The notes under the pieces: model-generated
Databases searched by the model: none
What the model saw: only the letters and a program-made list of their open reading frames with translations
Told to the model about the DNA's origin: nothing
Assembly (NCBI GenBank): GCA_963785235.1
Contig: CAWAUM010000012.1
Span: forward strand, 160,001-224,000
Source of the DNA: an uncultured delta proteobacterium
Lineage (GTDB): Bacteria; Desulfobacterota; Desulfomonilia; UBA1062
Direction of reading: 5' to 3'
Length of the DNA stretch: 64,000 bases
Part shown: positions 1 through 64,000 of the stretch, in pieces
Position numbering within the stretch: the first letter of the stretch is position 1
How the letters are laid out: every line of letters begins with the position of its first letter
Made by a program: the position numbers and the translations under genes

Positions 1-117
1 GAGCAGTTCCGCCCTCAGCGGTGGCTCGTCAAGGGTGTATTTTTTTGGAAATTTATCGATTATGCGTGACTTCATAGAAAGCAGGGACTTGTGAATCGAT
101 TTGTCGGTAAAAATCAC
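1..117 (-). CDS. 5' end of a gene running off the window; possibly cyclic beta-1,2-glucan synthase (NdvB/GH94-like) N-terminus
   Basis: GGAG RBS then GTG at 117; open frame to base 1 reading MIFTDKSIHKSLLSMKSRIIDKFPKKYTLDEPPLRAELL; EPPLRxEL resembles the NdvB N-terminal motif. Only 39 codons are visible. Confidence 0.45.
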   Translation of the reverse strand, partial: MIFTDKSIHKSLLSMKSRIIDKFPKKYTLDEPPLRAELL

Positions 118-419
118 TCTTGAGGTCTCCTTTTGACCTTACCCATGTTTACGGCTGCATTCATCACTAAAACCCTCCATATATCTTAGCTTCCAGGATG
201 AACGAGTCAAGGACACAGGTCCATTTCATTACGGAAAGAAGAAGTGGTTTGTGTCGGACAGTTTTTACCTTTTTATGGATAGGGGTGGAGGTGATATATG
301 CCGGGCGCTGGTATATCAATCGTGATTGCACAACCTGACCAGCGCCTTGCACTGTTCCCCGGTCAGATTCTACGGGAATAGTAATTCAAACGTCTTGTTT
401 GATGATAGCTGATTGTCTC

Positions 420-447
420 CTGGATCCCCGCTTTCGCGGGGATGACA
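420..447. repeat. REP/dRS3-like palindrome, possible terminator of the long minus-strand operon
   Basis: CTGG-ATCCCCGC-TTTC-GCGGGGAT-GACA: perfect 8-bp stem, GAAA loop on the minus strand, ~45 nt downstream of the stop at 492. Confidence 0.6.
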
Positions 448-491
448 GGAGTATGAGTTTTCAGTTGACGCTAGACTGACACAGCCACGCG

Positions 492-2765
492 TCAGGGCTG
501 CGGGTAAGACACCCCGGGGTGATAGACGAGCGTCACCCTGAAATAGTACGGCGCACTGTTGTATCCTCCCCAGTCGTCATCAGGCTCCAGGTTCCTGCTG
601 CCATCTGAGTTGTACAGATAGTTGAAGTCGCTGATACTGAAATAAGTCTGACCTCGCCATGGGTTGCCTACCCAGAACCTGCTCTCACCCGTGGCAGGTG
701 TCCTGATATTCATGGTGGCAGGGACGTTGTTCTGCTTTCCCGCACTGGCCACAAAGCCATCAGACCCACTGATGCGATCGGATACCACGGCGTTCTTATT
801 CCTGTCGGGATAGAACTTCCAAACGTACTCCGCGTCGGCTGCGGGTGCATAGAAATCTACATATATCTCATAATACCAACTGGTGGAAGTATCCAGAGGC
901 TGGAAATCCATAAGGAACCAGTCCTGGTCGCCCTGGTAGTCAACATATCCAGCAATCCAGGGAAATGTGAGCGTGGTCAGCCCTGTCTGGGGTGTATTGA
1001 GCTCGGTTGTGACACCTGAACCTGAAAAAGCAAGCAATGACGTGTTCACACCAAAGATCTTACGGTTTACGGAATCCAGCTCCAAGGTCACCGGGTTTGA
1101 AGACGATTCCGTTGCCTCACTATAATACTCAACCGCAGCCTCAAAAGGAGGTGTTCCACTTGCAACAGCAGGCAGCGTAGTGGGGATATCTTTCACATCA
1201 ACGCGAATCGTATACGTTACATCGCTCCCCTCGTCATCCCTGAAATCGAATACCTTGAAAGAATAGACTCCTGCAGCAGAGCTGGCGGGTATGAGCAGGC
1301 TTGTCTTTAACTTCGTGGGAGCAGTCTCCGCATCAGGGTTCGTAAGGGTCTTGATCAACTGGGCGCCCATAATGCTCAAGGAGTATTCCACCTCGGAAAT
1401 GGGCGCATTGAAATAAACCTCGAGTATCTGGGGTTGTGCATGCGCAGGTATGGTTACATTATACCAGTCCGCATCACCCATGTAGCTGATCTTGCCGGGT
1501 GTGGTCAGGGTAGCCGAAGGCGTAAGGCCGATGGCATTCCCGATGGTGCTGTTGTCATTGGGCGGCGTGTCCGCACTGTCGATGATGTCGAGCATTCTCA
1601 CTGTTGACGTATATGCCGCGCCCTGGGTTATCTTCTGTCCGTCTCCGGCCTGGATCATGAGGTAGTAATTCCCGCTGCCCAGTTTGAGCTGGGTATGCAA
1701 CTCGGCAGCCCCCCCGGTATAGGTGCGGGAATAGACTACAGCCGAATTCGCATCAAGGATGTTGATCTTGTACTTGGCCCTGGTTGCAGCACTGAAGCTC
1801 AGGTGCAGAACCTGGAACCCCGATGACGCAGATGGTTTTGCTATCCGGTAGAAGTCTTTGTCTTCCGTGTAATCCAAAGATCCGTTGATGGTGTAATCCC
1901 GGCCGTACTGTCCGAGATCCACTGTTGTTGCACTAGCGACCACGTCATTCCCGTTAGCCTCTGTATTACTTACTGCATTGATACATACCTGGTACGGGGA
2001 GGCATTATCGAAATGGTCCTTCCCATAATCGCTTACAAGGACATGGTATACCCCTGCAGCCAGATAGTGGATGAGATGATAGTTTTTGGCACCAGAGCTG
2101 GACTGAGATTCTATGAGTTTCCCATTGCTATCGTACAAGGCGACATTGATCTGGACCGGGGTGCCGGTCATGGGTGTGAACGTAACGGCCGTATCAAAGA
2201 TACCGCCTGTAGAGATGAACTTGAAGCAATCGACATCCCCGACATAGCCTATGGTATTTGTGGGACAGGTTGCAGCTCCTGCGGTCAAGGTCACTGCCTG
2301 AGAGATGGAGTCGTTCCCTTCGGACTTGCCGGCATAATCAATGCTCAGGAAGTACGGGTCATTTGAGGCCTTGTCATCCTTGTAATCGCGTACTGCAATA
2401 TAGATGTCCTTGGGCTGGTCAATAACGGCCTTCAATGTCAGATTGGCAGGTACAAGGCTTTTTTCAGGGGCATGATCTCCGTAGATGATGGTCTTGTTGC
2501 CGTTGCTGTCAGCCTGGTAAAGCGTTACGAGGAGCTCCACATCAGGCCGAAGGGTCTCACTGGTGCATCTCACCTGTAAAACACTGCCCGGCTCTGTAGT
2601 TTTAAAGTGGTACCAGTTGACTGCACCGACATTGGAGATCTTCCCGGACACCCTTTCCTGCAAGGCCAGCTCATGTACCCCTGAGTTGGCGTGGTTCGAA
2701 GAGCCCTTGGAGCACGACACCATGAACAGAACCACTATAATGACACAATAGAAAGACCTTCTCAT
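492..2765 (-). CDS. Large lipoprotein with repeated PPC-like beta-sandwich domains (MtsF-like surface protein)
   Basis: 757 aa; signal peptide with lipobox FMVS-C; five repeated motifs (GAVNWYHF, GDVDCFKF, EDKDFYRI, GDADWYNV, GDQDWFLM). Confidence 0.75.
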   Translation of the reverse strand: MRRSFYCVIIVVLFMVSCSKGSSNHANSGVHELALQERVSGKISNVGAVNWYHFKTTEPGSVLQVRCTSETLRPDVELLVTLYQADSNGNKTIIYGDHAPEKSLVPANLTLKAVIDQPKDIYIAVRDYKDDKASNDPYFLSIDYAGKSEGNDSISQAVTLTAGAATCPTNTIGYVGDVDCFKFISTGGIFDTAVTFTPMTGTPVQINVALYDSNGKLIESQSSSGAKNYHLIHYLAAGVYHVLVSDYGKDHFDNASPYQVCINAVSNTEANGNDVVASATTVDLGQYGRDYTINGSLDYTEDKDFYRIAKPSASSGFQVLHLSFSAATRAKYKINILDANSAVVYSRTYTGGAAELHTQLKLGSGNYYLMIQAGDGQKITQGAAYTSTVRMLDIIDSADTPPNDNSTIGNAIGLTPSATLTTPGKISYMGDADWYNVTIPAHAQPQILEVYFNAPISEVEYSLSIMGAQLIKTLTNPDAETAPTKLKTSLLIPASSAAGVYSFKVFDFRDDEGSDVTYTIRVDVKDIPTTLPAVASGTPPFEAAVEYYSEATESSSNPVTLELDSVNRKIFGVNTSLLAFSGSGVTTELNTPQTGLTTLTFPWIAGYVDYQGDQDWFLMDFQPLDTSTSWYYEIYVDFYAPAADAEYVWKFYPDRNKNAVVSDRISGSDGFVASAGKQNNVPATMNIRTPATGESRFWVGNPWRGQTYFSISDFNYLYNSDGSRNLEPDDDWGGYNSAPYYFRVTLVYHPGVSYPQP

Positions 2766-2777
2766 TGGTATTCTCCT

Positions 2778-4385
2778 TTAATGGAGCAACTTGAAATCAC
2801 CCTGGGTAAGGGTGATGATTCTGTCACGGTCATCGATATTGACCACTACCTCTGCCATGCGGAATACCGGCGGGCTGTCGGGCCTGTCTTCCGGAACCTC
2901 GGCGATATAAAACCGGATAAGGTTATCCCCGGCATTCCACAGGGTTCCGTCTTCCTTCACATACTCTAGCGTATCTGCAAGATAGATGTTGGAGATATCA
3001 AAATTAAATTGGCGCACATAGGAGGCCATATCGTCCCCCTGGTTAATGGGCACAAGCCCTGCATCCTTGATGTCATAGATATAGCTGTTCAGTTCCCTGA
3101 TCTTCGGGTCATTGGAGGTAACGTTGGTGTGCCGCTGCACCTCCATCCAATCAAGCACACTGTCAAAGTCGGTATCCTTGTTGGTCTCCACTTCAAGGGG
3201 ATTGGTTCCTGAGAGGAACTCGATACCATCAGGGATGCCATCGGAATCCGTGTCCGGGTTGAGCCTGTTCGTGCCTTTGATATATTCCTCGCAGTCAGTC
3301 AGGCCGTCGTTATCCGAATCAACCCTTACCATGCCTGAGTCACAGATGCTGTCATGGGGATTCAGCGGGTCCAAAACATGGCCGGGAGAACTCGACTTGA
3401 TCTCGAAAAAATCGCTCAGGCCGTCGGAATCGGTATCTCTCCTGGTGGGATCGGTTCCATAAAATGCCTCTTCTTCGTCAGAGAGACCGTCTGTGTCACT
3501 GTCAATGTACACAAGGTCAACACCGGGTTTGACATTATAGTTGTATGCAGCAATGTACTTCACCTTGTATTCAATGGTCAGGCGCATATCCACGATATTG
3601 ATGAAGTCAATGGCCTCGGCATTTTCAAAGAGCCGGAACTGGCCGTTGCCCCTCTCTGCCATACCCTGCAGCGTTGTTTCCGCCTCCTGCTGACGTGCCT
3701 GGCCCGAGGCGTCGGCACCGAAATTGCCCAGCAGGAGGAAGGTATGGAAATTGAAAGACCCGACCCCGTATTCCGTGACCATGTCGGTCATATCCTGGAC
3801 CTTTTTCCATATATCCGCATCTGCCTGGGTCTGTCCCTGGGCATTGGGCACCCCGTCGCTCAGGAAGATGACGATGTACTTCGATCGAACACGCGCCTCT
3901 TCATTGGAGTTGATAATGTCATTGCGGATATCGGCAAAGACGGCATCCAACGTCCCGAGATAATCGGTGGTGGTGTCGTTCTGGACATCTGTCAGGATAT
4001 CTTCCAGTACTGTCGGGTCTTTGGTAAATCCGCCGGTAGTATCGAAAACCGTATTGCTCCACAGCATCACATCAAAGGAGGTGTTCTCGTTGCTGTTGAA
4101 TGCATTGATGAAATCCCTGGCTGCCTGGATGCGCATAAAATAGGGATCAGACCCTGCCACGATCCCCATCTCTTCATCGCCCATGCTCAATGAGCAATCT
4201 ATGGCGAACAGGACCTTTACCGGGAATTTTATCTCATCAGGGCTCTCGGTCAGGAACGAACCCTGAAGCCCCACCTTGGTCTGGACCTGGGTCCGCTCAA
4301 GGTTCGGGCTGTCAGTACACCCGAGCAGAACGGCCAGTACCGTCCCGAGAATGAATAGTGCTGCCTTATTTCTTTTCACACGCAT
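2778..4385 (-). CDS. VWA (MIDAS) domain lipoprotein with bacterial TSP3-type Ca-binding repeats (MtsD/CglB-like adhesin)
   Basis: 535 aa; lipobox LLG-C; FPVKVLFAIDCSLS (DxSxS), TTTDY and FLSDG MIDAS elements; repeats DSDTDGLSDEEE..GTDP, DTDSDGLSDFFE, DSDNDGLTDCEE..GTN, DTDSDGIPDGIE. Confidence 0.85.
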   Translation of the reverse strand: MRVKRNKAALFILGTVLAVLLGCTDSPNLERTQVQTKVGLQGSFLTESPDEIKFPVKVLFAIDCSLSMGDEEMGIVAGSDPYFMRIQAARDFINAFNSNENTSFDVMLWSNTVFDTTGGFTKDPTVLEDILTDVQNDTTTDYLGTLDAVFADIRNDIINSNEEARVRSKYIVIFLSDGVPNAQGQTQADADIWKKVQDMTDMVTEYGVGSFNFHTFLLLGNFGADASGQARQQEAETTLQGMAERGNGQFRLFENAEAIDFINIVDMRLTIEYKVKYIAAYNYNVKPGVDLVYIDSDTDGLSDEEEAFYGTDPTRRDTDSDGLSDFFEIKSSSPGHVLDPLNPHDSICDSGMVRVDSDNDGLTDCEEYIKGTNRLNPDTDSDGIPDGIEFLSGTNPLEVETNKDTDFDSVLDWMEVQRHTNVTSNDPKIRELNSYIYDIKDAGLVPINQGDDMASYVRQFNFDISNIYLADTLEYVKEDGTLWNAGDNLIRFYIAEVPEDRPDSPPVFRMAEVVVNIDDRDRIITLTQGDFKLLH

Positions 4386-5151
4386 CTCCTATTCCGTCCT
4401 GGTCAGAATCTTTTTGATCCGGATTAGCAATATCCGGGCAGTTATCGCATGCATCTCCTATCCCGTCGCTGTCGGAATCATTATTGTTGTCACTGTGGAC
4501 CCGTGGGCAGAGATCAATGGAATCAATGAATCCATCGCTGTCAAAGTCGTTGTCGCACGCATCCCCTCTCCCGTCACTGTCCGTATCCGACTGAACAGGA
4601 TTACCGACATAGAGGCAGTTGTCTATTTCGTTGGGGATGCCATCACCATCCATGTCATCGTCGCAGGTATCTCCTTTGCCGTCGTTATCCGTATCGTTCT
4701 GCGAAGGGTTATAGGTAGTGGGGCAGTTATCCGAGGCGTTTAGTTTTCCGTCTCCATCGATATCATCATCACATGCATCACCTTTACTATCACCATCGAT
4801 ATCCTTCTGGTCGGGATTCGCCATATGAGGACAATTATCACAGGCATCGCCAATGCCATCGCCGTCGGAATCTGCCTGATCGTTCGGGAGATAGGCACAA
4901 TTATCCCTTGTGTCCAAATATCCGTCGGCATCGGCATCTTCATCCAGAGAAAAATATGGCCCAATGTCATATTGCACCAGTATCGGGCCTCCGCCGGACC
5001 CTCCGCCGCCTACTCCTCCTGCCGGAGGTGCGCCGCAGGACTGGTCAGGGCACTCGTCAAACCAGTCGTTAGGGTCGGTGATTGCAAAGGCCTGGGCGTA
5101 TATGATTAAAAGAAAGGCTGTGCAACTGATTATGATTTTACAATATTTCAT
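4366..5151 (-). CDS. Secreted thrombospondin type-3 repeat protein (MtsC-like)
   Basis: 261 aa; signal peptide (AQAFA); ECPDQSCGAP plus Gly-rich N-terminus; tandem DNC..xNPDQxDxDxDGxGDAC repeats. Confidence 0.9.
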   Translation of the reverse strand: MKYCKIIISCTAFLLIIYAQAFAITDPNDWFDECPDQSCGAPPAGGVGGGGSGGGPILVQYDIGPYFSLDEDADADGYLDTRDNCAYLPNDQADSDGDGIGDACDNCPHMANPDQKDIDGDSKGDACDDDIDGDGKLNASDNCPTTYNPSQNDTDNDGKGDTCDDDMDGDGIPNEIDNCLYVGNPVQSDTDSDGRGDACDNDFDSDGFIDSIDLCPRVHSDNNNDSDSDGIGDACDNCPDIANPDQKDSDQDGIGDACEKK

Positions 5152-5163
5152 GATCGCTCCCCT

Positions 5164-6506
5164 TTAACGGTAGAAAAGATAGATGGTCTGGTCAGTGTTC
5201 GAGTATGAGCAGATATATGCGGTGCCTGCATTATCGAACCAAAGCGTGTTATAGTTGCCGATATCGCCTGTAGAGACAACAGTCTCCTTGACCCATGACG
5301 CGCCGCTCCTGCTTGCCAGCATAAGGTCTTTCAGACTCAGGCTCCCGCTGTTGTTCTGCATGGAGTAGTAGGCTATTGATGGATTCCCCGATGAATCAAA
5401 GGCCAGAGAACAATACTTGCCGCAGAAAGTGCTCTCATCCACTATGGTTGAAGTCCAGGAAGAAGATGTCTTGGCAGCATATTTCAGACACTCCTTATGG
5501 GTTATGCCCGAGGCATCCTGATATTCACCGGTAATGTAGTAGGCAACACACGGATTGCCGTTCTTGTCCAGGGCAGCGCTGATACCGCCGACCGTAAAGC
5601 CTGTCTCAACCCATTCATGCCCCCAGGTGCCGTCACTCTGCCGGTATGCAACGCGAAGACCTTTTGTATCAGGATCCGAAAGATTCGGCTTCAGGTCCGC
5701 ATAGTAGAATATGACAGGGTTCTCGTTCTTGTCGAGGATAAGGGCTGCATGGGCACCGACCCTGTTCTGCGCGCTTGCCGAACCGTCCGGATTATAGAAA
5801 TTCCCTTCAACCGCCTCTTCCGTTGCCTCGGCGCCCAGGGATGACCCATCCTTTTCCACATAGAGCAGGTCAGGGTAATTGAAGTTCATGGCATCGATGC
5901 CTTCGTAGAAGAACTGGTAACACAGGTGGATATTGCCGTGGGAATCAAGGGCGGTAGATACATACTTACCGGCAAGACCGTCTTGGAATACGGGATTACG
6001 CTCTACAAAACCAATTCCTCCTGTGTACTCCGCCCACGAACCACTTTGAAGGACACTCACCATGGCATCGGACTGCTGCTCCGATCCACCTGCCCTGACG
6101 GTTCCACCCTGGTATGCAATAGCCACAAGACCGCCCTGCCCCAACGCCATACCAAGGGTCCGGCAGTTGTCTATATCAATGACCGTATCACGGGAAATCT
6201 CGCTTTGAGTCCCCATATCCCAGACGATATGATTGATGCTGTAGTCGCCCGGTATTGTCAGGCTATCCGTGAAAAAAGCGATATGGAGCTGTTTGTTGCT
6301 GTCAACAGCAGCCTTGACCTGGGGAAGCAAAAGGCCGCCGGCCGGCAACTGCTCGATACTGACCTGATGCCAGGTGCTTACCGGGTTGTTGATGATTGCC
6401 TTGTTACCGTCACCCTTTCGTATCACTACCCCCTGATCCCCCGCCGCAGTTGGAGAAAAAAACCAGGGCTATAAAGAGGCATATTAGTATGCCCGAGAGA
6501 ACGCAT
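5164..6506 (-). CDS. Beta-propeller-like lipoprotein (two apparent +1 frameshifts in the signal-peptide region)
   Basis: 420 aa ORF 5164..6426 with repeated ALDxxGNPxIxY blades; removing one G at ~6492 and one at ~6415 joins it to the ATG at 6506, giving MRSLGILICLFIALVFFSN-C-GGGSGGSD (lipobox). Confidence 0.75.
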
Positions 6507-6507
6507 A

Positions 6508-9500
6508 TCACTTCTTTGAAATCTGGCCGGATGCATGGTAAATCTCCTTTGCCTTGGGGTGAATGGGGCCATCTGCCTTTTCCGCATCAATTGGTGAGGG
6601 AATCCCTTCATAGAGCTGCATTGCCTGCTCAACATGACCATAATAGTTAAAAAGTGCTGCAAGATTGACCTTGGCGCTGATACTGCCCGAATCGAGAGAA
6701 ACAGCCTTTTTGAAGGCATCCTTGGCAAGGTCGTCTTCATTGAGGTAAAGCCGCGATACCCCAAGGCAGGTATTGAACCTGGCCATGAGCGAGTGAATTT
6801 TCATCCTTCTTCTCATCAAGGGCCTTCTGGGCAATGAATGACGCATGCCAATAATCGCCCCTTTTCATGTAAGCCTCACAGAGCGTCAGGAGCGCTGGGA
6901 TATCTTTTTTGGTTTTGAGCAGCTGCTCATGGAGCCCTTTCAATTCCTGATCCATGAGGCACCCATCAGAGATCTCGGAAGCGGGGGCCTTTTCTGAGAA
7001 AGGCGCAAATCCCTTAAAGGAGCCTCCCGGATCTGAAGGGGGATTAAAATATCCCGCAAGGGCCGGGTCGCAGATCTCCCATTTGCGGCCCTGCTGAACG
7101 CACGTCTGGAGATATTGATCCGCCTTGTCTTTGTAGGTATTGGCCTTCTGGCTGATGAGCTGGGTATACTGCTCCTTCTGTTCAGGGGTGAAGTCGGCCG
7201 GGACAGGTGCTTCTGTGAGGAATCGTGCAAATTCACTGTTTATCACATATGACTGGTAGCAGGCCTTTAATGCCCACTGGGATGATTTGTAGAGAATTAC
7301 CGTCTGATACGACTTCTCCAGCTTTTCAAGAAGCTTGGACTTGTCTGTAACGATCTTGTTGTCCAGTGCACCTTTCAGCTGCAGGCCCATGTACCCTTTC
7401 TGCTCAAGCACTGTTGACTCATAGACTGCCCCTGCCATGTCTTTTTGCACCTGCTGATCCGCTTGATATGACTTTGGCTGATATGCCTTTTCCGCCCTTT
7501 TCAGGTATTTCTGTGCTGTGCTCATATCCCCGGCTTCAAGATACAGGCTTGCAATCCTGGCATCAGCGCGGATCTTTCCGGCATCACTAAGCCTGTCACG
7601 GTTGTCCAAGAGCACCTTCAGCGCGGTTTGGCTGTCACCTGAGCTGAAGGGCATTATCCGCAACCTCAAAGACCATATCCGTAAGGGATGATGCATCTTT
7701 GGCCTTTGTATCAATGAGTCTCTTATAGTCTTTGACCGACAGGCTGTACTGGCCAAGCCCTTCCCTGATCTGACCTGCCTGCTGGAGAAAATCGCGAGCA
7801 TTTTTATGCCCGGGAAGCCTTAAGGCGAATGACTCAAGATAGTCTGCAACGAGCCTGAACTGGGCCATGCGCACAGAGCTGTCGATCATCATATTCAGCG
7901 TGCCTTCCACCTTGCTTGATGTGGGGTACTCCCGGATAAGGTCGGCGCCCGCAGTAAGGAGCGTCTTTACATCTCCCTTTTCCTTGCTGGAAATGATCAC
8001 GGCATTCAGGGCTTCCTCTCCCATGCCTGTGGTCTTACTGTGGGCGGCAAAGGCCAAGAGGTCGGACTTACCTTTATCCCAGTCGCCCAAAGCGGCAACG
8101 GTAAGCGACGAAATCACCTTTGATTCTGAAGACTGGACAATGCCTGAAACCTCGTTTTTTAATTGCTGATCCGCAATGGCGGGGCTTTGTATGATCCCTT
8201 TTCCATAGGCAATGAGTCCTGCATAGTCTTCCTTGAGATTATATGAATCAAGGACCAGGTGTACCGAGGCCTTTGTGGCCTTGCTATTGGGATAGGCTGT
8301 GGGCATATTTGGTAAACTCATTGATGGCAGTATCGTAATCTCCGGCATCGTACGCAATCCAGGCGACGTTAAACAGAACATCCGGTACGCGCGCAGACTG
8401 GGGGTAATCGGATGCATAGAGCCTTCCTGTGGATCTGAGCCCATCCCTGGCAAAGGCGGTCTCGTAGTAGTTGAGTTTCTGCTTATCCTTGATGGCATTG
8501 TAATAGGATATGACTGCGCTATAGAGCTTGTCTTCCCGCTCGGCATTGCCGGCCGCCATGCGAAGCGCCGATGCCTCGTACTGCTTGCCCGCCTTGAGGT
8601 ACTGCTGCGAAGAGAAAAGGGCCTCTGCATAATTCTCGCCCATCTCGGAGTACACAGGGCTGGCATTAAAAAACTCCAGATAGATCTTGTATGCCTCTGC
8701 AGATGCGCTTGAAGTCATCGATTGATTCCTTCTTGCGGGCCTCGTCGTGCAGGTAGGTGACGATGTTCCTGGCATAGAGCTCGAAATCCGTCTGATCCTT
8801 GTCCTTCTGCTCGTCAGGGACATGGATGGAGTATTTCTCTTTCTTCAGTGCCTTGATGATGAGGGCCACATCCTTGTCGGCATGCTCGAAGGTGCCGATC
8901 GCCTGCACGCATTCAAAGGTATTCCGGGCATACTCCAGCAGCTTTGTGGGCTCCTGTTCGAGCGTGGACAGCTGCCGGTACACTACTGCTGCAGACGACC
9001 ATTTCTTTTTTATGTAATACCGGTTTGCCAGCTTTTCCAGCACAGCAGTGTAGACCTGGCGCGACCAGGAATATTTCTGGAAATAGGTAAGGGCTTCCTC
9101 TGGCGGGGCGTCCTTGTAGCACTCGGTATAGCAGTAGGCCATATCCATGAGGGCTTCCTGCTTGATGTCCACACGCTTGTAGGTGTCGATCTCGAGCTCT
9201 TTGCCCTTCTCGGCACCCAGCACCACCTCTTCAAAGAGCTTTAAGGCCTCTTGAAACTTAAGCTGGTTGATGTAGCACCATCCGAGCTTGTAGCGCGCAA
9301 TGGATATGGCGGTGCAGCCGGGATACTTTAAGATGGCCTCATAGTGCTTCTTGGCCGTTTCCAGGTCCTGCTTGCTGATGAAATAATCGCCCAGCAGCAG
9401 ATACGACTCCGACACATAGGGGCTGTCCGGATAATCTTTTATGATGGTGCGGTACTGTACGACCATATCATCGATCTGGTTCAGCTCCCTGTACTCATGG

Positions 9501-9945
9501 GCCATGAAAAAGTGGACCTTGTCCTTTGACTTGAATTCGGGGAAGTCATTCAGAATACGCTGATAGATTTCCAGTGCCTGGTTCTTGAAGGCATTTGATT
9601 CCACCTGATCGAAGGCGGATGCCGCTTCTCCCTTTTCCGTCCTGCGCACATAGTAGACAATCCTTGACTGTTCTATGTAGAGCTCGGCCAGCCTCAGATA
9701 AAGTTCGGGGAGATACGGCTTGTTCCTTGCCTTGTGAATCAGTGCCTTGGTATTGAGGATTGCAAGATCGACCTTTTTCTTGTCCTCGGTGAGCTTTGAG
9801 ATATACCTGGCCTGCTCTGTGCCATTATCCTTCTTCTCATATCCGATATTCGTCGGCATGGACACTGGCCGGTACGACAATGACAAGGGACAAGGCCCCT
9901 ATGATCAGGACACCTGATAATGCGTTGTATGCTCTGTAATTTCAT
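6508..9945 (-). CDS. Very large periplasmic TPR protein, GltD/AgmU-like with a C-terminal GltE/AglT-like TPR region; split by ~6 single-base insertions
   Basis: Consecutive TPR ORFs 8666..9886, 8284..8823, 7635..8666, 6737..7801 and 6508..6846 join on removing one base at ~8704, ~8301, ~7645 and ~6795; signal peptide ..LIIGALSLVIVVPASVHA recovered with fixes at ~9940 and ~9845; motifs PELYLRLAELY and FLTEAPVP..QY...I..KA. Confidence 0.8.
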
Positions 9946-11485
9946 TCATTTGAAAAAGATATCCCACTCTTCAAGATTTTTGCATTTGTTGGGCAGAACC
10001 ACCTTGAGCTCGGCCAGCTCATCGTTCCAGAATTCTCCCTGGAACGGGATAGACTACAATGCCCTGCAATGAACCTTTGCCTGGCTTCTGTTCATCAGTA
10101 TAATGGTATTGATTGACCCGCTGGTACATATCGAGACCTATCTCATAGGCCATCATATGTGCCTCCTCTTCGTACTGCAAAAGGGCATCGGCATACTTCT
10201 CATACTCCGATTCCATTAGGATCTTCAGGTTCGAGGTGCTTTCCTCTATCTGGTATGCATAGATCTTATCAAGATACCCATAGAACGCATCGCTGCCTTC
10301 CTTCCTGAACCCAGCGCACAGGGCACTCTCCTTTTCCAGGAGCTGGAGAAAAGCCCAGGTCTGCTTGATGTTCCTCTTGTTCAGGACCAGAAGCAGCAGC
10401 TCGTTGTTCTCGCTTATCTTGCCGCGCTGATAGATGCCGCTTAAGGCCTTGCCGTAATGCCCCTTGAACTCATCCACCACGCCCATGGCACTCTGGTAAT
10501 GGCATACATCCTTATAGATGAATGACTTCAGCATGTAGTATTCCGGCGTCAGATAGTTTCTGTAACTCGGGGCCTCAAAGGCATACAGCAGGCCCATGGC
10601 CTTTTCCGGATTTCCCATCCGGTACTGGGCCCATGCCCTTTCCAGGAGATTCTGGGACTGGGAAAGGATATTCTGCTCGATAGTCTCATAGAGCAGGTCG
10701 GATTCCTTGAATTTACCCTGCTCATAGAGCAGCCGTGCCAGGGTCTTGCGAACATCGTCCTTGAGGGACTCATCCGTGCAAGAGCCGGAAAGGATCTGGT
10801 TCAAAAGGGGCACCGCCTCATCGATCCGGTTATTGTAGATCTTCAGCAAGGCTTTCTGGTTCAAAAATTTGTAGTAATAATAGGTGCCTGGTTTGATCTT
10901 GGCGAAATGTTCATCCCCCCAGGTAATAAAACCATGTTCCCAGTCATAGACGCCCTGGTGATAATTGATGAAGGCCGAGAGGTTCCCGTCCGCATATCCG
11001 AATTCCTGGTCGCATACGGTCTGGGTGATGATCAGATCGTTGTCAAATGCCTGGGAACGGGACATGGTCTCGAATATCTCCATGCTGTACTCGACTATCT
11101 TTGGGTTGGGTTTCCTGGAGACAAGCCGGGCCAGGATGTCGGCTGCTGCATGGGAATAACCCAGCTTCTTCAGTGAGACGCCTAAAAAAAACTCGGCCCA
11201 CTCGTAATCGGCCGCATCCGGTGAATAGGCGCTGATATACTCATAGAAATAGGGGCAGGCCATCTCATAGTTTTGGTCTTTGAACAGCTCATATCCCGTC
11301 AGGAAATTCGTCTGATCAAGTTGGACCTGGGCCTTAGGTTCTTTCGCGTCGGGTGTAACAGGTTCTGGTGTTACAGCTTCGGGTGTTACAGGCTCCATTG
11401 TAACAGCGTCGGGCAATGCTGCATATCCGGAACTGAAAAGCCCCAAGCAGAAAGCTATGATGAGAATGGGAAGTATTCTATTCAT
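9942..11485 (-). CDS. Periplasmic TPR protein, GltC-like (frameshift at ~10046)
   Basis: Signal peptide MNRILPILIIAFCLGLFSSGYA; LLERAWAQY and IYKDVCHY motifs; removing one base at ~10046 gives the C-terminus YPFQGEFWNDELAELKVVLPNKC, matching the GltC-type PFxGExWxDEL...C motif. Confidence 0.8.
11346..11413. repeat. Coding tandem repeat, ~4.5 x 15 bp (Pro/Thr linker)
   Basis: GCGTCGGGTGTAACA / GGTTCTGGTGTTACA / GCTTCGGGTGTTACA / GGCTCCATTGTAACA, encoding PDAVTMEPVTPEAVTPEPVTPDA. Confidence 0.85.
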
Positions 11486-12200
11486 TGTTGTCTTTCTTTT
11501 CAAGATATCCTTTGAGCTTCTCGACGGTTTCATCCTGCTCAGTCTTGTCGGGGAACAGATTGAACTGGAACGAAAGGCCGATACCGAAATACACGTTGTT
11601 CTCTGTCTTGTCCTTTTTCATGTTGATCAAGTCCCTGATCTCAAGGGTCATGCAGAGATTCTTGTTAAGAAAATAACGGGTGCCGGCGCCTACGCAGACG
11701 GAAGGGTCGCTCTCGGCATCCTTTTCGCCGTTGCTGTACTTCTTTTCATAATTGATGATGCCGCCGCCTAAGATAAGGTAACTTTCATGGTTTATGATGC
11801 CTTTGTTCCAAAGGGCTTCCTTTCCATACAGCGGTTTGATGATGAGGTTTGAGTGGACCATGTATTTGGGCTCCAGGAACACCTCGGGCGTGACACCAAA
11901 TTCCTTTTCGAGCTTGCCCTTGATGTCCTTCTCCCGGGTGAACATGAACTGGCCTCTCGCAACCTCCCAGGCCAGGTAGCCGTTGAAGTGATAGGTGTAG
12001 CCTATCCCTACGGGATATACGTTGAAAAAATCATCATCGGGAATGTAGCCGAAGTTCAGGCCTATTTCATGATAGCGGTGAAACACCCTCTCCTGGATGG
12101 CAAATACCTTCTCATCATCTTTGGTATCCTGGCACAGACCAGGGCTCGAGATCAGGATCGCGAACAGAATCAGGATGCCTAGCACAGATCTTTTATTCAT
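11478..12200 (-). CDS. Outer-membrane beta-barrel protein, GltA/GltB/GltH-like
   Basis: 240 aa; signal peptide; VFAIQERVF..HE, YTYHFN..LAWE, KPLYGK and GAGTRYFL motifs; alternating strand pattern ending GLSFQF. Confidence 0.8.
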   Translation of the reverse strand: MNKRSVLGILILFAILISSPGLCQDTKDDEKVFAIQERVFHRYHEIGLNFGYIPDDDFFNVYPVGIGYTYHFNGYLAWEVARGQFMFTREKDIKGKLEKEFGVTPEVFLEPKYMVHSNLIIKPLYGKEALWNKGIINHESYLILGGGIINYEKKYSNGEKDAESDPSVCVGAGTRYFLNKNLCMTLEIRDLINMKKDKTENNVYFGIGLSFQFNLFPDKTEQDETVEKLKGYLEKKDNNE

Positions 12201-12213
12201 TGCTCTTAACTCC

Positions 12214-14754
12214 TTAGAACCCTACGATATCGAAAATGAACGGATAGGATACGATCACTTCACTCCCCTCGGGCTGAGGGAATTCCCATGATTTTATTGC
12301 ATACTGTATGCAGGAATGGATATCAGTTGAATTGAGCGTGGATGACTTGATCTTTACCTCTCCGACCTTGCCCGACATCAGGATCTTCCATTCGAACACG
12401 ACCCTTCCCATGAGCGACGGGCTTGCCACCAGCGCCGTTTCATAACACCTGGTGATCTCATCAAGGTGCTGGTCAATGATCTTCTTGACCTCTTCCCTGC
12501 TCATGCCTCCGCCCTGAACCTTAACGGTCTTGTTCAGCTGGGCGCTCACCTTTGCCTTGACCTGCTGCGTGCCTGTACTGCCCTTTTCCAGTGCGGCAAC
12601 CCTTACTTCTCCGCCAGGACCACCTGATCCACCGGTTCCGGTACCGTCACCTGTCCCTGAACCACCTGTCCCTCCACTACTCCTTAAGACCTGTGAAGAT
12701 CCCTTGGTGCTCACGATGCCCGCCTTTGGTATCTCGATCCTTCCACCACCCAGTTTGCCTACGATGCCGCCGACCTTGAACTGGGCCTTGTTTTCAGCCG
12801 GACTGCTTACTGCATCCAGGTTTGTAACCGCTGCCATGGCTTCGGTGGGTTTTATGCCGATACTATCCCCGAGCATGCTGAGGAGCCCTGCCTGGTGAAT
12901 ATTCTTCGTTGAGACATTACCCTCCCCTGATCCGCCTCCGGACCCAGTACCAGATCCGGTACCATTGCCACCCGTCCCTGAACCGCCGCCGCCCGAGGTT
13001 GATGTACGCGAGGAGGCAGCCTTTGACGGTGCAGACTGGGCGGTAGCAAGGCGGTGATCATTTGATAGAGCTGTGATGTGCCTTTTCCCTATTTTCTGTG
13101 CAAACTGCTCTTCTTTCAGCTTGATGATCTCAGGCGGTTTCTTAGGGACCTCGGGTGCCTGAGCTATCTTCTTGATCTCGTTTAACTGCCTGGTATCCAC
13201 CTGAACAAATCGGCCTTTATCCTGGAGCTCCGGTTCGTATTTGTAGGTAGGCATCATCCCCAGGATCACCAAGATGATGACATGAACGATCACCGATCTT
13301 GTGAAGTGCCGCGCATACACCTTGTCATTATTCAGGGTTCCCTTTACCGGCGGGCTGACACAAGGGCTTGTCTGCCTGAGGAGATATTCGTATGGACCCA
13401 GGTGTATGACTACCTCTTCATGGCGGCCAATGGGTCTTGACTGTGCCCCTGGAACACTTCTCTTGAAGGATTCCAGGTCACTGGGAATTTCATGCCCCAT
13501 TCCCAGGGCATGGCCTGCCTCGATGCAACCATCCGCCTGATCATCCAGATAGAGAAACATCTCGCCCGCGCCCTTGTTCTCGGCAAGGCAAAACAGCCCC
13601 TTATCTTTCCGGATGAGGTATTTCTCCTGTGCGTGCAGAAACCTCACATCGATAATGTCATCATTCCTGCTCTGGACAATCTCCAGAAGGATCTCATTAT
13701 CGGTTATCCTGTTGCTGACTGATGCCGCCAAGGCAACGCCGTTCTTTATACTTTCTTTCAGAGAGAATGTTGCCCGGGCCTCTTCATCGTCATCTTCATC
13801 GTCATCTTCTATGACGGCTGCCTTTCTCATACCCTGCAGCTCTGTGGATACGACACCGGAGGTTTCATGGCTCTCCTGGCCGCCAAGGGCATGGATGGAT
13901 GAACCTGTTTGGGGCTCATTACATTGGCCCTCTGATGTGTCCAACTCTCGAGGATCAGGTTCGGCCTCCTTATGGACAGGTGAGCTTTGGTCAGTGCTGC
14001 GCTCAATGGAACACAAGGCGCCGGTGTCCTCGAACCTGGCCTGAAGCTCTACAACAGAGCGATAATCCGCATTCCTCTTGAGTATGGCCTTCCTGCCCGA
14101 AAACAGTCTCTCTATAGAGCTCTCATCTTTCTTGAACAAGCCCTTGAGGTTCTTCCTGACCTCATCAAGGGATGCACCCTCACGGATGCGGCCTTCAAAT
14201 ATCAGGTTGTATCGATCCGGACCGTCCGGCAGTTCATCCATGCCCGAACCGGTTTTGGACTGGTCGGTATCAGCGTTATCCCGGGTCTCATGCATTATGG
14301 CATTTTCTTGCAGACGTTCAACATCCGGAGCTTTCTTATCCGGCCCCGCAGCCGCCTTTTCATGTCGCTGAGAAGTTCCCTTCAGGGATGCACCCGGAGC
14401 ACCCTGCCCCTTGCCATTCCTGTTCATTTTAGCCTTGATGGTATAGGGCCCGATCAACAGGGAATCCAGGGGGTTGACTGCCATGGACTCGCAGATACCG
14501 TCATTACCGGATCCCGGATAGGAAACCATGAGACGTCCATCCATGACGCAGAGCACTGCATGGATATTCGATACACCCTGATCGCTGAGCTGAAGATCAG
14601 TATCATTGCCACTGCCTATGGTGATCTCTTTCTTACAGAAGCAATCCCATCCCAGGCACTCTTCTCCCCTAAAGACAAATAACTGGATCATGGGGAGGTC
14701 ATCTGCAGCCCTCAGATTCAATGTCTGTTTCTCCATAATTTGCTCATTATCCAT
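12214..14754 (-). CDS. GltG/PglI-like inner-membrane energy transducer (FHA-like N-terminus, one TM, Pro/Gly-rich linker, TonB-C/AgmX-type C-terminus)
   Basis: 846 aa; ITIGSG..DLQL..VS..HA FHA-like motif; TM SVIVHVIILVILG; C-terminus ITRCYE..L..PSLMGRV..EW.I..SGKV..C..WEFPQPEG..V.VSYPFIF. Confidence 0.85.
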   Translation of the reverse strand: MDNEQIMEKQTLNLRAADDLPMIQLFVFRGEECLGWDCFCKKEITIGSGNDTDLQLSDQGVSNIHAVLCVMDGRLMVSYPGSGNDGICESMAVNPLDSLLIGPYTIKAKMNRNGKGQGAPGASLKGTSQRHEKAAAGPDKKAPDVERLQENAIMHETRDNADTDQSKTGSGMDELPDGPDRYNLIFEGRIREGASLDEVRKNLKGLFKKDESSIERLFSGRKAILKRNADYRSVVELQARFEDTGALCSIERSTDQSSPVHKEAEPDPRELDTSEGQCNEPQTGSSIHALGGQESHETSGVVSTELQGMRKAAVIEDDDEDDDEEARATFSLKESIKNGVALAASVSNRITDNEILLEIVQSRNDDIIDVRFLHAQEKYLIRKDKGLFCLAENKGAGEMFLYLDDQADGCIEAGHALGMGHEIPSDLESFKRSVPGAQSRPIGRHEEVVIHLGPYEYLLRQTSPCVSPPVKGTLNNDKVYARHFTRSVIVHVIILVILGMMPTYKYEPELQDKGRFVQVDTRQLNEIKKIAQAPEVPKKPPEIIKLKEEQFAQKIGKRHITALSNDHRLATAQSAPSKAASSRTSTSGGGGSGTGGNGTGSGTGSGGGSGEGNVSTKNIHQAGLLSMLGDSIGIKPTEAMAAVTNLDAVSSPAENKAQFKVGGIVGKLGGGRIEIPKAGIVSTKGSSQVLRSSGGTGGSGTGDGTGTGGSGGPGGEVRVAALEKGSTGTQQVKAKVSAQLNKTVKVQGGGMSREEVKKIIDQHLDEITRCYETALVASPSLMGRVVFEWKILMSGKVGEVKIKSSTLNSTDIHSCIQYAIKSWEFPQPEGSEVIVSYPFIFDIVGF

Positions 14755-14804
14755 TATAGTTTTCCAAGCTGAAGCCTTATGGCTTCAAGCCATCAGGGTC
14801 TCGA

Positions 14805-15218
14805 TCAATATCCATCCTGGGAGACCAGATGATCCTTGCCTTGACGTTCGCTGGTATTTGACTGATTCTCTTTTTGATCCTTGATTTTTACCCTGGCGGC
14901 ATCAACCAAGAAGCCATCAAGGATCTCTTCACGATAATCCTGGCGATACTTGAGCATGCTCTTGATCTCGCTTTTTTTTCGCTGGAGGAGATAGACCGCC
15001 CCTGACTTGATTGTCTGTCCGATAATGTATGTATTGCCGAAATCGATTCTATTCGTACGTGACTCGAGTGTGTCTTTCGTTATTGCTGGTTCCTCTTTCT
15101 GAGTTATTCCCTGGTCCTTCTCTTGAGCGGATGCTGCCCACAGGGTTGTATATATTGCTGTGAGAATAAAAAAGATCGCTGCAATTATCAGCATTAGTTT
15201 TCTTAGTATATCTCTCAT
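14805..15218 (-). CDS. Small exported protein, GltF/CglF-like
   Basis: 137 aa; signal peptide; RIDFGNTYIIGQTIKSGAVYLLQRKKSEIKSMLKYRQDYREEI fits the IDF...I.G...K...YL..R......L...R..F pattern; sits directly upstream of the GltG-like gene. Confidence 0.7.
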   Translation of the reverse strand: MRDILRKLMLIIAAIFFILTAIYTTLWAASAQEKDQGITQKEEPAITKDTLESRTNRIDFGNTYIIGQTIKSGAVYLLQRKKSEIKSMLKYRQDYREEILDGFLVDAARVKIKDQKENQSNTSERQGKDHLVSQDGY

Positions 15219-15230
15219 GGAATCATCCCC

Positions 15231-15710
15231 TTACTGCTTCAGCACTCCAAACTGGAAATTGGGAAATCCGGCCATTCCGGCTGTCTTGATGATGCCGTTA
15301 ATGGTTTTGAACGAAAGGCGTTTATCACACAGGAACAGGACAAGGCTCTTGTCCTTGCCCTCGACATTTTCTTGAGCCGTCTTCTGGCGGCATTTTACAA
15401 GCTTCTGGTACAGCACCGAGCCTTGGAGATTATTGAGATCAAGACCCACGACAGCCCCATCCTTTATCTGTGCAATGGGCTCTTCTCCCAACCACATGGT
15501 GTTCTCTGAAACAGCAAGCCTGATGCTGTCCGTAAAATCTCCTTTGGCCGTTGATTTCGGCAGGCTGATGTTCCCATCAATGCTGAAACGGGCGACTTGA
15601 TCCGAAAATGATGCAAGCAGGAAGATGAGAAGAAAGGTGAAGATATCCACCATCGATGTCATTATTAATTTGGGGGGGGTAACCCTTCTTGAATGACTGC
15701 CCAATGCCAT
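15231..15710 (-). CDS. exbD: ExbD/TolR family motor subunit (AglQ-like, Asp-containing TM)
   Basis: 159 aa; TM TSMVDIFTFLLIFLL; LPKS and CDKRLSF..I..TAGMAGF. Confidence 0.9.
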   Translation of the reverse strand: MALGSHSRRVTPPKLIMTSMVDIFTFLLIFLLASFSDQVARFSIDGNISLPKSTAKGDFTDSIRLAVSENTMWLGEEPIAQIKDGAVVGLDLNNLQGSVLYQKLVKCRQKTAQENVEGKDKSLVLFLCDKRLSFKTINGIIKTAGMAGFPNFQFGVLKQ

Positions 15711-15721
15711 AGCTGCTCTCC

Positions 15722-16231
15722 TTACCCGATCTTCCCTGATATCACTACATTGGGGAATAACTGGCCATCCTTTGAAAACCGGGCAACATCCATGGCCTGG
15801 ATGATGGTGTCGTAGATGATGCTATTATCCGGAATGATAATGACGGTATCGCTTTTGGGATATTGCGTTTTAATTGTTTGAAGGAATGAAGCGAGTTTGC
15901 CTAATGGGTATTGCGCCGTGTTCTCTTTTGGAAAAAAGGTTCCTAATCGATTCAGTGTCTCAGGATCAACCTCATCACACAGTGCTGATAAATTAATGCC
16001 CTTATTATCGAGTTCCACAACTACCGTGACCTTGATGTTACTTTCCTGGACCTTCTCACCTTCAGAATTCCCCAGAACCGGGACGGAAGTGTTGATGGCC
16101 CTGAGATTAAAGAAGCTGAAGGATATGAGTAGAAGAAGAACTATCACCAGGAACACATTCATGACCGGGGTAACATCTATATCAGCCTCTTCTTCATCTG
16201 GCCTTTTTCGGTTGTGCCTGGAACCTAGCAT
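15722..16231 (-). CDS. exbD: ExbD/TolR family motor subunit (Asn in place of the catalytic Asp)
   Basis: 169 aa; TM DVTPVMNVFLVIVLLLL; C-terminus PDNSIIYDTIIQAMDVAR...LFPNV. Confidence 0.88.
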   Translation of the reverse strand: MLGSRHNRKRPDEEEADIDVTPVMNVFLVIVLLLLISFSFFNLRAINTSVPVLGNSEGEKVQESNIKVTVVVELDNKGINLSALCDEVDPETLNRLGTFFPKENTAQYPLGKLASFLQTIKTQYPKSDTVIIIPDNSIIYDTIIQAMDVARFSKDGQLFPNVVISGKIG

Positions 16232-16860
16232 TGCGATTCCTTTTCATGCTTCAGAGATGAAAGAATATTGAAAAGCCTCAATGCCTTGTGCTCCAACTCA
16301 TCGATTACAGACTCACCCTTGTTGTTGATGATATAAAAACCAATCAGGCATGGTATGGCGATTAAAAGTCCGAAGGCCGTTGTCAGCATGGCAACTGAGA
16401 TACCGCTTGCAAGTATCTCCTGCTTCATGCTGTCACTCGCATGCGCTACACCTTCGAATGCGGTGATCAACCCATGAATTGCTCCAAGCAGGCCGATGAG
16501 CGTTGCGATATTTGCGAACATGGAGAACAGGTTTGTCTTGCTCTTGATCCTCGGGATCTCCCTGATTATCTCCTCTTCCATTGCCCGTTCGATTTCCTTG
16601 TCTCTCTTGTCTGACTTCATGAGACCGGCCTTTAAAATCCTGCCCAGAGGATGCTTTTCAATCCGGGTGCATTCCTCGATAGCAGCCCTGAAATTATATT
16701 TCTCCAAAGACAGCACAATCTTCTGAAATGCCTGATCCGTATCCAGCCTTAGGCGGAAAAATAAATAGCTTGCGCGTTCACAAAACAATGCGAAGGCAAT
16801 AATTGAAACAAACAAGATGGGGTGCATGAAAAAACCACCTTTTATATAGAGCGATAACAT
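16225..16860 (-). CDS. MotA/TolQ/ExbB proton channel protein (AglR-like)
   Basis: 211 aa; GGFFMHPI..ER; ATLIGLLGAIHGLITAF; GISVAMLTTAFGLLIAIP; AGGAG RBS. Confidence 0.93.
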   Translation of the reverse strand: MLSLYIKGGFFMHPILFVSIIAFALFCERASYLFFRLRLDTDQAFQKIVLSLEKYNFRAAIEECTRIEKHPLGRILKAGLMKSDKRDKEIERAMEEEIIREIPRIKSKTNLFSMFANIATLIGLLGAIHGLITAFEGVAHASDSMKQEILASGISVAMLTTAFGLLIAIPCLIGFYIINNKGESVIDELEHKALRLFNILSSLKHEKESQC

Positions 16861-17004
16861 AAAGTCTCCTTTCTCATTCTGTAATAACTCAGTAGGATGC
16901 CCAAACTAATTACATTTAATACTACTAAAGATGTTACTTATTACAGTTTCATTGCGCCAAATTATCAATTTAGTTATTAAATCTACCGCTTGGTGTTCCC
17001 CATG

Positions 17005-17020
17005 AGCAGTTTTTGTGCCA
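17005..17020 (-). promoter_or_regulatory. Sigma54 (-24/-12) promoter of the motor/Glt/adhesin operon
   Basis: Minus strand TGGCAC-AAAAA-CTGCT (GG-N10-GC), ~145 nt upstream of the ATG at 16860; AT-rich tract and near-IHF site AATCAAATATTAA (~17060-17072) further upstream. Confidence 0.75.
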
Positions 17021-17360
17021 TGTCTTGAGACGATATGTTTTGTCTTTTTTCTCATATCTTTAATATTTGATTTATTATCATTATGTTAAGATTTATTTTT
17101 TTGTAAATTATTCCCTGCCTGACCATTGAGTTTAGTGGTAATTTCCCTTCGACAGCCTGTGAAGAATTACATATTTTGTAAATGCAGTTACTTTATTGAA
17201 CGTGGATGTCGTTAATAGTAATTGCGATTCTCTTACACCTTTCTGAATCAATAGGAATAATCCACCGGTATGCATGCATGCACCGTGAGATAATCCTTAC
17301 TTTGAGCCTTTCCATTGTCTTTGCCATAAACTGTGTTTATAATCGCTAAAGGTCCAACCC

Positions 17361-18482
17361 ATGAACGAGCTTAAACACTCACTGCTTACGCTGAAACAGC
17401 AGGGCAGGCATATTATCGGCTGCCTCCCCCTCTATGCGCCGCTGGAGCTCCTGCATTCCTTCGGCCTTACTCCCGTGGTTCTCTGGGGGCTTCGATCAGA
17501 GGTGAAGGATCTTTCACGCAGCGACCGGCACCTCCAGAACTACACCTGCCAGGTGGCCCGTTGCCTGATGGAATTTATCCTTGAAAACAACCAATCCGTA
17601 TTCGATGCGCTCTTCATGTACAATGCATGCGATACCGTGCGGAACATGCCTGAGATCATCGAGGCCGGCCTGGCTGAGGATGGAATAAGCCTGAGCATCT
17701 TCAAACTCCATGTGCCTGCTGTCCCTCAAGACCGGTCCGGGGCGCAAAACTACCTGAGGGACCGTATCCATAGCTTGATTGCCGAACTGGAGGGATTCAC
17801 GCATCGATCTTTTTCGCCTCAGGAGTTCTCAGAAAGTGTGAATCTCTATGCCAGGCAGCGGGAGCTGTGCCGGAGATTAGAGGCTTTGTGCACCCAGGGC
17901 AGGACCACCTTTGCATCCTGCGCCTCCCTCCTGGAATCGGCTCACTTCATGAGGATCGAGGAGCACATCACCCTGCTGGAAAGGGAGGTTTTAAAGGCAC
18001 AGAAGATGCCCATCGACGCATCACCGCATAAAAAGCTGATGGTCAGCGGCATCCAGGCGCCGCCCGCAGAGCTGATTGAAGCCATGGAGTCTTCGGGCCT
18101 GCGCATCGTGGCGAACGACATGGCAACCCTGGCGCGGTGTTATGAATATTACCCGAAACCTTCAGCAGACCCAGGCGAGTACTACTACGACTTCTACTTC
18201 AACCATTACCCCTGCACCACCATACTCCCGGCAGGAGACCGCAGAATCGAGCTCATCAGAAAGCGCATTGTTGAAAGCGGAGCCCAAGGCTTCATCTTCT
18301 TCGGCGAGAAGTTCTGCGAGTATGAATACTTCGAGATCCCCTTTCTTAAGGATATGCTCAGATCTATCGGGGTGGATGTCCTGTCCCTGGAACTCGGCGC
18401 GGACGACCTCTCAAACCTCATGCCCCTTAAGACCCGCATCGAGGCCTTTGCAGAGATGCTGGGCGCCGTGAATGCATCCTAA
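17361..18482 (+). CDS. 2-hydroxyacyl-CoA dehydratase subunit (HgdB/FldC family)
   Basis: 373 aa; YAPLELLHSFG, LQNYTC, NACD and EKFCE motifs; C-terminal TRIEAFAEML. Confidence 0.9.
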   Translation: MNELKHSLLTLKQQGRHIIGCLPLYAPLELLHSFGLTPVVLWGLRSEVKDLSRSDRHLQNYTCQVARCLMEFILENNQSVFDALFMYNACDTVRNMPEIIEAGLAEDGISLSIFKLHVPAVPQDRSGAQNYLRDRIHSLIAELEGFTHRSFSPQEFSESVNLYARQRELCRRLEALCTQGRTTFASCASLLESAHFMRIEEHITLLEREVLKAQKMPIDASPHKKLMVSGIQAPPAELIEAMESSGLRIVANDMATLARCYEYYPKPSADPGEYYYDFYFNHYPCTTILPAGDRRIELIRKRIVESGAQGFIFFGEKFCEYEYFEIPFLKDMLRSIGVDVLSLELGADDLSNLMPLKTRIEAFAEMLGAVNAS

Positions 18483-18492
18483 GGAGCTGATC

Positions 18493-19764
18493 ATGAACCA
18501 GAAAACCACTGCGGGCCTACCAATAAAAACATCATCAGGCAAACGTCTCTCCGGTATTATCATGGACGATTATTTACAGCTCCACCAGAAGGCAGGCGAA
18601 GGCGCCTTTGTGGTGTGGATAGCCATTGTCGTTCCTGCCGAACTCTTTGCCGGGTTCGATAATGTTGTCTATGCAGTGCCTGAAAGCCATGCCGCCATGA
18701 GCGCGGGCAAGGGCGTAGGTGCGCTCCAGTGCGAAAAGGCCGAACAGGAAGGCTACTCGCCGGACCTGTGCTCATACGCAAAAATCGACCTGGGAACGGC
18801 CTTCAAAGGTGGCAGGGATTCCCCCTCTTTCGGCCTGCCCAAGCCGCACCTGCTGGTGAGCAATAACAACAACTGCTCGCTCCTTTCCAAGTGGTTCGAC
18901 GTCTACCACCGGCTCTGGGGAGTGCCGCACTTTATTCTGGATATCCCGTTCTGCTATGAGGAGCAGAAACCTCAGGACTTCGCATACATCAAAAATCAGT
19001 TTGGCGACCTGATCCGCACCATCGAAGGGCTCAGCGGCCAGAGATTCGACATGGACAAGGCCGGCGAGGCAGTGCGCTTTTCTGGCGCGGCATTAAAAGA
19101 ATGGAAGCGCTTCACCTCCCTTGCGGCCAACAAACCTTCTCCCATCACGGCCTTTGACTCTTTTGTACAGATGGCCCCCATCCTCACCTCCCGGGGCACA
19201 GAGCGACTTGCAGAGCACTACCGGCTGCTTGCGGACGAGACCGAAGAGCAGATGGCACATGGCATCTTCCCAGTGCCTGACGAGCGCTACCGCCTGCTGT
19301 GGGACAATATCGCCCCATGGCATCAGTTGAGGAAGATGTCGGCCAGGCTTGCCTCTCTCGGGGCCAATATCACAACAGCCAGTTACACCTATTGCATCGG
19401 CTCACTGGAGGGTGATTTCAACATCTATGATATTCACGGTCATGATCCACTTGACTGGCTTGCCAGGCTCCAGAACTTCTCGGTATGCCCCCATGGCATG
19501 ACGCTACGAGCCCGCGCCATGAAGCAGGCCATCGATCATAATGCCATTGACGGGGTGGTCTTTGCGAGCAACCGCAGCTGCAAGGTATATTCGCTCATGC
19601 AGATGGACCAGATGAAACATCTGCGGGATACTACCGGCATCCCGACCGTGATGATCGATGTGGACCATGCAGATGAGCGCAAATACAGCGAAGACGCGGC
19701 ATTCGTAAGACTGGAGGCCATGCTGGAAACCATCGAGGTTGGGAGATCATCCAACCGCTCCTGA
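18493..19764 (+). CDS. 2-hydroxyacyl-CoA dehydratase subunit (HgdA/FldB family)
   Basis: GYSPDLCSYAK, LPKPHLL..NNNC, KWF, NRSCK and RLEAMLE motifs; AAGGAG RBS before the ATG at 18493. Confidence 0.9.
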   Translation: MNQKTTAGLPIKTSSGKRLSGIIMDDYLQLHQKAGEGAFVVWIAIVVPAELFAGFDNVVYAVPESHAAMSAGKGVGALQCEKAEQEGYSPDLCSYAKIDLGTAFKGGRDSPSFGLPKPHLLVSNNNNCSLLSKWFDVYHRLWGVPHFILDIPFCYEEQKPQDFAYIKNQFGDLIRTIEGLSGQRFDMDKAGEAVRFSGAALKEWKRFTSLAANKPSPITAFDSFVQMAPILTSRGTERLAEHYRLLADETEEQMAHGIFPVPDERYRLLWDNIAPWHQLRKMSARLASLGANITTASYTYCIGSLEGDFNIYDIHGHDPLDWLARLQNFSVCPHGMTLRARAMKQAIDHNAIDGVVFASNRSCKVYSLMQMDQMKHLRDTTGIPTVMIDVDHADERKYSEDAAFVRLEAMLETIEVGRSSNRS

Positions 19765-19818
19765 TGTTGTTCCTGCGGGTAAAGCAAGGGGGGCACATTG
19801 CACATTCAACATCCGAGT

Positions 19819-20526
19819 CTAAGGCCCTTTGCCCTTCTTGTGAGCCCAGTATGCAAGGTCTGTCAGCGCCGTGGATTCCAGAAGGTAGTGTACATTATAC
19901 AGGAGAGACCTTCTCTGGATCTCCGCAATGAGTTCGACGGGATCACCAGTACAGGAGTTTGTTTCAGATCCAAGAGAAGAGACATATCCCCACATGTGCT
20001 GAAGCGCGTTTAAGAGCATACCCTGGCCGGGGTTGACCCTCAGGATCTCAACCAACGTTCGTGCAAGCCCCTCAAAATAGCCTCTCCCCTTCCTGCGGGA
20101 GGCCTCAGGTCCAATGCTTTTATAGAGCTCAGGGTCACGGGCCATAACCGAATACTTGTGATGGGCCCAGAGCTGTTGGCTGTTTTGCGGCAGGAGGATG
20201 CGGCCAGGATTTTTCATACGATACTTCTGTTCAAGTATAGAGAGCTGCCCTGCAGGAGGGTCGATGAACACCTCAGGCCCGGGTGATCCGGGAATGTCAG
20301 GTGCAGGACTCAGGTGGCGGTATCCCCTGAAATCCATCTCCTCAACCAGGCAATCATGCCTGGAGACAAGTGCCCCCAGGCAGTCTCGCCAGCGCATGGT
20401 CTCGGGGTGACGGGCATAACCCGACTTATGGTTTATGATGATGGAGAAGACGGCGTGCACCTCCCGGTGCTCGCCCAGCAGGCTTTCACGGTTCAGGTAT
20501 CCAGGGTGGATGTCCCAGACTCTCAT
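19819..20526 (-). CDS. Pyrimidine-dimer glycosylase/endonuclease V-like domain fused to DUF1722
   Basis: MRVWDIHPGYLNRESLLGEHRE..HPETMRW..EM..RGY.H; C-terminal WAHHKYSVMA and NALQHMWGY. Confidence 0.8.
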   Translation of the reverse strand: MRVWDIHPGYLNRESLLGEHREVHAVFSIIINHKSGYARHPETMRWRDCLGALVSRHDCLVEEMDFRGYRHLSPAPDIPGSPGPEVFIDPPAGQLSILEQKYRMKNPGRILLPQNSQQLWAHHKYSVMARDPELYKSIGPEASRRKGRGYFEGLARTLVEILRVNPGQGMLLNALQHMWGYVSSLGSETNSCTGDPVELIAEIQRRSLLYNVHYLLESTALTDLAYWAHKKGKGP

Positions 20527-20618
20527 GCCCTACTATACGACCCTGATCGTCAGGCTGGAGGTTCGGGCTATAGAGAACCTTGCCGCACCCAGGGCCTGTT
20601 GTTAAACGCCGGCAGCCT

Positions 20619-22474
20619 TTATTTCAGATTTATTGTTATGGTCGTTGCCTCTAATACCGAGCTGTCCTCATCAAAATCTCCCGTTGCTATCAACCCCTTC
20701 ACCGCTGCCCCGTCTATATGTCTTGTATCCAGGGCTGTGACAAAGTCCCCGAAGGCGGTGAAGAGCTGTATGGCGCTGCCCTGGGAGATAAAATACAATC
20801 CGCCGGAAGGTGCCGGCACGAGTGAAGGTGGCTGTGCAAGTGTATCCAGGTCAGTCACGACCCCTGAGCGTGAAATATGGTGAAACAATCCCACCCCGGT
20901 GAGGTCAAGGCTGAATCCTGCAGATGACATATCAATAATGGCTTCTGTTGATGCCGGATTCCAGGTGACATGCATTACTGCCGGGACATGAGAGACATTC
21001 ACCACTGTGCGTGCCTCGAAGTCTTCAGGGGCCTGACCGAAGGGTGTTGCAAACCCCCTTATCCTTACCGGTGTTCCTGCCTTCAAGGCCGACGTGTCCA
21101 GGGCAGAGGTGTCTATCTCATAATGATCCGGGTCAGCATCGTGAGCACTGTCGATTCCAGTGCCTGTGAAATCGAAGATGCTCATCTTTCGACCGTCAAT
21201 GGCCTGAAGATCGACAACGATGAAATCAGAGCCTTTACCGACAACGGTCCCCTAAGTGTCGAAAGCATCATCCGCACTGATCCGTTGCGGGCATCAAAGG
21301 TAACTTTGTCGCTGTCAGTTGATGCCGTACCAAAGGCAAGGATGCGCTGGCCCACCGATATGTCTGTGATGTCTCGCCTACTCGGCAGACAGCTGCTTGC
21401 TTACCTTGGTGTTATCGCCAAGCTTTATTGTCACGTCATCGTTGAAGACAACACTTCCTCCCGCACGCATGAGGGAGCCACCCTTTATGGTAAGTGTGTC
21501 TTCGCTGCGCTTGATCACGATGCCCCAGACAACATCGTGCTGCCCTCCCGGGACACTGGAGCCCGCATACACCTCCTGCGCCTCAAAGCGTAAAGGATTG
21601 TTCATCAGGGAGCCCATAACGATGATGGCCGTGTAGGCCGGCATGGTTGAGAGCTTTTCAAGGCCTGCACCACCCTGGTAAGATATGCCATCGATCTGAT
21701 ACACCGTAGTGCCTGTGGTGTTTACATCGAGTACACCGAACTTCTTGTCGCTGCCTGTCATGGCATGGATGAAAGGACGGACTATCACCTTGAACGACCC
21801 GGTGCCGAGATCCACGGAACCACGCTCAAGCGGACCCCGCACCCGGTGTATCTCCGGGATGTCTACATTGACCTTGGCCAGCAATACCGGGGTCACCGTT
21901 ACAACGGCCGTACTGCCGGTGAACCTGACCGTGTTGGAGGCTGCAAGATCAAAGTCCAGGTTCAGAGATGCCGGTATACCCGGCGCGATGATGAGGGAAT
22001 CATGGCTTTCCAGGCTTACATCAAGGGTAAGGGTTCTGATCGGGCTGCCGTTTTCATCAACAATGGAATCCACCCTGACTGCCTGACCTGATTCATCTTC
22101 CACCTGGATATCCGCACTGCCGTAGTCCAGCGTTACCTGGGCACTGACATACTCGCCGGTGGGAACCGTTGCAGCGGTGAGGAACTCGATCATGTCCGTA
22201 TACTGGGCGAAATCAACCCTGGTCTTGACGGGCAGCACATCCACCACAGCACCATTTTTCTTGGTGAGCGTCAGGGAGAGCACATCCACCGAGTATGCAA
22301 GGAAATCCCCCTCGTCATCCGTGATGCCGATAACAAGATTACTCTGGGCCTGAGAGTTCGTATTACTGCCACTGTCGCTGCTGCACCCTGCAAAGGACAT
22401 GAAAATGAAGCCTGCAAGAAACACGGTTAAGAAACCTCGAAAAGCCCTGAAATCCCTTCCATGCCATTAACCAT
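20619..22474 (-). CDS. DUF4382-domain lipoprotein (three apparent frameshifts)
   Basis: ORFs 21378..22424 (FAG-C lipobox, IGITDDEGDF, LDFDLAASN) and 20619..21185 are bridged by a short frame reading DISVGQRILAFG; shifts at ~22455, ~21380 and ~21250. Confidence 0.75.
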
Positions 22475-22564
22475 GTCAAATCCCTCCATTTGCGCATTGA
22501 TTCATTCGTAAACCCACTACGAGAACATGATCCCATCAGCGCCTTTTATCTTCACTGGCGCCAA

Positions 22565-23023
22565 TCATGGTACCGCCTGTCTCTGCCTGGGCCTGTCCCG
22601 TCTATTCTTTTTCATCTCCTCGAATTTCCCGGTGAGTATCCGGAAGCGCTCAGGCCCCAGGAGCTTCCTTGCATCGAGGATAAACTGAAAACGTTCAAAT
22701 GCGATCTTCTCACGCTTTTCCTCCACCCTCTTGAACTGGGCCTTGGCAGCCGATTCGTTAACCGGGTCCTTTGCAAGGATGTCCTCAAGTTTGAGCTGCT
22801 CCTTCTCGATATCGCTTCTCAGGTCAATGAGGGCATTCCGGTTCTTCGCAAACATATCGTCCAGCATCTGTTTCTCACGGTCCGTCAGCCCCATATCCTT
22901 GGAAAGCTCAGGCGATCTCCACCACCTTCCCGGGCCGAGGCCATCGGCATAGGCTTGAACAACCCCGAGGATCATTGCCGAGCATACCAGCATTCCGATA
23001 AGCATTCTCTTTGACATAGTCAT
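22565..23023 (-). CDS. Spy/CpxP-like periplasmic chaperone or metal-sensor protein
   Basis: Signal peptide; GRWW, MGLTDREK and LLGPERF (LTxxQ-like) motifs; helical and charged. Confidence 0.8.
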   Translation of the reverse strand: MTMSKRMLIGMLVCSAMILGVVQAYADGLGPGRWWRSPELSKDMGLTDREKQMLDDMFAKNRNALIDLRSDIEKEQLKLEDILAKDPVNESAAKAQFKRVEEKREKIAFERFQFILDARKLLGPERFRILTGKFEEMKKNRRDRPRQRQAVP

Positions 23024-23067
23024 ATTCCTTTATTTTTCTTTCAGGTCCTTTTTTGTATATACCCTTA

Positions 23068-23583
23068 TCAAGCATCCACCGGTGCTGCGAAGTCCAGAAA
23101 GTCATCATTATCATCCGTTGAGCCCGTGTCGGGGACGATCTCTTGCAGAGACGCAGGGAGGCCATTTTCCTCAATATCCTCGGTTGCTGCAATGAGCATT
23201 TCATCAGCTGCCGTCTCATCGGCGAGATTCAATTTACCATACGGCTGCAAATTGCCGGTAAACAGATGCGGCACGGTCAGGGTGATAACGAGCACAAGGC
23301 AGGCCGCCGCAGTAGCCAGGCCCACATACCATCTGCCAGCCCAGCCGCTGCCTCTGAGAACCTCTGCCTCGGGCAGGGCAAACCTTCTCCGGGGTTCAGG
23401 CGTAGATCTCATCGCCGCTTCAGAGAGTCCATGGAGCTCTGCGGCAAGATGGTGGCGGGAGGCAGAGCAGATGGGGCAGACCTTCAAATGCTCCCTTTCC
23501 TGTGCGGCCAGATCGTTCTCGTCAACGAGAGATGCGATTATCCGCTGTTCATCGAGATGGACGTTTCGGTTATTGTTCATCAT
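23068..23583 (-). CDS. Putative zinc-finger anti-sigma factor
   Basis: HLKVCPIC (HxxxCxxC), a single TM, and overlap with the ECF sigma stop codon. Confidence 0.8.
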   Translation of the reverse strand: MMNNNRNVHLDEQRIIASLVDENDLAAQEREHLKVCPICSASRHHLAAELHGLSEAAMRSTPEPRRRFALPEAEVLRGSGWAGRWYVGLATAAACLVLVITLTVPHLFTGNLQPYGKLNLADETAADEMLIAATEDIEENGLPASLQEIVPDTGSTDDNDDFLDFAAPVDA

Positions 23584-24182
23584 GCCTCCTCAGGGGCAGG
23601 ACCCAGGGAAAACCCCTCGTTCTTGAACTTTTCAATCGCCCGATAGAGATGGGTCTTCACCGAGCTCTCGCTGCTTTCAAGCGTCAAGGCGATCTCGGTT
23701 ATGCTTAAGTGATCGAGGAACCGCAGCCTGAATACCTCCTGCTGGAGTCTGGGCAGTTTCTTGATAAATTCATTGAAGCGGGTCCAGAACTGCTTCCCGG
23801 CCAGGTGATCATAACTGTCCGGTCCCATGTCGGGATAATCTTGCTCCTTTTCCTCCTGAGTGAAACTGAACAGGGAGGCGAACCTCTGCCTTCTGCGGAA
23901 ATCCTTAACCTTGTTCACTGCTATGCGATAGAGCCAGGCCTTGAAGAGCTCCGGGTCCCTGAGTGCACCCAGAGACCCGTATGCCTTCAGGAACACGTCC
24001 TGAACCAGGTCTTCTGCGTCTGTTCTTGACTGGACCCGTGCATACACCATGCGGAAAATACCCCCTTGATGGATCTCTACCAATTGCTCGAAAGAGCTCC
24101 GATTGCCTTCGATGGCAGCCCTGACGAGGATCTTGATATCTCTGAGCGCCTGTGTGTCATTGTTTCTTTCATCTTCCTGCAT
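23580..24182 (-). CDS. ECF-type RNA polymerase sigma factor
   Basis: DAEDLVQDVFLKA, FKAWLYRIAVN, EIALTL..SESSVKTHLYRA. Confidence 0.95.
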   Translation of the reverse strand: MQEDERNNDTQALRDIKILVRAAIEGNRSSFEQLVEIHQGGIFRMVYARVQSRTDAEDLVQDVFLKAYGSLGALRDPELFKAWLYRIAVNKVKDFRRRQRFASLFSFTQEEKEQDYPDMGPDSYDHLAGKQFWTRFNEFIKKLPRLQQEVFRLRFLDHLSITEIALTLESSESSVKTHLYRAIEKFKNEGFSLGPAPEEA

Positions 24183-24490
24183 CGCCCTAGCATTCTACCA
24201 GCACTTACGTGTTCCCGTCTGCCCTTTTTATGATTTGCTGTTATGTAAGACGCATCGGAATGGAAAATTGTCTACAAGGGATGACATCTTAAGTAACGCA
24301 TACCCGGATCATTGAGGTGCACACGATAAAGATACTTCAATATGAAAAAATGGACACGAGGGATCCCCTTGCTTATGTATTTGTAATGATCTTAGATAGT
24401 AATATACACAATGGACAGAATCAATGTCATGGCGATATCTATACTTTACCTTGGCCCTCTTTTCTGATGATTATGAAAAATAATCTGTAC

Positions 24491-24700
24491 TCTGGAAGAA
24501 GCATTGGCCTTGACACATGATCTTTTGCCTGAATCATTCTTACAATGTATGGCAAAGGCATTGAACAGGTATCGGGGGAGATAAACCTCGCCGAACTGTT
24601 TCCTCGAAAGCCCCATGGGTATACCGGGGAGACCCTGGAAAAGACGAGACTCAGTATGGGGTGCCCGGCGTCTGTAACCCGAGCCGTTATTATCCCTTAA
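24491..24700 (+). pseudogene. Possible decayed response-regulator receiver fragment
   Basis: Adjacent frames read LEEALALTHDLLP then IILTMYG..E....LAELFPRKP...ETLEKTR, similar to the C-terminal half of a REC domain; no intact start. Confidence 0.3.
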
Positions 24701-25641
24701 GAGGCCTTCTGGAAGACATACTCCTTGAAGTTCAATTTTTTCTTGATGACGCGGCGCATCTCCGAGCGTTTGAGCCATCTGCTGTAGATCCAGAACCACT
24801 GGTCCGGATGTTCTCTGACCACTGATGTCACCCAGGACTGTATGATGTCGCTCAGTTTCTGTATGGCTTCATCCCCTTCTCCGAACTGTGCCGCATCGAT
24901 CGCTTTGCCCCAGTAATAGTGGTAGGCACCCTTGACCTTCATGGTATGAACCGGCACGACCAGGGCCTTGCCCGTAAGAGCGATGTAGGCTGCAGCGGAT
25001 TTGGTGGGGGCCGGCATACCGAAGACATCGCAGTACACATCGTGTTTGCCGTCCCCCCGCGAGTCGATGATTATGCCAACTATCTTGCTGTCTTTCAGGT
25101 CATCGATAAGCCTGTTGAGCATACCCGAGGGCGGCAGGATAGCAACACCGCAGCGGGATCGGATATCCTTTATGATCTTCTCAAGCTTCGGGTCTTTGCG
25201 GATATCGACCATGATGCTGAACTGGAAGCCCAAAATTCTGGAGGCATTGAAGAGGATCTCCCAGTTGCTGATGTGGCCTGAGAATAACAAGACCCCCCTG
25301 CCGGAAGCCAGGGCCTCATCCAGGTTCTCTTTGCCCTCCACCACCACCCTGGCCTTGACCTCCTCATCGCTCATATATACATACCTGATCGTATCCACCA
25401 GGTTCACTGCCTGGTTCACGAATACCTTCAGCACGATCCGCCACGGGTTTGCAATTCCGAGGGCAGCGCGTATCTGGATCGTGGCAACCTTCCGGTGGAA
25501 CCCATCCACGAGGAAGGCCACGATGCCGAGAAACCGGAAGGAAGTCACCACGAGCGGATAGGGCAGGAATCGGATGAGCCATATGACGGCAAGGAATGCC
25601 CGGTACTCGAGCTCTTTGATGAGGGAAACAATGGATTTCAT
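24697..25641 (-). CDS. Lipid A/lysophospholipid acyltransferase (LpxL/HtrB family)
   Basis: GRGVLLFSGHISNWE (HxxxxE) and PDQWFWIYSRW. Confidence 0.9.
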   Translation of the reverse strand: MKSIVSLIKELEYRAFLAVIWLIRFLPYPLVVTSFRFLGIVAFLVDGFHRKVATIQIRAALGIANPWRIVLKVFVNQAVNLVDTIRYVYMSDEEVKARVVVEGKENLDEALASGRGVLLFSGHISNWEILFNASRILGFQFSIMVDIRKDPKLEKIIKDIRSRCGVAILPPSGMLNRLIDDLKDSKIVGIIIDSRGDGKHDVYCDVFGMPAPTKSAAAYIALTGKALVVPVHTMKVKGAYHYYWGKAIDAAQFGEGDEAIQKLSDIIQSWVTSVVREHPDQWFWIYSRWLKRSEMRRVIKKKLNFKEYVFQKAS

Positions 25642-25906
25642 CAAGGTTACGTCTCCATTCTGTCTAGTGTGTGTCTTAAGCCCGCACCTTCTCAGAAGGC
25701 ATCCTTTACGTTGCACATGGCGGTCTTATTCATAACATCAAATCACAGATTGATTATTTGGCTTTAAACCATACGATATGTATACAATCTATACCATTGC
25801 ATTGATTTCTGCGCTAACAATATCTTAGATAAGGATCAGTAAATAATATGTTTGCCTCAACAAAATTTACAATGCTATCGTTAATCAAACTATTAAGGAG
25901 GACCAC

Positions 25907-26383
25907 ATGAAAATCATCAACGTTCTGGTAACTGCAATACTAGTGATGTTATTAGTCACATCGAGTACTTATGCTGCCTCCTGTACAAAGGCCGATCTGG
26001 TCAAGGCGGTAGATCATGCGGCTGCGCTTATCAACTCAAAAGGGAAAGCCGCCTTGCCGGAGCTTAAAAAATCCAGATTCTGCGGAGAAGAGGGGTATGT
26101 TTTCGTAGTCCAGATGAATGGAATCAATGTCATGCACCCGATACAGAAGCTTGAAGGTAAGGACATGTCCATGCTGCAGGGAGCCAAGGGAGAATACTTT
26201 GGAGCAGAAATGAAGGCAAAAGCTGAGAAAGACGGTTCTGGATGGATATCCTATACCTGGGAAAACCCAACCTCCAAAAAGCTTGACGCCAAGTGCACCT
26301 ATATCAAGACAGCAACCATGGATGGAGTTAAAGTTTTTGTCGGTTCAGGGATATTTGGAATTACTGAAGGTGATTGTAAATAG
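25907..26383 (+). CDS. Secreted stand-alone single-Cache domain protein
   Basis: Signal peptide; YVFV, HP..LEGKD, GWISYTWENP, KCTY and VGSG motifs. Confidence 0.88.
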   Translation: MKIINVLVTAILVMLLVTSSTYAASCTKADLVKAVDHAAALINSKGKAALPELKKSRFCGEEGYVFVVQMNGINVMHPIQKLEGKDMSMLQGAKGEYFGAEMKAKAEKDGSGWISYTWENPTSKKLDAKCTYIKTATMDGVKVFVGSGIFGITEGDCK

Positions 26384-26420
26384 GGACATAATTAAAGCAT
26401 AAATTCATCTGCAATTCAGG

Positions 26421-26449
26421 GGGGGAGGATACAGTGAAGATCCTCCCCC
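26421..26449. terminator. Hairpin between convergent genes
   Basis: GGGGGAGGAT-N9-ATCCTCCCCC, a perfect 10-bp stem; no clear U tract. Confidence 0.55.
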
Positions 26450-26533
26450 TATCTCGTGCAGGTGTTTAGCGTATCGTCCTCTAATCTTCTTCGTGCCCTT
26501 CGTGGTGGAATGTATGTTCCTCCAATACCTTTG

Positions 26534-27034
26534 TTATCCGGCCCGCCCCGGCACATCCATGATCTTCGGTGTGTGTCCGGTCAGCGAGAGGAACCGCTCG
26601 ATGTCCTGCCTTGAGATCACGAGTGTGCTCGTGTTTACCAGGGGGTGGCACTGGATTGTATTGCATTGCCAGAGATCCTTATCCACGATGACCTCCACCC
26701 TGCCTGAAGGGTCGTTGAGAACGGACAGAATCGTCACAGAGCCCGGCGTGAGCCCCAGGTATTCCAAAAGGCGATCCGCAGAGGCAAAGCTCAAACCCTT
26801 TACTTCGAGCACCTCCTCAAGGCCCTTGATGTCAACGGCCTTTTCATCGCCCACCGTTACCAGGAAATGACGTCTGCCCTTGCGGTCGCGCAGGAATAGA
26901 TTCTTGGTCTTTGCCGCAGCGGTCTCGATGCCGAGCCGGTCCGCCTGTTCACAGGTGAACACGGCCTCGTGGTCGTAACGCTCATAGGGTATCTTATTCT
27001 GAAGGAGGAATTCATAGATGTCCATATCGCTCAC
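26534..27034 (-). CDS. YbaK/ProX prolyl-tRNA editing protein
   Basis: HEAVFT, KTKNLFL, LSFAS, LGLTPGSVT and HPLVNT motifs. Confidence 0.92.
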   Translation of the reverse strand: MSDMDIYEFLLQNKIPYERYDHEAVFTCEQADRLGIETAAAKTKNLFLRDRKGRRHFLVTVGDEKAVDIKGLEEVLEVKGLSFASADRLLEYLGLTPGSVTILSVLNDPSGRVEVIVDKDLWQCNTIQCHPLVNTSTLVISRQDIERFLSLTGHTPKIMDVPGRAG

Positions 27035-27141
27035 GTCTTTCTTTTACATGTACTTGGCCGATTTTTTATAAAAACACACACAGGCAACCACAATGGTTGC
27101 CCCTACAGATGCCGTGCATTATTTCGATTGCTAAAATCACA

Positions 27142-27813
27142 TCAGAAGCCGCACCAGGTGGTGAGGTTTCTGATGTCCTCCCTTGGGCTTTCGACCTGGT
27201 TGGCCGGAAAATCCCAGTCCGGATATCCTATGGCAATCGAGATAATAATGCGCTTTGTGTCCGGGACATTTATTACAGAGCGTATGTTCTCTGGATACAT
27301 CACGCCCTGATCCTCGATGCATGTACCAAGCCCATACTCAAGGGCGGCAAGGCATATGGTCTGCATAACCGCGCCCATGTCCATGAGCGGGCCTGCATCG
27401 GTGAGCGCGGTATCGGTGAGAAGTATAATGGCTGCAGGAGCATCAAAAAAGCGGAAACCCCTCTCCATCCAGGCAGCCCGCTTGGCCTTGTCCTCCCTGG
27501 GGATGTCCATACGATGGAAGATCCTTTTCGCCACTTCAACCTGCCGCTCGCGATACACGCTTTTGTCAGACCACCCGGTAATTGTATGCTCGGGATGTAT
27601 CATGACCCCGCTCTGGAGCATCCTTGCATTCCTAACAGCGATTTCTCTGAGCATGTCTCCCGCAATCACAAGGAATTCCCAGGGCTGGGTGTTCATGGTG
27701 GAAGGCGCCCTGCAGGCAGTCTGAAGGATCTTCTCCAGGACCTCCTGTGATACAGGATCAGGTTTGAAGCCCCGTATGCTTTTCCTGCTCCTTATGGCTT
27801 CTGTGATGTCCAT
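27142..27813 (-). CDS. Nitroreductase family protein
   Basis: RKSIRGF, APSTMNTQPW, GLGTC and IAIGYPD motifs. Confidence 0.93.
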   Translation of the reverse strand: MDITEAIRSRKSIRGFKPDPVSQEVLEKILQTACRAPSTMNTQPWEFLVIAGDMLREIAVRNARMLQSGVMIHPEHTITGWSDKSVYRERQVEVAKRIFHRMDIPREDKAKRAAWMERGFRFFDAPAAIILLTDTALTDAGPLMDMGAVMQTICLAALEYGLGTCIEDQGVMYPENIRSVINVPDTKRIIISIAIGYPDWDFPANQVESPREDIRNLTTWCGF

Positions 27814-27832
27814 TTATCCCCCTAAACCTTTT

Positions 27833-28408
27833 TCAGAACCGTTCAACAATGATTTCTTCAAGCGAGCGCTTGGGCACATGGTGAACGCCTTTATCATCCC
27901 GATGGTATTTGATGTCTACCCCTGGCCCAGCCGCCTCGATCCGGACCTCTTCTGCGGGTTTGCCCAGGGCAATGACAAGGAGGATTTCAAAATGTTCAGG
28001 GATATTCAGCGCTGCCATAAGCCCTTTCCTGTTGATGGCTGCGATCATGCACCCGCCGAGCCCCTGTTCCACAGCACCCAGGAGGATGGTTTGGGCTGCA
28101 ATCCCGTGGTTGCACCAGAAGTTCGTTGTTATTTGTGTGTCTCCTAAGATTATGATGTAGGCAGAAGGCCTCTGGCCCTCATCAGGGCCCGGCCAGTCCT
28201 TGAGGTATGCGGCCCATCCGAGATGGGGGAATATGGAGGCATTCGTCATCGTATCGGCAGAAACAAAAAATTTGAGTGGCTGCATATTGGCGGCCGAGGG
28301 AGCCAGGCGTGCAAGGTCTACCCATGCCTTGAGCTCATCTTTCGTGATCGTATGGTCCTGGTAAAACCGCCGGTATGATCTGTTCCTTATGACAATATCA
28401 CGTAACAT
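27833..28408 (-). CDS. Nitroreductase family protein
   Basis: RSYRRF, APSAANMQP, GLGGC and VPKR motifs. Confidence 0.93.
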   Translation of the reverse strand: MLRDIVIRNRSYRRFYQDHTITKDELKAWVDLARLAPSAANMQPLKFFVSADTMTNASIFPHLGWAAYLKDWPGPDEGQRPSAYIIILGDTQITTNFWCNHGIAAQTILLGAVEQGLGGCMIAAINRKGLMAALNIPEHFEILLVIALGKPAEEVRIEAAGPGVDIKYHRDDKGVHHVPKRSLEEIIVERF

Positions 28409-28485
28409 AAATTACCTCCCTGCCTTTTGTGGGAATTGATTTATGCCGCTTCTTCCCTGAAAGGTATTGCACCCGAATGCGCCCC

Positions 28486-29325
28486 CTACAGGCGCTTGTC
28501 TTTCGCGCCGGGCCGGATACGGTTCCACTCCGAGCCCATGGGGCATGCCTTCATGCACTCAATGCAGTTGTCCACGTCCGTGATCATGGTCTGGCCGAAC
28601 TCCACCATGAAATCCCTTCGGCGGTTGTGCGCCAGAAGCATCTTGATGTATGCAGGCCATTCGCCGAGCTTTTTGGGCGGCACCCGATTGAAACCCCAGG
28701 TCCAGTAGTGAAAGCACGGGTCCACATTATATGCTCCATCCTTCAGGGCACCCACGGGACATGCGAGCTCGCACCGCCTGCACCCGTCCGGGCATGGATC
28801 ATATCCCTTGGGGACATCCGCTTCAAGCGGCAACTCGGTTATTATGGCGCAGAGCCTCACATGGGGCCCGAAACGCTCGGTAATGAGCAGGTTCGACCTG
28901 CCGATGGATCCCAGGCCCGCACTCATGGCCGCATGTTTGAGTGAAAGCTGGCCCAGGACCTTGGTATGGACCAGCTCCCTGTCCGTATCAGGGTTTCGCT
29001 TGTGGATCTCCACGGGTTTGTCGGCCGATATGGGCAATGAGAGAAAACCGCTATGTTCCAGGTAGCGGCCTACCTTCTCTGCAACCTCATCCAGCAGCCT
29101 TGATGTCTGCATCTTGTTCCTGGTCCAGAGCTTGAGGTCAGGCGCATAGACCGCCCCCAGGCTGTGGGGAACGGCCATGACGATCACGCTTTTCGCTGTG
29201 GGCATGAGTGCCAGGGCAGGCCTTGCCGGGCGGGCCAGGAGCAGGTCTTCTGCCCTGGCAATGCCCACCAGGTCAATTCCCTCTGAGAGGATCATCTGCT
29301 TGATGGATGCTGAATTAATTTCCAT
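28486..29325 (-). CDS. Epoxyqueuosine reductase-like 4Fe-4S protein
   Basis: AGLGSIG..NL..FGP.VRL; CxxGCxxCxxxCP and CxxCxxxCP. Confidence 0.8.
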   Translation of the reverse strand: MEINSASIKQMILSEGIDLVGIARAEDLLLARPARPALALMPTAKSVIVMAVPHSLGAVYAPDLKLWTRNKMQTSRLLDEVAEKVGRYLEHSGFLSLPISADKPVEIHKRNPDTDRELVHTKVLGQLSLKHAAMSAGLGSIGRSNLLITERFGPHVRLCAIITELPLEADVPKGYDPCPDGCRRCELACPVGALKDGAYNVDPCFHYWTWGFNRVPPKKLGEWPAYIKMLLAHNRRRDFMVEFGQTMITDVDNCIECMKACPMGSEWNRIRPGAKDKRL

Positions 29326-30040
29326 GTTTCTCCCTCGACTTCTGTAGGTTTTTCAGGAACGGTTTATAGAGAAAGCTCTTCTCATCCAGAGAGCACAGCT
29401 GTTCGAACATGGGCATTGTCACGGACAGGGCCAGGATGTCAGGCGGCAGCCACTGCCGCATGGCTACGTCAGTGGCGCCGATACAAGCCTGGGGCATGGC
29501 AAGGTTCTCAAACACCGTGATCATCTCCATGCAGCCTGACCCGAAGGGCGCTATCACGGCAGGCGGGTCGCCCGGGGCGTTTCGGTAGTGCGCACCGATA
29601 ATCAGGGCGCTCAGCTGGTCGGGGTTCACAAAAAAGGTCACGGTTTTCAGATACCCTTCCTTGCCAGCATGCAGGGGTCCGATGAGGATGTTGGGATGCT
29701 CCGGCTTATAGGTCCTGCGATTGTCAATCCACTTGCCCATGATCTCATGATCGGCCTTCAGACCCTCGGTGTCTGCCAGAAAAGTTATGTATTCATCCCG
29801 GCTGCGGGTGGCCACACTGCACAGGGCTGTGCCTGCCCCACCACAGCCGAAGTTGTCTTTTGTTATGAGCAGGGTCTTTCCATCAAGCCACTGCCTATAA
29901 AAGGCAAAGACACATACATGCTTCTTCGGTTCGGGGGCCACCAACGGTTCGAACCCTGACATATCCGGTGCATCATAGAAACCCATTAGGGGTATCTTGA
30001 TGCCAAGGCGTTCAATGAGTCTGGAAGGGTCGTGTTTCAT
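29315..30040 (-). CDS. DUF169 family protein
   Basis: GCGGA, FFVNPDQLSAL, APFGSGC and IGATDVAMR motifs. Confidence 0.75.
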   Translation of the reverse strand: MKHDPSRLIERLGIKIPLMGFYDAPDMSGFEPLVAPEPKKHVCVFAFYRQWLDGKTLLITKDNFGCGGAGTALCSVATRSRDEYITFLADTEGLKADHEIMGKWIDNRRTYKPEHPNILIGPLHAGKEGYLKTVTFFVNPDQLSALIIGAHYRNAPGDPPAVIAPFGSGCMEMITVFENLAMPQACIGATDVAMRQWLPPDILALSVTMPMFEQLCSLDEKSFLYKPFLKNLQKSREKHGN

Positions 30041-30125
30041 GGATCCTCCTTTCTTGATCTATGCAAGTTGATCTCTCAAGTCCTTTGATCGCAAGGGATA
30101 TCGATCCGGCAATGCTTAAAAGCCC

Positions 30126-31202
30126 TCATTTGTCCATGGGCATGAGATGTTCCATCAGGGCCGCCTTCTCGAAGCTCTCAGGGTCCCACCTGGGCCTATC
30201 ATCCTTGTCAATGAGACGGGAGCGGACCCCTTCCCTGAAATCATGCTGCGCCATCAGATATCTCGCGACCAGCAGGTCTGCCTGAAAGACCTCGGCCAGG
30301 TCCCTGCCCTCGTCCCGGCGCAGACACTTGAGTGTGACAAACACGGCGTTCGGCGAACGCTCTGAGAGCCTCCTGAAGACCCCTTCACAGAGATCACTGA
30401 GTATGCTGCAGGCCTTCAACGAATTCAGGATCTCGAGTACGGAGTTCTTTCCGGCAAAATACTCTTCGACCCACTTGTCCATTTCCAGGTTAACCGGTAT
30501 GTCTTTTTCCTCAAGGGGACTAAGGTGTTCCTTCAGGCAAGCGGCCGCAACGCTACGCTCAGCAGGCAGGTCTCCGGCATGGTGTTTTATGATCTCCAGG
30601 GCACCTTCCAGCCTTGATGCAGGGATGAGACAGTTTGCCAGCCCGATACGGACGCATTCGGTGCCCGTCATCTCATAACCGGTGAGGCCAAGGAATTCAG
30701 GATACCCCTTGCCGCACTTCAGAAACAGCCATCCTGTTGACCCTACATCCGGAAAAAAACCGATGCGCGTCTCAGGCATGGCCATGCGCGTGGTTTCACT
30801 TGCTATGGTGATGTCCGCCCCGGAAGATATCCCAAGACCTCCGCCCATGGTAATACCGCGTGCAAAGACCACAACAGGCTTGGGATACCGGTGGATGGCA
30901 AGGTCAAGGTCATTCTCTTCTTCAAGGAACGCCATGGCGGGTTCAAGATTACTTTCCGTCACTGCCCGGGCCATCAACTTGATGTCGCCCCCGGCGCAAA
31001 AACCTCTCTCGCCCGCACCGCTGATGATGATGAGTTTTACTGCATCGTTGGTCCTGGCCTTATCCAGCACCCCTGCTATGATGCGTATCATGTCCAGGGT
31101 GAGACTGTTTATGACTTCGGGGCGGTTGAGGATTATATGCACAAAAGAATCTGAGTGTTCAACGAGTACCGGTTGAGTTGTCGAATCAGTTACTCTATTC
31201 AT
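30126..31202 (-). CDS. Enoyl-CoA hydratase/isomerase family, 3-hydroxyisobutyryl-CoA hydrolase-like
   Basis: FCAGGD, GITMGGG, AMPETRIGFFPDVG and DFREGVR..LIDKD..P.W motifs. Confidence 0.93.
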   Translation of the reverse strand: MNRVTDSTTQPVLVEHSDSFVHIILNRPEVINSLTLDMIRIIAGVLDKARTNDAVKLIIISGAGERGFCAGGDIKLMARAVTESNLEPAMAFLEEENDLDLAIHRYPKPVVVFARGITMGGGLGISSGADITIASETTRMAMPETRIGFFPDVGSTGWLFLKCGKGYPEFLGLTGYEMTGTECVRIGLANCLIPASRLEGALEIIKHHAGDLPAERSVAAACLKEHLSPLEEKDIPVNLEMDKWVEEYFAGKNSVLEILNSLKACSILSDLCEGVFRRLSERSPNAVFVTLKCLRRDEGRDLAEVFQADLLVARYLMAQHDFREGVRSRLIDKDDRPRWDPESFEKAALMEHLMPMDK

Positions 31203-31277
31203 GTCAAGCACCAAACCTTAAACTCTTTTGAAGGATACAAAAGCTTGGTCAGCGGAAAAGCCCATCAGGCTTTATCC

Positions 31278-32342
31278 TCAGCTGCCGAACAACTCCTTCA
31301 TGCGCGTGAGCAGGGTGAGATCACCTTGCGCTGTATACCTTTCCTTCATGAATGCATCCTGGCCGTCGGTTTTTTTCGTAAAAATATCCATCCAAACCTC
31401 AAAGGGGGCCTTCACTACCAGATCGGGCCTTGAGGCCGGTTCAATGGATTCATCAATACCGTCTCCCGAGATGGAAAAAGAGCATGAGCCTGTCTGTTCC
31501 CCCGTGAAGTCGAACTGGAGCACGGCATTTGTGTTACCTGCCGTTTCAGGTTTGTAGGCCATCTTCATGAGCAGGGCAAAATCCTCGATGGTCTCGGGCC
31601 TGGGGAGCGAGCCTTTTGCCCTCATCTCCTCAGGGGTCATCTTCTCCCTGATGCAGGTCTTCCAGAAAATATTGGCAGCCCTGGCCATAACCTTTTTATC
31701 CCCAATGGGCTGGGTGATGCGATCCATGGTTTCCTGCCCAATCTTCATGGTTTTCACAAGTTCCTCACCCGCTTGCGCGAGGGCTGCCAGGATGTCGTCT
31801 TGCACCTTCCTGTTCGGCCCCAATACAAGAGCCTCGGCTGCAGGACGATAGATCTCTGCGATGAGGCCTTTGCTGTACATGAAACGCATATGGTTTGAGA
31901 GCTGGTCAAACACCAGCATCTCGGAAAAGCCTGCCACAGAGAGGACCACAACCGCCGGGTGCCGCAAGCGCAGCGGATGGTAGCTCACGCCCTTCTTCTC
32001 CTGGATAAAAGGCTCCAGGACAGGCAGGGTGCGCTCGATAAAGGCCTTCAGGGCGGCGTTCATGGTGTAGTGGTATAAAGGAGTAGCATATATGGCTATA
32101 TCGGATTCAATAAACTTGGGGAAGAGCTCTTCGGCCATATCATCCCTGTGGACACACCTGCCTGGTGACTTGGTCCAGCAGTTGAAACACCCCGCACAGT
32201 TCTTTATCTTCTTGTTTCTCAGGTGCACGACTTCAACCTGTGCACCTGCCTTCTCCATGCCTGCCACAAGATGACTCAACATGAGCTCTGTCTTGCTCTG
32301 TCCTTTGATCCTGGGACTGGAATTCAATGCAAGTACCTTCAT
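31278..32342 (-). CDS. Iron-sulfur flavoprotein/flavodoxin-like protein with C-terminal SCP2 domain
   Basis: NSSPR, CxGCxxCW...C, ATPLY; C-terminal LQFDFTGE..PDL...W...DGQDAFM...GDL. Confidence 0.85.
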   Translation of the reverse strand: MKVLALNSSPRIKGQSKTELMLSHLVAGMEKAGAQVEVVHLRNKKIKNCAGCFNCWTKSPGRCVHRDDMAEELFPKFIESDIAIYATPLYHYTMNAALKAFIERTLPVLEPFIQEKKGVSYHPLRLRHPAVVVLSVAGFSEMLVFDQLSNHMRFMYSKGLIAEIYRPAAEALVLGPNRKVQDDILAALAQAGEELVKTMKIGQETMDRITQPIGDKKVMARAANIFWKTCIREKMTPEEMRAKGSLPRPETIEDFALLMKMAYKPETAGNTNAVLQFDFTGEQTGSCSFSISGDGIDESIEPASRPDLVVKAPFEVWMDIFTKKTDGQDAFMKERYTAQGDLTLLTRMKELFGS

Positions 32343-32470
32343 GACATCCTCCTTGGTACAACATTCCCATTAGTAAACGGGCTTTTAACCTACCTGTCAA
32401 AGGTATCTTTTTCCTTGCTTATTGACAAGAGGATTGATGCCGGGAGGAAAAAGTGCGTGACTGGTGACTA

Positions 32471-32529
32471 AACCCTGGTTTTGCATTTAAGGGGCGTAAA
32501 ATTTTCATCCGTTCAAAAAATAATTCCAT
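32471..32529 (-). repeat. Internally deleted (hairpin-less) copy of the ~150-bp repeat family
   Basis: Reverse complement ATGGAATTATTTTTTGAA|CGGATGAAAATTTTACGCCCCTTAAATGCAAAACCAGGGTT matches both flanks of the elements at 39914 and 49494. Confidence 0.7.
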
Positions 32530-32643
32530 GGTCACTAAAAGTTTATGCTTAAGGCTACCTGATGTGCATAGTAATATCTCTGGGTATATTCAGTTGAAAA
32601 ATCCGAGCGAAAGAAGTGAGATTCTTCCCTGTGCCGCCTGGTC

Positions 32644-33927
32644 TTATTCCAGATATGTCTTGAGTTCTTCCATGCGGATCTTCACCTGCTCCTTGATGGA
32701 GACAATCTGCTCCTGATTGATCTCAAGGGCTGCAGTGGCCCGAATCGTTTCCGGGTCAATACCTTCCTCGTTAGGTATTCCATACCCCATGGACTTCACA
32801 AGCACATTGGCAAGCTGCACCACAAGGAGTTCATTACCTGGTTCCGGTATATCTCCCAGATCATCATGGAGCTGGGCCACCTTAATGAAGATACTCGGGA
32901 ATGCCCACCTTTTCAGGAGCACCGACCCTGTTTTCCCATGATGGGCCTCGATGGAATTTTTTACCTCATTGATATCCATACTTCTTTCATTTCTCTCATT
33001 CTTTTCCATCTCGCCCATAACCCGAAGGAGCATGAGCTTGCCGATGTCATGGAGCAGGCCTAAGGCGAATGGATCATCGCCGAGTTTAAGGCCCTTGGTC
33101 TCGATAATCACCTGGCATGCGTGGGCGCACGAGAGTGCATGCTCCCATAATACCTCCATGACCTCCGCATACTTCGGGTTGGTCCCCAGATAGAGAGACC
33201 TGTTGGAGATTGCATCCACTGTCTGTTTCGTTACGATAAGCCCCAGCCTGCTGACAGCCTGCTCTACGCTGATGTTAGCGGTGATGCCGCGATAATAGGA
33301 TGAGTTGGAAATGCTGATGATCTTTGATGAGATAGCCGGATCTTTCCGCAAGAGATCACCGATCTCCTGTAAATCAGCTCCCGATTTTATCAGGGCATAA
33401 AACTTGGTCTGTATGCGAGGCATGGGTGGAAGCTCGATCTCGCCTCTATTAAACCGGGCAATAATCTTGGTAAGCGGGTTTTTCTTTTCAGGTCCCGAAA
33501 AATTTTCCGTGGAGTCTGCATTTCCTTCCGGTTGCTTCGTGAGGCCACTGTCTACAAGCTTCTTGATCACGGTCTGTTTGTCAAAAGGCTTCATGATGTA
33601 ATCATTGCACCCAGACTTGATGCATGTAAGGATCGTATCTTTTTCAGATGATCCAGTTACCATCATAATCCTGACCTGACCCTCTTTGGGAGTTCCGTCT
33701 TCCTTCTCCAGGGTGCGGATCCTACCCAGCACCTCGGTGCCGTCCATTTCCGGCATGGAGATATCCAGCGTGATCAGATCATATTGCTTGCCGTCAATTC
33801 GGGCATCCAAGAAGGCCTTCAGCGCGTCCTGTCCGCTCTCCACCTCATCACACTCACCCAGAGAACTCATAATATGCTTCATCTTTTCCCGACTGACAAG
33901 CTCATCATCAACGACAAGGATCTTCAT
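32644..33927 (-). CDS. Response regulator with HDOD domain
   Basis: ILVVDDE..LDISMPEMDG..KP; LPPMP, DPAIS, LWEHAL and GLLHDIGK. Confidence 0.93.
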   Translation of the reverse strand: MKILVVDDELVSREKMKHIMSSLGECDEVESGQDALKAFLDARIDGKQYDLITLDISMPEMDGTEVLGRIRTLEKEDGTPKEGQVRIMMVTGSSEKDTILTCIKSGCNDYIMKPFDKQTVIKKLVDSGLTKQPEGNADSTENFSGPEKKNPLTKIIARFNRGEIELPPMPRIQTKFYALIKSGADLQEIGDLLRKDPAISSKIISISNSSYYRGITANISVEQAVSRLGLIVTKQTVDAISNRSLYLGTNPKYAEVMEVLWEHALSCAHACQVIIETKGLKLGDDPFALGLLHDIGKLMLLRVMGEMEKNERNERSMDINEVKNSIEAHHGKTGSVLLKRWAFPSIFIKVAQLHDDLGDIPEPGNELLVVQLANVLVKSMGYGIPNEEGIDPETIRATAALEINQEQIVSIKEQVKIRMEELKTYLE

Positions 33928-34012
33928 TAGTCCTCCCGTCCTGACAGGGCAATCCATCCTGAAAAGCTGATTCGGTTTTCTTTATTGTCTTTGTTGTCTT
34001 TCGTAAACATAT

Positions 34013-37000
34013 CTATAACCTGCCTGCAAACGTCTCAAGCCTTAAAAATTCTTGTTCGAGCCGGCCGAGCACATCCATTGAACCATCGTTTGTACCGGTT
34101 TTTGCCATCTTCTCAAGACCCAGGGCGATTTGAGAAAGATCCATGGCTGTCAGGTTGGCAGCCCCACCCTTAATGGAATGGGCCTCTGACCTTACGATCT
34201 CCATATCTCCTTCACTGATGGCCTTCCTTATTCTGTTGATCTGTCCTCGCACAATGCCAATAAATCCATTGATGAGTTTCATGAGGAGCACCCTGTCCCC
34301 ATCAAATTCATCCAGGGCTCGATTGATTTCCAACGGTGGATTTGCTTCATCTGTTGATGAACCTATATGTCGCATGGTATTTTTATCGCTTATCTTGTGC
34401 GCTGCCTCTACAATACTGCTTGCCGGTAACCACTTCTTGACTATAGCAATCAGGTCGTCACGAAATACAGGCTTCGTAATGAAGTCGTCCATACCCGCAT
34501 CAAGGCATCTCTCACGAAATCCCTCAATGGCATGTCCGGTCATGGCAATAATGGGGATATGTCCTGAGGACCTGTGAATTCCATCGCCTAAGAGCCTCTC
34601 CTCGATTTCCCGTATGGCTTTTGTTGCGGTAAAGCCGTCCATATGAGGCATCTCAATATCCATAATGATCAGGTCGTAGCTTGATCGCTTGTATGCATCC
34701 AGGGCCTGCTGTCCATCATCGGCTATATCCACTAAAAAGCCTGCCTTGGTAAGATGCCTGTTTGCCACCTGCTGATTCGTAGGATAATCATCTGCTAATA
34801 AAATATGCATTCTGCAGGGTCTGTTCTCTTCAGCCAGGGTATATCGAGTTATCAGTTTGCCGGAAGGTATTGCAGGGCCTATATCCCCCTGTTTCAGTAT
34901 GGCAGTGATGGCTCTATGGAGTTCTTCGTTCCGAACCGGTTTGGGCAGATACCCCTGGATGCCGGACTGGGAGCATCTTAATCCATCTCCAATGCTGCCG
35001 GACGGGGTAAGCATAATAATGGGGATGCCCTTGAACGTCTCTTCAGCCCTGATTTGAGCGGCCAGCGCGAATCCATCCATGACTGGCATATGAAAATCAG
35101 TGATTACAAGCTTGATCTGCCCGCCGGATATGTTTTTGTCTTTCAGAATATCCAGGGCCTCCAAAGCGGATGTTGCTTCCAGGGGAATACAGCCCCAGGC
35201 CTTGAGATAAGATGCAAAGGTCGAGCGGGCTGATATATTGTCGTCTACAACAAGCACCTTTATACCCGTGAGATCTACACCTTCGGTCACAGGAAGCATA
35301 TCTGGTTCATCCTGGTGTGTAAAGACCACGGTGAACCAGAAGGCGCTCCCTTCTCCGGGTTTGCTCTCAACGCCTATCTGCCCGTCCATCAAGGAGGTTA
35401 GACGCTTTGATATGGAGAGTCCCAATCCGGTGCCTCCATATTTGCGGGTCGTGGATGAATCTGCCTGGGTGAAGCTCTCGAAGATTGTCCCCTGCTTGTT
35501 ATAGGGAATGCCTATGCCCGTGTCTTTCACAAGAAACCGCGCCCTGGTTTTGGTGCCCATGCCTTCAAGATACTCCACCTTGAGGAGTATCTCACCTTTG
35601 TCTGTGAACTTCAGGGCATTGCTCAACAGGTTGGTCAGGATCTGCCTGAGCCTGCCGGGATCCCCCACGAGCCGGGTCGGCATTTCAGGTGAAACATACA
35701 TGATGAGTTCCAGGTCTTTCTTTTTAGCCATCACGGCAAAGCTGCATGAGATGTCTTCCATGAGGCCCTTGAGGTCAAAGGGTATGTTTTCAATCTCAAG
35801 CTTGTGGGATTCAAGTTTTGAGAAATCCAGAATATCATTGATGAGTCCCAGCAGATTTTCCGACTCACGGTAAACCGTAGTCATAATCTCCCGCTGCTCG
35901 GCAGTAAGATTGGTATCCAAGGCTATCTCCGTCATCCCGATGACGCCGTTCAAAGGGGTGCGGATCTCATGGCTCATGTGGGCAAGGAACTCGCTCTTGG
36001 CCCTGTTCTGGGCCTCGGCCTTGATCATGGTCTTGTGAAGCTCTTGGGCCTCTTTCCGATGGGTGATATCCCGCAACACCCCCCTGAACCCAACGGGCTG
36101 TCCTTTTGAATCCCTCATGAGGCTGATGGAGCCCTCTATAGGCCTTTTCTCCCCATTCTTCTGAATCAGTTCCCAATCAAATCCCTTGTCAGGGTTTCCT
36201 GTTTTATAAACCGTATTGAACACCGCGAATACCCGCCTGGCTGTTTCCTTATCCATTAACTTACGATAGGAACTGCCAATAACCTCAGCCCTGGGGAAGC
36301 CGCAGATTCTGCACATTGAATCGTTCACGAAGGATAAGTTCCCCATGAGATCAACCTCAAAATAGGCTTCCTCGATGCTTTCTAGGATGCTCCGGTACTT
36401 CTCCTCACTCCTTCTCAGAGCCTTTTCCGTGCGCAGCCGGTCGGTAATGTCACGCGCAGAGCCACGCACACCGATAGGCCCCGACCCGCCGTATACAAGC
36501 GAATTTTTATATTCCAGGACACGCTCTTGCCCATCTCTTGTCCGCACCTTGACAAGGCCCTCATCCTTTCCTTTTTCAAGAACCCTTGCCATATAAACCT
36601 GGTAAAGATCCCTGTGCCGCTCAACAATGAGGTCCCTAAGCTTCGCTCTAGTCTGCTTGTCATCAAGGATCGCCCAGTCTTCCCTCACTTTTATATTGCA
36701 CTCGTTGAAATCAAAAATGCCATCGAGATCGTGAAAGAAAAGATAATCGGATACATTGTCAAATATATCCCGGAACCGCTCCTCGCTGGCCAGAAACGCC
36801 TCATCGGCACTTTTCCTCTCTGATATGTCGCGGGAAATACCTCGGAAACCTATCGGATTACCGGCCGAATCCCGGATAAGGGATATCGTGGACTCAAGCG
36901 GGACCAGGGAGCCGTCCTTTCTTATGATTTCCCATTCCAGCCCTTTGTGAGGCTTCCCTGTAGTCAGTACTCTTTCATATGCCCTAAACAATTTTTGAGC

Positions 37001-37651
37001 GGTTTGCGCATCAGTATAGGCATGATAATTTAACCCCATGATCTCTTCCGGGGAGTATCCTGAGAACTCGGCAACCTTGTAGTTGAAGAAAACCATATTC
37101 CCTAAGAGGTCCAGCTCATAATAACTGTCTTCAATGCTGTCGAGTATTGTCCTGTATCTCTCTTCGCTCTTTTGCAGCTCTTTAAGACCCCGGTAACGTT
37201 CGCTTATATCCTGGACAATAACCTGCACCATGGACGTCCCTTTCTCGTTGGGAACGAGCATTGCCTTATATTCCATGATGCCCTCACTGCCATCTGATAA
37301 CTTGACCCTCAGCGTACCTTCTGCCTTTCCATCCCTGGCGATCTTTGCCATGTACTCGTCGTATTCATGCCTGTACCACTCAGGTATGAGGTCACGAATC
37401 CTTAGCCCGGCAAGGTCTTTTTCAGAAAATCCGCCGATATTTTTTCCAACTATATTTACCTCTATGAAACGACCATCCAGGTCATGGAGAACAAAAAGGT
37501 CGGATGTATTATTAAAGATAAACTTATAGCGCACCGAAATCCGGTTGAGTTTTTCCTGTGTTTCCTTCAATTCCCTTTGTATTTCGAGCACATCAATTGT
37601 GCCCTGCTCATGAAGCTTCCCGTTGGAATCTTCATGAAAACCGTCCTTCAT
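34013..37651 (-). CDS. Cytoplasmic hybrid histidine kinase (4 PAS, HisKA, HATPase, 2 REC, HPt)
   Basis: [27 protein letters not shown], two receiver domains, AHSIKG. Confidence 0.96.
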
Positions 37652-37990
37652 CCCCTACTCCTTATTATACAAGCAAAGCTCCCTTTCCCTCCCTATCGGA
37701 ATTTAAATTATAAAAAATTAGGTTCAGAGCCAGTCCTTTGTGGAAACCAGTCCGCCTTCGTGACCGCTGGGATTCTAGGAAGGTCAAAGCTGGTTCATGA
37801 GCGGATTGCTTATGTTAAAACCAGGTTCGCGTTTGGATGTACCCATAAATACTCAATGAACTTCGGGTGGTCTTAAACATGAAAATTATTGTATTGTGGT
37901 AATGTTTTAAAAACCCAGGCCTGTTACAATCCTTCATGGAATAAGAGTTCTATAGCTTTTCTAAAAGCCCTGCTGACTATACGGACACGA

Positions 37991-38482
37991 TCACAGATCG
38001 TAGAGTGTATCGTCCACCTTGGGTTTGGAACCCTTCTTTCCCCCCTTGGATTTCTGCTCCATCATGAAGGGGTCTTCTCCCTCCAGCAGATCACCCATCT
38101 CGGCCTCGATCTTTTCAGGGTCCTCACCGCGCTCCATCCTTGCCAGGGCCTCCTCCATACCGGAGCCCATCTTCAGGCCAGTCGCATCCGTGAGCTTTCG
38201 CATAAGCAAGGCGGCCTGCTTGGGATCGTCTTCCTTAAGGCCCGCTGCTTCACTTGCAAGCATGGACATGGCCTTTTCCATCCTGGCTTCATCGAATTGC
38301 GGCATTTCACCTTGGGCCTCCTCTCCCTTTCTGCCTGATATGGCAGCGAAAATCGAGACCTTGCGTTTGAGTTTGACATTCCTGCATTTCGGGCATTTGG
38401 GTTTCTTGTCTGTATTGATAGTCCTTGAAAAAAAATTATATATGGTGTCGCACTTGCTGCAGTAGAACTCATAGATCGGCAT
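37991..38482 (-). CDS. FmdB-family zinc-ribbon protein
   Basis: MPIYEFYCSKC...CPKC. Confidence 0.88.
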   Translation of the reverse strand: MPIYEFYCSKCDTIYNFFSRTINTDKKPKCPKCRNVKLKRKVSIFAAISGRKGEEAQGEMPQFDEARMEKAMSMLASEAAGLKEDDPKQAALLMRKLTDATGLKMGSGMEEALARMERGEDPEKIEAEMGDLLEGEDPFMMEQKSKGGKKGSKPKVDDTLYDL

Positions 38483-38686
38483 TGATACTCCTTACAAAAT
38501 GGGGATTCCGACCCTCATATGAAATGAATCTGCATAAGAAATCAAGTCCGAAGATCCATCCGGGCTGCGTCTTTCCTTGACAATACGGGCATAGAGGTCT
38601 ATATATATGTCAATCAGGCATGTCATTCATGAAATCAGGGCCACATTTTCGAAACAATAAACGAATAACCATTCCGAGGAGTATTC

Positions 38687-39916
38687 ATGCACTTTGCTGA
38701 ATTACCAATTGACGAGCGAATTCTGCTCGGCATCAATGATGCGGGTTTTACCTCATGCACGCCTGTACAGGCCTCCACCTTCGAACACAGCCTCATGGGC
38801 AAGGACGTATGTGCCCAGTCGCAGACCGGCACTGGAAAGACCGCTGCATTTCTCATAACGATCTTCCAGAATCTCAAAGCTCAAAGCGGCCGTAAGGCCA
38901 TGATCATCGTACCCACCAGGGAGCTTGCCGCCCAGGTGGAGGAAGAGGCCGCGCTGCTGGGCTCTCATCTCGATTACAAGGTAGCCTGCATTTACGGCGG
39001 CGTTGGATATAAGAGCCAGGAACAGCAGCTCAAGCAGGGGGCGAACATCATCGTGGGCACCCCGGGCAGGATCATGGACCTCAACCGATCAGGGAAGCTG
39101 AGCTATAAGGACATCGCCATCCTTGTCATCGACGAGGCGGACCGCCTATTCGACATGGGATTCATCACAGACCTGAGGAAGATGCTCCGGTCCATGCCGC
39201 CTGTGCATAAACGCCAGACCATGCTCTTTTCCGCGACACTGAGCTTCCTGGTAAAGGAGCTTGCCTGGCAGTATATGAACAACCCTGTAGAGGTGGAAAT
39301 AGCCGCGGAGCACCTCACTGTGGACACGGTGATCCAGGAGCTCTACCACGTGGGCAACGATGAAAAAATGAGCCTCCTCCTGGGCATCCTCGCCAGGGAA
39401 AATCCCAAGAACTGCCTTATCTTCTCCAATATGAAGCACACCGCCGAAGATGTCTCCAGGCGCCTCAACCTGAATGGATTCAAATGTGAGTACATCACCG
39501 GCGATCTCCCGCAGAAAAAACGGCTCGAAGTCATCGACGGCATGAAGAGCGGCAGAATCCCTCTGCTCGTAGCCACGAATGTGGCAGCCAGAGGACTGCA
39601 CGTAGACGATCTCGACCTGGTGATTAACTATGACATCCCTGAAGACTGCGAGGATTATGTCCACCGTATCGGGCGCACCGCCAGGGTTGGGAAGGAAGGC
39701 AAGGCCATATCACTCGTATGTGAAGATTACGTCCATGCACTTGATTCGATAGAAAAATACCTCGGCATGAAGATACCCGTCATCTGGCCGGAAGAGTCCT
39801 TGTTTGCAGCGGATAAGAGCAAGCGCGCACGGCAGCACGGCAGGGATTCAAGGGGGAAAGGCGGGTTCAGGGGAAAGAGACCTTCGCCTACCCAGCGCCA
39901 CGCCCATCATAGGTGA
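38687..39916 (+). CDS. rhlB: DEAD-box RNA helicase (RhlB-like)
   Basis: QTGTGKT, PTRELA, DEAD, SAT, ARGLH and YVHRIGRTAR; GDLPQKKRL. Confidence 0.9.
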   Translation: MHFAELPIDERILLGINDAGFTSCTPVQASTFEHSLMGKDVCAQSQTGTGKTAAFLITIFQNLKAQSGRKAMIIVPTRELAAQVEEEAALLGSHLDYKVACIYGGVGYKSQEQQLKQGANIIVGTPGRIMDLNRSGKLSYKDIAILVIDEADRLFDMGFITDLRKMLRSMPPVHKRQTMLFSATLSFLVKELAWQYMNNPVEVEIAAEHLTVDTVIQELYHVGNDEKMSLLLGILARENPKNCLIFSNMKHTAEDVSRRLNLNGFKCEYITGDLPQKKRLEVIDGMKSGRIPLLVATNVAARGLHVDDLDLVINYDIPEDCEDYVHRIGRTARVGKEGKAISLVCEDYVHALDSIEKYLGMKIPVIWPEESLFAADKSKRARQHGRDSRGKGGFRGKRPSPTQRHAHHR

Positions 39917-40062
39917 TGGAATTGCTTTTTTAAAACAGGTCCGTTAAAATCAGTCATCTTGCAGCCTTTAAGGACCGGGAAAATTAGCATTCTCCTAAGG
40001 CTGCAAGATGACTGATTTTAACGGATTAGGTTTTTACCCATCCTAACCACAATATCCGGGTT
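39914..40062 (+). repeat. ~149-bp intergenic repeat with perfect 29-bp inverted repeat (MITE/REP-like or structured RNA)
   Basis: Arms 39940-39968 TCCGTTAAAATCAGTCATCTTGCAGCCTT and 39997-40025 are exact reverse complements; homologous to 49494..49641. Confidence 0.85.
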
Positions 40063-40102
40063 TAACCCTGTCCCTATTTCCTCCGAACACCCTTCTCCAT
40101 GC

Positions 40103-41317
40103 TCATCCCCTGGCAAACACCATGGACGCAAAGGTTACAGCACTGTTCGTTGCCGGCTCGTCATAGGTGCCGTGGTGGAGAAGCTCTGCCTTGCAACTGC
40201 CTATGAGCAATGAAAAGAGCATCATGGATGAGAGCCCGCAGACATTGAACTGGTCATTCGTTTCCCTGGCGTTTTGAAAGATGTCCTCGGCCCGGGCGTC
40301 TATAAGGTTCTCGATGATACGTCTGTCATTGGCAACAGCACGCTCTATGAGTGAACCGGCAGGCAGGGAATGCCCGAATTTGTACCCCACATGGGAAAAA
40401 TCCACGCCAGACACAAAGAGCACATTGCGGCCGCTTTGTTTGATGATGCGTAGGATGCCGTCCCTGAAGGCGATAAAACGCTCATCGCAAAAAGGGGCTT
40501 TTCCGCTTACCAGGTATTCATGAATGCCCCCGCAGAGTACAGGGACGACTCGAGCGGATGTCCCGAGGTAATGGGCCAGAAACACTGCCTGGAACTCGAT
40601 AGAATGCTCCATCATGTGATCGAAATCATTCCCGGCAACGCTGCCTCCAGGAAGCCCTGCCTTCAATTGGCAGATAAACTCTTTGTCGGTAGTCAGTGTA
40701 CAAAGGGGCGTGACATAATCCTTTTCAGTCAGACAATACGGTTCACCTGTGCCGTGATGATTGATGCCGAGAATGATCACCAGGTCATACTTGCCGCCTT
40801 TTATCCTCCGGTAGGCGTCTACATAGGCCTTTTCTGCTGCGGCTATCTCGATATGGGGGGCCAGGATTCCAATAATGTCATGGTCCTGCTCAGGCAGAAC
40901 CGGCAGAGAGGCCTCTACGGAAGCGATATGCGCCCTGAGCCTGTCCGGATCTTTTTCATACGATGTCCCGGCAAGTACGGGCTCGCGGATGTCCTTCCGG
41001 GAAAAGTCTTCCATGGTTGCTGCCTTCTTGAGCCTGAAGGCATCACTCTCAAGGAGAAAGGCCTTATCAAACTGATCAATAAGGGCTTCAACATCGGCAA
41101 TGGGCACAATTGAACCCCCGGTCAAATGCATAAGGGCTGCCTGGATGTCTCGAAGGTCGTGTTGTCCGTCCATCATGCCGAGAAGCGGAGCCACCCGGAT
41201 ATGGAGCGCAAAACCTCCACCGGCAAGCCTCATGGGATCCATGAAGGTGATCATCTGCTGCCCCTCGAATGTCACGGGAACAGCCTGGATGTCTCTCCTC
41301 AAGATAGGATTAGCCAT
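40103..41317 (-). CDS. amrB: AmmeMemoRadiSam system protein B (MEMO1 family)
   Basis: REPVLAG.SY, APHI, EHSIEFQ, DFSHVG..FG and NVCG motifs. Confidence 0.88.
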   Translation of the reverse strand: MANPILRRDIQAVPVTFEGQQMITFMDPMRLAGGGFALHIRVAPLLGMMDGQHDLRDIQAALMHLTGGSIVPIADVEALIDQFDKAFLLESDAFRLKKAATMEDFSRKDIREPVLAGTSYEKDPDRLRAHIASVEASLPVLPEQDHDIIGILAPHIEIAAAEKAYVDAYRRIKGGKYDLVIILGINHHGTGEPYCLTEKDYVTPLCTLTTDKEFICQLKAGLPGGSVAGNDFDHMMEHSIEFQAVFLAHYLGTSARVVPVLCGGIHEYLVSGKAPFCDERFIAFRDGILRIIKQSGRNVLFVSGVDFSHVGYKFGHSLPAGSLIERAVANDRRIIENLIDARAEDIFQNARETNDQFNVCGLSSMMLFSLLIGSCKAELLHHGTYDEPATNSAVTFASMVFARG

Positions 41318-41386
41318 ACCACCCTCCTTTTCAAGGATAAACGAATCCCCCTTATGCAATCATCTTCTCATGGTCGAATTCTTCTA

Positions 41387-42262
41387 TCAATGCATCTCAT
41401 GGAGCAGACGCCCGAGATGTTCCTTTGTAAAGGTATAGCTGCGGCCGCAGAATTGGCATGAGATGTCAAAGACCTCCTGGCCCTTGATAACCTCTTTCAT
41501 CTGGGACTCGCCGAGTGTTATGAGTGCCTGCTCCACCCTGCCCCGGGAGCACGTGCATCTGAACGAGATCGGCCTGGTCTCGATGATGCGGTGCGGGATC
41601 CCCTCAAACACTGCTGCAAGAAGATCTTCCGGGGTCTTTCCCTCGCGAAGCTGAGTTGTGACCAGCGGCATGTTCTCAAGCCTCCCGGCCAGGGCATCGA
41701 TGAGTGCATCATCAGCAGGGGGGAGCGACTGGATAAGGAAGCCACCCGAAGCGCTCACGATGCCATCGGGCTCCACATAAACCCCCAGGCCCACTGCCGA
41801 GGGTATCTGCTCCGACTCGGTGAGATAAAATGCAATGTCAGAAGCAATCTCCCCGGTGTAGAGCTTTACCACTCCATTATACGGGTCCTTCAACCTCAGG
41901 TCCTTGGTTACGGTGAGCAGGCCCTCCCTTCCCAGGGCGCCTCCCACGTCGAGCTTCCCATTCCTGGGGGGCAGGTCCACCTGTGGCACCTCCACATAGC
42001 CTCGCACCGTGCCGTCACCCTCTGCCTCCACGATGATCTTCTTAAGCGGTCCGTTCCCCGTGAACTTGAGCGCCAGCCTCTGGCCGGGTTCCAGCAATGC
42101 CCCCATAAGCCCGCCTCCGGTGAGCGCCCGGCCCAGGGCGGCCGTGGCAGTGGGATAGGTTCCGTGACGCCGCTGTGCGTCGTTCACCAGGTTCGTGGTA
42201 ATGCATGCAAGACCAAGGATGTTCTTCTCTTCAGAGATGACCCGTACCAGGTAGTCGTTCAT
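41387..42262 (-). CDS. hslO: Hsp33 redox-regulated chaperone
   Basis: ALGRAL, SEQIPSAVGLGV, GGFLIQ; CxC..CxxC zinc centre. Confidence 0.96.
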   Translation of the reverse strand: MNDYLVRVISEEKNILGLACITTNLVNDAQRRHGTYPTATAALGRALTGGGLMGALLEPGQRLALKFTGNGPLKKIIVEAEGDGTVRGYVEVPQVDLPPRNGKLDVGGALGREGLLTVTKDLRLKDPYNGVVKLYTGEIASDIAFYLTESEQIPSAVGLGVYVEPDGIVSASGGFLIQSLPPADDALIDALAGRLENMPLVTTQLREGKTPEDLLAAVFEGIPHRIIETRPISFRCTCSRGRVEQALITLGESQMKEVIKGQEVFDISCQFCGRSYTFTKEHLGRLLHEMH

Positions 42263-42556
42263 TGATGCCTATTCCTTTCATTCACCATAGGGCGTTGTAC
42301 TGCCTCCTTTCCTTCCTAGGACACGCACCGAAGGTATTCAAGGGTATTCTTGCCCGGTATCGCAGAAGGCAGGGTTTTTATACTTTAACAGCATGGTGTC
42401 ATACACTCACAATCTATTGCAATTGCCCTTTCTGATATTTATATAAACGAAGCGACCGTGAAGTATAGTTTTTGTTGGAATCAGCCCGCCCACCTGCCGA
42501 ACCATTCGGGAGTCTGACATCAATCCAACCTAAGAGACTATACAAAGGAGATTGTG

Positions 42557-43720
42557 ATGAGAAATCGTGGTATGATTCTGTTGGTGGTGCTGTTCGCATC
42601 GGCGCTGCTGAGCCTTGCATATGCCGAAGATATAACTGTCAAAGAAAGCAATGAGCTTGCACAAAACAATACATCCCATGAGGGGAACAACATGAAGCTT
42701 TCTGACAAGAAGCCCGGAGGTATAACCAGATTCGAAAAGGTCCCTGCTGATGAAGGACTCCTGATCAAAGACATGGAAAATATATTACAAGAAAAGATGT
42801 CTAAAGATTATCCCGCAGGCCTTACCAGACGTGACGCGCATCCGAAATCACTGGCCTGCCTGCAGGCGGAATTCATTGTGGAACCAAACATTCCATCAGA
42901 GCTTAAGAAGGGAATGTTCGCGCTTCCCCAAACTTATCCAGCCTGGATTCGAGTTTCCAGTGCAAGCGGCACGATCCAGTCGGACAAAGCCAAAGACCTG
43001 CGTGGTTTTGCCATAAAAATCATGGGTGTGAAAGGGGAGCGTTTCCAGACGCACAACAATGAGAAAGAAACACAGGACTTTGTATTCCTGAGCTATCCGA
43101 CCATGCCCTTGGGAACGGTCAAACTGTTCCATGACGCGGTGTACTACAGCATCAAATGGTCGCCCCTGGTCTTTTTAACCCGTCTGGTCGTGTCCGGCGA
43201 TTTCCATATAATTAACGAACTGCGCAAGGCAAGGCAAAACCAGACCTCTCCGTTGGACATCCGCTATTGGAGCACGACCCCTTATCTATGCGGGACAGAT
43301 CTCATTGTAAAATATTCCCTCGTTCCCACTTCGCGCATAAAAAGCTCCCTGCCGCCAGAACTTACCGATCATTATCTCACTGAAAATATGGAAAAACACC
43401 TGGCAGCAACTGAGGCAAGCTTTGATTTCATGATTCAAGTTCAAAAAGACCCTTGCCGGATGCCGGTTGAGGATGCCGGAGTGGAATGGAGCGAAGAGGA
43501 ATCCCCCTTTATCAAAGTGGCAACACTTCACATCCCTGCCCAGACTTTCCGAACCAAGGAACGTGAGGAACTGGCTGAGGATCTGTCCTTCTCCCCGGCC
43601 CATTCCCTGATTGAGCATCGACCCATCGGAGGTATCAACCGGGCCAGGGTTGAAATTTACCAGTACTTATCCGAATTCCGCCATAAGCAGAACAACAAGG
43701 AACTGATAGAACCTCACTAG
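42557..43720 (+). CDS. Catalase-like heme protein (short catalase-related family) with signal peptide
   Basis: RRDAHPK, AWIRVS, DLRGFAIK, QDF, YWSTTPY, HRPIGGINRARVEIY (proximal Tyr). Confidence 0.88.
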   Translation: MRNRGMILLVVLFASALLSLAYAEDITVKESNELAQNNTSHEGNNMKLSDKKPGGITRFEKVPADEGLLIKDMENILQEKMSKDYPAGLTRRDAHPKSLACLQAEFIVEPNIPSELKKGMFALPQTYPAWIRVSSASGTIQSDKAKDLRGFAIKIMGVKGERFQTHNNEKETQDFVFLSYPTMPLGTVKLFHDAVYYSIKWSPLVFLTRLVVSGDFHIINELRKARQNQTSPLDIRYWSTTPYLCGTDLIVKYSLVPTSRIKSSLPPELTDHYLTENMEKHLAATEASFDFMIQVQKDPCRMPVEDAGVEWSEEESPFIKVATLHIPAQTFRTKEREELAEDLSFSPAHSLIEHRPIGGINRARVEIYQYLSEFRHKQNNKELIEPH

Positions 43721-44000
43721 TAACCGGAGGGAGGTGGCACGTTGAATTTCCACCTGTCCTTATACGGAAGGTCTGGCCAAGAAAAGCTAGGCTTTTTGCC
43801 AAACCATAGAAGGACTACTGAAATCCTACCCTATGCTCAGGATGACACTGTCATTAAAAACCAGGGCTTGGTTAATCGGGAGAGTTATCCTGTCTTCCAA
43901 CAGGATGTTGAACAGGAATCGGAGAGATCATGCTATCAGGGTTACTCGGCATTATGATAGATTCATTCGCTATGAAATCCCATGACAACAGGAGAACACC

Positions 44001-44747
44001 ATGGACTGGATGATGCAACCCGAGATGTGGCTTGCCCTGGTTACCCTTACAGCCATCGAGATCGTGCTCGGCATCGACAACATCGTCTTTCTCTCCATCA
44101 TGGTGGGAAAGCTCCCCACCGGGCAACAGCGCAGTGCGAGGATTTTCGGACTGGGGCTTGCCATGTTCACACGGATCCTGCTCCTGATCTTCCTCACCGC
44201 CATGCTCCGCCTGACCAGACCGTTGTTCGTCATACTGGGCAACGCCTTCTCGGGGCGTGATCTCATCTTGATTGCCGGCGGCCTTTTCCTGCTGGCCAAG
44301 AGCACCTTTGAGATCCACGACAATCTCGAAGGCACGGGTGTTCAGCAAACAGGATCGCCAAGAGGTTCCTATTTCGGCGTCATTATCCAGATCGCCATCC
44401 TCGATATCGTGTTCTCTCTGGATTCCGTGATTACGGCCATAGGCCTTGCCAAGGAGATCATGGTCATGGTCACGGCCATCATTATTGCCGTGGTCTTCAT
44501 GATGGCGCTCTCCGGCACCGTGATCCGGTTCATCGAGCACCACCCCACCATCAAGATGCTGGCATTGAGTTTTCTGCTGCTCATCGGGATGGCGCTTATA
44601 GGAGACGGGCTGGGCATGCACATCCCCAAGGGATATATCTATTTTGCCATGACTTTTTCCGTTTTCGTGGAGATCCTCAATACGAAATTACGCGGTTCGG
44701 ATAAAGAGCCGGTACATCTCAGAAGGTCTGCCGAGGACGATTCTTAG
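44001..44747 (+). CDS. TerC family membrane protein
   Basis: EIVLGIDN, DIVFSLDSVITA, HPTIKMLAL and PKGYIYFAM motifs. Confidence 0.95.
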   Translation: MDWMMQPEMWLALVTLTAIEIVLGIDNIVFLSIMVGKLPTGQQRSARIFGLGLAMFTRILLLIFLTAMLRLTRPLFVILGNAFSGRDLILIAGGLFLLAKSTFEIHDNLEGTGVQQTGSPRGSYFGVIIQIAILDIVFSLDSVITAIGLAKEIMVMVTAIIIAVVFMMALSGTVIRFIEHHPTIKMLALSFLLLIGMALIGDGLGMHIPKGYIYFAMTFSVFVEILNTKLRGSDKEPVHLRRSAEDDS

Positions 44748-44761
44748 CAAGGAGTACCCAA

Positions 44762-45310
44762 ATGAAAAGACTGATCCTTTTGGTTTTGCCCATCTCATTA
44801 CTTTTCATTACGCTGTCCATCACCAATGCAGCGGCTGATCAATGCCCGGATGCCGTCATAAAAGCCATGAAGGACGAAGGATTGTCCGAGAGCCAGATCA
44901 GAAGCATCTGTATAAAAGCCGAATCTTATGCACAGAAAAAAAGCCCCGTCTTCACCCCGGAAAAGATTGAACAGGACCTTGTAGGCAGAAGCATAGGCCC
45001 TGAAACTGATGTAAAGGTAAAAAGCAAACCGGGCAACCGTTCAGGAACCAGTACGAAATCATCATCCGCATCACCCGGGACGCCTTCTTATGACGCCTTT
45101 GTTACCGTCCCAATGGGAATACGGTTCGATGAGACGAATATCCAGGGCATAAAGATACTTGATACAAAAGTGAAAGGCAGCAAGGCCCAGGTCGTTGCCC
45201 ATGTGGACACGGTTTCAAGTTATGCGGGCAGGCTTCGGTTGTATTACGAATTTATAGCAGGCCAGTGGACCCTGTTACAGATAGAAAACCTGGACTTCAG
45301 GGAGCAGTAG
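44762..45310 (+). CDS. Hypothetical secreted protein
   Basis: 182 aa; AAGGAG RBS; signal peptide; two Cys. Confidence 0.7.
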   Translation: MKRLILLVLPISLLFITLSITNAAADQCPDAVIKAMKDEGLSESQIRSICIKAESYAQKKSPVFTPEKIEQDLVGRSIGPETDVKVKSKPGNRSGTSTKSSSASPGTPSYDAFVTVPMGIRFDETNIQGIKILDTKVKGSKAQVVAHVDTVSSYAGRLRLYYEFIAGQWTLLQIENLDFREQ

Positions 45311-45351
45311 GGGCCCGGACCATCATCTGTGTAAAATTCCATGGCCGGATT

Positions 45352-45717
45352 TCAGCCTGAAAAGCAATCCACATCCCCATTGTAGATATTGATGCGGATG
45401 ATGCAGTCGCCGGGAACGGGATTTTCAGGATACTGCCAGTACCTGCCCACAAGGCTGAGCTGCCCCTGGCAGGCGCAGTCGCTGCTCCGCATGATGTAGT
45501 AGGCATCATCCTCGTCGATAGGTAGCCATACCGGACGGTCGAGACTGATCACAAGGGAAAGGCCGTGTTCGTCAAAGCGTATCACCACGGATGTGGCAAG
45601 TTCATCGGAATCGGTGATTACACATGCTGCTAAAATCATCGGCACAGCAAGCGCCATGGCCTTCAGCCATGGCCTTGACCGACGAATGCGCACAGTCTGC
45701 TGCACATCATTTTCCAT
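45352..45717 (-). CDS. Hypothetical lipoprotein
   Basis: 121 aa overlapping the DUF362 gene stop; hydrophobic stretch plus LAA-C lipobox. Confidence 0.55.
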   Translation of the reverse strand: MENDVQQTVRIRRSRPWLKAMALAVPMILAACVITDSDELATSVVIRFDEHGLSLVISLDRPVWLPIDEDDAYYIMRSSDCACQGQLSLVGRYWQYPENPVPGDCIIRINIYNGDVDCFSG

Positions 45718-46729
45718 GAAACCCGATCTCCTGTGCATAGGAGAACTGGCGCTGCCAGGGCAGATATGAATGGGCCTTGGTAATGATGTCCGCCCCGACC
45801 CGTGAAACAGAATCGGCATCCAAGGCGACCGGGTGGTACCCTCCTGTGAACCCGATATCGCCTGCAATAATATCGGTCTTACCGGGGAGGCAGTCGCACT
45901 CGGCGCTGATCTTGATGAGCGCATTGATGAGCACGGTCTTTTTGCCGATGATCCGCCATATGGCGGCAGCCGTTTCCATGAGCTTCTCCTGGAACGCGTC
46001 ATGATCTCCGCCCCACAGTATCCGCAATGCCAGTTCCGGACACTGGGCAATGCACTGGGCGCACCCGATACAGGTGTCCAGGTCATAGGTAGGATACTCA
46101 CCTTCTTTTATACTGGCCGCACCAGTGGGGCAGACTTCGGTACAGATCCCGCACCTGGTGCACTTTTTCTTGCTGAGTATGGGCTTCACATCCGCGTGCA
46201 TGCGCTGCTTCTGGGCACGGGACGCGAACCCCATGGAGATATTCTTGATGGCACCGCCAAAGCCGGAAGCGAGATGCCCCTTGAAATGGGAAAAGATGAC
46301 GAAACCGTCGGTCTTCTCTACAAGGGCGGTCACCTGGGCGGTCTTGAAGTGCTTATACACTGCAGGGATATCGATTATGTCGCGGCCGTCAAGACCATCT
46401 GCAATGACTACAGGGCAGCCGAGGAACTCCTCGGTATATCCATGCTGCTTAGCCGTCTCTAAAGAGTCCTTGCCGGTACGCCTGCTGCCTGAATAGAGCA
46501 CCGAGGTGTCAAAGATGAAGGGCTTGCATCCCTTTGATGAAAGCCAGCGTACAACCTCCCGGGCATAGACCGGGTCCAGGAAGCTGTGATTGCCCAGCTC
46601 CCCCCAGTGGAGCTTTATGCCAACAGAGCTGCCTTGAGAGAAGGGATGATCCAGGGTCTCAAGGAGTGTGCGTAATGACGAGATGGCCCCCTGCTCAGTT
46701 CCGTCGGTTTTCTGAAAAAGTATATTCAT
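45707..46729 (-). CDS. DUF362 protein with 2x4Fe-4S domain
   Basis: IKLHWGE, SHFKGH, GGAIKN.SMG, two CxxCxxCxxxCP motifs, ECDC. Confidence 0.92.
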   Translation of the reverse strand: MNILFQKTDGTEQGAISSLRTLLETLDHPFSQGSSVGIKLHWGELGNHSFLDPVYAREVVRWLSSKGCKPFIFDTSVLYSGSRRTGKDSLETAKQHGYTEEFLGCPVVIADGLDGRDIIDIPAVYKHFKTAQVTALVEKTDGFVIFSHFKGHLASGFGGAIKNISMGFASRAQKQRMHADVKPILSKKKCTRCGICTEVCPTGAASIKEGEYPTYDLDTCIGCAQCIAQCPELALRILWGGDHDAFQEKLMETAAAIWRIIGKKTVLINALIKISAECDCLPGKTDIIAGDIGFTGGYHPVALDADSVSRVGADIITKAHSYLPWQRQFSYAQEIGFHGK

Positions 46730-46817
46730 AGCACCTTCCTTATAGATCTATGATATGTGTTCTTCCAGTGTGACAAATTCTACGAGTTTGTCAACAGAGC
46801 CATTGATTCATATGCCG

Positions 46818-47468
46818 CTAGTCACTCTTCCCAAGGAACTCCAGCGCCTTCCTCGCGAGCATGCACTTTTTCACATGAGGCAGGTAGAGCCTGGATATTT
46901 CTCCTGTGTTGCCATCAAAGATGTTCACATAGTCCCTGCCCGTGAGATTTCTGCCGTATATCCCCACCTGGATAATGACAGGCTCATTGGCATTCCCGGT
47001 CTGATGGATGCCCTTGTTCAAGGGAAAGATGGAATATGTCCGGCCGGTGGGAATGAATTGCCGCGAGCACTCTTCCAGCTCTGCATGGCCCTGGTCTGAT
47101 CCGTCATCGAGGCGTCTGTAGTTGATGATATCCAGCGTCCCCAGTGCCGTGCCGATGACACCCCAGGAGTTGTGGTCGTGAATGGGGTCGTAATCACCTT
47201 GCCCCCACAGGTACAACCTCACGGAAAACATCCTCTCAGGGTCACGATAGAGAACAATCTCGCTTTCGAACATGGTTGCGGATTTTACATCCGGGTAAGG
47301 GGACTGGTTTATGATGGCACTCAAGAGCGATTTGAAGAGCGCTTTGTCTTTCAGGAGAACAGGAAGCTCAGTAATAATGAACTCCCGTTGCTTACCAGTG
47401 TCTTTGAGGGCCTTTATTTCCTGTGACCATCTCGTGAAGTGATCAAGAATATCGAGTTTCATCTGCAT
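46818..47468 (-). CDS. Cysteine-dioxygenase-like cupin
   Basis: W..G...PIHDH.SWG...GIH. Confidence 0.8.
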   Translation of the reverse strand: MQMKLDILDHFTRWSQEIKALKDTGKQREFIITELPVLLKDKALFKSLLSAIINQSPYPDVKSATMFESEIVLYRDPERMFSVRLYLWGQGDYDPIHDHNSWGVIGTALGTLDIINYRRLDDGSDQGHAELEECSRQFIPTGRTYSIFPLNKGIHQTGNANEPVIIQVGIYGRNLTGRDYVNIFDGNTGEISRLYLPHVKKCMLARKALEFLGKSD

Positions 47469-47489
47469 GGCATGAGTACCTCTCCCATG

Positions 47490-49413
47490 TTAATCATTCT
47501 CCAGGCGTACATACTGATCATAGAATGCACCGCCGGTGCCCATGTCGGTAAGGCTCGGATCAATAAGCCGGTTTATACCCCCGCCAAGCCTCATCCAGTC
47601 TCCCCTGCGGTAAAGGGCCGCTTCCGGGTGGAGGCCTTCAAGGACCGCCACACGCACACGCATGCGCCCCAGGGGGGAGACAAGGAAAACCGGCCGGGTC
47701 ATGATCAATCATTGTCAGGGCGGCGCAGTCCGGGGCAATCCACAACTTTGGCGGCATATCCTGGTCTTCCGGCAGGATCTGAGAATGCATTGCTCCTTTC
47801 CGAATAAGGCTCAGGAGCCGCAAGGGGTATTCAGGCGCTGGCACAGGCTCGTCGTGAAGGACCTCGGGGAAATGATATTTTTCGTCTTTATGGCCAAAAA
47901 TCATCCCCTCATAAGCAACCTCGGGCCTCTTCGCCTTAACAAAACCCTGCTGCTTCAGTTCGTCCAAGGTTATGCCAAGCCAGGGCGTATTCAGGGATTG
48001 CTCCATGCACGTCCGGGCATCAGGAAGTACTACAGGCGGGTCCAGCCTTTTTCCCAGCTCTGTGAAGATCCGGAAATCGCTTCTCGCCTGCCCCGGAGGA
48101 TCCAGAACAGGCCTGGCATAGTGGACATAATCATGCAGGTAGGATGCTACGACATCCTCCTGCTCCAGCATGAGTGTGGACGGCAGGATAAGGTCGGCCC
48201 TTGAGGCGGTATCGGTCATGAATGCATCCACCACCACCTTGAACTCGATGCCCTCGAAGGCGGCAGCGTTGGCCCTGGCCCCTGCGGCCTGGTTGACCAT
48301 ATTCGCCCCGTCTACCCAGATCATCCTTACAGGCGGATTATCCGCCTGTGCTATTTCCTGACCGATGAGCGGCATGCGAAAGGCCCTTGATGCACCCCCA
48401 CGTTCCACCTGGGTCCAGGAGAGATTGAAGTTTCTCAAAGAACTCAGATGGAAAAAGCTTCCCCCACCTTTAATACCCATATTGCCGGAGAGCATGGCAA
48501 GGGCATTGATGAACCGCACTGTTTCCCCCCCATAGCCATACCTCTGGAGGCCGGCGCTTATGATGGTGGCCGTGGGGCGCTTATCCGTATAAAAATCCAA
48601 GACGAGCTCTGCCTCGTTCCGGGAAACTCCGCAGGCCTTGAGAAGGTCGCCTGGATTGCGTCCGAGAACAAGGCGGGAAAATGTATAAAGGTTATGGGAA
48701 TGTCCTTTAACCCCTTTACGTATCTCGTGACGTTCCATGAAGAGCCATGCTACAGCAGCTGCCAGGAACCTGTCCGTACCAGGCCGAATGCGGATCATGA
48801 AATCAGAATGCCCTTCATTCAGGTCGCCGCCAGGGGATATGGTGAGCACCTTTGCGCCCTGCGCCCTGGCCTTCCTGAGGAAAAATGCCGTGTGGATCGA
48901 GCTTCGCAGGAGATCCCTGCCCCAGTTGACGATTGCTCTTGCATCAAAGATCGTCGAGATGTCGCTGCCCTCATTGGAACCGAAGTCTTTCCTGCACGCG
49001 CTGTATCCTGCAGCATCGCACAGCGATCCCCGTAAATAACTTGTCCCGAGCAGTCTGAAAAACAGGTGTCCTGCCTGCTTGAGAGCCCCCTTGGCACCTT
49101 CACCGTGGAAGTACAGGATCGATGCAGGCTCGCCCCGGTAAGCCTGGATCTTCTGCACGCAGATGTCCAAGGCCTTGTCCCAGTCGATTCGCTCCCAGGT
49201 CTCACCGGTCCTGAGCATGGGAAAGGTTATACGCTCGCGACTCTCGATCCTGCGGAGAAGGGCATGCATCTTGGGGCAGGCAAATCCTCTTGTGATGGGA
49301 TGATCAGGATTGCCCTTGATGCGGATCCGGCCATCAGGCCGTTTAGAGACAACTAAGGAACAGGCATCGGGGCAGTCCATGGTGCAGGCGGTTATGGCAC
49401 TGCAGAGGCTCAT
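47490..49413 (-). CDS. Molybdopterin-dependent oxidoreductase (MopB family; +1 frameshift at ~47705)
   Basis: CxxDCPDAC..GFACPK; RPGTD; TDTA..ADLILP; the C-terminal molybdopterin dinucleotide domain continues in ORF 47490..47708. Confidence 0.9.
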
Positions 49414-49493
49414 ACATTATGGATACTGTGTAAGCCGGTCGCAGATCAAGGGGAAACCGGTGATGCATGGTGAGATAGATGGTAGTCTGGATC

Positions 49494-49641
49494 TGATGGA
49501 GTTGTTTTTTCAAATAGGTCCGTAAAAAATCTTCATCTTGCAGCCTTGAAGGACTGATAAAATTAGCGTTCCATGGAAGCTGCAAGATGAAGATTTTTTA
49601 CGGATCAGGTTTCTATGCCCCTTAAACGTAAACTCAGGGTT
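49494..49641 (+). repeat. ~148-bp intergenic repeat with perfect 26-bp inverted repeat
   Basis: Arms 49519-49544 TCCGTAAAAAATCTTCATCTTGCAGC and 49579-49604 are exact reverse complements; same flanks and similar loop as 39914..40062. Confidence 0.85.
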
Positions 49642-49723
49642 GATACCTTATAGATACACCTGCTCTATCCATCCTGACTTGTTGGGTTTCGCAGACTCAA
49701 TCCAAACGACAGACTGCTTATTT

Positions 49724-50032
49724 CTACTGTCTCAAATTCCTCGGCGAGCACAGCACATAAGACTGTAACGGGACTCGATAGAGTTGCACTGTTATGCCCT
49801 GGATGGGGTTCACCTCCATTGCAACAAAGCGCCGCGCGAGCTCTTTTTTCAATCGGCCTATACTCTCGTTAAGATACCATGCCCTGTCATCCTTGGCCAA
49901 TCCCAGTAAATTCCTGACCTCAGTGGGGGGCAGTATGAATCCCTGGCATTGAAATTTCAGAAGCTCCATGATGGAGGCCGCTGCGCTTTTGCATCTTTTC
50001 CCTGATTCAGTCATTACATGCCCATTTAACAT
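49724..50032 (-). CDS. Hypothetical ~102-aa protein
   Basis: Only sizeable ORF in the gap; GGGGTGGT RBS-like sequence; strong sigma54 site upstream. Confidence 0.6.
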   Translation of the reverse strand: MLNGHVMTESGKRCKSAAASIMELLKFQCQGFILPPTEVRNLLGLAKDDRAWYLNESIGRLKKELARRFVAMEVNPIQGITVQLYRVPLQSYVLCSPRNLRQ

Positions 50033-50097
50033 CGCACCACCCCTTTTCACCCGATAGGGTATGTACTGTAAAAAGAAACATTTTCAATAGGTTAAAG

Positions 50098-50113
50098 AGC
50101 AATGTCCATGCCA
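50098..50113 (-). promoter_or_regulatory. Sigma54 promoter
   Basis: TGGCAT-GGACA-TTGCT on the minus strand, with an AT-rich upstream region. Confidence 0.75.
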
Positions 50114-50315
50114 TTAATATTTCTCTATGTTTTCAATATATTAAATGCAATGCGCTGAGTAAACTTGCGGACGAGAGAATATGTTTACCTATGCTTGGGA
50201 TAATTAATTACCACTATTGTATTATTTAAATGATATCAGCTAGTTCAAGGTGCTGTTTTAAGATACATTAAACTGCTATATTTAATCAACCTGATTTCGT
50301 TATGTTATGTACTCT

Positions 50316-51530
50316 TTATGTTGAAACCCGGTTTCTTCCCTGTTTCTTTGCGCGGTAGAGTGCCTTATCTGCATCCTTGAGCACGTCATTGGGAGTCTTG
50401 GTGCGCTCATTGGGCCATGCCGCACCGATACTTATGGTGACCGAAACCCTCTGGGGACCCAACTTGCGCCTTCGAGGCGTCTTGGGTTTGCGCTTCGGCC
50501 TCATACGTGACCGGATGGCGAATTCAGCATGGGCTACGTCTTTTCTGAGATCCTCGAGATGAACCAGCGCATCATCCGCATGCCTGCCCGGAAAGATCAC
50601 GGTGAATTCCTCGCCGCCATAACGGAAGGCCTTCCCTCCACCAGTGACCTGTGCAAGCCTTGATGCTACCATCCGCAGCACCTGATCGCCAACATCGTGG
50701 CCATGTTTGTCGTTGAATTTCTTGAAGTGATCGATATCGAGCATGGCCAGGCAATAATCCCCCCCCAGCTTCAGGAGGTCTTCTTTCAGCGCCCTGCGTG
50801 CCGGAAGGCCTGTCAGCTCATCCTTGAAGGCCATGGCATGGGACACCTCGATTACCGACACAAGCAGAATAAAGGAGCCTGTGGCAAAATAGAAACCCAT
50901 CTGGAGCCTGTTATCCGTGCAAGCAAGGGCCATGAATATGACGCTGACGGCCCAGAAGAAACCGCTCTCCTTTGCGCTACGCTCCCGTATGTACATGAAG
51001 GTGATTATCAAGAGCGACAACAGGCACGCCATTGCCGGTATCTGGGGCACCCTCAGCAGGTGGAGAAACTGCCAGGGGAAAATTGAATACCCCAACAGCT
51101 CAACATATCGCTCTGGATTCCGCCCGGCAATAATGCCCACGAAAAAGGGTTGGGCAAGGATAAACACAAGCCGGATTATGCCCCTTGGGGTGAAGATCCC
51201 CCGCTCGCTCACCAGGGACAGGAAAAGCAGGTTAAGCGGCAGAAGCAGGGCTGCTGAAATATAGGCTATGCGCCAATAGATGTCGTGGTTCGGCAGCGCT
51301 GTGCCGAAATGCATAAGGCACCAATGTGTCAGGGCAATGGCTATGGTACCGAATACCAGGGTTGACCGGTTGAATCTCCACCCGAAGACGACTGCAACCA
51401 GGTAGGTAACTTGCGGATATATCTGCAGGATAGTACCCAGGTTTGCCTGAACCCCCTGAAGGTGCACGAGAAGCAGGGATACAAGCAGCAGCATACCCCC
51501 GGGCAGGAAAAATAACAGAACTTCCTTCAT
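50316..51530 (-). CDS. Membrane-bound diguanylate cyclase (GGEEF)
   Basis: Multiple TM helices; DELTGL, DIDHFKKFND..GH..GD, RYGGEEF. Confidence 0.94.
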   Translation of the reverse strand: MKEVLLFFLPGGMLLLVSLLLVHLQGVQANLGTILQIYPQVTYLVAVVFGWRFNRSTLVFGTIAIALTHWCLMHFGTALPNHDIYWRIAYISAALLLPLNLLFLSLVSERGIFTPRGIIRLVFILAQPFFVGIIAGRNPERYVELLGYSIFPWQFLHLLRVPQIPAMACLLSLLIITFMYIRERSAKESGFFWAVSVIFMALACTDNRLQMGFYFATGSFILLVSVIEVSHAMAFKDELTGLPARRALKEDLLKLGGDYCLAMLDIDHFKKFNDKHGHDVGDQVLRMVASRLAQVTGGGKAFRYGGEEFTVIFPGRHADDALVHLEDLRKDVAHAEFAIRSRMRPKRKPKTPRRRKLGPQRVSVTISIGAAWPNERTKTPNDVLKDADKALYRAKKQGRNRVST

Positions 51531-51684
51531 GCTCCAACGCCTCTTCACAGGTGAATCTTTGTATTACAAAGGACCTCTATGACCACCTTAAGATATGTTA
51601 CGGCGTTCCCGGAAAAGAACTTGAATGCATGAGCGCCATACACGCCAATTGTCATTTTCAAAGAAAATCGCTACACTATGACCA

Positions 51685-52650
51685 ATGGATACCTTCTTCT
51701 ATGAAGCCTTTTCCGAAGAGGAAGAAGCCCTGCGCAGATACCTCCCGAACACTATCAGCGCCGGGTTCACCCATGAGACCATCCAGGAGTCCGGTCATAC
51801 CACCCCGCCTGCTGCCCTTATCAGCACACGGACCCAGTCCTTTATTCCACGTGAATGGGGCCGGCATATCAAGGGCATCCTGACCAGGAGCACAGGGTAC
51901 GACCATATCATCTCCTTTCTCACAGACCCAGGCAAACAGGTCCGGGCAGGCTATCTGCCCCTGTACTGCAGCCGGGCCGTGGCCGAGCAGGCCTTACTGC
52001 TCTGGCTCGGACTCATGAGAAAGATACGGTCTCAAATGGCCCACCTTCTCCATTTCAACCGCGACGAACTTACGGGCACAGAGTGTGCCGGCAAGACCCT
52101 GCTTGTGGTGGGGGTAGGCAACATTGGCTCAGAGGTGTGCCATATCGGGGAGGCCCTTGGCATGAACGTCTTCGGGGTAGATATCGTGAAGAGACATCCT
52201 TCCGTCAGCTATGTCTCTATTGATGAGGGTATCGTAAAGGCGGATGTGATCTGCTGCTCCATGAACCTGACAGACAAAAATCACGGCTACTTCACCTATG
52301 ACCTCCTGAAAAAAGCCAAACCGGGTGCTGTCTTCGTGAACATCGCCCGGGGAGAACTCTCTCCGGCATCCGTACTCCTGCGCCTGATCGCAGAAGGACT
52401 GCTTGGCGGTGTGGGGCTCGACGTCTATGAGAACGAAGGTGATCTTGCGGTAACCCTACGTTCGGGCATAACCCCTCATACTCCTGCAATGCGCTCTGTT
52501 CTCGATCTCGCAGGGCATGAGAATGTCATCCTGACCCCGCACAATGCCTTCAACACCACAGAATCAGTGGAACGCAAGGCACACATGAGCATAGAACAGC
52601 TCGGGCACTTTCTGAAGCACAAGGAGTTCATCTGGAAGGTTCAAGTCTGA
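51685..52650 (+). CDS. D-isomer 2-hydroxyacid dehydrogenase
   Basis: RSTGYDH, GVGNIG, NIARG, LDVYE and TPHNAF motifs. Confidence 0.93.
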   Translation: MDTFFYEAFSEEEEALRRYLPNTISAGFTHETIQESGHTTPPAALISTRTQSFIPREWGRHIKGILTRSTGYDHIISFLTDPGKQVRAGYLPLYCSRAVAEQALLLWLGLMRKIRSQMAHLLHFNRDELTGTECAGKTLLVVGVGNIGSEVCHIGEALGMNVFGVDIVKRHPSVSYVSIDEGIVKADVICCSMNLTDKNHGYFTYDLLKKAKPGAVFVNIARGELSPASVLLRLIAEGLLGGVGLDVYENEGDLAVTLRSGITPHTPAMRSVLDLAGHENVILTPHNAFNTTESVERKAHMSIEQLGHFLKHKEFIWKVQV

Positions 52651-52711
52651 GGATGACCGTACCCATGCAGGAAGTTGCAAAGCATACAATCAAGGGTTTT
52701 TATGCCTTACA

Positions 52712-53527
52712 ATGGATTCATGCATGATAGAGACACTGGAATATGAACAGGTAACCCAGATACGCATGAGCAGGGAGCTCGACGGCAAACCAGTCTACTG
52801 GGTGGCGGCCCACCTGGTGGATGGCCTGCTCATCGACACCGGCTGCAGCCATACATCCAATGAACTATCAGCATTTTTAGAAGGCAAGGATCTCAGGCAG
52901 GTCGTGAACACCCACTACCATGAGGACCACATGGGCGGGAACCATGACATCATGAGCAGGTATAGTGTGGATGTGTATGCGCATCCCGATTCCATCCCCC
53001 TGATCGCCAAAAGGTTCGAACTCTATCCCTATCAGGAGATCGCCTGGGGCTATCCTGAGCCCACAGCGGTAAAACCTGTTCCTTCAGTCCTGGAGACCGA
53101 TCATTACACATTTCAGATCATGGATACGCCCGGTCATTGCATCGGGCACGTCTGCCCCGTGGAACTATCAAAAGGATGGTGCTTTACAGGCGATCTCTTT
53201 GCCCGGGAGAATCCGAAGTTCATCCGGCCCGAAGAGAATATCGGGGAGATCATACGATCCATGCGCAAGGTCATCGAACTCCCCGCCGGGCGGCTGATCC
53301 TGTTTACCGCAGTGGGCAAGATCGTGGAAGACGGGAGAAAGGCACTGAGTCAGTGTATAAGTTACCTTACCGATCTTGCTGCAAAGGTTCAGAAACTCCA
53401 TGGTTCAGGCTCTACCATTGACGAAATCCTGGTCAATGAATTCGGAGCAGAGCATATGTTCAGCCAGCTCACGAACGGCCAGTTCTCCACACGCAACCTG
53501 GTCAGTTCGCTCCTGGAGACAGTGTAG
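52712..53527 (+). CDS. MBL-fold metallo-hydrolase
   Basis: IDTG, THYHEDHMGG, TPGH and FTGD motifs. Confidence 0.92.
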   Translation: MDSCMIETLEYEQVTQIRMSRELDGKPVYWVAAHLVDGLLIDTGCSHTSNELSAFLEGKDLRQVVNTHYHEDHMGGNHDIMSRYSVDVYAHPDSIPLIAKRFELYPYQEIAWGYPEPTAVKPVPSVLETDHYTFQIMDTPGHCIGHVCPVELSKGWCFTGDLFARENPKFIRPEENIGEIIRSMRKVIELPAGRLILFTAVGKIVEDGRKALSQCISYLTDLAAKVQKLHGSGSTIDEILVNEFGAEHMFSQLTNGQFSTRNLVSSLLETV

Positions 53528-53570
53528 CAAGGAAGCCAAGGATAGGATAAACCCGGATCAGGTGATGTTT

Positions 53571-54579
53571 CTACCTCATGTATCCTTTGGTAATATAATA
53601 ATTCACCTTGTCGTAGAGGAAGATGATACGGTTGTTTAGTTCCAGTGTGCTGTAGATCTCAAGGGGTGAGCTGAGGATCCTCTGGTTGATCACATGAACC
53701 CAGATGTTCTTTCTGCTCAGCGCAAGGGCGTTGAGGATTTCGGGCAGCGGGATATCGAGCTCCCTCATCTTTAAGCCGGCCTCCATGAACCGTTTGGCTT
53801 CAAAGGTCTTTTTTTCTTTTTCCAGACCTTCCTTGATGGCCTGGAGTACGACTTTATTTATGCCCCTAAGCATCTTCATGTGACGATCCAGCAATGGGAT
53901 GGAAGCTTTTACCTCATCTGCCCAGCTCTTCGTGATCTCCTCCCTGTCCTTGTCAATGACCTTGATGAGGATGTTCGATAATACCATTGCAGGAGAGGTC
54001 TCCTCTGAATGCTGCGTCCGGTCCATACCAAGATCCGGAAAGAGCAGATTGAAGGAGTCCATCATAGCCCAGTTATCCCGGTAAAGGTCCACAAAGATCC
54101 TCACCGCCTTCTCGTTGGAGGTCCAGGCAAGCGGAGGAAGATCATGGATGGGGAAAGTATTGTGCGTCAATGGCATCATCGCCGGGTTTCAGTTCACCGC
54201 CGGTTGCCCTTACCTCATAGGTTACAATGGCAAGACTTCCATAAAAATCATTATCAACGGTATCCACATCTATAAGCCTCACAATCTCACCAAGGACACC
54301 CGATTCCTCTTCAAGCTCCCTCAACGCTGCGTCCTTCACCTCTTCCCCGCTCTCGGCAAACCCGATGGGCAGGCACCACATATCCTTGTAAGGCTGCTTC
54401 TTGCGCTTAACCAGCAGCACCTGCCGTGCATCGTTCACCACAATTGCACATGCCACGGGCAAGGGATTTTCGTAAAAGACCGTGGTGCAGCATGCGCACA
54501 TGTCTCTATCCTTTCCCTCAATTGTCCGCCTAACCACAGGCTCTGCGCAATAGGGACAGTATAACCGCTCTTTCTTCAT
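53571..54579 (-). CDS. Zn-ribbon NUDIX hydrolase with C-terminal helical (RsbRD_N/globin-like) domain; +1 frameshift at ~54152
   Basis: YCPYC..C..C..YENP; Nudix box GFAESGE....AALRELEEE; removing one C (TTTCCCC) gives DAQYFPIHDLPPLAW and joins ORF 53571..54179. Confidence 0.82.
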
Positions 54580-55454
54580 TGCCTTCTCCTGTCATGCACA
54601 GGGAGTCTGCACCTAAATATTCCGTCGTCTTTGTTGAGGATTACATTACCATGGATGCGGGCAAACTCATATGAGGTCTTGGCAAAGGCATCCATGACAT
54701 CATCAATTTTAGAAGGGTGTCCCTCCAAGACCTCTTTGAAGAACAGCGGTTTCTTTATGGTAATGTATTCCATAAAATCAGTGAAATGGGCAAAAGGGAA
54801 GAGCAGGGAGTTCTTGTAGGCTATGCCAATTACCTCCTTGAAGAAAGGCGCGAGCCTTGCTGCCCCATCCTCAAGCGAAAAGGCATCGAACAGCTCATTT
54901 ATCTTCAGATCATCAGGCGGCTCTATCCCGGCTGACTTCATACTTTCAGACACGAGCTCCGTAACCTCATGCAGGGAATGCTTGCTGTGTGTCACTGCAA
55001 TGAAGAGCCCGGACGGACGAAGGATACGGGCGATCTCGCTGATGAGGTGAGGGAAGAAATACAGTGAGTAGCTTGTTACGACAAGATCAAAGTCAGAGCC
55101 GGCCATATCCCTGATGATATCAGCGCTGCCCTGGATAAAGGCACCTGTGTACCCCATATGGTTCACAGCATGTAAAAAACTGTCCCGGTTGTTCTTTTCA
55201 ATAACATCAATACCGGTAATATGAGCCTGGCTGTTCAATCTCCCGGCGAAACGCTCGGTGAAGAAACCATATCCACACCCCAGATCGAGCACCCTGTGCA
55301 TGTGGGAAAGATCAATCCCTTCGAGTGCAACATCACGAATGTCCTTCGTGTTCAGGGCATAGCCCTGGATGATGTCCTTGCACCTGCGGTGCCAGACAAC
55401 CTCTTCGTAGGTCTTCCTGATATCTTCGTAGGAGAAGAATTCTTGCACGTTCAC
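54576..55454 (-). CDS. Class I SAM-dependent methyltransferase
   Basis: VLDLGCGYG, FDLV and ILRPSG motifs. Confidence 0.92.
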   Translation of the reverse strand: MNVQEFFSYEDIRKTYEEVVWHRRCKDIIQGYALNTKDIRDVALEGIDLSHMHRVLDLGCGYGFFTERFAGRLNSQAHITGIDVIEKNNRDSFLHAVNHMGYTGAFIQGSADIIRDMAGSDFDLVVTSYSLYFFPHLISEIARILRPSGLFIAVTHSKHSLHEVTELVSESMKSAGIEPPDDLKINELFDAFSLEDGAARLAPFFKEVIGIAYKNSLLFPFAHFTDFMEYITIKKPLFFKEVLEGHPSKIDDVMDAFAKTSYEFARIHGNVILNKDDGIFRCRLPVHDRRRQ

Positions 55455-55562
55455 GCCCCTAGACTCTGCTCATTCAGGCAACGAAGTGAATCAAATCAAC
55501 ATTGAAGCCTTGCCAACTTTTCCCGGTATGGCTACTATATAGTCCTTAATAAGGAGGAATCC

Positions 55563-56561
55563 ATGGAACAGCAAGACGTGTACCGGGAATTATCAAAAAA
55601 ACTCATGCTGGAAAATTCCACCATACTCCCCAAGATCTGGCGCATAGTGTGCAGCGAAGATGAGGCGCAGCTCGTAAACCGCCTCCCAGCTACCCTTGAA
55701 CAGCTGGTGCAGGAATCAGGAAAGGCTGCCTCCGAGATGCAGGACATCCTCAATGAGCTCTTCCACCGGGGCGTGGTCTTCGATTCTGTCAAAGAAGGCA
55801 CCACCTTATACCGCATGCCCCGGCACATCATACAGTTCCATGACGCCACCATCCTCTGGCCTGAGGCTCCTGAAGATCTCTTCACGCTTTGGGAGGAGTT
55901 CGAAGATACGGATTACCCGGAGCTTCTGGAGCTAGTAACTGCCATCAAGCTGCCCTCGTTCATGCGGGTGATCCCTATAGGCGAGACCATCGAGGCCAGA
56001 AACCAGGTACTGGCCTTTGAAGATGCCCGGAAGATGCTCGAAAACGCCGACTCCATTGCTGTTACCACCTGCGTATGCAGGAAACTCATGAAGCGTTGCG
56101 ACGGCCCCTTGGAGGTGTGCCTCCAGCTCAACCGCGGCGCCGAGTACAACATCAAACGGGGGACAGGCAGAAAAGTGAGCATTGATGAGGCTATTGCCAT
56201 CCTCAAAATAGCAGAAGCTGCAGGCCTGGTTCACATGACTGAGAACACAACTGGAAAGTCCAATGTATTGTGCAACTGCTGCAACTGCTGCTGCGAGATG
56301 CTCAGGTTCGCAACAAACGAGAAGACAAAAGGCGTCCTTGCACCGAGCCGGTTCCAGGCAAAGGTTGATGCGAAGACGTGCACCTCATGTGGGATGTGCA
56401 TGGAGATCTGCCCGGTGGAGGCCATTACGCTGAACACCGATGATATCGCCGAGGTGATCAAGGATGCATGCATCGGCTGTGGGCTATGCGCCACGGCCTG
56501 TCCGGTGGAAGCCATCGGCCTGTTCGAGGTGAGGCCCAAGGAATTCATCCCGGGTAAGTAG
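55563..56561 (+). CDS. 4Fe-4S binding protein
   Basis: CVCR, CNCCNCCC and two CxxCxxCxxxCP motifs. Confidence 0.9.
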   Translation: MEQQDVYRELSKKLMLENSTILPKIWRIVCSEDEAQLVNRLPATLEQLVQESGKAASEMQDILNELFHRGVVFDSVKEGTTLYRMPRHIIQFHDATILWPEAPEDLFTLWEEFEDTDYPELLELVTAIKLPSFMRVIPIGETIEARNQVLAFEDARKMLENADSIAVTTCVCRKLMKRCDGPLEVCLQLNRGAEYNIKRGTGRKVSIDEAIAILKIAEAAGLVHMTENTTGKSNVLCNCCNCCCEMLRFATNEKTKGVLAPSRFQAKVDAKTCTSCGMCMEICPVEAITLNTDDIAEVIKDACIGCGLCATACPVEAIGLFEVRPKEFIPGK

Positions 56562-56591
56562 CGAGCTTAAAAGTGAAGGGGCCTGATCACC

Positions 56592-57122
56592 CTATCCCAT
56601 ATGCCTCTTCACAATGGCATCGAGTGTATCCTGGGCGTCGGCCAACGATCCGGTATTCAGGACATACTCATCGGCCAGGGCAATGGGTAAAGCCGTTCCA
56701 TAAGCTATCTCCCTCTTGTCCCGCTCATCAAAGGCGTCCGGCGAATCATCGGCCCTGCCCCTGGAAACAATGCGCTGCTTTCTTGTTCTACGCGGGGCCA
56801 GGAAGGCGGCAACCACACACTGCGCTTTTTCCCTGATGAGTTCAATCTCAGGCCAGGAACGCATACCCTCCAGAAACACGGCGGGCCCTTTCTCGGCAAG
56901 GGCAGTGGCCAGGGCGAGCCTGGTGACGCCCATGCCGTCCGCACCCCTGAGCTCATCAGAGACCTTGGCAGTATTCACTGAATCAGCCGGCAGACCCCTC
57001 TTCTTCACCTCTGAGCGCACCAGATCACCAGTGGCATAATAAGGGATATCCCTGGCCTGAGCATAATCCCTGGCAATGTTCTTACCCGATGCCGGCATAC
57101 CTACAATGACAAAAATCTTCAT
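56592..57122 (-). CDS. P-loop kinase, dephospho-CoA kinase-like (UPF0200-like)
   Basis: GMPASGK; GDLVR; EGMRS; RGRADD..F.ERD.RE..G....ALAD. Confidence 0.8.
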   Translation of the reverse strand: MKIFVIVGMPASGKNIARDYAQARDIPYYATGDLVRSEVKKRGLPADSVNTAKVSDELRGADGMGVTRLALATALAEKGPAVFLEGMRSWPEIELIREKAQCVVAAFLAPRRTRKQRIVSRGRADDSPDAFDERDKREIAYGTALPIALADEYVLNTGSLADAQDTLDAIVKRHMG

Positions 57123-57134
57123 GATAACCACATA

Positions 57135-58292
57135 TTATGGCCTGCTCAGCCATTCATTGATGTGTTTAAGCCTCTCGGGCCAGGTGCCGGCAATGCGCTC
57201 TTGCATGAAAGTGGAAAAGACGCTGTCAAAGAGCTGGAGCCCTGTTTCCAGAAGGCTCATGCGTTCATAGAAAACTGCTACGCGTTCCTGGTCGGGATCG
57301 GTTATCTCGTCACGTTCTATCTGCACCACCGGGCAGGAAAAGGAACCCAGGGCAAAGATGTCAGCCTTCAAGGAAACCTTCCAGGAGCGTGGTTCCTTTT
57401 CCAGGTAGATCAGGGTCTCCGTGATGTTCTTGCCGTCCCGCAAGGCCTCCCTGGTCTCGGAAAACTCGCGCTGGACGCCGGTAATGGAACTCTTCCTCTT
57501 TCCCTGCTCATGCTCCGCCACCAGCACGAATTTGTCATGGAGGTAGGCCATGAAGCCCTCGCCAATCTCAAGAGGGCCTTTCTGATTGACCTCGTACACC
57601 GAGGAGCTGCTGCTCGTGCGATACATGAGCCACAAGAGGAAATCCCATCCTACCCACTTGTTGCGCTTTATCTGAAGGAGCACATCCTTGGAAGGGGCCT
57701 GGTCAGCCTTTTCGAGAAGAGGATAGAGGCTTTCATCCAGCACCATTCGCGCCCTGCTCATGGGGTGAATCGGCTCAAGGGTCAATCCCACAAAAGTCCT
57801 TGAGAAGATATCTTCCACCATGTCCAGCACCCGCTCGCTGATGTTTGCTACAGCAAGGATACCCGTATCCGTATTCCAGATAACATCATAAGTAGCCGGC
57901 ACGGGCAGGGTCTTTGAGAGGAGTGATGCATGGAGATTCTCCCTGATCTCGGCCTTGCGCTTGAAGGGCATGCGCGATATGGCTGGCCGTTCCTCAAGCC
58001 ATCTTGAGCATTCCTTGTCCACAAGGTTCTTCAGCACCGCTGATGGGACTTTGCGCTGGTCTCTCCGCAAGGCAAACGCATAGTAGGGGTCACGCCTGAA
58101 TACATTCTCATTATCAAAATCAGCGCTTGTATGGTCATCGAGGTTCACCCAGCCGAGCGCCTCCTCATCGGCAGTCGTATCGATGGGCATGAAACGGTTC
58201 TTGCCCAGGCATTCCTGCACCCAGGCAACATCTTTAAGCTCACCGATGACCTTGTACTGGTATATGCTCACGGTGTTCGACATGATCCCCAT
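57135..58292 (-). CDS. rdgC: Recombination-associated protein RdgC-like
   Basis: GWV, FALRRDQRKVP, FSRTF and GWDFLLWL motifs of the deltaproteobacterial type. Confidence 0.75.
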   Translation of the reverse strand: MGIMSNTVSIYQYKVIGELKDVAWVQECLGKNRFMPIDTTADEEALGWVNLDDHTSADFDNENVFRRDPYYAFALRRDQRKVPSAVLKNLVDKECSRWLEERPAISRMPFKRKAEIRENLHASLLSKTLPVPATYDVIWNTDTGILAVANISERVLDMVEDIFSRTFVGLTLEPIHPMSRARMVLDESLYPLLEKADQAPSKDVLLQIKRNKWVGWDFLLWLMYRTSSSSSVYEVNQKGPLEIGEGFMAYLHDKFVLVAEHEQGKRKSSITGVQREFSETREALRDGKNITETLIYLEKEPRSWKVSLKADIFALGSFSCPVVQIERDEITDPDQERVAVFYERMSLLETGLQLFDSVFSTFMQERIAGTWPERLKHINEWLSRP

Positions 58293-58572
58293 AAGGTTAC
58301 TCCTTTCATTCAAAGGACACCCCTTATACGAAAGACCCATGAAAGGGCAAGCCTGGAAAACACCCTTGAGTGTACGCTACACAAACCTAGCTTGGAATTG
58401 CTTCATATCACCGATGCCTTTCCATGAATCCGCACGGATTAAATTTTTCACTCTTCTTACACCCAGAGTCCGGGTTAAAAAGGAGATCAATCGGAACGTT
58501 TCGCAATTACCGCGTTAGCCAAGTCAAGCAAGGCATTCGCCAGACAGGAATATGCGGATGCTTCGAAAAGCA

Positions 58573-58612
58573 GGATGCAGGTTCATTTCTTGCCCCATAT
58601 GAACCTGCATCC
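58573..58612 (-). terminator. Probable intrinsic terminator
   Basis: GGATGCAGGTTCAT-N12-ATGAACCTGCATCC, a perfect 14-bp stem ~15 nt after the stop at 58627, followed by TGCTTTT on the minus strand. Confidence 0.65.
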
Positions 58613-58626
58613 GTGGAGTGTGCGTA

Positions 58627-58887
58627 TCAGGCGTGGCGTTTTCTGATGTTTCCGATTTGTTTACTTGTCTTGTTAAATTCCATGTACAGCCTGGCGATGG
58701 TGAGGAATATTGCCAGGATGAACAGCCCGATCATGAAGAACGGTCCGGTGTTCAAGGCAACATCCACCCATCTTCCCACGAACAGGCACATGAACGATGC
58801 TATGACAAGGACGGCACCCCATGCACTGAACGTGATCAACTCATTGAGATTGTCGATTCTGTCGTGTTTCTGTTCAACGTTTTTCAT
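58627..58887 (-). CDS. AtpZ/AtpI-family small membrane protein
   Basis: Two TMs with G.WVD..L.T.PFFMI..F.L; GGAGG RBS. Confidence 0.8.
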   Translation of the reverse strand: MKNVEQKHDRIDNLNELITFSAWGAVLVIASFMCLFVGRWVDVALNTGPFFMIGLFILAIFLTIARLYMEFNKTSKQIGNIRKRHA

Positions 58888-58961
58888 GGATGTTCCCTCC
58901 TTTCTTTTTTCTCCCGGCTTCATATGCATGCCGGAAGATTCTTATCCTCTTTATAATCTTC

Positions 58962-59237
58962 TCAGCTTACCAGGCCCTTTACCGCCTCTATGACCGGAGC
59001 GGTGAACAGGGCTACGAGCACTGCATACAGTGCGAAAGATCCCACTGCTTCGGTTAAGTACATCCTCTCATAGCGATACTTCAAAGAGATGATGGTGAGC
59101 CCGCCCATTATAAGACAGCCGAGGTGGAAGTAGGGGAAGCTGTTGCCACCGGAAGTCGCTGCTGCTGCAAAGGCAAAGGTACCAGTGATCATCACCACGA
59201 ACATTGCTACGATTATTGTCTGGATTGTCTTTTTCAT
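58962..59237 (-). CDS. Hypothetical small membrane protein
   Basis: 91 aa; signal-like N-terminus plus 2 TMs; strong GAGGAGG RBS. Confidence 0.75.
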   Translation of the reverse strand: MKKTIQTIIVAMFVVMITGTFAFAAAATSGGNSFPYFHLGCLIMGGLTIISLKYRYERMYLTEAVGSFALYAVLVALFTAPVIEAVKGLVS

Positions 59238-59278
59238 TGTAAGTGACCTCCTCTTTTTTTCTTTCTGTATTCATATAA

Positions 59279-59294
59279 GGCAACCACCGTGCCA
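59279..59294 (-). promoter_or_regulatory. Sigma54 promoter
   Basis: TGGCAC-GGTGG-TTGCC on the minus strand, ~42 nt before the ATG at 59237, with an AT-rich upstream region. Confidence 0.8.
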
Positions 59295-59541
59295 ACTTTA
59301 AAAAAAACCGATTAATTACTTATCTATCAATTATTATTATGTTTATTGGATGCCTGGCTGACATATATCACTAAACATATCTTCAAGAGGGTTTGCTCAA
59401 TGAAAAAAATGTTCAGTAAGACTTAAAGAAACGTTTAATATGTTTGCCTTGGCAAGTAAGGTTTTTTTATCTATCCCTCTTTTCACTGAACCCGAAAGCA
59501 GATAAAAAGAAAGTATTACATGAAACCTTTGGAGTTGTGTC

Positions 59542-60042
59542 ATGTCATTGCAGACAAGGGTTCCTGATCTCACAATAAGAGAGGCCTTGCCGGAAGATGC
59601 CTGCCTCATCCTCTCATTCATCAAGGATCTGGCTGAATACGAAAAGCTCCTCCACGAGGTTCTCGCCACGGAAGAGACCATACAAAAATCATTATTCGGT
59701 GAGCACAAGGTTGCAGAGGTGATTCTTGGCGAAATTGACGGCGAGCCGGTCAGCTTCGCACTGTTCTTCCATAACTACTCCACCTTCCTCGGTCAACAGG
59801 GTATATACATAGAAGACCTGTTCGTGAAATCCCATATGCGGGGTCTCGGAATCGGAAAGACTATGTTTGCATACATTGCCCGCATGGCGAAAGAACGCGG
59901 CTGCGGAAGGCTCGACTGGTGGGTGCTCGATTGGAATGAGCCTGCCATCAAATTCTACAAATCTCTTGGAGCAGTGCCTATGTCCGAATGGACAGTCTAC
60001 CGTCTGAACGGTCAGGCACTTGATGACCTGGCTACCGGTTAA
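59542..60042 (+). CDS. GNAT acetyltransferase (diamine N-acetyltransferase-like)
   Basis: LAEYEK, YSTF, YIEDLFV...RG.GIG, VLDWNEPAI.FY..LGA. Confidence 0.93.
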   Translation: MSLQTRVPDLTIREALPEDACLILSFIKDLAEYEKLLHEVLATEETIQKSLFGEHKVAEVILGEIDGEPVSFALFFHNYSTFLGQQGIYIEDLFVKSHMRGLGIGKTMFAYIARMAKERGCGRLDWWVLDWNEPAIKFYKSLGAVPMSEWTVYRLNGQALDDLATG

Positions 60043-60084
60043 TGAAAAATACTGCATGATCATCACCTAAAAGAGGAGGACACC

Positions 60085-60603
60085 ATGGTCAGGATCTTTT
60101 CAAAGCAAGGCGTTTTATTCGGATTCCTGCTGGTTGCATTCATCATCGTCTTTGAAATCATCCTGGCCCGACTTAAGCTACCAGCCTGGCCTGCCTTCAT
60201 GGTAATGATCTTCTTCTTTGTGGTACATGAAGATGCCAAGTTAACGCCAAATATCCTCATCGGGGGGCTTGCCGGGATTATATGCGCTATACTGATAAAA
60301 AAATTCATTGCAGCCCTTGAACCCTTTATTGGTGCGGAAGCTGCCAAGCTGCTCTTTATTGGTCTGTTTGTGTATTCCATTGTACTGCTCAAGGATGCCA
60401 TCCCTTGGGTCTTCAACAGCTTTGCCTTCATGTTTTTCCTTGTAGCTGCATTAGCGTCACAAACACAAAATCCGAACCCATATATATGGATGGGAGTGGA
60501 ATTTATTGTAGGGGGAATCTTCATTGTAGGGATTCTCGGTATAAACAAACTGACGGCGATGTTATTAAAGGACGGGGGAGCAGGCCCTGCGGGGCATCAA
60601 TAA
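60085..60603 (+). CDS. Membrane protein (DUF1097-like)
   Basis: 172 aa, ~5-6 TMs, PAWPAF motif; GAGGAGG RBS. Confidence 0.65.
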   Translation: MVRIFSKQGVLFGFLLVAFIIVFEIILARLKLPAWPAFMVMIFFFVVHEDAKLTPNILIGGLAGIICAILIKKFIAALEPFIGAEAAKLLFIGLFVYSIVLLKDAIPWVFNSFAFMFFLVAALASQTQNPNPYIWMGVEFIVGGIFIVGILGINKLTAMLLKDGGAGPAGHQ

Positions 60604-60663
60604 TCGCAAAAGGGTCATTCATGAACCCTATCATAGATGGCCCCATGAGATTATTCTTTCATT

Positions 60664-61962
60664 ATGGCGCATAACACTACCATTTCCGCTTACGCACTCC
60701 TGGTTGACCGGTTGAACCGTTTCCCCCAGGGTGCTCCGCCATCGGAACTCCTGTTCAAGATCCTGAAGATGCTCTTCAGCGAAAAAGAGGCTGCGCTGGT
60801 CTCCCTTTTACCCATAAAACCCTTCACCGCAGAAAAGGCCTGTCTGGCCTGGAAAATGGGCCTCACCGAAACCCGGAAGGTGCTCGATGAACTGGCCGGG
60901 CGGGCGATCCTGGTTGATATTGAACTGAATGGCCGGACCCATTATGTCCTTCCACCACCCATGGCAGGCTTCTTCGAGTTTTCCATGATGCGGGTGCGGC
61001 ATGATATCGACCAGAAGATCCTGAGTGAACTGCTATATCAGTACTTGAACGTGGAAGAGGATTTCATCAGGCAGCTCTTTACCAGGGGTAAAACCCAGCT
61101 GGGACGCACCTTTGTCCATGAACCGGCATTGTCCGGAGAGAATGCTCTGTTTGTTCTGGATTATGAACGGGCCAGCGAGATCATCAAGGGCTCTCCCTGC
61201 AGAGCCATCAGCATATGCTACTGCCGGCACAAGATGCATCATCTTGACAGGGCTTGCAATGCCCCGCTCGAAATCTGCATGACGTTCAATAACACCGCGA
61301 CTTCGCTGATCAAGCATGGCATAGCCCGGGAGGTTGATACATGGGAATGTCTCGATTTACTGCAGTCGGCATATGAGCACGGCCTAGTCCAGTTCGGGGA
61401 AAATGTGCGTGAGCGGGTAAACTTCATCTGCAACTGCTGTAAATGCTGCTGCGAGGCCATGCTTGCAGCCCAGAGATTTGCCATGCTGAACCCGGTTCAT
61501 ACCACAAATTTCATGCCGGAAATTCATAGGGATGGTTGCATCGGATGCGGAAAATGCATTGATTTCTGTCCGGTGAATGCCCTTACCCTTATCCCTTCGG
61601 TGAACCCTGACAACAGTATCGCTAGCAGGGTGCACCTGAATGAAGAACAATGCCTTGGATGCGGTCTGTGCGTCAGGAAATGCACGAAAGGCGCAATCCA
61701 TCTGAAATCGCGACCCAAAAGGGTCATCACCCCGTTGAACAGTGCCCACAGGGCGGTTGTAATGGCCATCGAGCGCGGCACGTTGCAGCATCTGATATTT
61801 GATAATAAGGTGTTGTGGAGTCATCGTGCCCTTGCCTGTATCCTTGGGGTAATCCTGAAACTCCCACCACTCAAGCAGGCCCTTGCCAGCACTCAGGTGA
61901 AATCACGTTATCTGGAGACACTTGTCAAGTTCATGCAGGGCGCGCCTATCATGACCAAGTAA
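60664..61962 (+). CDS. 4Fe-4S dicluster domain protein
   Basis: RLNRFPQGAP, CYCRH, ICNCCKCCC and two ferredoxin motifs. Confidence 0.9.
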   Translation: MAHNTTISAYALLVDRLNRFPQGAPPSELLFKILKMLFSEKEAALVSLLPIKPFTAEKACLAWKMGLTETRKVLDELAGRAILVDIELNGRTHYVLPPPMAGFFEFSMMRVRHDIDQKILSELLYQYLNVEEDFIRQLFTRGKTQLGRTFVHEPALSGENALFVLDYERASEIIKGSPCRAISICYCRHKMHHLDRACNAPLEICMTFNNTATSLIKHGIAREVDTWECLDLLQSAYEHGLVQFGENVRERVNFICNCCKCCCEAMLAAQRFAMLNPVHTTNFMPEIHRDGCIGCGKCIDFCPVNALTLIPSVNPDNSIASRVHLNEEQCLGCGLCVRKCTKGAIHLKSRPKRVITPLNSAHRAVVMAIERGTLQHLIFDNKVLWSHRALACILGVILKLPPLKQALASTQVKSRYLETLVKFMQGAPIMTK

Positions 61963-62074
61963 CTATGAATCATTATGATTAATACATGTTTTATTCATAA
62001 TTAATTACCCTGTGCGATAACCTGCACATGCTTACACTCAATCACAAACTATTTCTTAAGGAGAAGGTGACGCT

Positions 62075-62869
62075 ATGGGATTCGTAAAAACATTCCAGGA
62101 GATTATGGCAAATGTAAGGCCTACAGCTGATTTTTTTGATGCTGAAATGTTAGCGGTTTTCTGGGAGACAAAGCCTGAAATTATCGCCAGACTGCTCCCA
62201 CCACCACTTAAGCCGGCCAAAGACCCTGTAGCCATGGCCTTTGCCGCATATTATCCCAAAACCAATTTTGATGTCACCTATAGGGAGAGCGCCCTGTTTA
62301 TCCGTGCTTCCCATAACGGGGAAGAGGGGAATTATTGCCTTTCCATGCCAGTGACAAATGACATGGCCATGGCCGGCGGTAGGGAGGTCTTCGGGTTTCC
62401 AAAGAAAATGGCTGATATACATTTCGCCCGGAAAGGAGATTCCGTTGAAGGCTGGACCGAGCGTCGTGGCGTTCGTTTCATGGAGGTCCATGCCAAGCTC
62501 TCCGGCAATTTCAATGATGAGGAGGCCCAGAAAAAACATCTGGAGACAAGTGTGGGTTCAGACGGATCAATAAGGGGTATCTCATACAACTTCAAGCACT
62601 TCCCTGCCCCGGAGGGCTCCGCGTTCGATTATAATCCTCGTCTCGTCCGGCAGGAGACAATATTAAGACCAAGAGAAATGCTCCTGGGTGAAGCGGAAAT
62701 AATCCTTAAGGCCTCTGATTACGACCCCTGGGCCGAGGTGGAGGTCGTGAAGATGCTGGGGGCATTATATACAAAGGGAGACAATTCCATGCTGGGTGGC
62801 AAGGTGGTTGCAGAAGTCGACCTCATGCAGTTTGCACCTTATGCCTTTTTGAAATGGGACATGAAATAA
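62075..62869 (+). CDS. Acetoacetate decarboxylase-like protein
   Basis: LLPPPL, YRE and GREVFGFPKK motifs. Confidence 0.9.
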   Translation: MGFVKTFQEIMANVRPTADFFDAEMLAVFWETKPEIIARLLPPPLKPAKDPVAMAFAAYYPKTNFDVTYRESALFIRASHNGEEGNYCLSMPVTNDMAMAGGREVFGFPKKMADIHFARKGDSVEGWTERRGVRFMEVHAKLSGNFNDEEAQKKHLETSVGSDGSIRGISYNFKHFPAPEGSAFDYNPRLVRQETILRPREMLLGEAEIILKASDYDPWAEVEVVKMLGALYTKGDNSMLGGKVVAEVDLMQFAPYAFLKWDMK

Positions 62870-62942
62870 TCTGCATGAAAAAGTTTACAACCCATTTCCA
62901 GATTCGAAGTCAGAATCCTTTAAAAGATAAGGAGCCGGATCA

Positions 62943-64000
62943 ATGACATACCGTGATATTGATTTACCTGTGAGAGACGAGACAAAGGCCATGCTGAATC
63001 AAGTGAAGAAATTCAGCATGGAAGTCATGCGGCCGGCCGGCATCCAGCTTGACAAGCTCGCCAACCCTGAGGATGTGATCGCCGAGGACTCAGCGTTATG
63101 GGATGTATTCAGAGACTTCCGTGCCCTGGGCCTTCACACCATGCAGATCACTAAGGCATTGGGCGGCATGGCTGAAGACAATGACCCCATGACAACTGTG
63201 CTGATCGGTGAACAGCTCGGATATGCGGATGCCGGCCTGGCCATCAGCATGGGGGTATCATGCATGCCTTTCAATTATGCCGCCATGTTCCCTGTCCCAG
63301 AGATGCAGCAGCTCGCCCGGGATTTCTGTGATGACAAGGAAGGAAAGATGATCGGCTGCTGGGCCATTACCGAACCTGATCACGGAACTGACTGGAGCCT
63401 TGGCAACAATAATCCCAAGTGCGGTCCTTCAGTAAAGGCAGTGCTCAAAGGTGATGAATATGTCATAAACGGCGAGAAGTCTGCCTGGGTATCCAATGGG
63501 ACCATCGCCACGCATGCGCTGCTCCATGTGGCGCTTGATCCGTCCAGAGGCATGCAGGGCCAGGGACTGGCGATTCTCCCCCTTGACCTGCCCGGCATTT
63601 CCAGGGGTAAGCCGCTGGACAAGATGGGCCAGCGGCCACTCAATCAGGGGTCGATCATCTTCGAGGATGCAAGAATTCCCAGGAAGTACATGGTTATTCC
63701 GTATCCGGACTTCATCAACGCCTCAAGCGGACAGGGACTCGCCACAGTGAACGGAGGTATGGCCATTGTCTTTGCCGGCCTTGCCAAGGCTGCATATGAT
63801 GAAGCCTTCATATATGCGAAACAGAGGATACAGGGCGGGGTCGCTATTTATGAGCATTCCGCCATCAAGTTGAAGCTGATTAACATGTTCACAAAAGTAG
63901 AGGCCGCCAGGGCGAATGCCCGCAGGATGGCCATGTATAACCTGGCCAATCCGCTTTCCCCATCAGTTGTTCATGCAGTGGCAGCCAAGTGCCTTTCCAC
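62943..64000 (+). CDS. Acyl-CoA dehydrogenase (truncated by the window end)
   Basis: AAGGAG RBS, ATG at 62943; WAITEPDHGTD, INGEKSAWVSNG, KMGQR and YAKQRIQGG motifs. Confidence 0.92.
   Translation, partial: MTYRDIDLPVRDETKAMLNQVKKFSMEVMRPAGIQLDKLANPEDVIAEDSALWDVFRDFRALGLHTMQITKALGGMAEDNDPMTTVLIGEQLGYADAGLAISMGVSCMPFNYAAMFPVPEMQQLARDFCDDKEGKMIGCWAITEPDHGTDWSLGNNNPKCGPSVKAVLKGDEYVINGEKSAWVSNGTIATHALLHVALDPSRGMQGQGLAILPLDLPGISRGKPLDKMGQRPLNQGSIIFEDARIPRKYMVIPYPDFINASSGQGLATVNGGMAIVFAGLAKAAYDEAFIYAKQRIQGGVAIYEHSAIKLKLINMFTKVEAARANARRMAMYNLANPLSPSVVHAVAAKCLS

Follow-up and report, generated by a model that had tools for sequence, protein, structure and literature searches.

A twelve-gene operon for a putative Agl/Glt-type motor with a conserved set of adhesin-like exported proteins in an uncultured anaerobe outside Myxococcota

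Beyond the Agl-Glt and Agl-Nfs machines of Myxococcus xanthus, a "core complex" of AglRQS with GltC, D, E and G has been described in Gammaproteobacteria, Geobacter and Fibrobacter, and in expanded form in Bdellovibrio (Luciano et al, 2011, PMC3169522; Wartel et al, 2013, PMC3858216); both papers already propose different cargoes for such machines. The novelty that an earlier note on this DNA attached to an Agl/Glt-type system outside the myxobacteria was for this reason set too high. Several individual parts of the M. xanthus machinery bear on the locus described here: AglR has been modelled as a pentamer with a mixed AglQ/AglS plug (PMC11761067), GltF is identical to CglF (PMC4488436), and the Glt machine includes the VWA lipoproteins CglB and CglD, the latter with TSP/COMP-type calcium repeats (PMC9946355; bioRxiv 10.1101/2023.10.19.562135). 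The same note placed a glt paralogue cluster beside the mts cohesion genes, and the locus tags agree: the G5 gltD paralogue is MXAN_1327 (PMC3169522) and MtsC is MXAN_1334 (PMC12475490), seven tags apart.

The window (the whole stretch of DNA analyzed, 64,000 nucleotides) contains, at 492-16860 on the minus strand, twelve tightly packed genes identified from the open reading frame listing and family scans, with intergenic gaps of -56 to +50 nt for pairs in which both gene ends are readable. Their order is TolQ-like, two ExbD/TolR-like, GltF-like, GltG-like, an OMP_myx_plus β-barrel, GltC-like TPR and GltD-like TPR; downstream of the latter lie four genes for exported products, namely a β-propeller lipoprotein, a TSP3-repeat protein, a lipoprotein with VWA-MIDAS and TSP3 elements, and a multi-β-sandwich lipoprotein. 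Gene content and order are as the earlier note had them, as is the lack of a TonB-dependent receptor, TolB or Pal (none of the twelve products matches such families in the scans). Two of its descriptions required amendment: the "giant GltD/E-like TPR" protein is indeed a long TPR protein, but corresponds to one GltD-like gene of ~1151 codons, split here over at least six frames, and the "four adhesin-like proteins" are all exported, but the first is a β-propeller lipoprotein encoded by a separate gene. Glt-specific homology, when tested, extended beyond generic Ton and TPR families, with matches to NF033768, TIGR04565 and the GltC, GltG, CglF, MtsC and MtsD models; scores stay under the equivalog cut-offs of the GltG, GltC, CglF, MtsC and MtsD models, and these proteins are hence relatives, not orthologues, by NCBI's standard. 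A sigma-70-like promoter match (TTTACA-16-CATAAT, 10/12; 17080..17107, minus strand) sits ~220 nt upstream of the TolQ-like gene, as a consensus match only, in a region with 27 such sites against 19.6 expected.

The proton channel subunit (TolQ/ExbB/AglR-like, 16225..16860; all genes from here on lie on the minus strand) is a 211-aa protein with three hydrophobic helices, matching PF01618 MotA_ExbB (E 5.3e-28) and, under its cut-off, the tolQ model TIGR02796 (E 2.7e-21); it is one of six MotA/ExbB-family genes in the genome. The two ExbD/TolR-like subunits, TolR1 (15722..16231, 169 aa; PF02472 ExbD, E 1.6e-12) and TolR2 (15231..15710, 159 aa; PF02472 ExbD, E 3e-10), differ at the canonical membrane proton-binding position, which is Asn in TolR1 (6/6 aligned orthologues) and a retained Asp in TolR2 (again 6/6). 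The GltG-like transducer (12214..14754, 846 aa) combines an N-terminal FHA domain (PF00498, PF16697), a single membrane helix at residues 484-502, a Gly/Ser-rich linker of 249 residues and a TonB-C-like AgmX/PglI domain at its C-terminus. The C-terminal domain scores 108.8 bits against NF033768 (AgmX/PglI; cut-off 40), and the protein 94 bits (E 8.5e-27) against NF033760 GltG, whose cut-off is 650. A genome search for AgmX/PglI-type domains returned this copy only, with no second GltG/GltJ-type tail.

Periplasmic and outer-membrane candidates occupy the center of the cluster. The small exported GltF (CglF)-like protein (14805..15218, 137 aa) has a conserved core motif and matches NF033764 gliding_CglF under its cut-off (E 1e-5), a model matched by all eight GltF-like orthologues (best E 1.6e-6). 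The barrel (11478..12200, 240 aa, with signal peptide) exceeds the cut-off of TIGR04565 OMP_myx_plus (90.3 bits versus 60) and also matches PF13505 OMP_b-brl. The GltC-like exported TPR protein (10019..11533, called as an ORF of 504 aa; NF033756 gliding_GltC, E 6e-24, under cut-off) likely starts at its second Met, near 11485; its last ~30 codons are frame-shifted by an insertion at 10048, and in relatives the protein is 496-595 aa long and runs on into the GltD start. The GltD-like TPR scaffold (6508..9990, ~1151 codons, 5′ end approximate), which has YbgF/CpoB-type TPR matches in the family scans, is present here as pieces (8666-9886, 8284-8823, 7635-8666, 6737-7801 and 6508-6846 on the frame map). 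Five relatives encode it in a single ORF of 1139-1159 aa, and in L002, L015 and L016 the pieces fall, in the right order, along single ORFs of 1139-1156 aa. Its atlas neighbors, a lead only, are TPR proteins of 1000-1160 aa from Pseudomonadota, Myxococcota and Bdellovibrionota. Counterparts of GltE, GltH, GltI, GltJ, GltK and CglB were not found, the search for GltE and CglB being genome-wide.

Of the four exported products, the β-propeller lipoprotein (5164..6560) has only an approximate 5′ end (called ORF 5164-6426, 420 aa), as insertions at 6419 and 6498 cut off the N-terminus with its lipobox; the lipobox is present in orthologues. Its AlphaFold2 model is all-β (pLDDT 81.8, pTM 0.86), its top Foldseek matches are propeller lyases and sialidases (7esk: E 2.7e-10, TM 0.60, 11% identity), and none of the 123 members of its protein family is named. 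The secreted MtsC-like protein (4366..5151, 261 aa) consists of calcium-binding thrombospondin type-3 repeats (PF02412 TSP_3, E 8.8e-48, seven stretches) and reaches 255 bits against NF047638 MtsC (cut-off 350; E 1e-75); a C-terminal sorting tag occurs only in orthologues from family f46, the window's protein having none. The MtsD/CglD-like lipoprotein (2778..4385, 535 aa) joins a VWA domain (PF00092) to bacterial TSP3 repeats (PF18884 TSP3_bac) and matches NF047639 MtsD (E 1.6e-28) and NF033765 CglD (E 3.8e-12), both under cut-off; its lipobox Cys and the MIDAS residues D63, S65, S67, T140 and D177 are invariant in 12/12 sequences. The last product (492..2765, 757 aa, lipobox present) is modeled by AlphaFold2 (pLDDT 70.8) as about five or six β-sandwich units, and its Foldseek matches, tandem CUB domains and ColG collagen-binding domains, have low TM scores owing to its multi-domain nature.

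All twelve genes are adjacent in each of the six other genomes with enough contig, which span three families within the phylum (G008 and G009 from the same genus, G207 and G074 from f36, G084 and G121 from f46); in the two from f46 the order is cyclically permuted, placing the adhesin block in front of the motor with the twelve genes still together. The unit is partly visible on the shorter or damaged contigs L002 and L014, and public locus tags put the propeller and VWA genes two genes apart in two further MAGs. Distribution is patchy: in a 401-genome sample of the phylum the VWA lipoprotein occurs in 11 genomes (10 of the 400 others), all 11 having a GltG-type domain above cut-off, and 8 of the 14 other same-genus genomes have a GltG-like protein. 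Values of dN/dS lie between 0.03 and 0.17 in every gene except GltF (0.134 for the GltD-like gene read through; GltF has no estimate, its dS not being computable), which points to purifying selection on the unit. The named relatives are labeled Thermodesulfobacteriota or Desulfomonilia, with none from Myxococcota, and the flanking genes are syntenic in same-genus genomes; the host is an anaerobic bacterium outside Myxococcota. The contig is thus neither myxobacterial nor chimeric, in keeping with the earlier note's non-myxobacterial host, the gene order on which that note relied holds across families, and its reading of the locus as an Agl-Glt-like motor and adhesin unit agrees with the family matches and the sixfold adjacency. 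The sequences themselves show the parts, their homologies and their joint inheritance.

We favor, with some reserve, a self-contained, proton-driven Agl/Glt-type machine by which metal-dependent adhesins would be presented or moved; the couplings between parts, the surface exposure and the cellular role are drawn by analogy with Myxococcus Agl-Glt and its CglB/CglD. An inner-membrane Tol/Exb-like stator (a TolQ-like channel whose mixed plug combines two TolR-like subunits, one with the proton-binding Asp and one without) would turn proton flow into movement. This movement would act on the GltG-like protein, whose FHA domain is predicted to be cytoplasmic and whose long flexible linker could carry the TonB-C-like domain across the periplasm, there to engage a scaffold of GltD-, GltC- and GltF-like proteins beneath the small outer-membrane barrel. 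The same four exported proteins always accompany the machine, and its likeliest job would be to display, anchor or move these integrin-like adhesins on the cell surface in an energy-dependent way, serving attachment, cell-cell cohesion or gliding.

Whether the machine is intact in this genome depends on ten single-base insertions unique to this assembly (tract 6419..10048; positions 10048, 9944, 9914, 9845, 8704, 8299, 7643, 6790, 6498 and 6419), which disrupt GltD together with the neighboring ends of the GltC and propeller genes. If they are real, the locus is a relic here, with GltD, the GltC tail and the propeller signal sequence lost, a possibility that we regard as less likely than not. 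Decay would fit the packing of the insertions into 3.6 kb while ~27 kb of comparable surrounding sequence has none; uniform sequencing error does not account for such confinement, and comparison with the closest relative, G011, shows no uncompensated in-gene indel elsewhere in the cluster or in ~14.5 kb of flank. G011 has itself lost TolR2 and most of TolR1 (a ~836 bp gap) along with 425 bp of GltD, two larger deletions in the same cluster which make real decay in this clade possible, and a search with the GltG-like query does not find the cluster in 6 of 14 other same-genus genomes. Against this, the changes are all +1, mostly outside homopolymer runs and unaccompanied by deletions or stop codons, dropping nine inserted letters yields one open GltD frame of 1151 codons, and the read-through dN/dS of GltD resembles that of its neighbors. 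Alignment shows the ten insertions to be absent from three relatives, and none of the contigs aligned from four metagenome runs (X1-X4) carries them; for every insertion, contigs from one or more of these runs omit a letter at that position or within 6 bases of it. The insertions are thus probably assembly errors, in which case the system is probably intact in the living organism.

The nature of the cargo invites other readings. It is possible, though unlikely in our view, that the motor moves or organizes a surface exopolymer, as Myxococcus Agl-Nfs does with spore-coat polymer, and that the propeller, the carbohydrate-binding-module-like β-sandwich lipoprotein and the TSP3/VWA proteins bind or trim glycan. 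The propeller's top structural matches, polysaccharide lyases and sialidases, are glycan-active folds, the 757-aa lipoprotein resembles tandem β-sandwich binding modules, and sugar, protein or lipid cargo has been suggested for machines related to Agl-Nfs (PMC3858216); yet the propeller's likeness to the enzymes, at ~11% identity, is one of fold, family scans place no glycosyltransferase or polysaccharide export gene in the unit, and an invariant MIDAS site with TSP3 repeats is typical of protein or matrix adhesion. A true gliding motor with the adhesins as traction points, as proposed for the expanded core clusters of Bdellovibrio, strikes us as rather improbable: the cluster has R, Q, S, D, F, G and C counterparts and one A/B-type barrel, approaching the AglRQS plus GltD, E, F, G, C, A and B set whose bearers may glide (a speculation in PMC3169522), but it has one barrel gene only and no GltE counterpart, the cytoplasmic tracking part GltI is not in the operon, and the genome has a single GltG/GltJ-type tail. 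A specialized Tol-Pal-like system that tethers or invaginates the outer membrane and plays no part in adhesion would suit the TolQ/TolR-like genes, the TolA-like transducer, the YbgF/CpoB-type repeats of the GltD-like protein and a propeller lipoprotein recalling TolB. We think this very improbable, given that family scans find no TolB, Pal or TolA match, that the five other MotA/ExbB-family genes could serve Tol-Pal and TonB, that the unit always includes the VWA and TSP3 proteins, and that most genomes of the phylum lack it, as would not be expected of a housekeeping system.

With M. xanthus Agl-Glt, the adhesin-handling machine that we favor shares a TolQ-like gene with two different TolR-like genes, a transducer with FHA domain, membrane helix and TonB-C-like domain, GltF-, GltC- and GltD-like periplasmic proteins with a small outer-membrane barrel, and a CglD-like VWA lipoprotein with TSP-type calcium repeats. 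It differs in being one operon rather than three or more loci, in having one barrel in place of GltA/B/H, in having no detected GltE, GltI, GltJ, GltK or CglB counterpart, in its additional propeller and β-sandwich lipoproteins, and in its anaerobic non-myxobacterial host and HMM scores far under equivalog cut-offs. The Nfs system (NfsA-H) is likewise a single-locus Glt paralogue set lacking I, J and K and driven by a Tol-like motor, but borrows AglRQS encoded elsewhere and has two A/B barrels with E and H, whereas here the motor genes are part of the unit, alongside adhesin-like genes. Tol-Pal likewise has a TolQ/TolR-type stator, a propeller protein, YbgF/CpoB-like TPR repeats and a long transducer ending in a globular domain; the unit departs from it in its missing TolA, TolB and Pal family matches, two different TolR paralogues, adhesin genes and patchy, accessory distribution. 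To the Myxococcus G5/mts locus it may be related through TSP3 proteins matching the MtsC and MtsD models, with scores under cut-offs, and the C-terminal end of the f46 MtsC-like proteins (Cys motif, membrane helix, basic tail) resembles a MYXO-CTERM tag, whereas the window's protein has no such tag. Like the core complexes, it is a stand-alone, single-region Agl/Glt-like set in bacteria not known to glide; unlike them, it includes a fixed exported module of four genes as well as GltF-like and A/B-type barrel genes, reported in the 2011 survey from Myxococcales and Bdellovibrionales only (PMC3169522). What is new is that one twelve-gene operon unites a gliding-motor relative of the Myxococcus type with an unvarying set of predicted integrin-like surface proteins; this package, never studied, is conserved in several uncultured lineages.

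The 12 minus-strand genes in the ORF listing between window positions 492 and 16860 are separated by intergenic gaps of -56 to +50 nt wherever both gene ends are readable, which bears out the tight packing and gene order read by the earlier note. The cluster opens with a TolQ-like gene (MotA/ExbB/TolQ family, PF01618, E 5.3e-28) and two tandem TolR-like genes (TolR1 and TolR2; ExbD/TolR family, PF02472), followed by a gene for an exported GltF-like protein of 137 aa that weakly matches the NCBIfam model gliding_CglF (CglF being GltF, PMC4488436), a match shared by 8/8 orthologues. The fifth product, GltG-like and 846 aa long, has an FHA domain, and its single membrane helix spans residues 484-502. 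A Gly/Ser-rich linker of 249 residues and an AgmX/PglI C-terminal domain (NF033768, 108.8 bits; cut-off 40) complete the protein. Next come an outer-membrane beta-barrel of 240 aa (TIGR04565 OMP_myx_plus, 90.3 against a cut-off of 60), a GltC-like TPR protein (NF033756, E 6e-24) and a long GltD-like TPR protein whose gene reads as broken in the source assembly. The last four products are a 420-aa all-beta protein (hereafter the propeller), a 261-aa MtsC-like protein of thrombospondin type-3 (TSP3) repeats (MtsC model, E 1e-75), a 535-aa MtsD/CglD-like lipoprotein with a VWA domain and bacterial TSP3 repeats (MtsD E 1.6e-28, CglD E 3.8e-12; hereafter the VWA lipoprotein), and a 757-aa beta-sandwich lipoprotein.

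All 12 genes are adjacent in each of the six genomes whose contigs are long enough to judge. Conservation of the gene order in other genomes, on which the earlier note had staked its reading, is borne out: the order of the window is kept in the undamaged full loci of two same-genus genomes (G008 and G009) and in two genomes of another family (G207 and G074, 30-60% identity), and is cyclically permuted in a third family (G084 and G121), running MtsC-like, VWA, beta-sandwich, motor, GltF, GltG, barrel, GltC, GltD, propeller. A public Thermodesulfobacteriota bacterium MAG contig carries the first nine genes and then ends, and the contig of G274 shows the last visible gene pair only. Because of this synteny the 12 genes are, as judged from sequence, one unit. 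Comparison of the window with G008 (Nei-Gojobori) gave dN/dS values of 0.03-0.17 for 11 of the 12 genes, with no estimate for GltF (dS not computable); these figures are rough, as dS exceeds 1 in 10 of the 11 genes and is 0.86 in the MtsD-like gene.

The VWA lipoprotein is found in 11 of the 401 genomes of the phylum sample (source genome counted), all of which also carry the GltG-type domain over cut-off. The best 120 of its 1554 matches are 54-96% identical, and the named relatives among these 120 include Desulfomonilia (77%), Desulfuromonas sp. (65%) and Candidatus Magnetomorum HK-1 (57%), together with Desulfobacterales and Desulfosarcinaceae. The cluster is an accessory one in its genus, where the GltG-like protein was found in 8 of 14 other genomes. 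The GltG-type domain occurs in 69/401 genomes, a figure that is not a count of Glt clusters, since three of four other GltG-type loci inspected had no TolQ/TolR/GltD-like neighbours by the query set used. The fourth (L063, G061:C1:798000-817900), from a complete genome within the phylum, holds a simpler Glt-like set made up of a GltD-like TPR protein, a TolQ-like protein, a TolR-like protein and a 501-aa protein with a GltG-type tail; the queries used detected none of the four exported genes there.

The source genome (3.91 Mb, 13 contigs, 93% complete) is syntenic with same-genus genomes in the genes flanking the cluster (93% identity to G011, 72-79% to G008), and the contig is therefore no chimera at this point, a possibility the earlier note had held against itself. 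Upstream, divergent from the cluster, lie two adjacent HGD-D family genes (window 17361-19764, plus strand) of the 2-hydroxyacyl-CoA dehydratase / benzoyl-CoA reductase BcrC/BadD type, the members of whose cluster are named BcrC/BadD/HgdB in another source; an enoyl-CoA hydratase gene lies farther upstream. These neighbours fit an anaerobic host, in agreement with the anaerobic acyl-CoA metaboliser proposed at first reading. In same-genus genomes that lack the cluster, the left flank is kept to about window 190-230 (G002 and G003) and the right flank from 17391 (G002), the two flanks lying on different contigs, a layout compatible with either insertion or deletion.

Several other features of the window may be recorded here. 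The gene at 19819-20526 (minus strand) joins a pyrimidine-dimer DNA glycosylase domain to DUF1722, in a presumed anaerobe. At 32644-37651 (minus strand), some 15 kb from the cluster, an HDOD-domain response regulator adjoins a 1212-aa protein whose representative is named a PAS-domain sensor. Two same-strand ORFs of 249 and 340 aa at 45352-46729 (minus strand) overlap by ~395 nt in different frames, which could be a frameshift or a chance frame.

The channel gene and its two distinct TolR/ExbD-like partners reproduce the AglR/AglQ/AglS pattern. TolR1 and TolR2 form separate groups with 16-20% identity between them, and all 6 TolR2 orthologues retain the canonical membrane Asp, where all 6 TolR1 orthologues have Asn. 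In stators of the Tol/Exb/Mot kind, protons bind to the membrane Asp of TolR/ExbD/MotB; its retention in TolR2 only suggests that in this stator a TolQ-like ring probably surrounds a mixed plug of TolR1 and TolR2, of which one subunit can be protonated. Besides the TolQ-like gene of the cluster, the genome carries five other MotA/ExbB-family genes, and the cluster copy is its only GltG-type tail (NF033768), which argues for a dedicated motor and against a GltJ-like second transducer; the GltJ for which the earlier note proposed a search is thus not found in this 93% complete genome. The GltG-like protein has the GltG-type layout (cytoplasmic FHA, one membrane helix, periplasmic AgmX/PglI or TonB-C-like tail). 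In a published structural model of Agl-Glt (PMC11761067), an AglR pentamer encloses one AglQ and one AglS, GltG is held via its helix and adjoining FHA-like domain, a long disordered stretch of GltG reaches GltD across the periplasm, and GltF links GltC and GltD with the GltG tail; by analogy, a similar chain from motor to barrel may operate in the 12-gene unit.

In five relatives one ORF of 1139-1159 aa encodes the GltD-like protein; in the window the gene is spread over at least six frames. Comparison with three relatives locates ten single-base insertions (10048, 9944, 9914, 9845, 8704, 8299, 7643, 6790, 6498 and 6419), which affect the stretch from the last codons of GltC through all of GltD to the propeller N-terminus; the inserted letters are various bases, mostly outside homopolymer runs. 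With nine of them omitted, a single frame stays open, free of stops, over 1151 codons, and the read-through GltD has a dN/dS of 0.134, similar to its neighbours. Metagenome contigs from four runs (four studies) were aligned to this tract at >=88% likeness. At each of the ten places at least one run leaves out one letter there or within 6 bases; all four runs omit the letter at 6419, and only run X1 does so at 9912 and 10048. At places of split depth, the tables of the four runs show no contig with the extra letter. As to the occurrence of this tract, the 20 runs listed (X1-X20), from 15 studies, each hold 18-30% of the words sampled from window 6300-10200, their sources including freshwater, wetland, sediment, pond, rock and hot-spring metagenomes; aligned pieces in the four runs range from >99% to <90% alike, so that several close strains coexist.

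We consider it likely that the ten insertions are assembly errors. They look unlike natural decay: all ten are insertions, deletions and stops are absent, and amino-acid change is not in excess. Against assembly error stands their local confinement: in the rest of the cluster and ~14.5 kb of flank, indels relative to G011 are intergenic, at gene ends or compensated (a genome-wide count of overlapping open frames, with 3033 candidate pairs, is too noisy for a frameshift estimate). Real-looking damage to the same cluster in G011, the closest relative, also speaks against it. In that genome (L014, G011:C15:5500-23826; 88-98% protein identity), a gap of ~836 bp (window 15223-16059) removes TolR2 and most of TolR1, leaving an ORF that fuses the first 58 TolR1 residues to GltF, and a 425-bp deletion lies within GltD (window 7915-8441); the cluster may be decaying in the G011 lineage. 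For the window itself we retain assembly error as the favoured reading, and the tract stands as a warning of local errors in the assembly or, failing that, as a very unusual mutational pattern.

The exported products may act at the cell surface. An AlphaFold2 model of the propeller, built from eight orthologues (pLDDT 81.8, pTM 0.86), is all-beta with ~30 predicted strands, and its Foldseek matches are beta-propeller lyases and sialidases (7esk, E 2.7e-10, TM 0.60, 11% identity); its orthologues carry a lipobox. A profile of the propeller alignment retrieved only 123 proteins at E<=1e-5, none with a product name, from MAGs labelled Deltaproteobacteria, Desulfomonilia, Nitrospinota or Pseudomonadota bacterium and from Candidatus Magnetomorum. 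The 757-aa lipoprotein is modelled as a chain of beta-sandwich domains (AlphaFold2, pLDDT 70.8) that matches tandem CUB domains and ColG collagen-binding domains, with the low TM expected for a multi-domain chain. In the VWA lipoprotein, the lipobox Cys and MIDAS residues D63, S65, S67, T140 and D177 are invariant (12/12 sequences; T140 and D177 placed by VWA-fold position rather than structure), which gives the complete MIDAS motif (D-x-S-x-S ... T ... D) of VWA/integrin-I-like adhesins. Complex prediction of the barrel (24-240) with this lipoprotein (24-535), supplied as alignments, gave 0.00 in both runs, a result that bears on neither side. The three lipoproteins and the TSP3 protein would lie at the outer membrane or surface, where motor activity may expose, anchor or move them; attachment, cohesion and gliding are candidate roles. 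The surface-adhesin machine of the earlier note is supported in its anatomy, homology, host and conservation, its function being one that we infer.

NF033768 and TIGR04565 gave Glt-specific matches over cut-off, in line with the relationship first proposed; the stricter equivalog cut-offs were missed for GltG (94 against 650), GltC (84.7 against 450), CglF (25.4 against 90), MtsC (255.1 against 350) and MtsD (99.3 against 800), so that the GltG, GltC and CglF/GltF standard of the Myxococcus gliding apparatus proper is not reached. The GltD-like protein (1151-1159 aa) has only generic YbgF/TPR matches in model libraries where we know of no GltD model; its atlas neighbours of like length, in Myxococcota, Bdellovibrionota and Pseudomonadota, are a lead only. 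The cluster holds no detectable GltE-type TPR lipoprotein (NF033758), matches elsewhere in the genome being generic TPR ones for a model that also matches in 12/14 control genomes. CglB (NF033757) has no match in the 93% complete genome, and family scans of the 12 products found no GltI, AglZ or MglA/MglB-type domain; models NF033759 (TraA), NF047640 (AgmC_N) and NF047637 (lipo_CC0125), also without matches, are irrelevant here.

On the Mts side, orthologues of family f46 score 219.7 with the MtsC model and 159.3 with the MtsD model. The MtsC-like protein of the window ends straight after its last TSP3 repeat with no C-terminal tag. Two f46 orthologues (L040:13248-14240 and L039:5620-6555) continue into a Gly-rich stretch with a Cys motif, a hydrophobic membrane helix and a Lys/Arg tail, a three-part layout equal to that of MYXO-CTERM (PMC11980579), although the MYXO-CTERM model gives no match at E<=0.001; this tail is confined to f46 and absent from the window protein and the f36 orthologues. 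In Myxococcus, MtsC is MXAN_1334 (PMC12475490) and the gltD paralogue of cluster G5, one of the paralogue clusters G3 (nfs), G4 and G5, is MXAN_1327 (Luciano et al. 2011, PMC3169522); by these sources the two lie seven locus tags apart, making the glt paralogue cluster that the earlier note sets beside the mts genes a good lead.

The general idea of Glt-type machines outside myxobacteria is already published. Luciano et al. (2011, PMC3169522) describe a 'core complex' whose genes, aglRQS and gltC, D, E and G, are grouped in a single region of the genome in Gammaproteobacteria, Geobacter, Fibrobacter and one betaproteobacterium; they give its function as unknown, and in their survey gltF, gltA and gltB are limited to Myxococcales and Bdellovibrionales. 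Wartel et al. (PMC3858216) suggest that the cargo of related machines may be sugar, protein or lipid. The claim that such a system is uncharacterised in these organisms accordingly stands only for the specific 12-gene type, of which no description was found in the literature searched (supplementary cluster surveys, possibly showing related clusters, lay outside that search); nor did Agl-Glt or AglRQS appear in the papers listed (15 of 374) for Desulfobacterota, Thermodesulfobacteriota, Magnetomorum or Geobacter, and of the mts products only MtsC was met, mentioned in passing. What distinguishes the type is that it encodes its own motor, that it has GltF-like and A/B-type barrel genes in hosts outside Myxococcota and Bdellovibrionota, that no GltE is detectable, and that propeller, TSP3 protein, VWA lipoprotein and beta-sandwich lipoprotein form a fixed module.

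The unit offers a concrete hypothesis for the cargo of core Glt machines, namely adhesins, in a gene set small enough to test by transfer into, or deletion from, a tractable host, and is relevant to work on gliding, Tol-like motors and aggregation in anaerobes; it may also bear on adhesion in syntrophic or multicellular Desulfobacterota. A bolder proposal, to which we give a low probability, is that it represents a minimal ancestral-type 'bacterial focal adhesion', in which a Tol-like motor would expose and pull integrin-like lipoproteins (VWA-MIDAS with calcium-binding TSP3), binding cells in syntrophic aggregates and in multicellular forms, among them the magnetotactic Candidatus Magnetomorum, with the Myxococcus G5 glt paralogue and mts genes as its orthologue. 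If that were true, the older job of Glt-type machines would be motor-driven cohesion, not gliding.

Set against known systems, the unit differs from Tol-Pal, in which TolQR operate with TolA, TolB and Pal: family scans of the 12 products gave no match to these three, and the cluster genes score under the cut-offs of the tolQ and tolR models. It differs likewise from TonB-dependent uptake, which needs a TonB-dependent receptor gene; no such receptor, TonB_dep_Rec or plug domain was matched among the 12 products, and the absence of receptor, TolB and Pal noticed at first reading thus holds. It has a counterpart in Myxococcus, where the Glt surface partners are described as two VWA lipoproteins, CglB and CglD, the latter calcium-dependent with COMP/thrombospondin-type calcium repeats (PMC9946355; bioRxiv 10.1101/2023.10.19.562135) and equal in domain content to the VWA and TSP3 lipoprotein of the cluster. 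The Myxococcus focal-adhesion motor is, however, spread over many loci, whereas the 12-gene unit brings motor, transducer, scaffold, barrel and putative integrin-like adhesins into one compact block, inherited in sediment, wetland and hot-spring anaerobes; its carriers include relatives named Desulfomonilia, Desulfuromonas, Desulfosarcinaceae and Candidatus Magnetomorum.
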